Notes under the pieces: generated by a model
Database searches by the model: none
Seen by the model: the letters and a program-made list of their open reading frames with translations, nothing else
Told to the model about the DNA's origin: nothing
Position numbers and translations under genes: made by a program
From: a virus
Lineage: Duplodnaviria > Caudoviricetes
DNA: 44,935 bases
Reading direction: 5' to 3' (one strand)
IMG/VR virus record: IMGVR_UViG_3300047313_000006
Coordinates: 1 to 44,935 of that record
In this document: in pieces, positions 1 through 44,935 of the stretch
How positions within the stretch are numbered: the first letter of the stretch is position 1
Layout of the letters: every line of letters starts with the position of its first letter

Positions 1-127
1 TTAGAACCTCATGCTTGCAATAAGAGTGCAGGAGTTCCGCGGTTTTTTCTTCATCCTCGATCGCACACTCGGTCTTGGCCGACATGAAAAATCCGCGTGA
101 TTCATACCGAAGCTCGGGTCCAGCTAC
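1..127. repeat. 127-bp terminal direct repeat, left copy (circular assembly overlap)
   Basis: Bases 1-127 (ttagaacctc...ccagctac) are identical to 44809-44935. Confidence 0.97.
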
Positions 128-253
128 GCGCTCCATGTTGAGCTTGAAATCATAGCTGCGGGTGACTTCCATTCTCCCGGTCAGGCGTGATATTCGTTCC
201 GCCGGTAAGTCCACCGGGATTTTGATTACTAAGTCCTGGTCGCTGGTGCTCAT
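1..253 (-). CDS. Hypothetical protein, 5' part of a 110-aa gene spanning the circular junction (MSTSDQDLVIKIPVDLP...TEVAKAS)
   Basis: ATG at 253-251 overlaps the TGA of the upstream gene. The frame stays open through base 1 and continues from 44808 to a TAA at 44731-44729. Not in the ORF track. Confidence 0.8.
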   Translation of the reverse strand, partial: MSTSDQDLVIKIPVDLPAERISRLTGRMEVTRSYDFKLNMERVAGPELRYESRGFFMSAKTECAIEDEEKTAELLHSYCKHEVL

Positions 254-669
254 GTTCTCTCGCTTTCATATCTAGCATTTAAGTCTGCGATCAACCTCGC
301 TGGATCAATGTTGTGCAGGGTCCAGAAATTGTTCCCTACCCGGTGGATCGCGCCCCGACCCTCCCGGTGATGTTCCGCGCAGAGGGGAATGCAGGTTCGA
401 TCATCGGACTTCTGGGAGATTCCACGGCGCCCGGTATGCGCTGCCTCAGTGCGGGTCTTTTGAATGTTGGAATATGAAACGCCGCTCCCTTCCAATCTCC
501 AAGGCAATATACAGACGCAGCAGGGCAGGCTCCGAATGAACTTCAGATACGCTGGGTCTTTCCCGATGCCGCGTTTGGTGGCGCTACGCAATGGTCTCGT
601 TCTCGCTTTCCACCAGCGGGACGGAGGGAGCCAGTAGTTCCGGCTCGGGGAGCGGCTTAGATAATTCAT
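250..669 (-). CDS. DUF968/Ref-like Zn-binding HNH-type nuclease (start uncertain, possibly TTG at 591)
   Basis: Motifs YLKFIRSLPCCVC, EAAH, QKSDD and CIPLCAEHHR are typical of this phage family. Confidence 0.7.
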   Translation of the reverse strand: MNYLSRSPSRNYWLPPSRWWKARTRPLRSATKRGIGKDPAYLKFIRSLPCCVCILPWRLEGSGVSYSNIQKTRTEAAHTGRRGISQKSDDRTCIPLCAEHHREGRGAIHRVGNNFWTLHNIDPARLIADLNARYESERT

Positions 670-1234
670 AGCTCAGGCGAACGGAGCGGCGGTAATCGCC
701 AAGGGTCATGCGGACATGGACCGGTTGTTCGTCGTCCAGGTCGGAATCTCCAGGCGTATACCTGTACCCATTCGCGACGGCCTTCAAGACGGGCAATACA
801 TCGCGCGATAGAAACCCAAGTTGCTGCTCTAGCGTGGCTTTCATCATGCGGCCCTCCGGCGCGGCCCCCTCAGTCAGAACATTCTCGGGCAATTCGGGCT
901 TGGGTAATGGCAAGCCGCGTTCTTCGTACCACTTCTCGCAGAGCGTGCAGATTGGGCGCGAAGTTGGGATCATGATGCCGCAATCGTTGCATTCGTGCTC
1001 CGGCTCCGGTACTGGGCAATTCTCGCAGTACCAGTGGCCCGCGCACTCCTCGAATCCCGCCTTAATCGCGCAGGAGACGCACCGGACATCCCCGGCGCCG
1101 CATTCCGCGCACTTGATGGCGCATTCATCGCAGATCGGCTTGTAGCAATTGCTGCATTCCTGCCAGGTGGCGAACTTGTGGCAGTCGCGGCAGAACTCTT
1201 TGGGGTTGAGTTGGGCTTCCTGTTCGAGGTTCAT
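584..1234 (-). CDS. Cys-rich multi-zinc-finger hypothetical protein, first gene of the leftward operon
   Basis: Many CxxC pairs in the N-terminal half; ATG lies directly after a predicted promoter. Confidence 0.75.
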   Translation of the reverse strand: MNLEQEAQLNPKEFCRDCHKFATWQECSNCYKPICDECAIKCAECGAGDVRCVSCAIKAGFEECAGHWYCENCPVPEPEHECNDCGIMIPTSRPICTLCEKWYEERGLPLPKPELPENVLTEGAAPEGRMMKATLEQQLGFLSRDVLPVLKAVANGYRYTPGDSDLDDEQPVHVRMTLGDYRRSVRLSYELSKPLPEPELLAPSVPLVESENETIA

Positions 1235-1239
1235 GCTTT

Positions 1240-1268
1240 AATCTAACCCACAATTTGCTACTTGTCAA
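1240..1268 (-). promoter_or_regulatory. Leftward sigma70-type promoter
   Basis: Minus strand: TTGACA (1268-1263), 17-nt spacer, TAGATT (1245-1240); ATG at 1234. Confidence 0.75.
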
Positions 1269-1274
1269 TACCTC

Positions 1275-1304
1275 TTGACACTGAAATAGAAAATAGTGTA
1301 CACT
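1275..1304 (+). promoter_or_regulatory. Rightward sigma70-type promoter
   Basis: TTGACA (1275-1280), 18-nt spacer, TACACT (1299-1304); ATG at 1313; lies in an AT-rich island. Confidence 0.7.
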
Positions 1305-1312
1305 TCAGGCAT

Positions 1313-1450
1313 ATGGAGAAAGAATCTGTTAAGGTTTCGGGTGACCTTCTAAAAACCCTGCGTAAAATCGCGGATCGCGATGGCATGATCCTCGGGCGCC
1401 TGATCGAGCGGCTGATCCGGGCCGGGATGGCCGTAGAGAACATAAAATGA
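1313..1450 (+). CDS. Small ribbon-helix-helix (Arc/CopG-like) DNA-binding regulator, 45 aa
   Basis: MEKESVKVSGDLLKTLRKIADRDGMILGRLIERLIRAG fits a beta-strand plus two helices; occupies the Cro-like position. Confidence 0.65.
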   Translation: MEKESVKVSGDLLKTLRKIADRDGMILGRLIERLIRAGMAVENIK

Positions 1451-1926
1451 ATGCCCATCCTCAGTATTTATCGGATGAAAGCAGGCCGTACTATGTGTAC
1501 TTCTTGCGCTCCGGTGATCTGGTAAAGGTGGGTTGCTCCTCATTCCCAGGTGACCGGCTTAGATCGGTAGATAAAAACGGGGTTCTCTTGGGATGCGTGC
1601 GTGGGGACTTCCGGTTAGAGGCCAAGGTTCATCAAAAAATGAGGCTTCTTTACGGCTCATGCTCGAAGGGCAAGGAATGGTTTGCGGCGCCAGTCGCGTT
1701 CCATCCTTCTGAGGTAGTTGATTTGCCGATGCTACAGCCAGCTTATGTTATGGACATCAAGCAGGCACACGGTCCAAGTAGGAGAACCGGCATGAAAAGA
1801 CTGACCGCTTGGGTCGAGCCAGCCCGACTTCGTGAACTCAAGAAGGACGCTAAGCAGAAGGGGCTGATCTTCTCTTTCTATCTAGAGAAGCTGTTAGAGG
1901 ATGCTTGGTTGAGGAGGAATGTATGA
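1447..1926 (+). CDS. T5orf172/GIY-YIG-like domain fused to a C-terminal RHH-like domain
   Basis: N-terminal YVYFLRSGDLVKVGCS...RL...LEAKVH...KEWF; C-terminal KRLTAWVEPARLRELKKDAKQKGLIFSFYLEKLL. Confidence 0.65.
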   Translation: MNAHPQYLSDESRPYYVYFLRSGDLVKVGCSSFPGDRLRSVDKNGVLLGCVRGDFRLEAKVHQKMRLLYGSCSKGKEWFAAPVAFHPSEVVDLPMLQPAYVMDIKQAHGPSRRTGMKRLTAWVEPARLRELKKDAKQKGLIFSFYLEKLLEDAWLRRNV

Positions 1927-2309
1927 AACTTTCAGAAGCGATTCGATTGGGAGCGATACTAGACCCGAAGGGGATGGGGCCGATGGCTGCACACGATGGG
2001 GCAGAAAGAACCTGCGCCCTTGGAGCGGCCCGTAAAGCCGTTGGCTTTGCTCACCATTGGGGCAGACTTAAGGAGGTGTGGCCGATACTTGATCTGCGAG
2101 TTACGATCCCGCGCGGATCCTTCTGGAAAGGGCAACATTGCCCCCTTATGGACGCCATTTACAAACTCAATGATGATGCTTTGTGCGAGTGGACCCGCGA
2201 ACGCATAGCCGAATGGGTAGCTACCATCGAAGCACAACAGGAATGCATTGGCCATCCGGCAAAGACTAACGCAGAAGACGCGGCGCTGGTTTCAGGAGCG
2301 GGCCAGTGA
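1923..2309 (+). CDS. Hypothetical phage protein (MKLSEAIRLGA...)
   Basis: ATGA-coupled to the upstream gene; CALGA and LND motifs seen in small phage proteins. Confidence 0.65.
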   Translation: MKLSEAIRLGAILDPKGMGPMAAHDGAERTCALGAARKAVGFAHHWGRLKEVWPILDLRVTIPRGSFWKGQHCPLMDAIYKLNDDALCEWTRERIAEWVATIEAQQECIGHPAKTNAEDAALVSGAGQ

Positions 2310-2677
2310 AGCATACGCCGGGTCCGTGGCTCATATCCCCGTACACCACCGGCCTTGATGAGATAATCATCGAGGAAAAGGCAGGTAACAATCGAATATG
2401 CGTGGTAACAGGCGATGCTGGCGAAGCGGAAGGACAGGAAGAATCTAAGGCCAATGCCCGCCTGATCGCAGCAGCCCCGGAACTGCTTGAAATGCTGAAG
2501 CGTGTGCGGCAAGGCTATAGAAATCTGCGGGAGTTCAAGTTGGTAAGCGCGTCCACTGAGGACTCACTGGAAGTGTATATAGCCGAGATGGACAGGCTCA
2601 TTGCGAAGGCTGAAGTCGTACGCCCTGAAACCGCCCCGGCGTCAGCAGAACCAACTTTGGTGGAGGCGAAACCATGA
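2306..2677 (+). CDS. Conserved hypothetical phage protein
   Basis: KHTPGPW and ANARLIAAAPELLE motifs, common in phage early genes. Confidence 0.8.
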   Translation: MKHTPGPWLISPYTTGLDEIIIEEKAGNNRICVVTGDAGEAEGQEESKANARLIAAAPELLEMLKRVRQGYRNLREFKLVSASTEDSLEVYIAEMDRLIAKAEVVRPETAPASAEPTLVEAKP

Positions 2678-2732
2678 AACTCCTCCGCTCTTACTGGAGA
2701 CATTACTTACTCTTAGCTTGGCTGAGGCATCA

Positions 2733-2969
2733 GTGAACGTCAACCACACCGTTTGCGATGAGTGCCAGCGCGTCAAGGGTGCGTCGAATCATTGGTTCAT
2801 GATTGGCGTAGTAAGGACATCGCTGGATGGCCCTATATCTCTATTGCTTGGGGATTTGGATATTGAATGGGAGGAGTGCGAATGTGAGTACCGCGACCTC
2901 TGCGGCGAGCAGTGCTTTTACAAGCATATCGGCAAGCTCTTGCGCCTGAACCCAACGGAGGCGGAATGA
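2733..2969 (+). CDS. Small Zn-binding hypothetical protein
   Basis: GTG start coupled to a 20-aa mini-ORF (2674-2736); CDEC...NHWF...DLCGEQC pattern. Confidence 0.65.
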   Translation: MNVNHTVCDECQRVKGASNHWFMIGVVRTSLDGPISLLLGDLDIEWEECECEYRDLCGEQCFYKHIGKLLRLNPTEAE

Positions 2970-3142
2970 GAACGCAAATAGAAGTCCAGTCGCTTCATGA
3001 CAAACTTGAGACTTTCAATCGCCGCATATCAGATTCAGGCAAATATGACGATGACTCTATGGCGGCATTCAATAACAATTCAGGCTTGCTGTGCGCTCTC
3101 AAGTGGGTATTGGGTGAAGACACTATTACGGTGTCGCAATGA
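2966..3142 (+). CDS. Hypothetical protein
   Basis: ATGA overlaps at both ends; GGAGG RBS. Confidence 0.6.
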   Translation: MRTQIEVQSLHDKLETFNRRISDSGKYDDDSMAAFNNNSGLLCALKWVLGEDTITVSQ

Positions 3143-3591
3143 GACCACCCATTCTCGATCCGGGGCGGCTGGCGCCGCGTATCTCGGAAGCCTCCATCCA
3201 GGAAACCTGCTCGCAATTCCTAGAGCTCGACGGCTGGCGCCGCATCCGCACAGACCTGAAGCATCTCCGCGGCATGGGAGTGCAAGAGAAGGGCATGGCG
3301 GACGATCTATTCATCCGATATTGGACGGGCTGTATCAATCAAATCGCCATGAAGCCCCCGTATGAATCTTGGGGACAAATCCTCTGGATCGAGTGGAAGC
3401 GAGAACGCGGCGGCAACGGCAAGCGCGCATTATTTACTAAGGCAGAGAAGGCCAAAATACATCAGGTCGCGTGGATCGAACAGGAGCGGGCTCGCGGCGC
3501 ATTGGTGCTTTTGGCTGGCGTGGACTTCCCGGCCACGATAGATGGCTTTCAAGAATTCTACAGGCAGTCTGGATTGAGGCGCAGGGTATGA
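3139..3591 (+). CDS. VRR-NUC / PD-(D/E)XK nuclease
   Basis: SEASIQ, KGMADD, WIEWKR and HQVAWIEQERARG motifs. Confidence 0.7.
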   Translation: MRPPILDPGRLAPRISEASIQETCSQFLELDGWRRIRTDLKHLRGMGVQEKGMADDLFIRYWTGCINQIAMKPPYESWGQILWIEWKRERGGNGKRALFTKAEKAKIHQVAWIEQERARGALVLLAGVDFPATIDGFQEFYRQSGLRRRV

Positions 3592-4256
3592 ATCCGTATT
3601 ATGAGCACGCGGGGATTACGATTTACCACGGGGATTGCCGTGAAGTGCTGCCGACGCTGCCGAAGGTGGATCTGGTGCTGACGGACCCGCCATATGGAGT
3701 GGGCGCTTCAAGTGGAACGGGGAAATATGGGCGATTGCGTGCCGCCTCGAGCGTCCACCCGGAATGGGATAGCCTTGCAGTGGACCTGTCTCATTTGCCG
3801 GAAGTTCCAACTTGCATATGGGGCGGTAACTACTTCAATCTAAGGCCATCGAGGATGTTTCTTCTATGGGACAAAGGAGCTGGCTTCGCTGGGCGTGACT
3901 TTGCAGAATGTGAGCAAGCCTGGTGCTCTTGGGATGGGAATGCCAAGATATTTCGCCGCGATCCATTAGCCTCTCGAGATTATATCGGGAAGCAGCATCC
4001 AACCGAGAAACCAATCCCGCTTATGGAATGGTGCTTGCGGCAGTTCCCTTGCGGCGGCGTTGTGGTCGACCCCTACAGTGGCGGAGGCAGCACGCTAATC
4101 GCCGCCAAGCGCGCTGGATTGCCAGCAATCGGTATCGAGATCGAGGAGCGCTACTGCGAGATCGCAGCCAAACGCCTCTCGCAAGAGGTATTCGAGTTCG
4201 AGCGGCGGGCGCATGAAACCGCCCCGGTGAACGAAGAACTGGACTTCGCTGGATAG
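3588..4256 (+). CDS. N6-adenine/N4-cytosine DNA methyltransferase (beta class)
   Basis: IYHGDC, LTDPPYG, HPTEKP, VVDPYSGGGST and IGIEIEERYCEIA motifs. Confidence 0.93.
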   Translation: MNPYYEHAGITIYHGDCREVLPTLPKVDLVLTDPPYGVGASSGTGKYGRLRAASSVHPEWDSLAVDLSHLPEVPTCIWGGNYFNLRPSRMFLLWDKGAGFAGRDFAECEQAWCSWDGNAKIFRRDPLASRDYIGKQHPTEKPIPLMEWCLRQFPCGGVVVDPYSGGGSTLIAAKRAGLPAIGIEIEERYCEIAAKRLSQEVFEFERRAHETAPVNEELDFAG

Positions 4257-4259
4257 CTT

Positions 4260-4610
4260 ATGGAACAGCAAGACCTATTCCACATCGGCCGCGATCCTGA
4301 AGTAGTCCGTAAGGAATCCCAGGACGCCATCCAGCAGGTAGAGGATAACGCCGAAGATGACTGGAAAGACCTGGCCCTGGAAGCGGTCCATGTGACCTGT
4401 ATGCAACGGGAAAGCTTCATCTCGGACGATGTATGGGTATGCGGCGATCTGCCGTCGACGCGCGAGGATCGAGCGCTGGGCCCGGTTCTCATGAAGGCCG
4501 CCAAGCTCAAATGGTGCGAGAAAACAGACAGGGTGAGGCCATCGCTGCGATCGCACATGTCGGGTAAGCCGGTCTGGAAGTCTTTGATCTGGAGGGCAAT
4601 TAATACGTGA
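4260..4610 (+). CDS. Hypothetical protein (possible winged-helix)
   Basis: Clean ORF in the operon; RALGPVL and VWKSLI motifs. Confidence 0.7.
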   Translation: MEQQDLFHIGRDPEVVRKESQDAIQQVEDNAEDDWKDLALEAVHVTCMQRESFISDDVWVCGDLPSTREDRALGPVLMKAAKLKWCEKTDRVRPSLRSHMSGKPVWKSLIWRAINT

Positions 4611-5482
4611 TAGATCTCGTTTCAATAATAAGTGCTCCGCCTCGGAAGAGGCTCGCGCGCGTGTTCCCCCGCATAACGAAGGCGACTCCGCAAGATGATA
4701 TGGCTTTCTTTGGGCCACCAGATCTATTTGTTGAGGCCGATGAGATCCACGTGAGCGTTACCTTCACTGCCGATATCCCCAAAGCGGAAGCGCTAGCAGA
4801 AGATTGGAAGCATGTGGCGCCAGTTAAGGTTAGCGGAAAAGCCTACGGGAATGTGGGGTTGGAATTTACCCCTGGTCGTTACATTAAGCATGGATACACA
4901 TTCACATCTCGCGGATGCCCGCGGCGTTGCTGGTTCTGTTCGGTATGGAAAACTCAAGGCAAGGCTACGCCTATCCCGATAACGGATGGTTGGAACATTC
5001 TGGATGATAATCTGCTGGCATGCCCAGAGCCGCATGTTCGCGCCGTATTCGATATGCTGCGGCGCCAAGGGCGGCAGATCGAGTTTACCGGGGGGCTTGA
5101 GGCGCTAGCTCTTCAGGATTATCAGGTTGGGCTACTTGCGGATCTCCGGCCACGCCCTAGTTGCTTTTTTGCGTATGACCCCGGCGATCCATTCGAGACA
5201 TTAAAGAGTGCAGCAGACCGCATGATTGAAGCGGGATTTACCGCGTGTTCGCACCGCCTGCGCGCCTATGTCCTAATTGGCTATCCCAAAGATACCTTCG
5301 CGGAAGCTACCAAGCGGCTAAACCAGATGCTCGGTATTGGGTTTACCCCACACGCGATGCTCTGGCAACCGGAGACGCCTAGCGCCGAAAAGCATCGACC
5401 AGCTCCTGAGTGGCGCACTTTTCAACGGCAATGGGCGCGTCCGGCGATTATTCATGCGACCCGCCATGGAACCGCGGCATGA
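4607..5482 (+). CDS. Radical SAM family protein
   Basis: TSRGCPRRCWFC (CxxxCxxC), LDDNLLA, GGLEA and YVLIGY motifs. Confidence 0.85.
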   Translation: MIDLVSIISAPPRKRLARVFPRITKATPQDDMAFFGPPDLFVEADEIHVSVTFTADIPKAEALAEDWKHVAPVKVSGKAYGNVGLEFTPGRYIKHGYTFTSRGCPRRCWFCSVWKTQGKATPIPITDGWNILDDNLLACPEPHVRAVFDMLRRQGRQIEFTGGLEALALQDYQVGLLADLRPRPSCFFAYDPGDPFETLKSAADRMIEAGFTACSHRLRAYVLIGYPKDTFAEATKRLNQMLGIGFTPHAMLWQPETPSAEKHRPAPEWRTFQRQWARPAIIHATRHGTAA

Positions 5483-5766
5483 GTCCACAGCCCGCGTGGG
5501 ACCCCGAATACCCGACTCCAGGCGCTCTCGCTTACCGCGACGGCTTCATACAGGGGGCCGCTGTTGGTGGCTTGCGCGACATACCCGGAGCCATTCTCTC
5601 GCGGGCGATAGACAGAGCCATAGAGCGCGGAGCAACGTCCAGGCGTGCCGGGATGGCTTTCGCGGACGTTTATTTTCGCATCCAGATGCGCCGAGAACCG
5701 CGCGGAGGGTACGGGGACGCTATAAATTATCTAATGGCTTGCTTCAATCGGGAGCTTGAAGTATGA
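5479..5766 (+). CDS. Hypothetical helical protein
   Basis: ATGA-coupled to the radical SAM gene; ends AINYLMACFNRELEV. Confidence 0.55.
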   Translation: MSPQPAWDPEYPTPGALAYRDGFIQGAAVGGLRDIPGAILSRAIDRAIERGATSRRAGMAFADVYFRIQMRREPRGGYGDAINYLMACFNRELEV

Positions 5767-5773
5767 TGGTGTT

Positions 5774-6128
5774 GTCCCAATCGCGTCAAGGGGTGTTACC
5801 GGAAACGGGCACCCCATCCGATCCGGGGCCGGATTGCACTGCGAGTGGGAACCATTCGACAATTCGCGTTTTGCGTGTCGCTTCGCGGGGAAACCACGTG
5901 GGGAGCGATGCGGATTTGCGTCTACCAGGGCACTGCTATACGACGCAGCCAGCTTTACAAGTCGGAAGGCGAGCAGTCGGATGTCTGAGAAATCACGTTA
6001 AGTTGCGACTTAGCCGTGGCTGCCTCAGAGACGCCACGGACGCGATTGGGGCCGGGACGGAAGTGAGGGGCATAACCCAAGAGCGCAGAAGATTGCTGTG
6101 CTGCTGCATGGGCAATCCTTCTGCGCTT
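5774..6128 (+). ncRNA. Putative large structured RNA of unknown class
   Basis: 14-bp closing helix 5774-5787/6039-6052 encloses seven hairpins, three capped by GAAA. A further long hairpin lies at 6081-6128. G-U pairs favour the + strand. Confidence 0.65.
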
Positions 6129-6154
6129 CCAAAGCCGAACCAAAGTGGAAGCAT

Positions 6155-6343
6155 ATGCCTGAATTACTGAATGCCTTCCCTGAATACCCGGATTGCATGT
6201 TCTGCTGTGATAAGGGCGTTACATTCGATGAATTTAACGGCTATCGGTTCTGCACGTGCCCAGCAGGAGTTTCTGCGGCGCGGTTGGGGCCGGCGATTAT
6301 CGATGAGGCCAATGAGGCCAGAAAGCGGGTACTGGCAGGATGA
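6155..6343 (+). CDS. Small Zn-ribbon protein
   Basis: CMFCCDKG...FCTCPAG motif; stop overlaps the next ATG. Confidence 0.6.
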   Translation: MPELLNAFPEYPDCMFCCDKGVTFDEFNGYRFCTCPAGVSAARLGPAIIDEANEARKRVLAG

Positions 6344-6555
6344 ATGAGCGCGAAAAAGAATTAGCGCGGCGTTTCTATATCTCCTTTCTTAGCTATAACT
6401 TGGGGATCGGCATGCAGTACGCATACAAAACGTATCTCGAAAAGGATCAGGATGTTGGGGCCATGTGGCACTATCTTGCAAAGGCAGCGGATGAGATCCA
6501 CGCAATGAACATGGAAGAAGCCTCGAAAAGACTTACGGAGAAGGTGATTCAGTGA
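6340..6555 (+). CDS. Hypothetical protein
   Basis: Start and stop both overlap neighbouring genes. Confidence 0.65.
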   Translation: MNEREKELARRFYISFLSYNLGIGMQYAYKTYLEKDQDVGAMWHYLAKAADEIHAMNMEEASKRLTEKVIQ

Positions 6556-7352
6556 GCTCGAGCCAGCCACAGACATCGGGAAAGGAACAAACCCTGGGGA
6601 GGGAGTTTCAGAAGCCGGTTACCTGTGGCTCGCTGGCGCCCAAGCCGCTCTGCATCGACCTATTCTGCGGCCTCGGTGGTTGGTCCGAAGGCTTCCTTGC
6701 AGAAGGCTATGACTGCATCGGCTTCGATGTCGAGCGCCATGACTACGGCTCGGGCGGCTATCCCGGCCAACTTGTCCTTCAGGACGTTCTGACGCTCCAC
6801 GGCTCGCAGTTCCGCAATGCCGCGGTGATTGTGGCGTCCCCACCGTGTCAAGCGTACAGCTATCGTGCAATGCCCTGGAAACGCGCCAAGGCACTGCCGC
6901 CGCCCAGCAATGAGCTATTTGAGGCGTGCTTCCGCATCGCCAGAGAAGCCGGCCATGTGCCGCTGGTAGTCGAGAACGTCAAAGGCGCGCAGCCCTGGGT
7001 AGGCCGAGCGAAATGGCACTACGGAAGTTTCTATCTGTGGGGTGATGTGCCGGTGCTGATGCCCAAGCAGCGGCCAAACTTGAACTTTGGGAAATTACGG
7101 AAATGTGAGTTTTGTGGCTATGAGTTCCCGGACGAGTTAGGGCGCTACGGCTGTCCAAATTGCTGCGGTGAAGGTCTACAGGGTAATAAACAACCAGGTC
7201 TGCGTGGGCACGCATGGTTCGACGATGGAATCGCCCGGTTCGGCTCACAAGACCCGCGCCGCAAAGCCGCCTCTGCCCAGATAGCCAAGATCCCGCTGCC
7301 GCTCAGCCAGCACATCGCCAGAGTCTACAAGCCCGAAAATCGTGTAGAATAA
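6552..7352 (+). CDS. C5-cytosine DNA methyltransferase-like protein (short form) with a Zn-finger insert
   Basis: Motif I IDLFCGLGG, motif IV SPPCQ, motif VI VENV; insert CEFC...CPNC. Confidence 0.85.
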   Translation: MSSSQPQTSGKEQTLGREFQKPVTCGSLAPKPLCIDLFCGLGGWSEGFLAEGYDCIGFDVERHDYGSGGYPGQLVLQDVLTLHGSQFRNAAVIVASPPCQAYSYRAMPWKRAKALPPPSNELFEACFRIAREAGHVPLVVENVKGAQPWVGRAKWHYGSFYLWGDVPVLMPKQRPNLNFGKLRKCEFCGYEFPDELGRYGCPNCCGEGLQGNKQPGLRGHAWFDDGIARFGSQDPRRKAASAQIAKIPLPLSQHIARVYKPENRVE

Positions 7353-7367
7353 ATCAACCGAGAATCA

Positions 7368-7769
7368 ATGCCAAAAGGCGGAAAACGTCCGGGATCGGGT
7401 CGGCCTAAGGGTGGAATCAGCCTATTAACCCGTACAGTTCAAGAGACTTGCGCTCGCTTGAAATGTGATCCGTTCGAGGGAATGGTAATCATAGCCCTGA
7501 ACGAGCTTCCCTGCGGAGTCTGCCGCGGCAAGGGCAAGACGCCATACAAACTGCCGAATGGAGGGGTGGGGCTGCGAACCTGCGAATCCTGCTATGGGAC
7601 GCTATTCGAGGCTTGCTCCCCGGAACTCCGCGGCAAGATGAATGCGGAGCTGGCGCAATATATCCACGCAAAGAAGAAAGCGATCGAAGTTTCCAACCCA
7701 GACGGCACATTAAAGCCCAGTTGGGAAGTGGTGATCCTGGAGGCAAGAGATGGAAAGAGCACCGAATAG
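7368..7769 (+). CDS. terS: Putative terminase small subunit
   Basis: N-terminal GGKRPGSGRPKG, C-terminal ELAQYIHAKKKAIEVS; lies upstream of TerL. Confidence 0.65.
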   Translation: MPKGGKRPGSGRPKGGISLLTRTVQETCARLKCDPFEGMVIIALNELPCGVCRGKGKTPYKLPNGGVGLRTCESCYGTLFEACSPELRGKMNAELAQYIHAKKKAIEVSNPDGTLKPSWEVVILEARDGKSTE

Positions 7770-7986
7770 AACAGAACCGTTCCCGCGCATTAGCCCGGTG
7801 ATCGATTTCTGTCTGCACAATCAGTATTTCATGTGCGATGAATGCTCTAGGATATTCCTGAAGGGGCAAGCGGCCGAGCGGGAGCGCTGCGCGAAGATCG
7901 CGGAAGAAATACAAGCCAAAGCCGAGCGATACCATGATACCAGTGATGGAGCTTTGATTGCCGCTGCGATCAGGAGCGGCAGGTGA
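7750..7986 (+). CDS. Hypothetical protein
   Basis: AERERCAKIAE...IAAAIRS motif, common in small phage ORFs. Confidence 0.6.
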   Translation: MERAPNRTEPFPRISPVIDFCLHNQYFMCDECSRIFLKGQAAERERCAKIAEEIQAKAERYHDTSDGALIAAAIRSGR

Positions 7987-8047
7987 TTGTCTTGGCTGTT
8001 ATCTTCGGATTCTGCTTTGGATACTGTGTTGGAATGTTTGCTGGGCA

Positions 8048-9358
8048 ATGGCACAAGAATTGACCGCAGCCCCAAGGATACGCATCGAGATCCACCCCAA
8101 GTTCCGGCCGCTCATTGACACCCCCCACACCTTCGCCAGCATATCGGGCGGCCGCGGCGGAATGAAGTCAGAGCAAGTCCACAAGATAGCCCTGCAAGAC
8201 GCCATATCGCGGCCCATGCGCGTCTGTTGTGCGCGCGAAACAATGGCCTCCATCCGGGATTCCAGCCACAAGCTTTTATCCGATGCGATATACAAATATG
8301 GCATGGGGTTCTCACAGAACGGACCCTACGAGATCCAGGACTCTCGTATTCTCCGGCGTGAGGGCGGCCAGATCATCAGCGAGTTCATCTTCATTGGCAT
8401 CCGCGAGAACGTGCGGGATCAGAAGTCCCTGAAAGGCGTCAACCGAACTATCGTGGAGGAAGCCGCCAAGCTCTCGGAAGATTCACTTGAAGTCTTTGTG
8501 CCAACGGTAGTACGCGAGGAAGGGTCGCAGCTCTGGTTCATCTGGAACCCGGAGTTCGTCGACGATCCGCTGTATAAGATGCTGACCTATCGGCCACCAT
8601 CGAACACAATCCACATCCGCACCAGCTATCTTGAGAATCCATGGCTCTCGACCACCATGCGGACGCTCGCGGAGGATTGCAAGCGCGACTTCCCGCAGAA
8701 GTACAAGCATATCTGGCTGGGGGAGCCCATTTCGTCGGTCGAGGGAGCGATTTACGCGGAGGAGATCCAGAAGGCGGAAGAAGAGAAGCGCATCACCATC
8801 GTGCCGTACGAACCGCGGAGCCCGGTAAATGTGTACTTTGATTTGGGGTTCGCGGATATGGTGTCCATGTGGTTCGCCCAGGCAATAGGCTTTCAATACC
8901 GCGTCATCGACTACCATCAGGACACACACAAGAAAATCGGCCACTACTTGCAAATCATGCAATCCAAGGGCTACATTTACGGGCAGTGCGTTCTTCCCTG
9001 GGACGGCGGCGCCGTGGAGCTGGGCAGCGGCAAATCAATTGAGGAGCTAATCCGGGCGGCCGGCTTCAAGGCTCGGGTGCTCCCACAGCAAAGCGTGGCG
9101 GATGGCATCAATGCCGTTCGCACGATGTTCGGCCAATGCTGGTTCGATGAGGCCAAATGCGAGCAGGGATTCAAGGGGCTGCGGCGCTACAGGTACGGCC
9201 CCCCGGGTGCCAATGGTGCATTGAAGCGGGAACCGCTGCACGACGAAGCCAGCCACCCCGCAGACGCGCTGAGGACTATGGCGATGTCGATTAAGGCACC
9301 GCAGATTAAGAAGCCGCAAGGCGAAACGCAGCGATTGCCAATAAGCGCATGGTCATGA
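8048..9358 (+). CDS. terL: Terminase large subunit (PBSX/P22-like)
   Basis: Walker A GGRGGMKS, CARE motif, Walker B IVEEA, WNP, nuclease motifs FDLG and HPADA. Start uncertain. Confidence 0.95.
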   Translation: MAQELTAAPRIRIEIHPKFRPLIDTPHTFASISGGRGGMKSEQVHKIALQDAISRPMRVCCARETMASIRDSSHKLLSDAIYKYGMGFSQNGPYEIQDSRILRREGGQIISEFIFIGIRENVRDQKSLKGVNRTIVEEAAKLSEDSLEVFVPTVVREEGSQLWFIWNPEFVDDPLYKMLTYRPPSNTIHIRTSYLENPWLSTTMRTLAEDCKRDFPQKYKHIWLGEPISSVEGAIYAEEIQKAEEEKRITIVPYEPRSPVNVYFDLGFADMVSMWFAQAIGFQYRVIDYHQDTHKKIGHYLQIMQSKGYIYGQCVLPWDGGAVELGSGKSIEELIRAAGFKARVLPQQSVADGINAVRTMFGQCWFDEAKCEQGFKGLRRYRYGPPGANGALKREPLHDEASHPADALRTMAMSIKAPQIKKPQGETQRLPISAWS

Positions 9359-9543
9359 TAACGCCAGAATTGTTCGAGGAACGCAGGGCAGGGAGAGAAC
9401 GCTTCTTCCTATTCCGTGACCCGCAGACCGGGATTGTTGCCGAATCCACGGTATCCGCGGAGGACGCCATTAATCAATTACGGCAGGCCTTGTACATGTC
9501 TGACATTCAGGCAGCTTACGAATGCCACTGGGGTGCCGATTGA
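9355..9543 (+). CDS. Hypothetical protein
   Basis: ATGA-coupled to the terL stop. Confidence 0.5.
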   Translation: MITPELFEERRAGRERFFLFRDPQTGIVAESTVSAEDAINQLRQALYMSDIQAAYECHWGAD

Positions 9544-9548
9544 AACAT

Positions 9549-9578
9549 TTGCCTTCCAACTTGCTATAGGTGTATACT
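9549..9578 (+). promoter_or_regulatory. Possible sigma70-type promoter upstream of the head genes
   Basis: TTGCCT, 18-nt spacer, TATACT in an AT-rich intergenic patch. Confidence 0.45.
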
Positions 9579-9759
9579 TCTACCCAAACGTGGACTCAGT
9601 GGAAGAGACCAACCACAGGCGGGGCATGGTGTCCGGGGAGAGCCCGGAACCGGCGACTCGACGGCTGCATGAAACACCCCGCCCATTAACCGATCTTCGC
9701 TATCTATTGCATAAGCCTACGCGAGATGCGATTCAATCCGAAGAGGAAACGCTCCCCTA

Positions 9760-9936
9760 ATGCTGGATCTCAAAAAGCACTGCCATGAATCGCAAGACGG
9801 CCGGCATTGGTCCTCGCCCGAGATGGCGGATTTCATGGACGGCAAGATCTCTGTGCAGCAGATGTGTATGATAGCGAAAGCGCGTTGGGAGCGGGAATCG
9901 CAGTTCTTTGTTCCGAAGGGGACGATGCCAGTATGA
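9760..9936 (+). CDS. Hypothetical protein, 58 aa (MLDLKKHCHESQDG...)
   Basis: Translated by hand; TAATG and ATGA overlaps with neighbours. Confidence 0.45.
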   Translation: MLDLKKHCHESQDGRHWSSPEMADFMDGKISVQQMCMIAKARWERESQFFVPKGTMPV

Positions 9937-10094
9937 ATCGCTTGTACTACCGGTGGCTCATGGGCTGGTGTCCCGCCGCGCTGAAGCACAAGGCACTCAT
10001 GGTTTGGTGGGCGATTCGCCCACAATGGGCAGCACGCATGGCGGAGGATAAGTGTATTCGAGAACTGCGGCAGCGTAAGGCTCTACGTCAATGA
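9933..10094 (+). CDS. Hypothetical protein (MNRLYYRW...)
   Basis: ATGA overlaps at both ends. Confidence 0.45.
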   Translation: MNRLYYRWLMGWCPAALKHKALMVWWAIRPQWAARMAEDKCIRELRQRKALRQ

Positions 10095-10182
10095 GCGCTT
10101 GGTTCGCCTTCGCTATCGGAGTAGTCTGCGGGGCGATTGCCATTATCGTTGTGATGGTCTGCGGGGGAGTCGGGGAGGATCA

Positions 10183-10383
10183 ATGAAGCTCAAGGCAGCA
10201 GCTCGCAAAAAGATCCCATCCAGCAAGTTCGGTTTGCCCGGGCAGCGCAAATACCCGATGCCAGACCGGGCTCACGCCGCGAATGCGAAAGCCAGGGCGA
10301 CCCAAATGGTGAAGCGTGGCAAGCTGAGCGGCTCGGAAGCTGCCGATATCAGAGCAAAGGCGAATCGGATGCTAGGGGAATAA
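10183..10383 (+). CDS. Small basic phage protein (DUF6582-like)
   Basis: FGLPGQRKYPMPDRAHAANAKARA motif; GGAGG RBS. Confidence 0.7.
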   Translation: MKLKAAARKKIPSSKFGLPGQRKYPMPDRAHAANAKARATQMVKRGKLSGSEAADIRAKANRMLGE

Positions 10384-10518
10384 TGAAACCAAAACACGGG
10401 CACAAACGTGGCTGGAGGCGCTGGGTAAAGCGCGCACCGCTCAGGGAGGAGTATCGTTTGGAATATGCCTGCCAGAAGGCTTACGGGTGGTATCGGGGCG
10501 GTTTTGGAGCGGATGACA

Positions 10519-10731
10519 GTGCCCTGGACTCGTAAGCAGGTCAAACTCATGCTATCTAGCGGTTCTCCGCTATCCGGCGCCCAGCAGGACAAGATGAAAG
10601 CCGAGCTCCACGCCGATCCCTCAATGGGGCACGCCAAGAAAAGCAGTTCCGCGCTACAACGTGTCAAAAAGACACAGTCCAGTCCCAAATATCCAGATGT
10701 GCATATGTACGGACGCCGCCGCCCCTCCTAA
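10519..10731 (+). CDS. Small basic hypothetical protein
   Basis: GTG start with GGAG upstream; ends directly before the portal gene. Confidence 0.55.
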   Translation: MPWTRKQVKLMLSSGSPLSGAQQDKMKAELHADPSMGHAKKSSSALQRVKKTQSSPKYPDVHMYGRRRPS

Positions 10732-12969
10732 GTGAAGAAATCCCCCTCCATCCCGTCCTGGGTAATCGCGCCGACGCCAGAAGAATGTAGAAAAAGATTC
10801 GATTATCTTGTTTTGCGCTGGAAAGACATCCGCAACGAAGCCGCTACAGATATGCGGTTTATGACCGGCGATCCGTGGCCACAGGGGGAGAAGGACGCGC
10901 GCTCCGCGATTAACCGCCTATGCCTGTCCTTCGATGAGCTCTCGCAATACATCAACCAGCTTGTAAACGGCGTGCGTCAGAACAAGCGTGCTCCGAAGGT
11001 CACGCCCGCGGGTAACGGGGCGAACGATCAAACCGCCGAGATGCGCGCCGGGATGATCAAGGCTATCGGCTATAAATCTAATGCCGACGCCGCAAGGATC
11101 ACGGCCTTTGAGAACGCAGCCATGCGCTCCTACGGGGTCTACAAAGTCAAGCGCCGCTACATCTCAGATTCCAGCGAACTGCAGGAATTGCGGCTTGAGC
11201 GGATGCCGAACCCGGATGTTTGGTATCCAGACCCAGATGGGACCGAAGCCGACTACTCAGACATTCGGGATGGCTTCGAGCTCGATCGCATGAGCAAGGC
11301 GGAATTCCGGCGCCGATTCCCCAAGGCCGAGATCCAGAGTTTCTCGACCGAACTCATGAACTCCGCGCCGAACTGGATCCGAGACGATGAGATCCAGGTT
11401 GCCTCCTACTGGAAGGCTCATGATCGCAGTCGGACGCGCTTACGGTTCGATGACGACGAAACGGCGTATCTTGATGAGGCCGGCGAAGGCGCCACCGTCA
11501 CCGCTGACAACTACCTCGAAGCCAAGGGCATGAAATCCCGCAAGGTGCGGAACTACCGCGAGATGGTAGACCGCTTCATTGTGGAGTACAAGTTCAACGG
11601 CATAGAACTGCTTGAGGAAGCGCCCTGGACGCTCAGCGTCACAAACCCGCAGACCGGGAAGAAGATCACTGGCGGGAAGTATATCCCCTACGTGATGATC
11701 ACCGGGAAGGAGCTCTTTGTTCCCAATCCGGCCGGCGACACTGAGCGGCAACTGCAATCCTTGATCCGCATGGCGCGGACGCCTTATATGGCGTACTGCT
11801 ACACCCGGACGGCGCAGCTCGAAGCGATCCAGCTAACATCGAAGTCGCCCTATTTCGTTTATGAAGGGCAAGTCGAGAATCACGAAGAGGAAATGAAGTC
11901 TCTGCATAAGCAGCCAGTCGCTTATCAGGAAGTGAAGCCAACAGTAGAAGGCGCACCGCCGGGCCAACTCCTGCCGTTTCCGCAGCGGCCAAGCTATGTT
12001 CCCGAAATCCAAATGCTGGAGATTTACGCCCAAGCCTCCCGCCAGGCCATCCAGGCCGCTATAGGGTTCAGTAATCCACAGGTACAGCGCAACCGAACCT
12101 CGCCTATTTCCGGCAAGGCCCTCCAGGAGTTCGAGAATCAGGGCGACATCAAAACTTTCCACTTCATCGACAATTACGACCGCGCGCTGGAGTTTGAAGG
12201 CCGCATTCTGAATGACTTGATCCCGGTGGTTTATGACACTGAGCGGCAAGTTTCCATCATCGGCAATGATGAAAAGAGCAAGGTAATCACGCTTAATGCC
12301 CAGCCGGGGACGAATCAGGAATATGGCCAGCAGCAACAAGGGCAACCGCCGCCCACGGTTGAGTATCCAACGGATGAGGGCGACCACGAACTGACTATCT
12401 CCGTGGGCCCGTCAATGGACAGCCAGCGGCAGGAAGGCAATGAGTACGCCAAGTCGATTGCTCAAACTCCACAAATCGCCGCAGCCGCGATTCAGCAGCC
12501 GGGTGGACCAGCGGCCAAGTTATTTGCAAACTCCACCAGACTGATGGACCTCGGGCCTATCGGTGACGAAATCGCTGATATCTTTGATCCTCCCCAGCAG
12601 CAGGGTCCAGATCCTCAGCAAATGCAGCAGGCATTGCAGCAGCAGGGGCAAGCGCTCCAGCAAGCCACCGCAATGGTTGGCCATCTCCAACAAGAATTGA
12701 AGGAAAAGACCGAAATAGCGAAAATGGAAATGGCGAACAAGCGGGCCATCAATGCCGATACAGTGGCCGGGAACATCTACATGACCAAGTTGAAGCTGGG
12801 GGCCGCGGCTATAGATGCGCGACTTGAGGCAGAAATTGGAGCCGTCGAGCATCGCGCCGATATGCTCATGGAATCCGAACTAGCCCCCGGACCAGATCAA
12901 GGGCAGCAGGGGATTCATCCCAGCGCGATACCGGAGCCGGCGCAAGCGGTCAACGGGGCTGCGCAGTGA
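10732..12969 (+). CDS. Portal protein, P22 gp1-like
   Basis: 745 aa; DMRFMTGDPW, INQLVNGVRQN, SGKAL and VYDTERQVSI motifs; Q-rich C-terminal coiled coil; synteny. Confidence 0.93.
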   Translation: MKKSPSIPSWVIAPTPEECRKRFDYLVLRWKDIRNEAATDMRFMTGDPWPQGEKDARSAINRLCLSFDELSQYINQLVNGVRQNKRAPKVTPAGNGANDQTAEMRAGMIKAIGYKSNADAARITAFENAAMRSYGVYKVKRRYISDSSELQELRLERMPNPDVWYPDPDGTEADYSDIRDGFELDRMSKAEFRRRFPKAEIQSFSTELMNSAPNWIRDDEIQVASYWKAHDRSRTRLRFDDDETAYLDEAGEGATVTADNYLEAKGMKSRKVRNYREMVDRFIVEYKFNGIELLEEAPWTLSVTNPQTGKKITGGKYIPYVMITGKELFVPNPAGDTERQLQSLIRMARTPYMAYCYTRTAQLEAIQLTSKSPYFVYEGQVENHEEEMKSLHKQPVAYQEVKPTVEGAPPGQLLPFPQRPSYVPEIQMLEIYAQASRQAIQAAIGFSNPQVQRNRTSPISGKALQEFENQGDIKTFHFIDNYDRALEFEGRILNDLIPVVYDTERQVSIIGNDEKSKVITLNAQPGTNQEYGQQQQGQPPPTVEYPTDEGDHELTISVGPSMDSQRQEGNEYAKSIAQTPQIAAAAIQQPGGPAAKLFANSTRLMDLGPIGDEIADIFDPPQQQGPDPQQMQQALQQQGQALQQATAMVGHLQQELKEKTEIAKMEMANKRAINADTVAGNIYMTKLKLGAAAIDARLEAEIGAVEHRADMLMESELAPGPDQGQQGIHPSAIPEPAQAVNGAAQ

Positions 12970-13137
12970 ATCTAAAGGCTATGGTTTATGCTAATTGCCA
13001 CGGGATGTGGGTGTGTTTTTGGTGGAAGCGTGATCGTGCGGATGTAGACGTTTTCTCTACTGCGATATCCGCACTATTGTTCGCAGATGGGGTTCGCCGC
13101 AGAAACTAGTTGCATTTTAAGCACCGAGGAGTATAGA

Positions 13138-14160
13138 ATGGCCCAAGACGCTAATACGGTCGTGGATTCGTCGCCCGCGGCAGAGGAAGTACAAGATTCC
13201 GGGATAGACCTGGCGGACTTGAGTGCGGAGCAGTATGACGCATTCATGCTTCACGGGACGATGCCCGAGGCGAAACCGGCTGAAACCGCCACCCAGCCAC
13301 CAAAAACCATTGAGACGCCCGAAGAATCGGGAAGGTCCAAAGGGAACCAGGAAGCAGGCAAGGGGAAAGGCGTTGAGGCTCGAATTGAGCAACTCGACAG
13401 CAAAATCCAGGAGCTTCAGGCTCGACTTGCCCGCAAAGCCGATCTAGAGCGGCAACTGGATTCGGATAGTGGCGCAAAGACGGCCCCGCCCCCCGTTACC
13501 GAAACCAAATCCGCTGAACTGAAAGCCCCGGTTAAACCTCGCGTCGAGGAATTCAAGACGTGGGACGAATATGAGGCCGCCAAAGACAAATACTCTGAGG
13601 ATTTAACGGATTACAGAGTATCTAAGGCAATTCAGGAAGATCGAGCACAACGGGCGGAAGAAGCTAAAAAGCAGCAGCAGGAATCCGAAGGCAAGCAGGC
13701 AGCGGAGAAGTGGAATAAGCAGGTTGAATCCGCCGCTAAAGAGCATTCGGACTGGAACGATGTCATTGCTCCGGTTAAGGATCTGGTGGGTAAAGACCCA
13801 AGATTCCAAGCTGGCGCGAGTTTCCTGCTCGAATCCGAGGCCGGTGCAGAGATTCTGTACCACTTGGGATCAAACCCGGATGAAGCCAGCCAGATTGCAG
13901 CGATGTCGCCTATAAAGCAAATCGCAGCTCTGGCGCGAATTGAACTCTCCCTTACGAAGCCTGCCCAAAGCGTGAAAACGCCCCCTGGACCCAAAAAGGT
14001 AACCGAGACGCCGCCACCACCTAGCGAGCTTGCTGGCAGAAACCAGTTGGCTCCGGACCCGTTGGCTGCTGCTCGTGAAGCCGACGATATCGAGGAAATC
14101 TTTCGCTTAGCGAATGCCAAAGATATCGCCGACATAGCCGCAGGGAAGCGCCGACGCTAA
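13138..14160 (+). CDS. Capsid scaffolding protein
   Basis: Charged coiled coil with KPRVEEFKTWDEYEAA and GAEILYHLGSNPDEA; between portal and coat; GAGGAG RBS. Confidence 0.85.
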   Translation: MAQDANTVVDSSPAAEEVQDSGIDLADLSAEQYDAFMLHGTMPEAKPAETATQPPKTIETPEESGRSKGNQEAGKGKGVEARIEQLDSKIQELQARLARKADLERQLDSDSGAKTAPPPVTETKSAELKAPVKPRVEEFKTWDEYEAAKDKYSEDLTDYRVSKAIQEDRAQRAEEAKKQQQESEGKQAAEKWNKQVESAAKEHSDWNDVIAPVKDLVGKDPRFQAGASFLLESEAGAEILYHLGSNPDEASQIAAMSPIKQIAALARIELSLTKPAQSVKTPPGPKKVTETPPPPSELAGRNQLAPDPLAAAREADDIEEIFRLANAKDIADIAAGKRRR

Positions 14161-14194
14161 TTTAGCCCGGATTCCCTTGCAAAAGGGAATTTGA

Positions 14195-15442
14195 GTGGCT
14201 AATACATTTCAATTTGTAAACTGGATCGGGCAGGAAGCGCTCCGCATCCTCGTCAACCGTCTGGCAATCGCCGATGGTTTCAACACTTCCTACAACAAAG
14301 AGTATAAGAAGGACTTCGCGGTCGGGGAGACGGTTCGCATCCCTTATCCGGTGCGTGGTCTGATCCGCGACGGGTTCACCTACCAGCCCCAGCCGGTCGA
14401 CGTGCGCCAGACCACCATCACGGTGGACCAGCCCTTCGGTATGGATTTCGAATACGACTCAATTGAGCAAGCTTTGAAGATGGGCAAGGGCGAAGAGTGG
14501 ATTCGGGAGACCATTCTCGATCCCTACATGAGCCAGATTGCTCAGGAGATGGATTCTCGCGCCTCATTGTTCGCGTATCGGCATTCGAACAATATCGTCG
14601 GCTCTCTCAAGACCACGCCAACGGATACCAGTTTGGCCGGCTCCGCCCGCCAGCGCATGATTGAGAACGCCTGCCCGCCGGCGGAATACAAAATGGTGAT
14701 GACGCCCGCGGCAATGACCTCCGTCGTCAACGGGACGCTGACCCAATTCAACCCGCAGGACGCGATTTCCAAAGCGTTCAAAGAAGGGTACTACGGCTCA
14801 GCCCGCGGCTTCACCTGGTTTGAGTCGATGTCGCTCTATACGCACACCGCAGGCAATTGGCAGACGCCGGCCAGCGTCACGGTGAACACCTCCGGGCAGT
14901 CTGGCACCACCCTGCTGGTGAACTGCACCTCGGGCGACACCTTCAACGATGGCGATGTGTTCAATATCGCCGCCGTCAATAACGTGAACCCATCAACTCG
15001 CCGCTCGACCGGCACTCTGCGCCAATTCCGTATCGTTGGCGATCAGGTAGCAAGCGCCTCGACCATCACGCTGAATATCTCCGGTGGAGACGGTCAAGGA
15101 ATTGTCGGCCCTGGCGACCAGTATCAGAATGTTGACGCCTTGCCGCTGAACACGGCGCTCTTGACCTTGTTCCCCGGAACAGTGACCCCGAGCGCGTCGA
15201 CCGGGACTCAGGGACTCGCCTTCAGCCGAGACGCCTTCGCAATGGTTGGGGTCAATCTCATGATGCCGAAAGCGGTTGAAATGTCGGTCATGAAACGCGA
15301 TCCCAAGACCGGAATCGCAATCAGCTTGATCCGGGCATTTGATCCGACGCAGCGCCGCATGGTAAACCGCTTCGATACCCTTATCGGGTTCGGAGAGCTT
15401 TACTCGAATGCCTGCTCGGTGCGGGTCTTGAGTAGCACATAA
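14195..15442 (+). CDS. Major capsid protein, P22 coat gp5 family
   Basis: MANTF start, VGETVRIPYP, LAFSRDAFAMV and RFDTLIGFGEL motifs; synteny. Confidence 0.93.
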   Translation: MANTFQFVNWIGQEALRILVNRLAIADGFNTSYNKEYKKDFAVGETVRIPYPVRGLIRDGFTYQPQPVDVRQTTITVDQPFGMDFEYDSIEQALKMGKGEEWIRETILDPYMSQIAQEMDSRASLFAYRHSNNIVGSLKTTPTDTSLAGSARQRMIENACPPAEYKMVMTPAAMTSVVNGTLTQFNPQDAISKAFKEGYYGSARGFTWFESMSLYTHTAGNWQTPASVTVNTSGQSGTTLLVNCTSGDTFNDGDVFNIAAVNNVNPSTRRSTGTLRQFRIVGDQVASASTITLNISGGDGQGIVGPGDQYQNVDALPLNTALLTLFPGTVTPSASTGTQGLAFSRDAFAMVGVNLMMPKAVEMSVMKRDPKTGIAISLIRAFDPTQRRMVNRFDTLIGFGELYSNACSVRVLSST

Positions 15443-15463
15443 CCGGGAGATGACAAGGAGATT

Positions 15464-16192
15464 ATGACAATGAAAACCAAACTGATTCTCGCAATCACGC
15501 TCCTGGCGGTTTCGGCCTTCGGGCAGACAGCCCTCACCTCGACTACGGTTACTAACGCCATCACGGTAAACCAAAACACATTCGCGGTGGCTTCAACCAC
15601 CGGAATGACCGCAGCCAATCCGGTTTCCAAGCTCTACATCATTGACAAGGGCGGGCAGGGCCGCGGCGAACTCGTAACGGTTACTGCGGTCAATAGCGCG
15701 ACTAGCGTTACTGTCTCGCGCGGCTCGCAGTTCCGGGCGCCCCATACGGCTCTTTCGGTAGCGGTGCTGATTAACGCGGCGCAGGCCATCCAGAGCTTTG
15801 ATCCGGTTGGGTCCTGTGTCGCCGCTAACACACTTTACACCCCCTGGATTAACCAGAACAACGGCAATCAGTGGCTTTGCAGCACCAAGACTCTGGCGTG
15901 GGTTCCGGGCTTCAATAACTTCAATGAGCCCAAACAACCAACCGCGGATGTCGCATCCGTCGCTGGGCTGACGGTCGTCACCAGTCCTCTTTTCCATGTG
16001 ACTGGCTCAAATGCCATTACCGGCTGGACCCTCCCCGCTACGTTTGTCGGCGGGACATTCTGTACCATCCCGGACGCAGCTTATACGACCACCAATGCCA
16101 CCAACATTGCTATCGCCAGCACTGCGGTGATTGGCAAACTGCTCTGCTTTACGTGGTCGTCGGCTGACACCAAGTGGTATCCGACTTACTAA
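15464..16192 (+). CDS. Beta-rich putative capsid decoration protein with a Sec signal peptide
   Basis: MKTKLILAITLLAVSAFG-Q; Thr-rich; directly after the coat gene. Confidence 0.6.
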   Translation: MTMKTKLILAITLLAVSAFGQTALTSTTVTNAITVNQNTFAVASTTGMTAANPVSKLYIIDKGGQGRGELVTVTAVNSATSVTVSRGSQFRAPHTALSVAVLINAAQAIQSFDPVGSCVAANTLYTPWINQNNGNQWLCSTKTLAWVPGFNNFNEPKQPTADVASVAGLTVVTSPLFHVTGSNAITGWTLPATFVGGTFCTIPDAAYTTTNATNIAIASTAVIGKLLCFTWSSADTKWYPTY

Positions 16193-16193
16193 C

Positions 16194-16442
16194 ATGGAAA
16201 CTGAAGCCTATACAGCATGCGTGATGTATTCCCCGGAAGGGGCTACTCGACGCGTCGAAACGTTCCAGCTTGAAAGTGCCCTTATGCAGCAGGGGTGGGC
16301 CTCAACTCCCTTCCCGCCCCTGCCTGAGCCGGCAAAACCGCAAACGATTGAGCAGAGACTTGCCGCAATCGAGGACTTGTTATCCCAGCACGACGCCATA
16401 TTGATGCAACGCCGTGGCGGCAGACCGAAGAAAGAAGAATAG
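16194..16442 (+). CDS. Hypothetical protein
   Basis: Ends RRGGRPKKEE, as seen in small genes following coat genes. Confidence 0.65.
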   Translation: METEAYTACVMYSPEGATRRVETFQLESALMQQGWASTPFPPLPEPAKPQTIEQRLAAIEDLLSQHDAILMQRRGGRPKKEE

Positions 16443-16450
16443 GAGAAAAA

Positions 16451-16909
16451 ATGTCAACACTTCCAGTAAAGCCCGCTCCGGCCACCGCACCCGCGGCGCC
16501 TCCGACGACCGCCGAAATAGCTGCGGCATCCGTCCGTTGGCCTATCGTCGTTTCGAAAGATCAGTTCAATTTCGACCATCCGGCCGTAGTGACCCGCATC
16601 GGTCCGGACGATTCGGTAGACATGATCGTTTTCAACCAGAACGGCACCTGCATTGGCCGGTTCAAGGTTACGAACGGTTTTGAACCCGGCCAATGGCATA
16701 CCTACGAGCAGACGAGTCCGGCTTTTACGCAAAAGCAGCTTTCCAATGCGGTTGCCGGGGTCAGTTTGGCTCAGGATGCCGTCGACGAGGCTCAGGCTGT
16801 AGTGGATAGCCAGCAAAATCCGACGACCGCAGCCAAGGCCAAATTGCAGGCCGCTCAAGACCGACTCACGGAAGCCAAGAGACTCCTTGGAACACTGAAG
16901 GTGGCGTAA
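16451..16909 (+). CDS. Hypothetical protein with C-terminal coiled coil
   Basis: AGGAG RBS; clean ORF. Confidence 0.7.
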   Translation: MSTLPVKPAPATAPAAPPTTAEIAAASVRWPIVVSKDQFNFDHPAVVTRIGPDDSVDMIVFNQNGTCIGRFKVTNGFEPGQWHTYEQTSPAFTQKQLSNAVAGVSLAQDAVDEAQAVVDSQQNPTTAAKAKLQAAQDRLTEAKRLLGTLKVA

Positions 16910-16910
16910 A

Positions 16911-17657
16911 ATGGCCGGCATGACGACCATCACCGGTGGGGGCTCGTTTTCCTACCAGAATATCCGAGACATCAACGCCAATTTCGACAACTGCATCCAG
17001 TTGAGCCCGAGCGGGACGCAGACCGCCACGCTTGCCTCTCCAGATTTCTGGCGCTGGAACGGGATGACGAAGTTCATCAACCGGCCGACGACGGATGCTT
17101 TCATCGTCCAGATGAAGTCGGAATTTACCGGGACCGCTACGGCTCATAACGGCCTGGATCTTACGGTTGACTGGAAAGGCAACGGAACCACCTCCGGTGG
17201 AGTTCGCGGCGTTCAAGGCGTCGCGCGGATTGCCGCAACCTTCACAATGGGGGCAGCTTCGCTCATTGGCGTTTATGGCCAAATCGCCAACAACGGCACA
17301 ATAAACAGCGGCAGCGGGCTCGGGGCTGCGCTCTATGGCCTGATTGAAGATGGCGGGGTATGGACGGCGGTGGACCATTTCGCCCCGCTGTGGCTCGATT
17401 CTCATCTGACTAAAACCGTATCGGCCGGCAAGATGAGCATGGCCTATATAACGAACAACGGCACCACCGTATTCAGCGAGGTTTTCTACATTTTCGGCGG
17501 TGCTGGCGGGAGTGGGATCACGGCACTTTTCAGCTTCGATACTGCTTCGGCAATGGTCCCGGCAACCCCCGGCACCTATTCAACCGCAGACGGCTACATC
17601 GTCATTAATGTGGGTGGCAGTCCTTTCCGTATCCCTTACTTTGCTGGAGTTGACTAA
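16911..17657 (+). CDS. Putative virion structural protein (Gly/Thr-rich beta protein)
   Basis: Composition and C-terminal GYIVINVGGSPFRIPYF resemble spike or fibre tips. Confidence 0.6.
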   Translation: MAGMTTITGGGSFSYQNIRDINANFDNCIQLSPSGTQTATLASPDFWRWNGMTKFINRPTTDAFIVQMKSEFTGTATAHNGLDLTVDWKGNGTTSGGVRGVQGVARIAATFTMGAASLIGVYGQIANNGTINSGSGLGAALYGLIEDGGVWTAVDHFAPLWLDSHLTKTVSAGKMSMAYITNNGTTVFSEVFYIFGGAGGSGITALFSFDTASAMVPATPGTYSTADGYIVINVGGSPFRIPYFAGVD

Positions 17658-18014
17658 ATGGGGGCTCCGAAGATCAAGGCCATGCCCGACCTTGGCCATC
17701 GCTACGACTTGGGGATTGCCGAGCGCCTGCAGTTGCTCTCGGTCCTTCCTCAGGAAGGCAATATCGTAAACCTGCGGATCGTAGGCGATTTGCGCCGGGA
17801 GTTGTCGTTCTCCGAACAGGAATCGGCGGCATTCAAGATCGAGCAAGCCGGGGAGCAGATCCGCTGGGACGATAAAGCCGAAACCACTAAAGCAGTTCAT
17901 ATCGGACCCGCTGCCATGCGTTTGATAGCCGATACCCTGGAGAAGCTAAACACCGCCAATAAACTGACCATCGGCCAGGCGCCGCTTTATGAACGGTTCG
18001 TAGAAGGGAAGTAA
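17658..18014 (+). CDS. Hypothetical protein (possible assembly chaperone)
   Basis: Clean helical ORF directly after a fibre-like gene; function inferred from position only. Confidence 0.6.
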   Translation: MGAPKIKAMPDLGHRYDLGIAERLQLLSVLPQEGNIVNLRIVGDLRRELSFSEQESAAFKIEQAGEQIRWDDKAETTKAVHIGPAAMRLIADTLEKLNTANKLTIGQAPLYERFVEGK

Positions 18015-18018
18015 AAAC

Positions 18019-18762
18019 GTGGCAATCACGTTCGGGCAGATCATCACCGACGCCCTTACCGAGATTAACGCGTTAACCCCCGGCCAGCCCGTAGATCCTG
18101 GCGATATGCAGCTCGGGCTGACTCGGGGGAATGCGTTTCTCGACGCCTCCAATGGCTCTCCGCTCATGCAGTATGTGCGGAGGCTGGACTCTTACCCGTT
18201 CGGGGTAACGAAGCAGGCCTATACCATCGGGCAAGGTCCGGGGGCGGATTTCGTCGCGGATCGGCCGACAGAGATCCTAGACGCCGCCATCGTCATGACT
18301 ACGGCGAGCCCCAACGTCTATATTCCCTTGACTCTGGTGAATTCAGACGAATGGGCCAACTTCTATGTTTTGAACTACTCAACCAGCATCCCGGCGATTA
18401 TGTGGTACGAAACCACTTATCCGAACGGGACCATGCACTTTCTAGGTACGCCGTCGCTGGCGAGCTATGAGATTCGGATTCTGACCAGCCAACAGTTAGG
18501 GCAGGCCGCGAGCTTGGCAACGCAATTCGTATTCCCTCCGGGTTATTACGACGCATTCATGTACTCGCTTGCGGAGCGTCTATGTAACCCGTTCGGCAAG
18601 ACCGGGGAGATTGCAGCGAGATTGCGGGTCCAGGCGAGAGATGCCAGAGCCGCGGTAAAGAGCGGCAACGGAGAGACTCCCAGAATAACGCTAGATGGGC
18701 TAGGGCCTATCGGAATCGGGCCGTATTACAACTGGTACAACAATACGCTGGTTTATCGGTAA
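18019..18762 (+). CDS. Head-to-tail adaptor, P22 gp4-like
   Basis: GQIITDALTEINAL...GQP and FPPGYYDAFMYSLAERL motifs; synteny. Confidence 0.8.
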   Translation: MAITFGQIITDALTEINALTPGQPVDPGDMQLGLTRGNAFLDASNGSPLMQYVRRLDSYPFGVTKQAYTIGQGPGADFVADRPTEILDAAIVMTTASPNVYIPLTLVNSDEWANFYVLNYSTSIPAIMWYETTYPNGTMHFLGTPSLASYEIRILTSQQLGQAASLATQFVFPPGYYDAFMYSLAERLCNPFGKTGEIAARLRVQARDARAAVKSGNGETPRITLDGLGPIGIGPYYNWYNNTLVYR

Positions 18763-18766
18763 AACT

Positions 18767-19096
18767 ATGAAAAAACTACTTTTGGCGCTTGCTATCCTGC
18801 TGCTGCCGATCAAGGCCGGGGACATCCATACCCGAAAGATAACGGGAACCGCAGCGACAGTGGCGCTTTCCTCGACATCATTGTCCGTCCGCTGGGTTTC
18901 CCTTAGTGCGCCGGCCGCTAATGGCGCCGATGCGCTTTATGGCGATGCTACCGCCAGCTCAAGTGTCGGGACTCCCTTGGTAAAGGCCACCAGCTTCACA
19001 TTTCCGCCCACGGCTCAAGGCGGCTATGATTTGGCGCAGATTTCGGTCTATGTGGCGATGTCCGATGTGGTTTACGTGACATGGGACACGTTCTAG
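18767..19096 (+). CDS. Small beta protein with a Sec signal peptide
   Basis: MKKLLLALAILLLPIKA-G. Confidence 0.7.
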   Translation: MKKLLLALAILLLPIKAGDIHTRKITGTAATVALSSTSLSVRWVSLSAPAANGADALYGDATASSSVGTPLVKATSFTFPPTAQGGYDLAQISVYVAMSDVVYVTWDTF

Positions 19097-19097
19097 T

Positions 19098-19565
19098 GTG
19101 CCGGATGTCTCGATGTACGACTGGCGCAACGCCGACCCGCTAGATTTTACCGCGAAGTACAACACGCCGATTCCGCCTGAAAAACAGGCTGCGTTCAATC
19201 AATGGGTAGCCCAGCAGACCAAGAAAACTGGCAAGAATCCACTTGGCGATCGTTACGATTATGATGTCAATGGCTTATTCCTTTCAGGTCAGGGGACGGA
19301 CGCGCGCGGTCACGCTACCGATCAGTTCAAAAAGCCTAATCACCCGACTTTCAGCGATGAAAGCATTTACAGCGGTAAGGACGGTTATCAGGGCGGCAAG
19401 TGGATCACTACGAACGGCGGGACGTTCTACGAGCCTTCGGTTACAAACATCCAACTTCACGGCGTCGATAAACTCAAGCAGTATTTTTCGGAAGTAGAGC
19501 CGCAAGTTCAACTCCTGGCACCTCCCATGCTCCCCAGCCAGATCCTTCAGGGAGTCATCCGCTAA
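19098..19565 (+). CDS. Conserved hypothetical phage protein
   Basis: YDYD, GHATDQFKKPNHPTFSDESIYS and GGKW motifs, recalled from phage virion-associated proteins. Confidence 0.7.
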   Translation: MPDVSMYDWRNADPLDFTAKYNTPIPPEKQAAFNQWVAQQTKKTGKNPLGDRYDYDVNGLFLSGQGTDARGHATDQFKKPNHPTFSDESIYSGKDGYQGGKWITTNGGTFYEPSVTNIQLHGVDKLKQYFSEVEPQVQLLAPPMLPSQILQGVIR

Positions 19566-21400
19566 TGCCGGAACAGCAGACCTGGGGATTCGTAGGACCG
19601 GCATACCAGACTCGCGGGCTCACCGCGGATACGCAGCGCATCGTCAACATGTTTCTGGAGAAGGTGGAGTCTCAGGCCAACTCCAGCCCGGGAAACCCCT
19701 GGCAGTACCTAATGTCGCCCGGGAAGCAGCTTTTCTGCACCTGTGCCGATACTCCGGTTGCCGCGGTAACCCCCTCTAACGCTTCGTTCTATACCGCGAC
19801 TACCAATCTGTTTTTTGTAGTTTCCGGCTCCACGCTCTACGCGATCACGGCGGTTTATAACTCTGGCACGCAACTCTGGACCGGCACCGCCACTACTATC
19901 GGGACAGTAGACAAGCAGATCATGCCGGGGACTGGAGGGCAGTTATTCCCGGCCCAAATCATTGTCATTCAGCCGAATCAGTTGTTTGTGGTGGCGAACG
20001 GAAACGCCTATGTTGCGGCTTATGGGCAGGCGATTTCGACCACGAACCCGGCCCCTACGAATGTCGGCTCCGGGTATGCGGTAGGGGACACTGGGACGAT
20101 AGACGGCGGCCTGATTCCCGGGCAGTACATCGTGACTGGGGTGAACGGCACAGGCGGCGTAACAGGGTACAACGTTACATATAATGGCACCGGATATGCG
20201 GCCACGGGCGGAGCCTCGACCACCACGCTCGCTGGCGCACAGCCGGGCAACGGTGACGGCTCCTTTACTTTAACCATTACGGCTGTAGCGGCTGTCGCTT
20301 GGCTGATCCAACAACAAGTAATCCCGGAGTTTAGCGTCGGAAACTTCATTCGTTCTGCCACCTTCATGGACGGTTACATTATCGTCTCGATGGCGCCGAA
20401 TGCCGCGGACCCGCTGCGCCGGCAGTTCTTTATTTCCGGGCTGAACGATCCCACGACCTGGAGTGCTCTTGATTTCGACACCAAGGAAGCGAACTCGGAT
20501 CCGGTTATGGCGGTATTCGCGGCTTACGAAATCCTGATCGTGTTTGGTTCCCAAACTATCGAGCTCTGGCAGGACTCGCCCAACGCGGCGACAGGGAGCG
20601 CGTTTCAACGGCTTCCGGGTGGGGGGGTGATCGAAAACGGGCTGGCATCCACGTGGGCGGTATCAAAGATGGACGGGACGGTGGTATGGCTCGGCTCCGA
20701 TGCGCGCGGCCAGTATGTCGCATGGCAGCTTCGCGGGACGGTCCCGGTCAGGATCTCTAGCCATGCGATTGAGAACACCTGGAGCCTGTACGATGTGGCC
20801 GGCGCGAGCTCCTACAGCTACGTCGAAAACGGTCACTTCTTCTGGGTGATCCATTTCCCAATTCCCGATAAGACGTGGGTTTACGATTCCTCGATTGGTC
20901 CGCAGATCGGCTGGCATGAGCGGGCCTCGGTGGATTCATCGAACAATTTGCATGCTGATATTGGGCGCTATCACGGCTTTTTCCCAGAGATCGGTCATTG
21001 CGTTGGCGATTACCAGACCGGGAACCTGTATCTTCAGTCCATGCAGTTCCTTCAAGAGAACTGTACCGGCATTCCAAGGATCAGAATCTCGCCCCACATT
21101 GCAACAGGCCTGAACTGGAACTACTTCAATGAGTACGTGTTGCACTTCCTCTGTGGGTTTGTTCCACCGTCGGGCGCCGGGAGCGCTCCGGTCTGTAATC
21201 TCGAAATCTCCAACGATGGCGGCATCACTTACGGGTCACTTCTGCCGCAGAATCTAGGCGGGACCGGTCAGTACAAGTGGGACGTCCGCTGGAGACGCAT
21301 GGGGCGCACCAGAAACCGTGTGATTCGTTGGACGATGAATGAGCCGATTGATATGGTCCTGGTGGATCTTTACGCCGCAGTCGAGGGGGGATCGGGATGA
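19565..21400 (+). CDS. Tail hub / DNA stabilization protein, P22 gp10-like
   Basis: FMDGY, VFGSQTIELWQD, RISSHAIE, TWVYD...WHER, SNDGGITY and WRRMGRTRNRV motifs. Confidence 0.9.
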   Translation: MPEQQTWGFVGPAYQTRGLTADTQRIVNMFLEKVESQANSSPGNPWQYLMSPGKQLFCTCADTPVAAVTPSNASFYTATTNLFFVVSGSTLYAITAVYNSGTQLWTGTATTIGTVDKQIMPGTGGQLFPAQIIVIQPNQLFVVANGNAYVAAYGQAISTTNPAPTNVGSGYAVGDTGTIDGGLIPGQYIVTGVNGTGGVTGYNVTYNGTGYAATGGASTTTLAGAQPGNGDGSFTLTITAVAAVAWLIQQQVIPEFSVGNFIRSATFMDGYIIVSMAPNAADPLRRQFFISGLNDPTTWSALDFDTKEANSDPVMAVFAAYEILIVFGSQTIELWQDSPNAATGSAFQRLPGGGVIENGLASTWAVSKMDGTVVWLGSDARGQYVAWQLRGTVPVRISSHAIENTWSLYDVAGASSYSYVENGHFFWVIHFPIPDKTWVYDSSIGPQIGWHERASVDSSNNLHADIGRYHGFFPEIGHCVGDYQTGNLYLQSMQFLQENCTGIPRIRISPHIATGLNWNYFNEYVLHFLCGFVPPSGAGSAPVCNLEISNDGGITYGSLLPQNLGGTGQYKWDVRWRRMGRTRNRVIRWTMNEPIDMVLVDLYAAVEGGSG

Positions 21401-21603
21401 AGCTCAACTCCGATATGCAACGCATGGTGTTCGGATTCTGCCTACTCACGATCCTGGCGTCTCTCGCGGCGGCTATCGCGCTCGGGCATGTAGAAGAAAA
21501 AACCAGTTATGGGTTGATGCCGCTGTTGACTACGCTCTCAACGCTGGCGGGGGCCTTTGCTCAATGGGCTTTCAGCCGCAAGGATAAGGACGATGGCGAA
21601 TAA
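21397..21603 (+). CDS. Small two-TM membrane protein (holin-like topology)
   Basis: Two hydrophobic segments and a charged C-terminus. Confidence 0.6.
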   Translation: MKLNSDMQRMVFGFCLLTILASLAAAIALGHVEEKTSYGLMPLLTTLSTLAGAFAQWAFSRKDKDDGE

Positions 21604-21622
21604 ACATTGTATACTTTTACGC

Positions 21623-21895
21623 ATGGCAAACAATCGGCTTTACATTTATGACGAGGTGAGCGGGGACAGGATTCTAATTGCAAAATCTTTACCTCTTTGG
21701 CGCTTGGTGATTGGGTTGGGGGACAACCGGGTAACCGAGGATGCGGAAGAGGGGTTTGAGGCCCTGAGTTCTTGGCTTACGGCGCATGATGTAAACGCGG
21801 CGGCTCGTGGCCGAGGGAGCGAACTAGTAATTTTGGATGAAGCTGCCTTAGCGGATCGCAATAAACAAAACGTAAATGCCATCTCCAGCCCTTAG
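21623..21895 (+). CDS. Hypothetical protein, moron-like insert
   Basis: Lower GC; TATACT at 21610-21615 just before the ATG. Confidence 0.55.
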   Translation: MANNRLYIYDEVSGDRILIAKSLPLWRLVIGLGDNRVTEDAEEGFEALSSWLTAHDVNAAARGRGSELVILDEAALADRNKQNVNAISSP

Positions 21896-22592
21896 CTTTT
21901 CCGCTCGCGTCGGCATCCCTGGATGCCTCACCATCGAGATCCAAGCCGTCCCGCAAGTCCGGCAGCAACAAATCGTCAATCTGGTAGCGCAACTAAGCCA
22001 GCCGATTACCGATCAATTCATCAGCAACGCCTGGGGGAAGGGCTGGGCCACGCCGCTCACTCAAAAGGTCGTGGCGCTCGGCGGGAACACCGGCTATGAG
22101 CTGCTCATCTTCGAGTGCCCTTCTCTGGACACCACCGATATGGCCTGGGGCGCACAGGGAACGATTGACGGGACCTCGGACCCTGTTAGTCTAACGGCCC
22201 CCATCTTCGGCACCAGCAACTACGGCAGAGTGTTTGCCGCGGGCGATTACATCATCTGGAACGACCCGACCGTGGTAAACGGACGCTATAGCTATGAAAT
22301 CGATCAGATCCAGAGTGTATCTGGGAATAACTTCACCCTGAAGCGCCGGCCGGCACGCGGCGGCGGGGCGCAATTCGGAAGCCCCATGCTTCCCCATGCT
22401 AATGTCCAGTTCTTTCAGTTGATCGACAAGACCTTTCCAGTGCTTTGGATGGGCGAATGGCAGGTTTTCAAGTTCTTGTGGGATAACACTATTCTGGCCG
22501 CGGTGAGCGCGACGGCCGCGGGGGTTGATCCGTCGATTGTGAACCTCTCGCCAATCCCGCCGGCGTTTGCGGTTCCGGGGTTGCAGATATGA
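21876..22592 (+). CDS. Putative tail-associated protein
   Basis: 238-aa beta-rich ORF in the tail module. Confidence 0.6.
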   Translation: MPSPALSFSARVGIPGCLTIEIQAVPQVRQQQIVNLVAQLSQPITDQFISNAWGKGWATPLTQKVVALGGNTGYELLIFECPSLDTTDMAWGAQGTIDGTSDPVSLTAPIFGTSNYGRVFAAGDYIIWNDPTVVNGRYSYEIDQIQSVSGNNFTLKRRPARGGGAQFGSPMLPHANVQFFQLIDKTFPVLWMGEWQVFKFLWDNTILAAVSATAAGVDPSIVNLSPIPPAFAVPGLQI

Positions 22593-24541
22593 GAAATGCG
22601 GTATTGCGGTATTGCGGTATTGCGGTATTTGCGGGAAGTTTGAATGCGACATCCAAAAAGCTCTCCCGTTATGTCGCCTCACGGGCAGCCTATAGTTCCC
22701 GGCGGTCTAGGCGGGAGAATGAGTCATCACCTCGGTTCTGGGTCATAATAACATTCTTTTTGGCTATGTCGGCTTTCGCCCAGAATCAGCGTACAACCGG
22801 GACAATCATGGTCTGGGCCGCGCCCTCTGGCGTGTGCCTTGCCAATTCCCCGATGGAATACTATTCAGCCGGTAATCAGTATTGGGGCTGCGTGCTCCCT
22901 GCGATCACGTCATTGACGGGAACCTGGACGCAGATTACCGGGGGTGGGGGTGGAAGCGGGACAGTTACCAGCGCGGGATTCGCTACCAATCTCGGCACCG
23001 TCAGCGGCTCCCCGATCACCGTCTCGGGAACGATTACGAACACCGTAGCAGCGGCCGATGTCGTAGGTCTGTTCTCTGCTTGCTCCGGGGTTCAATACCT
23101 CGGGGCAGACGGAGCCTGCCATACTCCGTCCGGCGGCGCGACGATTCCGAACACGACGAACATCATCAAAGGCGATGGAGCGGGCAATGGAGCCGATTCC
23201 GGCTATGTGGCCCAGAACGCTAGCACATCATTAACGGGTTTCCTCACATCGACAGATTGGAATACGTTCAATGGAAAAGGTTCCGTCAGTTCCGTAGCAA
23301 CTGGCTGCGGCGCTTCTGGTGGAACGATTACAACCACAGGCACAATCCTGGGGATCGGGGACTGCGTCACTATCGCCAATGAAACCGGGACCGGCACAAC
23401 CACGAATAAACTGGTGAAGCTCACCGGAGCGCCATCGAAGGTCATCATCACCAGTACTGGCGACACCACGGGCATTATCGGCGTCTGTGATTCTGCCTGC
23501 GGAAACTCCGGCAGCGCCGTGATTCAGCAATCTGGCCTGCACATCACCACAGTGGATGGGGGCGGGTCTACAGCGGGACATTGGGCGCAGCCCAGCACGA
23601 GCATTGCCGGGGATACGATGGATTCCGGCGTAGCGTCCACCTCCGCACCTCCAGCGGGGTCCATCGGCATCTATCTTCAGACATTCGGCGGACTGAGTAC
23701 CGTAGTCACGGACCTAATCAACAATTTGGCAGGGGCCACTAACGCAGGGACGGTCACTCATACCGGAGCGCTCTCTGCCGATGAGCCAGTATTCGGAAAC
23801 GGAACAGACGACATCAAAGTAGGAACCAAATCCGGCAACACGAATGAAGTCGGGACCGTTAGCGGAGCTCTGGTTTCCGGGAACTGCATCACCGTCGATA
23901 CGGGCGGTAATTTTGTGGATTCTACCATCCCCTGCGGGGGAGGTGGTGGTGGCGGCGGGGGTGGTGGAGGCGGGGGCGGGAACATCGTCCCGGCAAACTG
24001 GACCACGCTTGGCGCGACATCGACACGCACCGACAACAGCAACAGCGTCAGGATTGTAGCTGCCTCATCCGGCACGAATAAAATCGACGGCGTTTATCAC
24101 ACAGTGAGCGCTGGTAACTTCACTATATTCCTGGGTTTCATCGCGGCGGTTCCAGCGGGCGCTAGCGGACCTCCGGCAATCTTGGCGGGCTTCACAGATG
24201 GGACCAACACGGAGGGATTAGGGATAGATTCCCAAACTGGAGCGACGATTCAGCGCGGCCTGAAGGATGACGCTATTTCAGGCGGAACTACGGCCGCAGC
24301 CAACGGGATCATTTCCGGAACCTGCACTTGCGCTCCAGTGAACAACCCGGTTTTTATCAAACTCACGCGCGTCGGAACCGCGCTCTCCGCTTGGATGAGT
24401 TTGGACAACGGCATCAGCTACACTCAGTATTTCAATGACACCGCTCCATTCATGACGGCGACAGCAGTCGCAGTCTACATCCAAAGCCGCAGCTCTACCG
24501 ATCAAGAGAGTTTTACGCTCACTTCGAGCTCTTTGCCATGA
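22589..24541 (+). CDS. Tail fibre-like / adhesin protein with extended signal peptide, Gly linkers and a C-terminal lectin-like beta-sandwich
   Basis: FWVIITFFLAMSAFA-Q; GGGGSGTVTS and GFLTSTDWNTFNGK fibre motifs; Gly15 linker; IKLTRVGTALSAWMSLDNG is ConA-like. Confidence 0.7.
   Translation: MRNAVLRYCGIAVFAGSLNATSKKLSRYVASRAAYSSRRSRRENESSPRFWVIITFFLAMSAFAQNQRTTGTIMVWAAPSGVCLANSPMEYYSAGNQYWGCVLPAITSLTGTWTQITGGGGGSGTVTSAGFATNLGTVSGSPITVSGTITNTVAAADVVGLFSACSGVQYLGADGACHTPSGGATIPNTTNIIKGDGAGNGADSGYVAQNASTSLTGFLTSTDWNTFNGKGSVSSVATGCGASGGTITTTGTILGIGDCVTIANETGTGTTTNKLVKLTGAPSKVIITSTGDTTGIIGVCDSACGNSGSAVIQQSGLHITTVDGGGSTAGHWAQPSTSIAGDTMDSGVASTSAPPAGSIGIYLQTFGGLSTVVTDLINNLAGATNAGTVTHTGALSADEPVFGNGTDDIKVGTKSGNTNEVGTVSGALVSGNCITVDTGGNFVDSTIPCGGGGGGGGGGGGGGGNIVPANWTTLGATSTRTDNSNSVRIVAASSGTNKIDGVYHTVSAGNFTIFLGFIAAVPAGASGPPAILAGFTDGTNTEGLGIDSQTGATIQRGLKDDAISGGTTAAANGIISGTCTCAPVNNPVFIKLTRVGTALSAWMSLDNGISYTQYFNDTAPFMTATAVAVYIQSRSSTDQESFTLTSSSLP
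22597..22628 (+). repeat. Tandem repeat (TGCGGTAT)x4
   Basis: Four exact 8-bp units followed by a partial unit. Confidence 0.95.
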
Positions 24542-24726
24542 TCCTGCCTTTTGAGCATTGGTGCGCGGACGGCTGCGGCGAAGTCCTGGAACGCAAAGGA
24601 TCACTCACGCGAGTACGCCGCTGGAAGATCGTGCTCGAAAACGGAAAGACAGTGGGGATTGCGTTTGAAAGCCGCGAAGCCGCGGAGAAATTCCTGAAGG
24701 AACATGCCGACTCCAGCAGTCATTGA
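24538..24726 (+). CDS. Hypothetical protein
   Basis: ATGA-coupled small ORF. Confidence 0.5.
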   Translation: MILPFEHWCADGCGEVLERKGSLTRVRRWKIVLENGKTVGIAFESREAAEKFLKEHADSSSH

Positions 24727-25996
24727 AGCCACTAGCGCGGATATTGCCCTTATCGGCACTGCTGGGGATGTCTGGCGGCCGATTTTCAACGGCTCCAATA
24801 TTTACGCGATTGGCAAGAATCTCATCATCTCCAGCGGAGTTTCGCATCTCCGCATGTTCAAGAGCACCGACAACGGGGCCACTTGGACCGCGCAGGACAC
24901 TGCTAGCGAACCGATCATCACTGGAAGTATCAACAATCCGCAAAAGATCGCTGGCTCCAAAATTGGCATCGTCTATATCAAATCCGGTGCTACAGGAATG
25001 GTGTTCCGCAAGTTCAACATGACTACGGACCTGTGGGAAGCCGAAAGCCCACAGAGCACCGAGCTCCCGAACTTCACGGACTGGAGGGAGCTTAGTTCCG
25101 GCGACATCATTGCTGTCTATCAGAAGCAGTTTGGTGGCCCTTATTCGGTTCATCTAGATACCTATAACGGCGTAGCTTGGGCTGGTCCGACGACCGTAGT
25201 AACGGCAGCGACGGAACGCATTTTCCTGAGTATGGCGGTGGATACCGCCGATAATACCTACATCGCCACGCTCGAAAAGGGCGCATCGCTTCCGCACTCT
25301 GAAAACGTCCGTATTTACGCTTCTGGTGTCGTCGGCGCACCCACCACGATGGCCACTTATAACAATCCGCAGATTCAGTGGGGGCCGGGAATTTACATTG
25401 CAACCAGCGATGAAATCCGATTCCCATTCATCTTGCGGGGCGAAGCGGTATCGGGATTTTCGAGCCCTGGCTACTGGAGTGGGACGCCTTCCGCGGCTCC
25501 GGTTTGGACGCTAGTAGACTTGGCTCTCACTAATGGCGACCCCGGCCCATTCAGTGAAGTCAATTTCACATTTGAGAACGATAACGATATTTTCATCTCC
25601 TGGGCCACCGAAATCGACTCGATGACGGGCCAGGTACAGATTCTCTACGCGCGCCAGCAGAGTTTAGGCGCGTGGGGGCCTGCGATTGTCCTATGGGATT
25701 CGCTGGCCGATCCACTTTCCCCACCCTCTGCTTTTCCCGGCGATGTGGATTTTCTCGGTACAGCGGTAGATGCGACATCCAGCCAGCTCGGAAGCGTGCT
25801 GGCTCTGTATCAAGACTTCCCCATCATCGGCGGATTCTGCGGTGTTCTGTATTATCTGGCGACTCCCTTAACGCCGGCGCCGCTCACTCTCGACTGCCCA
25901 TCCGGAGGCACCACCGCCACGGTAGGAGTTTTCTACGATGAGTTCCTACAAGTCACCGGTGGCACACCGCCATATTTCTTCGAGATCATCCCATGA
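24704..25996 (+). CDS. Beta-propeller (Asp-box/BNR) protein ending in half of a putative Ig domain
   Basis: Asp-box KSTDNGATWT; C-terminal ATVGVFYDEFLQVTGGTPPYFFEII; AAGGA RBS. Confidence 0.65.
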   Translation: MPTPAVIEATSADIALIGTAGDVWRPIFNGSNIYAIGKNLIISSGVSHLRMFKSTDNGATWTAQDTASEPIITGSINNPQKIAGSKIGIVYIKSGATGMVFRKFNMTTDLWEAESPQSTELPNFTDWRELSSGDIIAVYQKQFGGPYSVHLDTYNGVAWAGPTTVVTAATERIFLSMAVDTADNTYIATLEKGASLPHSENVRIYASGVVGAPTTMATYNNPQIQWGPGIYIATSDEIRFPFILRGEAVSGFSSPGYWSGTPSAAPVWTLVDLALTNGDPGPFSEVNFTFENDNDIFISWATEIDSMTGQVQILYARQQSLGAWGPAIVLWDSLADPLSPPSAFPGDVDFLGTAVDATSSQLGSVLALYQDFPIIGGFCGVLYYLATPLTPAPLTLDCPSGGTTATVGVFYDEFLQVTGGTPPYFFEIIP

Positions 25997-26646
25997 TTAC
26001 CCTCTCGATAGGATCAGGAGCGGGGATTCCGGGAGGCACCGTCACGCTTCCGGTTACCATCGCGTCAACCGCTGGGGATCTCTGCACCGAAGTCGTTTGG
26101 ACGTTCGTTTCGTCTGATATGACCCTGCAATCCGTCGCGCTGGGTGCGGCCGGCGCAGGGAAATCTCTGAACTTCTCAGGAAACACCGTCGACGTGGGCG
26201 GATTTGATGTTCTGGTAATCCCGGATGGGGTTCTCGTAAACTGCACGTTCCTGATCTCGCTGACTCCGTCTGTCGGGACTATCCCGGTCGCTTTCAGCCT
26301 GTTTACAGCCTCGGACGCCGCAGCGGGAGCACTGACCACTTCGAGCTCAGGCGGTTCGGTATTGGTCCCCAGCGCATCGCCGATCACGCTTCCCAATGGG
26401 CTAGTGCTAAATCCGGTAACAGGCGAGATTTCGGGCTATCCGACCGTCACCGGTGCCTTCTGCGTCAAGTACAAGGTAACGGATTCGCTAGGTGCGACTG
26501 CGGAAACGCCGTTTTGCTGTCCTATCGCAGTCACAACGCCAGCCGGGGGGTGTTTCTCGCCCATTTCTCTCCTGAATCCTCCCCCGCCGACTTACGGGGC
26601 ACAAGTCTGTGTCGGGACCACAGTAGTCCCGAAATCCTTGCTATGA
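25993..26646 (+). CDS. Cohesin-like domain followed by the second half of a putative Ig (He_PIG) domain
   Basis: LSIGSGAGIPGGTVTLPVTI...IPDGVLVNCTF...SGGSV, then LPNGLVLNPVTGEISGYPTVTGAFCVKYKVTDS. Confidence 0.65.
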   Translation: MITLSIGSGAGIPGGTVTLPVTIASTAGDLCTEVVWTFVSSDMTLQSVALGAAGAGKSLNFSGNTVDVGGFDVLVIPDGVLVNCTFLISLTPSVGTIPVAFSLFTASDAAAGALTTSSSGGSVLVPSASPITLPNGLVLNPVTGEISGYPTVTGAFCVKYKVTDSLGATAETPFCCPIAVTTPAGGCFSPISLLNPPPPTYGAQVCVGTTVVPKSLL

Positions 26647-26695
26647 AAAGAGGCCTATTGGTTGTATACTCTTACGCAAAGGTACATTTTATAGT

Positions 26696-27250
26696 ATGAG
26701 CCTTGCCCAAATGCCGGTGGTGTTGAACGGCAAGCCCAAAGACGTGGACTGCGGCACCGTCTCTCTGCGAGGTGTCACGCGGGATGACATTCCGTTGCTC
26801 TGGAAGTGGTTGAACGAGTACCCAAGAGCTAACTTTGATGACGGTGGCCCGCAGATGATCGAGGAGTTTGAAGTGGAGATGGGGCGCAGATTTCAAAGGG
26901 GCGAAATCTGCATGGGTGCACTGCATAATGGGAAACTGGTGGGCTGCATCGGATACGCTCCGGTGACGCATCGGCTCGGCTCACTTCATGGAATCTGTTT
27001 CTCGAAAGACGTTCACGGCACCGGAGTCGCGGCGTTCGCAGTCAAAAACTTTCTGAAGATGCTGTTTACCGGCAAAGTCGAGAAGGTTTTCGCAACCTAC
27101 TTTCAAGACAATACCCGGATCAAGAAATTCCTGCGCAAGCAGGGTTTTGTGCATGAAGGAACGTTGATCGACCATACGGTACGCGGCGGGAGAGTGACGA
27201 CGATGAGCCTGGTGGCTTTGCATAAGAAGAACTTCACGGAGGCGATGTAG
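26696..27250 (+). CDS. GNAT (RimJ/RimL-like) acetyltransferase-fold protein in the P22 gp14 position
   Basis: KLVGCIG, VHGTGVA and DNTRIKKFLRKQGFVHEGTL motifs; directly before the ejection genes. Confidence 0.85.
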   Translation: MSLAQMPVVLNGKPKDVDCGTVSLRGVTRDDIPLLWKWLNEYPRANFDDGGPQMIEEFEVEMGRRFQRGEICMGALHNGKLVGCIGYAPVTHRLGSLHGICFSKDVHGTGVAAFAVKNFLKMLFTGKVEKVFATYFQDNTRIKKFLRKQGFVHEGTLIDHTVRGGRVTTMSLVALHKKNFTEAM

Positions 27251-28110
27251 TGCCATTTACGGCGGTTGTAGCGGGGATTGGCGCCGGGACCAGCCTCCTG
27301 GGTGGGTTATTCGGCTCCAACGCCTCTAAGCGTGCCGCGCAACTCCAGCAGGAAGCCGCAGACCGCGCTAACCAGTACATCCAAGGGAACACCAATCTAA
27401 ATCGCCAGCAGATAAACGATCTATCGGCCGACGACCGGAACCTGATCCAGAAGAACTTCGCGCCATATCAAGGCGTTGGCACTACAGCGGCTGGTGGCCT
27501 CAATACCGCACTCCAGAATCCGTTTCAGTTCAATCTAGCCGACGATCCAGGCTATCAGTTCCGGTTATCGCAAGGACAGAAAGCCATCGAACAGTCTGCG
27601 GCGGCGCGAGGCGGGGCCGTCTCTGGCGGCGCGCTCAAGGCCTTAACCCAATACGGCCAAGGTTTCGCATCGAACGAGTATCAGAACGCCTTTGCGCGCC
27701 ACCAGCAGCAGCTTCAAAACCTGTTCCAAGGCGCCGGGCTGGGGCTGAACGCATCCGGCCAGGAAAGCTCACTCGAAAGTGGCGCTATCAATAACCAGCT
27801 TGGGTTGAATACCGGGCTGACCCAGCAAACCAATCAGTTAATCGGCAATAATATCACGGGCGCCGGGAACGCGGGAGCAGCGGGGGCAGTCGGTAGCGCG
27901 AATGCTTGGGGCGGTGCGCTCAACGGCGTGGCAAATAGTGCGAATCAGTTGTTTCTATACAATCTGCTGAATGGTGGCGGCTCTGGCGGGCTAAGTTCCA
28001 TCAATAACAATTTACAGGGCAGCTTGAATACTAGCGGCTTCTACAATCGCCCTTCCGATTTGAATCCTACTCTTTCCAATAACAACGGCAACACGGTGAT
28101 GATGACTTAA
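27250..28110 (+). CDS. DNA ejection protein, P22 gp7-like
   Basis: Gly/Ala hydrophobic N-terminus; DPGYQFRLSQGQKAIEQSAAARGG...LTQYGQGFASNEY motif. Confidence 0.85.
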   Translation: MPFTAVVAGIGAGTSLLGGLFGSNASKRAAQLQQEAADRANQYIQGNTNLNRQQINDLSADDRNLIQKNFAPYQGVGTTAAGGLNTALQNPFQFNLADDPGYQFRLSQGQKAIEQSAAARGGAVSGGALKALTQYGQGFASNEYQNAFARHQQQLQNLFQGAGLGLNASGQESSLESGAINNQLGLNTGLTQQTNQLIGNNITGAGNAGAAGAVGSANAWGGALNGVANSANQLFLYNLLNGGGSGGLSSINNNLQGSLNTSGFYNRPSDLNPTLSNNNGNTVMMT

Positions 28111-29969
28111 TGCCGATTGACAGTAACATCCCTCTGCAGGTAAGGCCGCAGCAGCCCATCAATCCCTTCGGGGACATCATGCAGATCATGCAGTTGAAGC
28201 AGGCGCAGCAGCTTCTTCCGCTGAAGATCCAGGAAGCGCAGCAGAACCAGCAGGAAAGCGCCATGCGGTTGCAGCAGATGCAGCAGGCGGTCAATGACCG
28301 CAAGGCGCTTGATGCTGCCTATTCCGGAGCGGTGACAAATGACCCGGATACCGGTCTTCCAACATTCGATCGTACAAAGTTGAGCGATGCGCTGATTAAG
28401 GCCGGTCAGGGGCATCAAATCCCCACGCTTCTTAAAACGCTCGATGACAGCGCGGAGGCACATACCAAACTCCAGAAGGCGCAGGCCGATCTTCAGCAGA
28501 TCCACACCGAGAACGGCGCAGCAATCGGAGCGGGCGCCGCGGCAACGGGGTACGATCCGGCATTCTTCCGCAACCGACTGGCCATCGGAGTAGCGAATGG
28601 TTCGCTCGATCCCAAGAACGCTCAGCCCATCATTCAGCAATTAGACCAAGCCAACCAGCAAGACCCGACTGGCGCCGCGGCGAAAGCCATTGTCCAGAAA
28701 TACTCTCAATCGCTGATGGATCAGAGCGAGAAGATGCGGAACGCCTTGGGATCGCAGGCACGCGGCGCCGCGGCTACGAGCCAAGCAGCCACGGCGGCAG
28801 GCCGGGAAACACGGCTTTCCGGCGAAGAAGCATTGAAGCAGGCTACCGGAGCACTCGCTACCAATCCACCGAAGGATGCGGAAGCTTATCAGCAATTCAT
28901 TGACGCGCTCCCGCATGGAGTCGCATCCAGAATTCTGCAAGCGGTTCCGGTTGAACAGTACGATCCTAAGACCGCAGCCGATGCTTTCAACAAAGCGGGG
29001 ATGACGGCCAACGAACGGTTTAAGGCCGATAATCCGAATGCAACCGGAGAACGGAATCCGACCGAAGTAACCCTAGCGCTGGCGGTAGCGGCCGGTAAGA
29101 AGCCCGGCGCGACCCCGGCTGAAGTGCAGGCCAGTAAGGACGCTGAACTAGCACTGAAGCGCCTGGATCAATCCAAACGCGAGGCGCGGCCGGTTACGAA
29201 CGTTACACTGACTCCAGCCCAGCAGGATGATACGGCGCAAATGTTAGTTGAGGGCAGAATTGACCCAGGTACTGCGCGAACTCTTTTGCGGCGCAACCCA
29301 GCATTGCTGTCGCAGGCGCGCGCCAAAGATTCAAGTTTTGATGAAGTGGACATCGACAACCGCTACAACACAGCCAAGGAATTCACAAGCAGTTCCAATG
29401 GCAAGGCGGGTGGGCAGGTATTGGCACTGAATACACTAATCCATCATGCGGACCTGTATCTTGAGGCAGCCGACGCTTTGAAGAATGGATCATTTAAGCC
29501 GGGGAACGCGGCCTATAACGCAGTGTCCGCGATGTTCGGCGGCCCTGCCCCGCAAAACGCGGCTCTAGTCGCTCGATTCCTCGCGGGCGAAACAGGGAAG
29601 GTGGCTACCGGGGGGGTTCCAGCCGAAGGCGAAATCAATGGAATTCTCGCAAATCTTGGAAACAACGGAAGCCCGCAGCAAATGCGGCAAGCCGGCGAAA
29701 AGCTCTTGGAAATTGCCAGCGGCCGCATGATCCCCTTGAAAGAGAAGCGAGACAATGCTCATTTGCAGAATCAGTTTCCAATCGTGGGACAGGATGCGGC
29801 GGCGATTTTGCAGAAGCGCGGGTTTGATCCGAACACGCTGAGGCCGGCCAGCAAGAACGCTGGCGGTGGTGCAGTTAAATCAGTCAGCAGCAAGGCTGAA
29901 CGAGACGCTTTACCGAAGGGTGCGCAATACACAAAGCCCGGTGATCCCACGGTGTATATAAAGCAATGA
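28110..29969 (+). CDS. DNA ejection / internal virion protein (gp20 position)
   Basis: MPIDSNIPL start, Q/A-rich helical composition, synteny. Confidence 0.7.
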   Translation: MPIDSNIPLQVRPQQPINPFGDIMQIMQLKQAQQLLPLKIQEAQQNQQESAMRLQQMQQAVNDRKALDAAYSGAVTNDPDTGLPTFDRTKLSDALIKAGQGHQIPTLLKTLDDSAEAHTKLQKAQADLQQIHTENGAAIGAGAAATGYDPAFFRNRLAIGVANGSLDPKNAQPIIQQLDQANQQDPTGAAAKAIVQKYSQSLMDQSEKMRNALGSQARGAAATSQAATAAGRETRLSGEEALKQATGALATNPPKDAEAYQQFIDALPHGVASRILQAVPVEQYDPKTAADAFNKAGMTANERFKADNPNATGERNPTEVTLALAVAAGKKPGATPAEVQASKDAELALKRLDQSKREARPVTNVTLTPAQQDDTAQMLVEGRIDPGTARTLLRRNPALLSQARAKDSSFDEVDIDNRYNTAKEFTSSSNGKAGGQVLALNTLIHHADLYLEAADALKNGSFKPGNAAYNAVSAMFGGPAPQNAALVARFLAGETGKVATGGVPAEGEINGILANLGNNGSPQQMRQAGEKLLEIASGRMIPLKEKRDNAHLQNQFPIVGQDAAAILQKRGFDPNTLRPASKNAGGGAVKSVSSKAERDALPKGAQYTKPGDPTVYIKQ

Positions 29970-31270
29970 CGCCGAACGAATGGGGAGATCATGCGGCTAA
30001 TGATTGGGGCGACATGCCTGCGCCTGCGGGGGCATCGCAGAAGCCGGGCGTTATGGAGCGCGCAATTTCCAACATTCCGCGCAGCGCGCTGAACGCGATT
30101 ACACACCCGACGTTTCCGGGAATGCCTACGGATGAAAACATCCCCGCAGGCCAAGAGCCTCGCGATGTATTTGAGGCAAATAAGCAGAGCACCATCAAGG
30201 GGCTTCAGGATCTTTGGAAACACCCGATAGATACGGTCGTCAATTATGTCAAGGAAAAATTTGCCACCGATCCAGTAGGCACTGCCCTAGCGGTTGCGGC
30301 ACTCAGCAAGCCTGCTGTTGCGCCAGCTATTAGCAAAGTGGTAGGTCCAACCGTGGAACGCGCCGGAACCGCAGTATCCGAAGGCCTCATGAAGTCCGCG
30401 CTGAAGCCTGGGGTAGCCGATGCCCCTACTCTCGCGGATGTTCGTGCTGCTACCAAAACAGCGCTAGCGAACGAGATCCCGGTTACTGAAGCCGGGGCCG
30501 CCAAACTCTCGGACCTCATCTCCGATTATGGGAAGAAAACCAAAGCCGTAATAGACGCCCGCACCGCCCAAGGCGCAACAGTTGACCCGCAGGCAGTAGC
30601 TTCCCGGTTGAATGACGTGAGCACCGTTAGCGCTCTCCCGGAGAAAGCCACCGCTGCCATAAACAAGGCGCGTGACGCGTTCTTGGCACGTAAGGGTGTG
30701 CGCCCCGGACAGCCCGCGTATGAACTCAATGGTGTTGAGATACGTCCAGCCGTTCCAGCGAGCCCCGGCGAACCGATTCCGCTAGATGTTGCCCAGGCCG
30801 AAAAGCAAGGCAGCTATCAGAACGCCAAGAATTCCTACGGAGAATTGAGTGAAGCGCAGATCGAAGCCGAAAAAGCCCTTGCGCGCGGCTACAAAGAGGA
30901 AATTGAAAAGCAAGCGCCGGAACTGAAAGCGCTTAACGCGAAGGAATCTGAGTTTTTAGGGCTCCAGCCATCACTAGAACGTGCTATTCGACGGGCCGGC
31001 AACCAGGATGTAACCGATTTCAAGAGCCTAGCGAGTGGCGGGGCTGGAATGGCGGCTGCGGGTCCAGTAGGGGCTGTGGCGGGGCTTACTACGCGCATCC
31101 TGGATTTCCCCGGCATAAAATCCAAGCTCGCAATTGCCATCAATAAAGCGTCGCAGCGCACCGGGACGCCTTTGAACCTAACGCAGAGCAATATGAGGGC
31201 AGCGAAGATCCTTAGTCAGATCGCCGTAAGCGCCCAATTACCACCCAGCGGAACAGGAGCCGAGCAATGA
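29966..31270 (+). CDS. DNA ejection / internal virion protein (gp16 position)
   Basis: WGD repeats at the N-terminus; Ala-rich with a Gly-rich hydrophobic patch; synteny. Confidence 0.65.
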   Translation: MTPNEWGDHAANDWGDMPAPAGASQKPGVMERAISNIPRSALNAITHPTFPGMPTDENIPAGQEPRDVFEANKQSTIKGLQDLWKHPIDTVVNYVKEKFATDPVGTALAVAALSKPAVAPAISKVVGPTVERAGTAVSEGLMKSALKPGVADAPTLADVRAATKTALANEIPVTEAGAAKLSDLISDYGKKTKAVIDARTAQGATVDPQAVASRLNDVSTVSALPEKATAAINKARDAFLARKGVRPGQPAYELNGVEIRPAVPASPGEPIPLDVAQAEKQGSYQNAKNSYGELSEAQIEAEKALARGYKEEIEKQAPELKALNAKESEFLGLQPSLERAIRRAGNQDVTDFKSLASGGAGMAAAGPVGAVAGLTTRILDFPGIKSKLAIAINKASQRTGTPLNLTQSNMRAAKILSQIAVSAQLPPSGTGAEQ

Positions 31271-32487
31271 ACGGCAGCGAAGCCAGAAAGAAATCTTTGC
31301 TCTCAAGGCCGCGTTCAGCGGAAGCGCCACCCCAGATGCAGGCGGTAGCCCAGAACATCGAAAGCAGGAACCAGACCCGCGCCCACATGCCGAAAATATA
31401 TCACATTCTGCTGATTGTTGGCCTGGCGCTCCCAGCCTTCGCCCAAAAAGCCGCCATGCCGAATATCTGGACCCAACTCGGGGACTCGCTTGGCGCTCCA
31501 TGCGCCGGCTGCTTCCTCTATCAGTTTGCAGCAGGTGGAACGATGCCGCAGAATACCTACACCACACCAAGCGGGGGAGTCGCCAACAATAACCCGCTGC
31601 AACTCGACGCGGCCGGCCAAGCGAATATCTGGCTGACTCCCGGGCAAACGTACCGTTTCGACCTCTACAGCGCAACCAATACGCTTATCAGAACGGTGGA
31701 CAATATTCCAGGAGGTACGCTTCTAGGGCAATCCACCGTTACCGCCAATTACGTGCTAGCTGGCCCGGCAACTGGAGCCGCGGCAACCCCGACATTCCGG
31801 GCGCTAGTGGCGGCTGACTTCGCGGCGCTATTCAGCGCTACGACCTGCACCAACCAAGCAATAACAGCGCTCACGACCTCACTGGTAGGAACATGCTCGA
31901 CACTGACGGGGTCTTACTTCGGCTCCAGCATCGCCGCGCGTTCGGCTTTAGTGCGGGCTGCTGCATCGACTGGCGCCTCGGCTTTCGGGACCACGATAGA
32001 CGCGCTGGCTTATCAAATAGCCGAGATCCCCTCATTCGTATTCGTCAGCACCGATTTCACGACCAGCGGAGTCGGGACGGCGCTGGAACTCATCACGGGG
32101 TTGTCTTTCACGATCCCAGCGAGTACGGCGTTAAATGTTCCGTTTGCTTGTTACTTCACTTACTCTCAGGCAGTCGCCAATGACGCGGTAGCGTTCGGGA
32201 TTCAAGACGTGACAGTAAGCCCAACTAACATTGCGGCGCGCGGCGACATCCGAACGAGCACAACGGCTTCCACGGCGGGGAATCTGGCGACACTCACGAC
32301 GACCACCGCAACGGCAATCGTGAGCGCAACGCCGGGAGCAACTGCCACCAATTACATGGCTGAGATTTCTGGATTCATCGAAGCTCCCAGCAATGCATCC
32401 TCCAGCCAAATCAGAATCATGGTCTCGACAGCGACCGCGGCGGACCTCGTAACGATTCGTCGCGGTTCGCACTGCAGGATGAATTAA
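31267..32487 (+). CDS. Tailspike/tail fibre with podoviral attachment domain preceded by a signal peptide (alternative start 31387)
   Basis: ILLIVGLALPAFA-Q, then DSLGAPCAGCFLYQFAAGGTMPQNTYT...NNNPLQLDAAGQANIWL...RTVDNI; PTFRALVAADF fibre motif; gp9 slot. Confidence 0.8.
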   Translation: MNGSEARKKSLLSRPRSAEAPPQMQAVAQNIESRNQTRAHMPKIYHILLIVGLALPAFAQKAAMPNIWTQLGDSLGAPCAGCFLYQFAAGGTMPQNTYTTPSGGVANNNPLQLDAAGQANIWLTPGQTYRFDLYSATNTLIRTVDNIPGGTLLGQSTVTANYVLAGPATGAAATPTFRALVAADFAALFSATTCTNQAITALTTSLVGTCSTLTGSYFGSSIAARSALVRAAASTGASAFGTTIDALAYQIAEIPSFVFVSTDFTTSGVGTALELITGLSFTIPASTALNVPFACYFTYSQAVANDAVAFGIQDVTVSPTNIAARGDIRTSTTASTAGNLATLTTTTATAIVSATPGATATNYMAEISGFIEAPSNASSSQIRIMVSTATAADLVTIRRGSHCRMN

Positions 32488-32488
32488 C

Positions 32489-32791
32489 ATGGCAAACCAC
32501 GGACCCGGCTATACCGATACCATCACGGTTTCTTCCGTCGCGGCTACTGCCGTCACGGCGCAGACGCAATGCAACCGCATCACGGTTGGGGAAGATCCTT
32601 CCGTTACGAATTGGCCAACTGAAAACTACAAGGTGCTGAAGCCGTTTTCCAACAGCAACCCGCGCGAGGTTCCGATTGGGGCGACTTATACTTTCGAGCG
32701 GAAAGGCGTTTACTATCCCGGCGACATCGCGGGATACGTGCAGGGGGTGACCGGCAGCACCACATTCTTTCAGGATGAGCAAATGGTATGA
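32489..32791 (+). CDS. Hypothetical small beta protein
   Basis: Clean ORF in the fibre cluster. Confidence 0.65.
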   Translation: MANHGPGYTDTITVSSVAATAVTAQTQCNRITVGEDPSVTNWPTENYKVLKPFSNSNPREVPIGATYTFERKGVYYPGDIAGYVQGVTGSTTFFQDEQMV

Positions 32792-34014
32792 GGGATCTTC
32801 AATTCTACACTCGCGAAGCGAAGCGCTGTGTGCCGTATCTGAGCCCGGAGGATCAACTTGCGTGGGCTGAGCATGCTCTTGAAACGCATCCCGGATTCGG
32901 ATCGCTTCCCCAGCCGGAATCGGCAGCGCAGCCAGTTATTGAGGCTCCGATTGCCGCAGCGCCGATTGTAGAATCTCCTGATCCAGTATCTTATCCGCCG
33001 GCTCCTGCTACCCAGCCGCAGAAATTCGGCTTTGTGGACTGGTGGCGGATTGCGGTTCTGATTCTTCTGCTGGCTCTCTGCGTTATCAATGCCCGCGCGC
33101 AAGATCCGGCGAGCCAGGGCATCATCCTGGGCTTTCAGCAGAGCGGGACCACTCTGGCGCAGCGGGGAACCGGCATAGCGCGCCTGAACTGCTCCACGGG
33201 GATGACATGTAGCTGGACCGCCGCAACGAATACATTCACTCTTACATCCACCGGAGGTGGTGGGGGCGGTTCTCCCTGCGGCGCCCTCGGAGAATTACAG
33301 ACCTATGCGACCTCATCCACATTCGGCTGCGGGAATCTATTCTATGACGGATCGCAGTATTATATTTTCGGAACCAATGACTTCTCAGGCACTGCGCCGG
33401 CGTTAGGATTCGCCGCTAACCAGTTTTCGGTAAACATCAACCAATCGCTCAACAGCCAGTTGGTTGCGCTTGCATTTAGCGCTGGAGGAGCTTTTGGGGC
33501 TGATCTCAATTCTGTTTCTATCCTGGTAGAAGCACAGGCTGATTCCATTACAAAGTATTTTGATTCTCAGATGAATTTCGGCGCTGTATCGGGAGATGGG
33601 TCTACATCCGCCTTGCCATACACTATGGGCGCTGAAGGTCATTGTGCGACCGTAAACTCCTGCGTCAAGGGCACGCTCACGGATTACGATTTTTTCCTCA
33701 TCAATGGCGTCACGGGCGAAACACTTCTTCAGAACACAAGCGCTTCCGCTCACCAGTTGTCAGTCCCCGCTGTTACGCAATTCGCTACACTTGGCAACTA
33801 TGTGGCGGTGGGGCCGATCATATCAAACGATACTACTGGTTCTAATCCGCTATATCTGTCAAAGAATGCGATAGCAGATGCCGCTCCGGGTGCTGGGTAC
33901 GTTACCTTCAAGGCCGTGGCCGGCACAAATTCTGGGACTTGCAAGATCGTCATGAAGGCTGGGACGAGCGCGACTCCAGTAACGCTGGTGGACAACGTGG
34001 GGTCGGGATGCTGA
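32788..34014 (+). CDS. Fibre-like protein with a Pro-rich N-region and an internal signal/TM segment
   Basis: WWRIAVLILLLALCVINARA-Q; Gly linker; paired Cys residues. Confidence 0.65.
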   Translation: MRDLQFYTREAKRCVPYLSPEDQLAWAEHALETHPGFGSLPQPESAAQPVIEAPIAAAPIVESPDPVSYPPAPATQPQKFGFVDWWRIAVLILLLALCVINARAQDPASQGIILGFQQSGTTLAQRGTGIARLNCSTGMTCSWTAATNTFTLTSTGGGGGGSPCGALGELQTYATSSTFGCGNLFYDGSQYYIFGTNDFSGTAPALGFAANQFSVNINQSLNSQLVALAFSAGGAFGADLNSVSILVEAQADSITKYFDSQMNFGAVSGDGSTSALPYTMGAEGHCATVNSCVKGTLTDYDFFLINGVTGETLLQNTSASAHQLSVPAVTQFATLGNYVAVGPIISNDTTGSNPLYLSKNAIADAAPGAGYVTFKAVAGTNSGTCKIVMKAGTSATPVTLVDNVGSGC

Positions 34015-34196
34015 TACGATTTGCTGCGATTCTGATTGCCGTTGCGCTTCAGGCCGAGGATGCGCCGAAACCAAACCCAGAGCAGGAGATTGCGGAACTG
34101 AAAGCCGAGATCAGGATTTATCAACAAAACCTAGGCCAGTGCCTAGGCGTTCAGATTCACGAACAGGCGCAGAAGCAGGCGCAGAAGGCCAAATGA
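34008..34196 (+). CDS. Small secreted coiled-coil protein
   Basis: MLIRFAAILIAVALQA-E followed by heptad repeats. Confidence 0.55.
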   Translation: MLIRFAAILIAVALQAEDAPKPNPEQEIAELKAEIRIYQQNLGQCLGVQIHEQAQKQAQKAK

Positions 34197-35686
34197 GATT
34201 CCTTCTGTTCCTTCTCGCGTTGCCGCTTCTCGCGCAAGTCCCCGCCGTCAATAGCGGGACGGCCACCTATCCGAGTAGCGGGGCAATACCAAGCTCGACT
34301 ACCGCTACCGCGCTAGCAAACGGGACTACGGTCACCACTCAATCGCAAAACGACAATTCAACAAAGCCCGCTAGTACCGCCTATACAGATACGGCAGTTG
34401 CCAATGCAGTATCTGGCGTCAACCCGGCAGTGGCAGTGCTCGCCGCGTCAACGGCATCACTCACCGGGACTTATAATAATGGAACTGCGGGGGTTGGGGC
34501 ATTTTTCACGGTGACAGCGACCGGGGCCTTTACGCTCGACGGAATTTCCATTGGCACGGTGGGCCAGCGCGTTCTCTTGAAGGATCAATCATCGGGGTTC
34601 CAAAACGGGATCTATACGGCCACAGTCGTCGGGAGCGTGGGGGTGTCTCCGATCTTCACTCGCGCTCTCGACTACAATTCGCCAAGCAATATCAATTCGA
34701 CCGGAGCGATTCCAGTACAAAGCGGGACAGTGAATGCGCTTACGTCCTGGCTTCTCACTTCTACAGTAACCACAGTCGGAACCGATGCTCTGACTTACTC
34801 TCGGTTTTCCGTAAATCCGGCGGGGATAACTCCTGTGGCGAACGGCGGCTGGGGGTTGGCTACACTGACGGCCCATGCCTTGTACGCCGGCAACGCAACC
34901 ACCGCGCCGACTGCGGTTGGCCCAGATGCCAGCACTACTAAGGCGCTATTCTCTGCCGGAAGTTCGGCTGATCCGGCGTTTCGTGCGATTGCATCCGCTG
35001 ATTTGCCAGCGACGGTAGTACGAACCGATCAGACGAACACCTATTCGACCGGCGCGCAGGATATGGGAAGTGCGACCTCTCACAAGGTCCCTACTTCCGC
35101 TGGCGCTGCACCGTCCGCGAGTGGCCAAGTTGCCGTGGATAGCACACGAGGAACATTTAAGGTTTACGATGACCTTCTGGCTACATCTAACCCGCTTGAA
35201 ACCGTTCCAAGCATCCAACTTGGATCTAGTGACACATTGGTTTGCAGTACGATTGGCGCGACCACTCCAACGAACTTCGCCACGACCTATACCATCCCGG
35301 CAAACACGCTGATTGCGAATAAGGGGTTCAAGGTCAGTGTGGCGTTCCAAGTTACAGGTCAAGGTACCCCCACTTTTACGTTTGACATGCTCCTAGGAAC
35401 GACGGTGGTTTTTACTGGCCCATCTGCCTCTGTAAATTTCACAAGTACAGGCATAGGGGCTATATTTCTTGTACAAGGAACTGCGGCAGCAGGAGCTTCC
35501 GTCAATGTCAATACTGGCCTAATCGGGTCTGGGCAATTAGGGATATTGGTTAGAAACACCATCGCCCAACCCGTCGCCGTTGCCACTAATGCAAATAAAG
35601 CAGTGACGTTTCGGCTTACCTGCTCAACGAACACTGCTGGAAACTCGGTAACTCTTGAGCAACTCATGGTGGAGTCAGTCAACTAG
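34193..35686 (+). CDS. Tail fibre protein with a Sec signal peptide
   Basis: MRFLLFLLALPLLA-Q; NDNSTKPASTAY, GQRVLLKDQSSGFQNGIY...FTRALD, PVANGGWG and PAFRAIASADLP fibre motifs. Confidence 0.8.
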   Translation: MRFLLFLLALPLLAQVPAVNSGTATYPSSGAIPSSTTATALANGTTVTTQSQNDNSTKPASTAYTDTAVANAVSGVNPAVAVLAASTASLTGTYNNGTAGVGAFFTVTATGAFTLDGISIGTVGQRVLLKDQSSGFQNGIYTATVVGSVGVSPIFTRALDYNSPSNINSTGAIPVQSGTVNALTSWLLTSTVTTVGTDALTYSRFSVNPAGITPVANGGWGLATLTAHALYAGNATTAPTAVGPDASTTKALFSAGSSADPAFRAIASADLPATVVRTDQTNTYSTGAQDMGSATSHKVPTSAGAAPSASGQVAVDSTRGTFKVYDDLLATSNPLETVPSIQLGSSDTLVCSTIGATTPTNFATTYTIPANTLIANKGFKVSVAFQVTGQGTPTFTFDMLLGTTVVFTGPSASVNFTSTGIGAIFLVQGTAAAGASVNVNTGLIGSGQLGILVRNTIAQPVAVATNANKAVTFRLTCSTNTAGNSVTLEQLMVESVN

Positions 35687-35947
35687 ATGGCGCGTCCCCG
35701 AATATTTACGGCTGAGGAAAGATTGGAGCGTAAGCGCGCCCAACAGCGCCGATGGGTGAACAACAAGCGCAGACGGCGCGCGCGGGATCGTGAACGCCGC
35801 AGAGAAGAACGCGCTTTGATGCAGGCGGAAATGGCGCGCTATCGGGTTCGTGAGATTCTATCCGCGCCCACGGGCTTGTATGCAGGTCAGTTCCCGATCT
35901 TCACCTTCGCCCTTCAGGACACATTGAGGTTCGTGCGGAGCCTATGA
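35687..35947 (+). CDS. Arg-rich small protein, possibly nucleic-acid binding
   Basis: MARPRIFTAEERLERKR...; fills the gap between two genes exactly. Confidence 0.5.
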   Translation: MARPRIFTAEERLERKRAQQRRWVNNKRRRRARDRERRREERALMQAEMARYRVREILSAPTGLYAGQFPIFTFALQDTLRFVRSL

Positions 35948-38094
35948 CGGCAGATAACAAACGGATTGTATCTTGCAGCCTATGGTGCTTAGCCGCTATT
36001 CCTTGGTCTTTTGTTGTTGCAGCCATACTCTTTATTCTGTTTGGATCTGTCTCATTCGGGCAATGCACCACGCTTCCTAGCGGCTGGTGCAACACGGGAC
36101 TGTCCGCAATCCAAAACAATCTGATCGGTCCGCTGATCCCTTACGGCGCTAACCCGTGGGTCTACGGCGACTTGGCCGATAAGGGCACCGTCGATTATTT
36201 CGTCCCGATTGCGCTTTCGGAAGCCCCGCAGCTTGGAGCAGCGCTCGCCGGCACCTTCTCTTATACGCAGGGCAGTGATACCATCAACACCACGGTTGAC
36301 CAGACCGCGGCACTCTCCGGCGTTGCATACGTCACGATGGCTTGGCAGTCGGTAGACGGGCCGCAGTCAGGTCGCATGATCGTGCCGATTTCCAGCGTTA
36401 CATCGAGCACGATTGTCGCCAGTGAACACTTCTCCGTTCCTTCCTTTTCTGGGGTATCAGGCTTCAAGATGTCCCTGGTGCCCGACTCCTACGGCTGCAA
36501 TTTCACATGCTGGACGGTCGAGAATCCGACTACCTCCTGGAACTATTACGATGTGACGATAGCGCTGTACCGCCTGTACTATCGAACCGGGGACGTGCGG
36601 TACCGGACGTGGGCGCGGCAGTTTGCAGAAATCCAGTGGCAATGGGTTATTGATCATGGCTACCGCACTCTCAGCCCGCGCGCTTCTGCGATGCTGTCTC
36701 AGTTTTTTAGGGCAGGGGAAACTACCGCGGTGCGGTTCCCTGGACTTTACAACTGGGTGTCGATCACGGTCCCATCGTGGGGATTCAATGCCGATCTGCG
36801 AGAGTCCGGATACACGCTGTGGGCCATCGCAGACGGCGCTAAGACAGACACGGACGCCACGCGGCACACGCAGTATTGTTCCTGGCTCAACACTTACGGG
36901 ACCTATTGGGTGGGCCAGCAGAACTCAGATGGATCGTGGAGCGAGAATGAATTTTCCCTGAACTCCAGCTATGTATCGGCTCCCAAGACATTCACCGCGC
37001 CGTTTCAGTACCAGGGCGCTCCCTGGCGCGAGGCTATCAACATCAAGGCATTCGAGGCGGTTTACGAATCTGCACATGATGCCACAGCGCAAGGCTGCAA
37101 CCTGCCCACGCTAGCGACATTGGCGCTCAATGCCGTCACCAAGGCCGTAACGTGGCAGAATAACTATGGGCGCGACACATCGAATCGAGGAGTCTACTAT
37201 GAAGTCAACAGCCAGTCGAACGACCAAGCGACCGTGGCTGGAGCTGGGACGGTAGCAATCGCTAACGGCTCTACTGCGCTAGTTGGCACTGGGACCAACT
37301 TCCTTACGCACTGTACCGCAAATCCGTTTGCTGGGTTGGTGACGCCGCGGACGGTATACAAGTTCGCCTCTTGCTCTGACGATACCCATGCGGTTCTTAC
37401 GGTCGCATACGGCCTATATGGAGAGGTTGGGAATCTTAGCGGGAGTTCGATAGCCTACGCGCCAGCAGCCTCTAGCGTCTGCAATTCCAGCGCCACGTAC
37501 TGTTTTGACGGGACCGGAGATCGCAACCTTACCCGAACCAACTGCGGCGGCATCGGATGGCTGTACTCCGTCACCCTGATCGCAACCTATAAGACCTGGG
37601 CCGATGAGTGCTACTCGGCATCGCTTGGCGGACCAACGGCAGGGCTGACAAGTGCGGCCAACTTGAACTCAATAACACTCCCATGCTCTGGCCCTGCTTG
37701 TGATGGGCTGGTAACAGATACGGTGTCGAGCGCGGAGAACTGTAACGATACAACCCCGGTGAACACGCCGCCCTGCTTGTTTGGAGTCTCATTCGGAAAG
37801 TTGGGAAAGGATTACGGTGAGGCGTTTGGAGCGCCCGGGATTGATAACGAGCTTGCTTGGCGCTTGCTGACTAGTCCGATACCGCCAATCCCGCCCACGG
37901 TGACATGTGCTCCAGCGAGCCATAATGTGCCGCCGACTTTGCCTATCGCTATAGACGTGCAAATGCAAACAAATATGGGGCTGGGGTTGGTAGCTTGTAC
38001 CAATAGCCTCACACTCACCGGAACCTGCACTATAACCGATACTCAGCGGGTCATCAATGCTGCGCTGGGGCAAGGTTGCCACATCGGACCATGA
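35944..38094 (+). CDS. Large secreted Cys-rich protein with a probable alpha/alpha-toroid core and a C-terminal dockerin-like module
   Basis: AILFILFGSVSFG-Q; NYYDVTIALYRLYYRTGDVRYRTWAR; C-terminal IDVQMQTNMGLGLVACT...TDTQRVINAALGQGC. Confidence 0.65.
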   Translation: MTADNKRIVSCSLWCLAAIPWSFVVAAILFILFGSVSFGQCTTLPSGWCNTGLSAIQNNLIGPLIPYGANPWVYGDLADKGTVDYFVPIALSEAPQLGAALAGTFSYTQGSDTINTTVDQTAALSGVAYVTMAWQSVDGPQSGRMIVPISSVTSSTIVASEHFSVPSFSGVSGFKMSLVPDSYGCNFTCWTVENPTTSWNYYDVTIALYRLYYRTGDVRYRTWARQFAEIQWQWVIDHGYRTLSPRASAMLSQFFRAGETTAVRFPGLYNWVSITVPSWGFNADLRESGYTLWAIADGAKTDTDATRHTQYCSWLNTYGTYWVGQQNSDGSWSENEFSLNSSYVSAPKTFTAPFQYQGAPWREAINIKAFEAVYESAHDATAQGCNLPTLATLALNAVTKAVTWQNNYGRDTSNRGVYYEVNSQSNDQATVAGAGTVAIANGSTALVGTGTNFLTHCTANPFAGLVTPRTVYKFASCSDDTHAVLTVAYGLYGEVGNLSGSSIAYAPAASSVCNSSATYCFDGTGDRNLTRTNCGGIGWLYSVTLIATYKTWADECYSASLGGPTAGLTSAANLNSITLPCSGPACDGLVTDTVSSAENCNDTTPVNTPPCLFGVSFGKLGKDYGEAFGAPGIDNELAWRLLTSPIPPIPPTVTCAPASHNVPPTLPIAIDVQMQTNMGLGLVACTNSLTLTGTCTITDTQRVINAALGQGCHIGP

Positions 38095-38306
38095 AATACG
38101 ACAGACCAAACGCAGGCGATTGGATCGAACCTAAGCGCAGGAATGGCTATAAGATGGCCTGCTGCGATTGCGGGCTGGTCCATGTGATAAACTTCCGCAT
38201 CGTCAATCCGAAGTGGAAGAAAATCCAGTTTCAAGTCTTCCGAGATAATCGCGCTACCGCTTCCATGCGGCGGAATGATGCCAAGAAAAAGAGGAGAGAA
38301 CCATGA
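38091..38306 (+). CDS. Small Zn-binding conserved phage protein
   Basis: YKMACCDCGLVH motif; ATGA overlaps at both ends. Confidence 0.65.
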   Translation: MKYDRPNAGDWIEPKRRNGYKMACCDCGLVHVINFRIVNPKWKKIQFQVFRDNRATASMRRNDAKKKRREP

Positions 38307-38968
38307 AAATACTGCTATCGCTTTTGCTCTCGCTGCCGCTGATCGGGCAGAATATCGGCCTCAATTGCCCCGTAAGCGTGAGGGCTGGGAACCCCCTCAG
38401 CGTCACGACTTCGCTCACAAATTCGCAGGGCTCGGTGGGCTTGCAGTATACCGTTACTGCCCCTTCCGCGCTAGGCGCTTTCACGGTGACTTCTACCGGC
38501 AGTGCGAGCTCGGCGTTCAAGGCCGTCTATCTCGCCGGATTCTCGCTCATTCAGGCCGGCGCCGGACCTCCGCCCCCAGGTCAACCGCTCAACGCTTCGA
38601 TGATCTCGGACGGCCCTATTTCTACGATTACCTGGCCAGTCGTCCCGGCGGGGTTGGGGAATCAGAACGTAACCATTAGCATCGCGGGCGGCGCGGTCCC
38701 TCCTCTCGCTACCTCGGCCACTGGTCAACCCATTGCGGTGACTGCGGGCCCTACGTGTGCCGTGTCCGTATTACCAAGCATTAGCCTTTGTGATGTTAAT
38801 GGGGACGGCGTAACAGATCAACTCGATGTCAACGCTCAACGCTCTATGGTGCTGACCCTCCCGCAAGTCTCGGCTTGTGCGCGTAACAGTTCCGGCTGCA
38901 ATGTCACGGCGGTGCAGATCGTGATTAACGCAGCGATGCCCGGGGGAGTCTGTACGGCGACTCAATAA
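38303..38968 (+). CDS. Secreted protein with a cohesin-like and a dockerin-like domain
   Basis: MKILLSLLLSLPLIG-Q; VGLQYT...LNASMISDGPISTITW; CDVNGDGVTDQLDV...CNVTAVQIVINAAMPGGVC. Confidence 0.7.
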   Translation: MKILLSLLLSLPLIGQNIGLNCPVSVRAGNPLSVTTSLTNSQGSVGLQYTVTAPSALGAFTVTSTGSASSAFKAVYLAGFSLIQAGAGPPPPGQPLNASMISDGPISTITWPVVPAGLGNQNVTISIAGGAVPPLATSATGQPIAVTAGPTCAVSVLPSISLCDVNGDGVTDQLDVNAQRSMVLTLPQVSACARNSSGCNVTAVQIVINAAMPGGVCTATQ

Positions 38969-39010
38969 ATGGAACATTTTCAACCGAAAATAGCTTACAA
39001 TTAACCAAAC

Positions 39011-39427
39011 ATGGACCCCGCTCTCACAGCCTCTCAATTCATGGAAGCACTGTGCCTGTTTCGGGAAGCCCGTGGGGAGTCTATGCCCGCTAAGGCCGCG
39101 ATGCTGGCGGTGATCCGGAACCGGGCGGCGGATTCACAATGCCGTTGGCCCAGAACTACCATTGGGGTCATCACGCAGCCGCTTCAGTTCTCGAGCTTCA
39201 ACAGCAACGATCCCAACGCGAAGGTATGGCCCACGCCCGGCGGGAATCCGGGAGCATGGCAAGCCTGGATTGAATGCTGCGATGTGGTCACGGTTCCCAT
39301 GACCGCCGATCCAACGGACGGCGCTACGAACTATGAGGCAATGCCGGATGGCGCGCCGCGGCCGAGCTGGGCCGACTCAGCCAAGCAGACGGTACAGATT
39401 GGCAAAACGAGGTTTTACAAGCTGTGA
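39011..39427 (+). CDS. Endolysin, cell-wall hydrolase of the SleB/Hydrolase_2 family
   Basis: REARGES, AVIRNR, VITQPLQFSSFN, DPTDGATNY and IGKTRFYK motifs. Confidence 0.9.
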   Translation: MDPALTASQFMEALCLFREARGESMPAKAAMLAVIRNRAADSQCRWPRTTIGVITQPLQFSSFNSNDPNAKVWPTPGGNPGAWQAWIECCDVVTVPMTADPTDGATNYEAMPDGAPRPSWADSAKQTVQIGKTRFYKL

Positions 39428-39726
39428 CCATCCATGTTCATGTTCACAATTCCGACGAAGTTTTGATTCAACTGATAAAGGAGATACACCAGATGGCCAT
39501 AGACTTAACCGCTCTCAAGAATGCCGTAGACGCAGAAAAGACCGTTGAAGATTCAGCGATTACCTTGCTCACCGGCCTTACCTCCCAGATTTCAGCCCTG
39601 ATCGCAGCCAGTGGTAACACTGTGGACCCGGCCGCGCTTCAGGCGATTGTGGATCAGGTGAATACCGACGCCGCGAGCTTGGCGGCAGCGGTCACGGCGA
39701 ATACCCCGGCGGCGCCAGCGCCCTAA
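39424..39726 (+). CDS. Conserved Ala-rich coiled-coil phage protein
   Basis: TVEDSAITLLTGL...LAAAVTANTP motif; lysis region. Confidence 0.7.
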   Translation: MTIHVHVHNSDEVLIQLIKEIHQMAIDLTALKNAVDAEKTVEDSAITLLTGLTSQISALIAASGNTVDPAALQAIVDQVNTDAASLAAAVTANTPAAPAP

Positions 39727-39815
39727 CAGATTCCGCCCTACCGGACGGATGAGGGGCGCTTGCGGTTTGGATTCGGACCCAGGCCCCGCGCCCCTCAACA
39801 AGAAAAGGAGAGCAA

Positions 39816-40181
39816 ATGTCATTTCTGAGCATATTGAAGAAAATTGGCACTGTGGCGCTGGGAGTCGAGCACGCCGCGGCGCCATTCATTTCCGTGGCCT
39901 ATCCCGGCTTCCAGGCGCTCGACAGCCTGTTTCAGCGGCTTGCCTCGACGGTTGTTACGGTGGAGCAGAACAACCCCGTAGATGGCGCCGGAGCGCTCAA
40001 GGCAGAAGCAGTCAAGAATGACTTCGCGGCCGGCCTCCAGACCACGCAGGATGTGCTGGCGCTGACCAAAAAGAAGCTCACCTATGACGATGCCCTGCTC
40101 CAGCAGGCGATTGATGCCCAAGTGCTCGCCTACAACACAATGGCAAAGCTCAAGGGCAGCTTCAAGGTAGTGGATCTTTAG
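39816..40181 (+). CDS. Hypothetical lysis-region protein (LL-H holin-like pattern)
   Basis: AAGGAG RBS; amphipathic N-terminus; VEQ...GALKAEAV...AIDAQV pattern. Confidence 0.55.
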   Translation: MSFLSILKKIGTVALGVEHAAAPFISVAYPGFQALDSLFQRLASTVVTVEQNNPVDGAGALKAEAVKNDFAAGLQTTQDVLALTKKKLTYDDALLQQAIDAQVLAYNTMAKLKGSFKVVDL

Positions 40182-40189
40182 GAGGAAAT

Positions 40190-40390
40190 ATGGACGCCGC
40201 CATCAATCTCATCATCTGGGTTTTGCTGTTTGCGATCGCGGGCTGGGGTATGTATACCGCCTGCGTCAGGTTCGAGCTCCCCAAGCCCGTCCTTTGGGTT
40301 TGCGGGGTCATTCTCCTGATCGGTATTTTGATCTTCCTGGCAAAAGTCGTCAATGGCGGTTTGCCGACCCCGTTCTATCGGTCCCACTAA
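40190..40390 (+). CDS. Two-TM membrane protein (holin candidate)
   Basis: AGGAGG RBS; two long hydrophobic helices. Confidence 0.7.
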   Translation: MDAAINLIIWVLLFAIAGWGMYTACVRFELPKPVLWVCGVILLIGILIFLAKVVNGGLPTPFYRSH

Positions 40391-40391
40391 A

Positions 40392-40724
40392 ATGGAACAT
40401 GGGACAGTATTCACCGGAGAACATGCCTTAATCGCTTACCTTTGCATGGTCGCATCCTTCGCGCTCCGAACGGCACCCAAACCGAACAGCGTTTGGGGGT
40501 TGTGGATAATGTCCCTGCTCCAGTTTGCCTTCATGAACTTCACCGAGGGCAACGCCAATATGAAAACGGCCCAGACTGGCCAGGCGGTAGAGCGGAGCGT
40601 TTCAACGATTACGCCAGCTACTTCATTCAGCCCCAAGACCATTGAAACGGTGAGCGCTAAAAGCGTTGAGGCGCCGCCACCTATCCCCGACAGCGTAACG
40701 CTGCCTGCGTCGAAGGACTCTTAG
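40392..40724 (+). CDS. Membrane protein (holin-like)
   Basis: Two hydrophobic segments joined by RTAPKPNSVW; Pro/Ser/Thr-rich tail. Confidence 0.6.
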   Translation: MEHGTVFTGEHALIAYLCMVASFALRTAPKPNSVWGLWIMSLLQFAFMNFTEGNANMKTAQTGQAVERSVSTITPATSFSPKTIETVSAKSVEAPPPIPDSVTLPASKDS

Positions 40725-40731
40725 GTAATGA

Positions 40732-40989
40732 ATGCCCGCGTGGAGCGTTGACCCCATGAGCTCAGGAGCCTTTCAGATAATCCTTACCTGTGTGTTCGCT
40801 GGGGCTGCATTAGCAAACTACATAGTTCTGCTCTCTATCAATCTAAAAATCAGTCTGTTAAACGCCGCAATCCGGGAATGGTCGCGCGAGAATTTCGCAG
40901 AAAAACCACACGTCGACAGTGTTCAGGCGCACCTTATCAGCGTGGATCGTCGGGTCCAGATCATCGAAGCCAAAATCCATATTACTTAG
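40732..40989 (+). CDS. Single-TM plus coiled-coil membrane protein
   Basis: N-terminal hydrophobic helix; last gene of the rightward arm. Confidence 0.6.
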   Translation: MPAWSVDPMSSGAFQIILTCVFAGAALANYIVLLSINLKISLLNAAIREWSRENFAEKPHVDSVQAHLISVDRRVQIIEAKIHIT

Positions 40990-41539
40990 GTGGCCAGACT
41001 GGATCAGACGGCTTCCATCCCTCTGGTTTGGCGCGGAGAGCGCCAGCGGCGTCGATCATTTCCTCGTATTCTTTTTGGCCCAGTAGCGCGATGCGTGAAA
41101 AGTGCGTCCACTTGCTTTCGTCGTAGTCCAAGTCGAGATTGGAGCCCGTCACTAGATGGCCCGGATCATCGATGTTTATGAGCACGCAGGTTCCGTAATC
41201 CTCGTGAAGCTCTGAGATTGGTCGCCATTTCTGGCGTTCCCGCGCCTCGGCCAACTGCTCTTGTAGCGAGTGACGTTCCCCTTTATTTGGTAATTGCATC
41301 GCCATCTCGACCAACTGCGATTCGAGCGCCTCACTTATTTCTTTGTGCTCCACTGCCAGCTTTGTCATTACATCTAGTCGTGATTCGAGCGCCGCTGTCG
41401 CATTTAGCATTGAGACGATGCGAGAAGCATCTTCCGGCGTGTGACACTGGAACATCGGTCTGTCTCCTTCATATACGTTCAGTGGAACCTTGCCCCCAAC
41501 ACGCCACAATCCCTTGAGCAGTATCGTATCAGTCTCCAT
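40982..41539 (-). CDS. Hypothetical modular early protein
   Basis: WRVGGKVPLNVY domain, coiled coil, then a WRPISE...WTHF (DUF551-like) domain. Confidence 0.7.
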   Translation of the reverse strand: METDTILLKGLWRVGGKVPLNVYEGDRPMFQCHTPEDASRIVSMLNATAALESRLDVMTKLAVEHKEISEALESQLVEMAMQLPNKGERHSLQEQLAEARERQKWRPISELHEDYGTCVLINIDDPGHLVTGSNLDLDYDESKWTHFSRIALLGQKEYEEMIDAAGALRAKPEGWKPSDPVWPPK

Positions 41540-41714
41540 TGCGATTCTCCCAATTCTCAGCCTCTTTCAGTTTTGCCTTTAAGTTCGTCACTTCGGATTC
41601 GAGCGCCGCTTTTTGGCTCCGCATTTCGTCGATTGTGCACCACGGGCAATCTGCGCGACATACCACTCCCGCGTGTCTGCAAATTCCATCGCGCGAGACT
41701 GTGTTTTGGTTCAT
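41529..41714 (-). CDS. Hypothetical protein
   Basis: CRH...CPWC plus coiled coil; coupled to neighbours. Confidence 0.6.
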   Translation of the reverse strand: MNQNTVSRDGICRHAGVVCRADCPWCTIDEMRSQKAALESEVTNLKAKLKEAENWENRNGD

Positions 41715-41953
41715 CGCTCTACCTTTGTTATGAATCTTGTGAAGTGGGCTTTTGAAATTGATTGTGGCCTATGATCAAAAAGTACGTCCACTACCCAATC
41801 GCCGCCTGCGTAAATTGTAGACCGATAAAAGTAGACCTTCATCACTCTGGCCGCCTTAAAGAACTGGGAGTTATCGCCTGAATCGGTCCCGCCCCAAAGA
41901 ACCGGATCGAAAACGCTCACACGGTCGCCAATTTTAATCTTGTCGTCGCTCAT
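41711..41953 (-). CDS. Hypothetical SH3-like small protein
   Basis: IKIGDRVSV motif; GGAGG RBS. Confidence 0.65.
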   Translation of the reverse strand: MSDDKIKIGDRVSVFDPVLWGGTDSGDNSQFFKAARVMKVYFYRSTIYAGGDWVVDVLFDHRPQSISKAHFTRFITKVER

Positions 41954-42231
41954 TCCCCCTCCTCCGTCGAAGTCCCCGCACCTGTTTTCGCTTCCACCGA
42001 AGTCTTGTGGGATGTCGCCTCGCCGTTTTCAGGGTCCATGCCGTTGCACTGCGCACACAATAGGGCGCGCGGTGGGTTAGCGGAATAGTCAAGCGGAGGA
42101 GGAACGCCGCGCCCGCACTTTGTCATTACCTTGGCCACCTTGGCATGGTTCAGAGTGAATCCCGTTTCTCCGGCGTTAAGGTGCCACCGCGCACCTCCGT
42201 CATGCCGTACATATCGCTGGTGTGGCTTCAT
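41950..42231 (-). CDS. Hypothetical protein
   Basis: WH...CG...CAQC Zn pattern; ATGA overlaps. Confidence 0.6.
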   Translation of the reverse strand: MKPHQRYVRHDGGARWHLNAGETGFTLNHAKVAKVMTKCGRGVPPPLDYSANPPRALLCAQCNGMDPENGEATSHKTSVEAKTGAGTSTEEGE

Positions 42232-42293
42232 TCTTTCCCTCCCGCTTCCACCGGGCTATCCGGTGCTGTTTCGATTAATTGCCACTCGCTCAT
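42228..42293 (-). pseudogene. 21-aa remnant resembling the start of DUF551-like genes (MSEWQLIETAP...)
   Basis: Translated by hand; GGAGG RBS and ATGA overlaps on both sides. Confidence 0.5.
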
Positions 42294-42514
42294 CCCTTGA
42301 CCTCCTGTGGATCTGCGTGCGCCGCGCACCATGCTTTGTTGGCAGAAATCGTGCGGGTGCAGTCTTGGTTGGCGCAGCGCTGGGTCCCGTATCCTCTACG
42401 GATTCGCGGCTTGCCGTCTGGGGTAGGTTCCGGCTTCGGTAGTAGCTTGGGCAACTCACCAGCCATCGCCAGCAACGCTCCGATTTCACCGAACCCCAGT
42501 ATGCTTCGCCTCAT
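42290..42514 (-). CDS. Hypothetical protein
   Basis: CANQDC...WCAAH motif; coupled to neighbours. Confidence 0.55.
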   Translation of the reverse strand: MRRSILGFGEIGALLAMAGELPKLLPKPEPTPDGKPRIRRGYGTQRCANQDCTRTISANKAWCAAHADPQEVKG

Positions 42515-42783
42515 CCCCGCTCCCTCCCGCCGTCTTCGCCTGATTGAGCGGTGTATTGGGCGAGTGCGGCGTCACACATTTGGACAGCTTCCTTGGTGGC
42601 TGCGCTTTGGTGCACGTACATGCGATCGCGGGCGCGCTGACACGCCTCTGCCAGCGCCCGACTTACTTCCCGCTCGGCATTCAGTACCAGCACAATACAG
42701 TCCCGCCAGTGGCCGCCGTTAGAATGCAGGCACCAATGACAAACATCGGGAGGTAGAGTCGTCCGTGGGGTCCTAGCGGTCAT
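42511..42783 (-). CDS. Hypothetical protein
   Basis: CHWC...GHWRDC motif; ATG at 42783 overlaps the upstream stop. Confidence 0.55.
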   Translation of the reverse strand: MTARTPRTTLPPDVCHWCLHSNGGHWRDCIVLVLNAEREVSRALAEACQRARDRMYVHQSAATKEAVQMCDAALAQYTAQSGEDGGRERG

Positions 42784-42878
42784 CCCCTTGTCCTTTTCTT
42801 CCAAATCCACAAGCCAATAACCGGGAGTGAGTATACCATCACAATCACAGCATCCAACATAAGATCAAGCAGTTTCAT
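42780..42878 (-). CDS. 32-aa single-TM peptide (MKLLDLMLDAVIVMVYSLPVIGLWIWKKRTRG)
   Basis: Translated by hand; AAAGGA RBS; stop overlaps the next ATG. Confidence 0.55.
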   Translation of the reverse strand: MKLLDLMLDAVIVMVYSLPVIGLWIWKKRTRG

Positions 42879-42888
42879 GGTGTCCTTT

Positions 42889-42926
42889 TAGAAAATGGGG
42901 GCGACCAATGGCAGTAGATCGCCCCC
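42889..42926 (-). terminator. Intrinsic terminator-like hairpin in the leftward operon
   Basis: Minus strand GGGGGCGATC-10 nt-GGTCGCCCCC followed by ATTTTCT; the plus strand also has TTTT after the stem. Confidence 0.65.
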
Positions 42927-42983
42927 TTTTCTGCCAAGCTGGTCCGGTCGTCGGAGGATTCACCGGCTGTCTGTGGCAGAAAC

Positions 42984-43706
42984 TCATTCGACCCTCAAAT
43001 GATACCCGCGCGGGAGCAACCTGGCGCCCGGGATCGTGGCCGGCACCGTTCCGTCGCCCTTGCATCGTGGACAATCCTGGATTTCCAGTTCTGCGTCCAA
43101 TTGATCCACAATGCGCTTGCGGGAGCCCTTGCATTCCGGGCAGGGTACGGTCTGCTTCAGGACCTTGCGGATGGCGTCAGTATCGGCCTGGATTGCCTTG
43201 GCGCTCGGGATATGAATATTTTTCTTCGTGCACACTTCTACAAATTCCTGCCAGAGAGCTAGTGGGATGGCGCATAACGCCAGGAGATATTTCTCCTCCA
43301 GTTCTCCCACTTCAGATTCAACGGGCTCATATCCTCCATTCGCCTGTACCCGGAGTCGATGTTCTGCGGTTTCCAGAACCCTTACCCGGTGATCCTGCAT
43401 GGCCCTGAGTGTTGCGGCTTTAATGCGTTTGGCGGTATTCTCCAAGGATTCGGCACGTTCCTTCATCCGCTTGGCTTCCGAGAGCGCCTGGGCCGCAGCA
43501 GCTTCATAGGAATGGATTGCTTCCGCGATGCCGTTTACTTTACGGACTTCACGGGTGAAGTAATCGGAGAGCGCCTGGTCGATAGCTTCGAGCTCGGCTG
43601 GCGGCGCGCCTTCTTCGGTAGCGGAATCCCGCATCCGCAGGAGTTCGAGCAATTCATGCTCGATTTCGTAAAGGCTCAATGATTTAAAAGGGGACGTCGT
43701 CATCAT
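42984..43706 (-). CDS. Siphovirus Gp157-family protein with a Zn-ribbon insertion
   Basis: SLYEIE, KVNGIA, EAKRMKERAESLEN, RLRVQANGG and IPGARLLPRGYHLRVE motifs. Confidence 0.8.
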   Translation of the reverse strand: MMTTSPFKSLSLYEIEHELLELLRMRDSATEEGAPPAELEAIDQALSDYFTREVRKVNGIAEAIHSYEAAAAQALSEAKRMKERAESLENTAKRIKAATLRAMQDHRVRVLETAEHRLRVQANGGYEPVESEVGELEEKYLLALCAIPLALWQEFVEVCTKKNIHIPSAKAIQADTDAIRKVLKQTVPCPECKGSRKRIVDQLDAELEIQDCPRCKGDGTVPATIPGARLLPRGYHLRVE

Positions 43707-44241
43707 TGGCCTCGAATACGTTTGGCGGCATTTCTTCAACCGGGGGCCGTTGTTTGGGCTGTGAGATTGGAGCCGGCACCGGAGCTGCAGTCTTGCGATC
43801 CTTGACACGCACATACCCATCCATCACCAGTGGCGGCATGCCCCGCGGGAGCTTCATTACAGCACCCAAATTGGCGAAGGTGCCGCCCTGACTTCCCTTA
43901 TTGTGGACAATCGAAATCATGCATGGCGCGCCGACGACCGTCTCTAAATCGAAAGCTACTTCCTCATCGAAAGTGAAGTCTCGGCCGCGCCAGCTCACCA
44001 GATGCAATCGCAACTTGGCTTTTTCATCGAGAGAGGCGGTATAGTCTTGCTTGATCAGATACCGCTTGCCATCTGAGTCGGTTTCATCTATCTGCCAAAC
44101 CAAGCGGACGACATGGCGCTCCCGCTCCTTGCCGTTCCAGGTGCTCGTCTGCTTGCCGAGGTCTATTTCATCAACGCACACGGCAGAAAATGTACCCTCG
44201 GGGGCGGTGGGGAATCTTTCATCTGGCTTCTTAACAATCAT
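43684..44241 (-). CDS. Putative single-stranded DNA-binding (OB-fold) protein
   Basis: APEGTFSAVCVDEIDLGKQ, SLDEKAKLR and VGAPCMISIVH motifs; acidic tail DDDVPF. Confidence 0.75.
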   Translation of the reverse strand: MIVKKPDERFPTAPEGTFSAVCVDEIDLGKQTSTWNGKERERHVVRLVWQIDETDSDGKRYLIKQDYTASLDEKAKLRLHLVSWRGRDFTFDEEVAFDLETVVGAPCMISIVHNKGSQGGTFANLGAVMKLPRGMPPLVMDGYVRVKDRKTAAPVPAPISQPKQRPPVEEMPPNVFEANDDDVPF

Positions 44242-44729
44242 GGTAGTCTTTCCTCCTGTTTTTTGGGACCCGTTTTGTATTTGGTCCGGGTTAGAATTTC
44301 GGGAGTACTCAACCCCCGATAGAATCTGTCCTGCAAACTCCCATAAGGTATCGCAAGATGGCGTGACCATTCGGCCATGTTCATCGTCAGGCCATCATGT
44401 GTGAGTTTGATATTACTACGCCTGTTGCGAGATTGTTCTTCGCGCGTGGCCCAGACACAATTTGAAGGCTCATAGTTTCCATCATTGTTTTCGCGCTCTA
44501 TCGAATGCTTAGGAGTGGGCCGCTTGCCCATATCCTCCAAGAACCTTGAGAATGAATCTCTCCACTCAGCGCAAACCGTTATCCCACGGCCGCCGTAGTC
44601 CTTGAATAGCGGATACTCTGGGTTGAGGCACCTGCGCTTCATTGCGCACCATACGGCATATTCAGGCGTGCGGGATAAATTGCCCTGCGCTCCAACCCGA
44701 GGCCCGTTCTTTGGGTAGCCCTTGGGCAT
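44238..44729 (-). CDS. HNH homing-endonuclease-like protein
   Basis: YAVWCAMKRRC, YGGRGITVCAEW and SIERENNDGNYEPSNCVWAT motifs. Confidence 0.9.
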   Translation of the reverse strand: MPKGYPKNGPRVGAQGNLSRTPEYAVWCAMKRRCLNPEYPLFKDYGGRGITVCAEWRDSFSRFLEDMGKRPTPKHSIERENNDGNYEPSNCVWATREEQSRNRRSNIKLTHDGLTMNMAEWSRHLAIPYGSLQDRFYRGLSTPEILTRTKYKTGPKKQEERLP

Positions 44730-44935
44730 TAGCTGGCCTTGGCAACTTCCGTCCAGATGAACTTTTCATCTACTTTGCGCCATCCCTGTACCTCGGAGCG
44801 AACACTCTTTAGAACCTCATGCTTGCAATAAGAGTGCAGGAGTTCCGCGGTTTTTTCTTCATCCTCGATCGCACACTCGGTCTTGGCCGACATGAAAAAT
44901 CCGCGTGATTCATACCGAAGCTCGGGTCCAGCTAC
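44729..44935 (-). CDS. 3' part of the junction-spanning hypothetical gene that starts at 253
   Basis: In frame with the 1-253 segment; its TAA overlaps the ATG of the HNH gene (TAATG). Confidence 0.8.
   Translation of the reverse strand, partial: VAGPELRYESRGFFMSAKTECAIEDEEKTAELLHSYCKHEVLKSVRSEVQGWRKVDEKFIWTEVAKAS
44809..44935. repeat. 127-bp terminal direct repeat, right copy
   Basis: Identical to 1-127. Confidence 0.97.

Follow-up and report, generated by a model that had tools for sequence, protein, structure and literature searches.

Few large, ornate RNA classes have been described from bacteria and phages, and the functions of three of them, GOLLD, ROOL and raiA RNA, are still not known. 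In the accessible parts of the papers cited here, GOLLD and ROOL are presented as large phage or prophage RNAs that often lie near tRNA genes and assemble into cages by means of kissing loops, and some of these intermolecular kisses were first seen as covariation (PMC12286853). ROOL averages 581 nt, has three pseudoknots and multi-stem junctions and occurs in phages and prophages near tRNAs (PMC5737381), and a mycobacterial tRNA cluster contains GOLLD together with an HNH gene (PMC6582537). Large complex bacterial RNAs are often ribozymes (PMC5737381). Here we compare with these systems a structured RNA of ~381 nt at positions 5774-6154 of the window, a complete virus record 44,935 bases (44.9 kb) in length; the RNA, its predicted promoter and the two adjoining ORFs lie on the + strand.

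The window represents a P22-like phage with a 127-nt terminal repeat and encodes terminase, a P22-like portal, scaffold and coat protein, two DNA methylases, a radical-SAM protein and an HNH nuclease. No integrase, polymerase, reverse transcriptase, initiator or repressor was recognised among the window proteins scanned, a set that leaves out several small ORFs at 41500-42900. The phage probably infects soil bacteria. Four rhizosphere studies contain more than half of the sampled words of 5500-6400 (possible source run excluded), and one capsid relative (56% identity) is labelled Gemmatimonadaceae. With 17 ORFs taken as genes between 1262 and 9358, a 388-nt gap opens at 5767-6154 while all other gaps measure at most 15 nt, so that this is indeed, as the original prediction had it, the largest stretch of the operon that holds no credible gene.

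On the + strand, 5770-6155 has a folding energy of -169.8 kcal/mol (z -4.74), which none of 100 shuffles matched, versus z -2.01 for the - strand, which 3 of 100 shuffles matched. For the first 280 nt of the element, z was -4.71 in one run of 60 shuffles and -4.05 in another. This strand bias (z -4.7 vs -2.01), together with the covarying crossed pairings described below, upholds the earlier view that the structure is one of + strand RNA and not a DNA cruciform. In a coarse scan of 160 tiles with 8 shuffles each, the element was split in two and lay outside the top 12; rechecked with 60 shuffles, the five best tiles gave z -1.5 to -2.9. Across the window, none of all 4227 Rfam families reached its gathering score, and at E up to 10 the region 5600-6300 had one chance match only (P36, 15.9 bits vs 36). 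The Rfam models for self-cleaving ribozymes, RNase P, tmRNA, SRP and 6S RNA were unmatched and ARAGORN found 0 tRNA or tmRNA genes in the window, which agrees with the earlier reading that no tRNA, tmRNA or RNase P signature is present. We regard it as nearly certain that the element is a real structured RNA.

Homologues came from two kinds of search. Public contigs aligned to the region yielded five partial copies in watershed run X11 and related ones in X12 of the same study, and lake run X15 held one partial copy of the RNA; runs X13 and X14 had no contig on the element, where X10 is without coverage. A pattern of conserved blocks gave seven metagenome matches, of which two are true copies and five are unrelated. 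One of the two, L028, is a complete copy in a 42-kb contig (nhmmer E 9e-24), and the other, L033, is cut at the 5' end and sits in a locus of only 1.8 kb (E 2e-27). Pairwise identity among the window, L028 and L033 is 60-64%, and the two relatives fold with z -2.33 (L028, with flanks) and -3.31 (L033). Five viral-contig patterns produced 14, 4, 0, 8 and 1 matches and a GTDB pattern seven, none of them homologous. Three blastn searches returned only 23-25-nt chance matches in phages and nothing in plasmids, and 80 capsid-related loci searched with a profile yielded no match below E 0.03. Model R2, which covers the 3' 165 positions only and was searched with a positive control, matched none of 83 viral records from phages whose capsid or terminase is related (50 + 33; 13 of them at least 90% complete), and 0 of 5, 0 of 141 and 0 of 141 genomes from two phyla to which the host may not belong. 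The RNA family looks rare in the collections scanned. A close capsid relative (69% identity; L046, 1-2400) carries another gene block before the small terminase and is unmatched by the RNA model.

The gap is overlapped by an open frame of 135 codons (5763-6170). Differences among the copies fall on its three codon positions 88, 86 and 88 times, all three + frames are interrupted by stops in each homologue, relatives show 1-nt indels at 6064, 6067 and 6094, and the frame has no protein-family match. As the substitutions are indifferent to codon position, the frame is not a conserved gene. With this frame unconserved, folding that beats shuffles and no Rfam match, the original prediction of a novel structured non-coding phage RNA is supported.

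An unbiased stem search over pairings possible in all three aligned copies returned three stems of at least 6 bp, termed X, K2 and Y. Pseudoknot X (5932-5937/5972-5977) forms all 6 pairs in each of the three copies, five of them double-changed, although its end pair is broken in one X11 contig. It begins in the loop of hairpin S1 (5917-5922/5942-5947), which forms 6, 5 and 6 of its 6 pairs in the three copies with two double changes and in which a U-A pair is replaced by C-G in X15. Helix P6 (5948-5950/5968-5970) retains all 3 pairs in the three copies with one double change, and pseudoknot Y (5959-5964/6006-6011), which begins in the P6 loop, retains 6 of 6 with one double and one single change. 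Just before the 3' strand of Y lies a linker (5996-6005) of near-invariant columns. Hairpin K1 (5978-5982/5992-5997, with one bulge) can form in all three copies; two double changes in an X11 contig also fit it but are not independent, as the same changes helped to find K1. Hairpin K2 (6014-6020/6033-6039) has 7 of 7 pairs in three copies and three double changes, plus one more in the X11 contig. The K1 loop (5984-5989) pairs with the K2 loop (6024-6029) through six Watson-Crick pairs in all three copies, which makes this pairing, Z, a loop-loop kiss; five of its six pairs are changed on both sides in the hand-registered alignment, and two further double changes occur in the X11 contig. As X begins in the S1 loop and Y in the P6 loop, S1, X, Y, Z and K2 cross as a chain. 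Comparison of the copies shows the predicted core chain, S1, X, P6, Y and the K1-K2 kiss Z, to be conserved.

Within the 35-pair structure, which was derived from the same three sequences it was counted on, 12 pairs are double-changed, a number reached by none of 500 shuffles. Column-shuffled alignments put through the same stem search never (0 of 150) reached five double changes in a single stem or the observed total of nine; the number of stems alone (three) was attained in 4 of 150. Pooled, two further contigs add 8 compensatory, 3 consistent and 2 broken pairs. In the X11 contig, 12 of 21 listed differences (27 in total) fall in modelled pairs and amount to 5 compensatory, 1 consistent and 1 broken, and in the X15 contig 9 of 16 differences do so, giving 3, 2 and 1. 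As there are only three long copies, one of them cut at the 5' end, the statistics are thin and the 5' domain is less settled. No symmetric palindromic loop is conserved across all three copies. In a more diverged X11 contig (6019-6080), the 3' strand of Y is changed and the preceding linker kept, so that compensating changes would be expected at 5959-5964.

The fold that is conserved is not the one of minimum energy. Every helix of the original prediction can be formed where it had been drawn, and its hairpins at 5790-5815 (H1) and 6081-6128 are kept in relatives, but that drawing missed the three crossing pairings with the strongest covariation. Set against the X11 contig, the helices listed earlier show one compensatory, two consistent and one broken pair, the broken one lying in the inner TGA-GAAA-TCA hairpin. 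This hairpin, which loses 1 of its 3 pairs in the relative, gives way to kiss Z. The proposed closing helix, P1 (5774-5787/6039-6052), is fully paired in the window (14 of 14, one G-U; probability 1.0) but only partly conserved: in L028, 8 of 14 pairs are in register, the outer five are kept without covariation and the inner part is lost. The five 5' bases of P1 can alternatively pair with 6054-6058 in both the window and L028.

The remainder of the 5' domain was compared across two copies only. Hairpin H1, with a GAAA loop, forms all 7 pairs in both the window and L028, one of them double-changed. Two predicted hairpins with a CACTG linker between them, H2 (5819-5836) and H3 (5842-5858), occupy 5819-5858, and L028, aligned by eye, has shorter hairpins and an identical CACTG at this place. 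The long hairpin H4 (5874-5912) has a variable loop; X15 shows two compensatory, two consistent and one broken pair in it, and L028 and L033 have hairpins at the same place. Two candidate pairings join the 5' domain to distant positions, 5862-5868/6041-6047 (6 of 7 pairs in the window, 5 of 7 in L033) and 5837-5840/6144-6147 (4 of 4 in the window, 3 of 4 in L028).

The 3' domain (6048-6141), the part of the RNA most conserved in sequence, comprises a helix at 6054-6060/6135-6141 with a 2x2 purine loop, a hairpin at 6068-6078 and the long hairpin at 6081-6128. As the letters are nearly invariant, the helix and the 3-bp hairpin at 6068-6078 are predicted only; in the variable long hairpin, 4 of 6 pairs are double-changed. 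A conserved tail (6142-6154; 11 of 13 positions invariant in three copies) abuts the ATG at 6155, and in L028 this tail can pair with the 5' domain. The earlier suggestion that GCTTCCA and TGGAAGC pair next to this ATG fails in the two homologues, which retain only 5 and 4 of the 7 pairs. At positions 6065 and 6147, the window and L033 each have two Gs where L028 has two Cs; a pair between these positions is impossible, and a tertiary contact or a shared partner possibly accounts for the pattern.

The whole RNA is ~381 nt long in the window and ~402 nt in L028. The tail conserved in all three aligned copies, plus a loose contig end, sets its 3' end at 6154; the span proposed originally, 5774-6152, thus contains the element but stops short of the conserved end. 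A predicted promoter at 5739-5767 consists of TTGCTT (5739-5744), a 17-nt spacer and TATGAT (5762-5767), the latter overlapping the stop codon of the upstream ORF and sitting 7 nt ahead of G5774, a spacing that would put the 5' end of the RNA at 5774. L028 likewise has TATGAT 7 nt ahead of its 5' G, without a clear -35, and another TATGAT just before its tRNA cluster; TATRAT occurs 12 times in the window. As the predicted promoter scores under the promoter-scan threshold, it is a putative one. A scan of the window found no terminator 3' of the RNA. Nor did we find antisense targets: the longest match to the remaining genome is 11 nt, below shuffles (mean 12.2), and matches to the L028 tRNAs do not exceed 9 nt.

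The surroundings of the RNA differ among the three loci. In the window, it lies among small ORFs without family match, between methylase genes. The small ORF upstream (5479-5766; listed from 5410) begins at an ATG that overlaps the radical-SAM stop. It has no Pfam, PHROG or Atlas match and is unmatched in the L028 and L033 loci, and its protein as a query found no relative. The 62-codon ORF downstream (6155-6343), which diverged X11 and X12 contigs cover, has no family match and is also unmatched in those two loci. The genes for an N6/N4 and a C5 DNA methylase and the radical-SAM gene that flank the RNA at 3471-7352 suggest a DNA-modification cluster. In L028, three tRNA genes (Thr CGT, Arg TCT and Ile TAT) and an HNH gene lie within ~1.1 kb of the RNA, and the ORF directly upstream is oppositely oriented; as this gene points away, the RNA needs its own promoter there. 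The tRNA trio stands behind a TG-N-TATGAT promoter-like site, followed by the HNH gene (L028 2634-2912). In L033, a Lar-family gene lies downstream. Both relatives have phage-type genes, tRNA genes occur in one of the three loci and not in the window, and within the fetched flanks no protein is common to the window and the two other loci, although the next gene after the RNA is on the same strand in all three. As the neighbours differ in every locus, the arrangement is what a self-contained module under its own promoter would show, and the RNA is probably accessory, present in some phages and at differing genome positions.

Among described RNAs, GOLLD is similar in several respects. It is a large, highly paired phage RNA with pseudoknots and kissing loops and a function that is not known, its 3' part is better conserved and its 5' part variable, and it sometimes lies near tRNA or HNH genes, as far as the accessible parts of PMC12286853 and PMC6582537 describe it. 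The tRNA and HNH setting of L028 is that described for ROOL and GOLLD in what is accessible of PMC5737381 and PMC6582537. GOLLD differs in having ~800 nt with separate 5' and 3' domains, against 381 and 402 nt here as counted from the predicted 5' end, and four invariant motifs of our RNA are absent from the printed GOLLD sequence. RF02032, the GOLLD 3' domain model (416 positions, cut-off 150 bits), gave 0 candidates in the genome and none at E up to 10, in a search that had no true GOLLD copy as positive control (0 of 121 genomes). Whereas GOLLD and ROOL form protein-free homo-oligomeric cages, a covarying 6-bp kiss, known from sequence only, is what our RNA has to set beside them. With ROOL it shares three pseudoknots, multi-stem junctions and a phage setting, here with tRNA genes close by in one of the three loci, going by the accessible part of PMC5737381, but it is shorter than the ROOL average of 581 nt and, in three copies, has long invariant blocks instead of 10 highly conserved bases. 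The ROOL model RF03087 was unmatched in the window and L028, both at gathering score and at E up to 10.

raiA motif RNA (RF03072) has a compact pseudoknotted core with a look-alike loop pseudoknot in the accessible parts of PMC12968392 and PMC10861870, but is chromosomal, ~200 nt long and monomeric. RF03072 (cut-off 101.3 bits) had 0 matches here at E up to 10 while the control matched in 38 of 101 genomes, a tally that includes the unpublished genome G261. A profile of 15 raiA RNAs, namely those of 25 fetched loci that a motif filter oriented, the other 10 being dropped, found nothing at E 10 in the three copies. Alignment to raiA RNA was equalled by 4, 11 and 71 of 100 shuffles, with L028 and L033 within the shuffles and the window marginal, and neither the profile nor inspection by eye shows an evident counterpart here of the conserved P1 bulges, P3a, PK2 or E-loop of raiA RNA. 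As model, profile and alignment all fail to support it, the raiA resemblance stays a lead. D12-methyl RNA (RF02950) resembles the L028 K2 hairpin and the G-rich block that follows it (22.5 bits, E 0.063), but the cut-off is 57 bits, 26 model positions are skipped, 64 positions are involved against ~380, and the window is unmatched. This partial match occupies L028 3966-4010, and the K2 hairpin may be a shared module. Group I and group II introns differ in that their Rfam families are unmatched and that the element has no exons and no interrupted gene. No reverse transcriptase or IscB/TnpB partner of a retron, DGR or OMEGA RNA was seen among the window proteins scanned (small ORFs at 41500-42900 excepted) or the 13 L028 and L033 proteins.

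We found no description of this RNA in the literature, although two large files of PMC10690425 and the PMC5737381 supplement, which lie outside the search, may bear on its novelty. The searchable supplements of PMC10085705 and PMC10690425 contain none of its motifs, and the accessible part of 10.64898/2026.09.22.753630 does not describe it. Overall, this is an undescribed family of ornate phage RNA whose fold is new and whose kind is familiar, and its covariation is unusually clear given the small number of copies.

We favour a reading, with a probability of about 0.5, in which the element is a conserved, non-coding, multiply pseudoknotted RNA of ~380 nt that probably has its own promoter and acts in trans, in the manner of GOLLD, ROOL and raiA RNA. 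Host RNA polymerase would start at G5774 and the transcript would then fold; as no terminator was found, the 3' end may be generated through trimming of a read-through transcript. The interlocked core would serve as a compact, long-lived, protein-free scaffold acting in trans, the 6-bp kiss Z may connect adjacent molecules in a ring or cage, and a host factor could be bound and sequestered during infection by a surface made of the invariant 3' domain and tail. Covariation fits a kiss within one molecule as well as one between molecules, and raiA RNA is a monomer. It is possible, though doubtful, that the RNA is the founding member of a new class of functional phage RNA in which the three interlocked long-range pairings form a new catalytic core or a new self-assembling cage, perhaps a rearranged raiA core used against hosts.

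Several other readings draw on the same observations. A cis-acting 5' leader that governs downstream genes through antitermination, a possible role already named in the original prediction, or through translation control, in the manner of the HK022 put RNA, would account for a predicted promoter just 5' of the RNA with no terminator after it in the window, for same-strand genes next in all three loci, and for a location 1.2 kb ahead of the packaging and virion genes in the window and ahead of virion-type genes in L028. However, same-strand neighbours are expected anyway in phage operons, the downstream genes differ and the next start lies 0, ~50 or 135 nt away, the pairing beside the ATG is not conserved, and model R2 finds the RNA in 0 of the 83 related phage records; we consider a leader rather unlikely. 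A new ribozyme that cuts, joins or processes RNA, with an active site formed by the linker 5996-6005 and the invariant 3' domain, would explain why invariant unpaired bases lie between covarying helices. The order of X 5' strand, Y 5' strand, X 3' strand, hairpin, purine-rich linker, Y 3' strand and hairpin also bears a loose resemblance to a group I core. Yet the 5' strand of Y lies in a loop and lacks a bulge, unlike the guanosine site of group I introns, and neither the window nor L028 matches any ribozyme or intron family at E up to 10. The element also interrupts no gene, as the upstream ORF stops at 5766 and the next starts at 6155. The ribozyme role put forward in the original prediction is, with known families unmatched and no gene interrupted, unlikely.

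Still less probable is a distant, rearranged raiA relative that acts as a phage mimic or competitor of the host RNA. Both RNAs contain a CG..AAG linker and a short GCC/GGC helix, the loop of which pairs with a strand further downstream that is similar in sequence in the two RNAs. A joint descriptor matches all three copies and 7 of 15 raiA RNAs, and it occurs 17 times in 2.16 Mb of phage DNA. This descriptor, however, was written after both RNAs had been seen, and RF03072, profile and alignment tests lend no support, which leaves the mimic improbable. The replication primer, another role proposed at the outset, or an origin RNA would suit a promoter-led structured RNA in a genome without a recognised initiator or polymerase. 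But cumulative GC skew turns at ~1165 and 13795 and does not switch at the structured RNA, no replication gene is recognised nearby, the position varies from phage to phage, and none of the 83 related records matches even though every one of these phages has to replicate; a primer or origin is very improbable. Hardly credible, finally, is that 5763-6170 encodes a protein or that the structure is a DNA cruciform or due to chance: 135 codons do stay open across the gap, but there is no codon pattern, the homologues bring stops and indels, a family match is lacking, and the strand bias in folding and the covarying crossed pairings argue for RNA.

The element would add a distinct fold to the few ornate classes known, test how common cage-building is and probe the role of an accessory RNA in a small soil phage. 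At ~380 nt it is small enough for direct synthesis, probing and cryo-EM, and natural compensatory variants map two pseudoknots and the kiss. Should the raiA look-alike prove true, a widespread bacterial orphan RNA would be tied to a phage mimic.

Elsewhere in the window, the coding strand switches at 1234-1262 and 40982-40989, and no replication protein, integrase or repressor is recognised among the scanned proteins of the genome. Two of the tiles from the coarse folding scan, 14001-14280 and 21561-21840, gave z -2.9 and -2.6 on recheck, and the first covers the scaffold-coat junction. A free-standing HNH endonuclease gene lies on the - strand at 44238-44729 (PHROG 3377, E 3e-53).

Follow-up and report, generated by a model that had tools for sequence, protein, structure and literature searches.

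The locus raises the question of where a phage particle is completed. The window, a stretch of 44,935 nt analysed at its full length, is the complete genome of a P22-like (short-tailed) podophage in which P22-type portal, coat, scaffold, gp10-type hub and ejection genes are all present, and which probably belongs to the viruses of soil Acidobacteriota (a host assignment based on three genome records, one of them labelled Nevskia). To our knowledge, the assembly of tailed phages is regarded as an entirely cytoplasmic process, in a reducing environment, and as far as we know all virion proteins of P22-like podophages are made without export signals. That expectation fails here: the tailspike (31267; proteins are named by the first nucleotide of their ORF, Table 1) and the protein encoded behind the coat gene (15464, the post-coat protein) carry conserved signals. 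A preliminary description had proposed that nine proteins of the virion module bear Sec-type signals, are exported to the periplasm, perhaps to acquire disulfides, and join the particle only at or after lysis.

The coat, gp4, gp10 and ejection genes with which the signal-bearing genes are interleaved are free of signals, as first described, and so are the other core genes of the window. In 17 related records, none of 110 core virion genes passed our signal test, and each record held one to seven genes that did. In a profile search the tail hub matched 9vyg_M (E 5e-65) and 7eeq_1 (E 2e-58), and also P22 gp10. The first ejection gene matched phrog_598 (DNA ejection, E 2e-18) and the other two were assigned by position, as was the gp4-like label of 18019, phrog_12985 being a function-unknown family. 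A match of 25993 to PF00963 (E 0.002) was below the cut-off. A longer terminase frame from a TTG at 7958 gave an apparent signal, which we rejected as a false upstream extension. The signal-less endolysin likely needs a holin; the three candidates had no Pfam match. No tRNA genes, lipobox ORF or spanin were found in the window, and no integrase among the 50 ORFs scanned. Signal-less fibre candidates lie at 16911 and 24704.

Table 1. Features of the window, with predicted signals and mature cysteine counts.
Feature	Position	Strand	Signal	Mature Cys	Support or detail
Terminase large subunit	8048..9358	+	absent		PF04466 E 1e-24
P22-like portal	10732..12969	+	absent		PF16510 E 2e-104
Scaffolding protein	13087..14160	+	absent		phrog_8865 E 4e-31
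P22-like coat protein	14195..15442	+	absent		PF11651 E 2e-14
Post-coat protein, predicted capsid decoration/cement	15464..16192	+	15464-15523	4	mature N-terminal Gln
Probable gp4-like adaptor	18019..18762	+	absent		phrog_12985 E 9e-18
Small beta protein	18767..19096	+	predicted	0	92-aa mature part
gp10-like tail hub	19565..21400	+	absent		phrog_578
Fibre-like protein	22589..24541	+	predicted, behind long basic leader	12	cut after nt 22780
Cohesin-like and Ig domain protein	25993..26646	+	absent		PF05345 E 2e-7
Three probable ejection proteins	27250..31270	+	absent	0 (Cys)	
Tailspike/fibre	31267..32487	+	predicted, then head-binding domain	6	ATG 31387 is the probable start; cleavage after nt 31443
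Fibre-like protein	32788..34014	+	predicted, 104-aa leader	8	small N-domain, Pro/Ala linker, hydrophobic segment, ARA-Q
Coiled-coil-like peptide	34008..34196	+	predicted	1	46 aa after signal
Fibre-like protein	34193..35686	+	predicted	2	
677-aa protein	35944..38094	+	predicted	20	cut after residue 39
Cohesin-like and dockerin-like protein	38303..38968	+	predicted	6	
Endolysin (cell wall hydrolase)	39011..39427	+	absent		PF07486 E 2e-10; phrog_938
Three small hydrophobic ORFs	40190..40989	+			putative holins, from sequence

All nine hydrophobic segments and their cleavage motifs were recovered where the preliminary description had placed them. Their best 10-residue hydropathy ranged from 2.4 to 3.7, with small residues at -3/-1 and, in seven of the nine, Gln at +1 of the predicted cleavage site. 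The hallmarks of a Sec/SPase I substrate, a hydrophobic core preceded by a basic n-region, small -3/-1 residues and the lack of a lipobox Cys, were found, most clearly in six of the nine. Plain N-terminal signals occur in six proteins (15464, 18767, 34008, 34193, 38303 and, if ATG 31387 is the start, 31267), and signals behind long leaders in three (35944, 22589, 32788); none of the nine mature parts has a further membrane-like segment. The signal test was our own heuristic rather than SignalP and gives both false positives and misses: shuffled mature segments passed in 4 of 1800 cases, and over 58 ORFs of the window it also flagged the terminase extension and the small hydrophobic ORFs 21397, 40190 and 40353, missed 32788 and picked other sites in 22589 and 35944. 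Paired cysteines, claimed for most of the mature parts, were borne out for seven of the nine, whose counts are even and non-zero; 18767 and 34008, with 0 and 1 Cys, do not fit and gain nothing from disulfides.

Retention of the signals in homologues, a check proposed at the outset, was observed for both the post-coat protein and the tailspike. We found 373 homologues of the post-coat protein; among the 120 listed, 112 combine a signal with an even number of Cys, from 2 to 8. The other eight lack both signal and Cys, and their first residue corresponds to +1/+2 of the mature protein. Gln occupies the cleavage column in all 95 signal-bearing rows of a 103-row alignment, and Cys is lost in pairs (patterns CCCC 79, CC-- 13, --CC 2, -CCC 1, with ---- in all eight signal-less rows). 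On the post-coat tree the signal-less forms occupy only three places (a clade of 11 and two single rows) and two signal-less rows keep 1-2 Cys; an independent-pairs test of signal loss against Cys loss was not significant, with three rows scored as signal-less being visible misses of the heuristic.

The modelled post-coat protein (pLDDT 93) has predicted disulfides C118-C139 and C200-C228. Its N-domain barrel matches phage tail-tube, capsid and portal-tail entries (9n71, Z 11.3; 9in6, Z 10.8; 8jov, Z 10.1), over residues 21-106 only and with a barrel of common type. Foldseek returned partial matches only, ESM Atlas returned unnamed viral clusters with a sub-threshold lead to PF26209, and the profile had no match among PDB sequences or in the cultured-phage collection. 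On its position behind the coat gene, Cys pairing and modelled fold, 15464 is a predicted capsid decoration or cement protein. In a sample of 401 genomes of the phylum of one host candidate, G003, a full post-coat match occurred solely in G003 and weak matches numbered four; among the genomes searched, lysogens are therefore rare.

For the tailspike, a start at ATG 31387 is backed by five homologues (G404_43, P0123, P0129, P0131 and P0132) that begin directly at the signal. The mature N-terminus matches the head-binding domain of PDB 7eeq, which we take to be cyanophage Pam1 (E 9e-6 with the single sequence, 8e-13 with the profile), and also 9vyg; the gp10 hub of this phage is matched best by the same two entries. 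This domain starts at residue 2-10 in other podophages and lacks a signal in 81 of 82 matches in other viral contigs, whereas in 31267 it sits directly behind the signal. With a signal-containing profile, 116 of the top 150 representatives bear one. For the beta-helix depolymerase body of such tailspikes, the mature protein gave no Pfam match. Homology in the head-binding domain makes 31267 a well-supported candidate for a virion-attached tailspike.

The cysteine bias extends beyond the post-coat family. Across the related records an even Cys count was found in 111 of 123 signal-bearing proteins and 325 of 768 others, or, among proteins with at least two Cys, in 111 of 122 and 325 of 602, in comparisons whose Fisher tests treat related proteins as independent. 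Excluding the post-coat family, 58 of 70 signal-bearing proteins had even counts.

The tail-fibre or virion identity claimed for the signal-bearing proteins is well supported by homology for 31267 and by position and fold for 15464, and is weakly indicated for 34193 and 22589. Mature residues 78-167 of 34193 match annotated tail fibres (E 4e-4), and the protein also matches three unnamed PHROGs. Residues 210-374 of 22589 match a head-binding tailspike (G422_27, E 3e-25); ORF 22589 had no match in cultured phages. This protein, with a predicted cut after residue 64, is the weakest of the nine: a translation start downstream of the hydrophobic segment had been named as counting against export, and initiation at the in-frame ATG 22766 would leave the product without a signal. 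The other five (18767, 34008, 32788, 35944 and 38303) are putative virion parts. The signal of 18767 is kept in homologues at two loci (L003, L004), 34008 had no homologue in the fetched loci, and the long leader of 32788, with its cut after residue 104, is kept in 4/4 homologues and in L043. A weak hint of a sugar-enzyme barrel in 35944 (PF07221, E 0.016) fell below the cut-off, as did Dockerin_1 in 38303 (Pfam E 0.036); pairwise comparison with 38303 (E 4e-4) gives an equally weak hint of a dockerin-like C-terminus in 35944, and 38303 itself has ESM Atlas features at 0.96 to Dockerin_1 clusters and a structural TM of 0.56 to cohesin. With 18767 and 34008, it may be an exported helper rather than a virion part.

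Signals of the same kind occur in the cultured lytic Tunturi phages 1, 4 and 5 (accessions PP887698, PP885687 and PP885688). Genes gp12, 13, 14 and 17 of Tunturi 1 (20, 10, 20 and 32 Cys), gp113-114 of Tunturi 4 and gp337-342 of Tunturi 5 pass the signal test; several are annotated as tail spike or tail fibre, and most have +1 Gln and an even Cys count. None of the 28 ORFs tested in Tunturi 3 has a signal, so the trait is not required for infecting Acidobacteriota. None of the 30 Tunturi 1 ORFs had a BLAST match to window proteins, and a resemblance of the gp12 N-terminus to the head-binding domain was too weak (E 0.12 and 0.29) to be counted. The two Acidobacteriota host-candidate genomes both encode a glutaminyl cyclase, complete in G001 and partial in G003.

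Comparison of homologues lends good support to the part of the proposal that concerns export, cleavage and folding with disulfides: signal-less forms start at the cleavage site without Cys, Cys is lost in pairs, and counts are biased to even numbers. Export itself and the binding of the signal-bearing proteins to the virion we infer. With signals confined to appendage-type genes, conserved cleavage sites and paired Cys tied to the signal, we judge the joint sequence of Sec export, periplasmic disulfide folding and attachment at or after lysis to be probable. In the cytoplasm the signal-less core (portal, coat, tail hub and ejection proteins) would be put together and filled with DNA. The tail spike, fibre-like proteins and predicted decoration protein would be exported by host Sec, cleaved and disulfide-bonded in the periplasm, with pyroglutamate forming at the +1 Gln, and would dock on the particle either after the holin has breached the inner membrane or later, in the lysate. 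Finished particles can still take up the P22 tailspike and, in phage L, Dec, which makes these steps ones that can come last. The gain would be disulfide-stabilised appendages for soil. Not all nine proteins need be virion parts; some may be host-surface accessory proteins, in line with the remodelling of the host surface that the preliminary description named as its alternative.

A different fate, which we consider unlikely, is that the proteins are exported and never reach the virion. Descended from virion parts, they would have an accessory role at the host surface or as free enzymes, masking receptors, excluding superinfecting phages or stripping extracellular polysaccharide to free progeny. 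The likeness of 38303 to bacterial secreted cohesin-dockerin proteins would fit such a role, as would post-tailspike genes that differ from genome to genome, the proviruses in the family (G425, L084) and the signal-less fibre candidates of the window. It accounts poorly, however, for a head-binding domain kept intact behind the signal in more than 100 divergent representatives, with no second, signal-less copy found in the window. The post-coat gene, moreover, immediately follows the coat gene in 77 of 81 loci, and this one slot is filled by forms with a signal in some cases and without one in others; lytic Tunturi 1 places its signal-bearing genes in the tail block. We think it still less probable that the proteins remain anchored at the inner membrane or in the periplasm and are collected by particles crossing the envelope, in membrane-associated maturation or slow release before bulk lysis: the conserved long leaders of the 32788 family, with their cytoplasmic domain, do look like signal anchors, and neither spanin nor lipobox was found in the window, but the genome encodes candidate holins and an endolysin without a signal, the mature parts carry no membrane anchor, and Tunturi phages form clear plaques (PMC11924767). 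That the segments are not working signals, translation starting downstream or the hydrophobic stretch being a structural part of a cytoplasmic protein, is very improbable, as ATG 22766 inside the 22589 signal, a GTG at 33034 and the heuristic's false call on the terminase extension are set against signals that vary freely in length and sequence around a fixed -3/-1/+1 pattern, signal-less homologues that begin at the cleavage site, Cys parity that follows the signal and the rarity with which shuffles pass.

Completion outside the cytoplasm may extend, we believe with somewhat less assurance, to a large group of soil Acidobacteriota tailed phages. Naked cores inside the cell would be non-infectious; spikes, fibres and cement, Sec-exported, pyroglutamate-capped and disulfide-locked, would wait in the periplasm; and lysis would be the last assembly step. 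Appendage slots could switch in evolution between cytoplasmic and exported forms, and free appendages could be exchanged between co-infecting phages. More speculatively, the signal-less cohesin-like protein might conceivably be a socket for exported dockerin-bearing parts. If true for a widespread group, this couples virion assembly to lysis and lets phages recruit disulfide-rich host-type modules as appendages. Pipelines for which a signal peptide means 'not structural' would then mis-annotate host-range genes in the phages of a dominant soil phylum. The cultured phage-host pairs of Tunturi 1, 4 and 5 make the trait testable now.

In Inoviridae (pIII, pVIII) a phage receptor-binding protein likewise has a Sec signal and is disulfide-bonded in the periplasm, and pIII and pVIII keep their membrane anchor and join the particle as it is extruded without lysis. 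Here, in contrast, the anchor kept by mature filamentous coat proteins is absent from the mature parts, and the phage has a tailed head into which DNA is packaged, as well as an endolysin. Sec-exported endolysins (fOg44 Lys44, SAR endolysins) are late proteins of tailed phages that pass through the host Sec pathway, some of them disulfide-regulated (PMC6116005), but they are lysis enzymes rather than virion parts, and the endolysin of this phage has no signal. The Q-rule, by which substrates of signal peptidase I have Gln at +1, is described as Bacteroidetes-specific, in papers whose main text mentions neither Acidobacteria nor phage (PMC5837995, PMC10653852); seven of the nine predicted signals of this phage share it. 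We found no description of exported tailed-phage virion proteins in a literature consisting mostly of papers outside subscription. Tunturi 1, 4 and 5 (PMC11924767, whose main text mentions neither signal peptides nor virion mass spectrometry) are likewise Acidobacteriota phages with this signal type on tail spike, fibre or virion structural genes, but they are not P22-like relatives. With P22-like podophages bearing head-binding tailspikes (7eeq, 9vyg/9vyh, P22 gp10 8tvr), the window phage shares the order terminase-portal-scaffold-coat-adaptor-gp10-ejection-tailspike and a homologous coat (cultured relatives include DSL-LC05, P26218, VvAW1 and PBR31), portal, gp10 hub and tailspike head-binding domain. 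It differs from them in that its tailspike and post-coat protein carry cleavable signals and paired Cys.

All nine signal-peptide-like segments listed in the preliminary description were found in the window; six are plain signals, and three lie behind leaders of 39, 64 and 104 residues. Signals were scored with a tripartite heuristic written for this analysis, not a standard predictor, which passed 4 of 1800 shuffled mature segments. None of 34 other window genes passed, in a set that was hand-picked with two starts corrected and hence not blind. Across 58 window ORFs the heuristic wrongly flagged a terminase extension, picked up three small hydrophobic ORFs as well, and failed to detect ORF 32788 with its long leader. 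The leader of this ORF, a small N-terminal domain followed by a hydrophobic segment, can be taken as real because it was kept in all five homologues seen (P0285-P0288; L043:196-1305); once cleaved, it would be retained in the inner membrane, oriented towards the cytoplasm. The proposed pairing of Cys held for seven of the nine mature parts, which have even, non-zero counts, but failed for 18767 (none) and 34008 (one).

Positions of signal-bearing ORFs and neighbouring features in the window
Feature	Position	Observation
Radical SAM protein and two DNA methyltransferases	3471-7352	Upstream of the terminase genes
Post-coat protein	15464 (start)	Signal-bearing
Beta-rich protein without signal, then small acidic protein	16911-18014	Present in locus L003, with a replacement in L002 and L004; possibly a cytoplasmic fibre and its chaperone
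ORF 18767	18767 (start)	Signal-bearing
ORF 22589	22589 (start)	Signal-bearing
Short tandem repeat	22596-22630	About four 8-9 base units within the long basic leader at the start of ORF 22589
Cohesin-like protein	25993-26646	Signal-less
Tailspike	31267 (start)	Signal-bearing
Leader of ORF 32788	32788-33099	Signal-bearing
ORF 34008	34008 (start)	Signal-bearing
ORF 34193	34193 (start)	Signal-bearing
Small basic ORFs	35687-35947, 38076-38306	Between signal-bearing genes; ATGA overlaps, translationally coupled
ORF 35944	35944-38094	Signal-bearing; possible dockerin-like end
ORF 38303	38303-38968	Signal-bearing; dockerin-like end

The post-coat protein has 373 homologues. Among the 120 listed, 111 passed the heuristic and one more had a visible signal. 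These 112 always carried 2, 4, 6 or 8 Cys, and the remaining eight had no signal, no Cys, and an N-terminus at the predicted mature start. In a 103-row alignment, all 95 signal-bearing rows had Gln at +1 after the predicted cleavage site, and the -1 column held Gly, Ala or Ser. Cys patterns in the signal-bearing rows were CCCC (79), CC-- (13), --CC (2) and -CCC (1), and this pairwise loss points to predicted disulfides C118-C139 and C200-C228. Of 83 partly redundant viral loci, 81 yielded the gene, and in 77 it follows the coat gene immediately; 13 of the recovered copies were signal-less, 12 of them without Cys. On a tree built with Cys masked, the true signal-less rows sat at three places, one row retaining two Cys and another a single Cys. 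The three positions indicate about three events, not thirteen, and a paired test of signal loss against Cys loss on this tree was not significant. The AlphaFold model was confident (pLDDT 93), and its residues 21-106 matched a barrel in the phage virion entry 9n71 (Z 11.3, rmsd 1.8, 78 aligned), with further barrel matches in phage virion entries 9in6 (Z 10.8) and 8jov (Z 10.1). Position and modelled fold make this a likely, though putative, decoration or cement protein.

Directly behind the cleavage site of tailspike 31267 is a domain matching the head-binding domain of the PDB 7eeq tailspike and the 9vyg tail spike; these two PDB entries also contain the best matches of the profile of the phage's tail hub, gp10. 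Cultured phages' annotation for this type of domain is tail spike or fibre. Twelve close homologues were retrieved; ten had the signal together with a CxxC motif, and two had neither. In 80 other viral loci the domain lacked a signal in 81 of 82 matches, and signal-bearing genes were scarce in two outgroup sets of such loci (8 of 825 and 14 of 604), compared with 123 of 949 in loci of the family, anchor gene counted. Among the best 150 head-binding representatives, 116 passed the signal test, 103 of these with +1 Gln, although the profile behind this list held signal columns and hence favours signal-bearing rows.

Elsewhere in the module, a stretch of 34193 resembles annotated tail fibres (E 4e-4), and 22589 has repeats in common with a head-binding tailspike. 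ORF 38303 looks like a cohesin-dockerin protein, and 35944 may end in a C-terminal module similar to that of 38303. The cohesin match of 25993 is weak; with 35944 and 38303 it could form a plug-and-socket pair or represent host-derived cargo.

Core virion genes had been described as signal-free, and none of 110 recognised core genes passed the test in 17 related records. In these records, post-coat genes passed in 12 of 17 cases and head-binding genes in 6 of 10, and every record had one to seven passing genes at least 100 aa long; where the post-coat gene was signal-less, other signal-bearing genes persisted. After clustering at 70% identity, in a set that contains related proteins along with a few false positives, Cys counts were even in 111 of 123 signal-bearing versus 325 of 768 other proteins. 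An even-Cys bias is a mark of disulfide bonding. Five Acidobacteriota phages are described in PMC11924767. Among the cultured Tunturiibacter phages, the heuristic found signals in gp12, 13, 14, 16 and 17 of Tunturi 1, gp113-114 of Tunturi 4 and gp337-342 of Tunturi 5, and none in 28 tested Tunturi 3 ORFs or 21 other tested Tunturi 4 ORFs. The large signal-bearing Tunturi proteins have even Cys counts.

The first 100 bases of the 44,935-base single contig reappear at 44808, and the window is therefore a complete circular phage genome. It encodes a P22-like virion module (terminase, portal, scaffold, coat, gp10-type hub and ejection gene) and a cell-wall hydrolase; identity to the nearest coat proteins of cultured phages is only about 30%. 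In several relatives the gp4-like adaptor gene occurs as two to four tandem paralogues (L008 / G406, G407, G412). Post-coat relatives occur at three bacterial-genome loci, in MAGs of Terriglobia and Bryobacterales and on a 4.8-kb contig with a Nevskia soli label, which makes an Acidobacteriota host probable. The member in the Nevskia soli-labelled assembly (L085, G002) points to a broader host range or to a mistake in binning or labelling. Under a test giving Gln no bonus, +1 Gln occurred in 21 of 54 phage proteins and, in two host-candidate genomes, in 8 of 23 proteins, so that the phage signals look host-like. A glutaminyl cyclase gene is present in one of these Acidobacteriota genomes (G001) and partial in the other (G003); with the +1 Gln, it suggests a possible Q-rule in Acidobacteriota (L295-L314). 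In the portion of PMC5837995 available, the Gln rule is described for Bacteroidetes only.

At the sequence level, these comparisons establish signal partition, signal conservation, Cys pairing and a virion-binding domain. We consider it probable that the signal-bearing parts would be exported by Sec and then cleaved, oxidised in the periplasm, and docked late onto the particle, either once the holin has breached the inner membrane or within the lysate. The part types that bear signals are those that can be added last in P22-type phages. That the exported proteins are accessory and not virion parts is an unlikely account of the set, although within the nine a mixture of late-docked virion parts and exported non-virion accessory proteins is likely. 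Membrane-associated maturation is improbable, and non-functional signals are the least credible reading of all.

Our literature search returned no description of tailed phages that export virion proteins, and the nearest known analogue is pIII of filamentous phages. The exported phage proteins covered in the accessible part of PMC6116005 are endolysins only.
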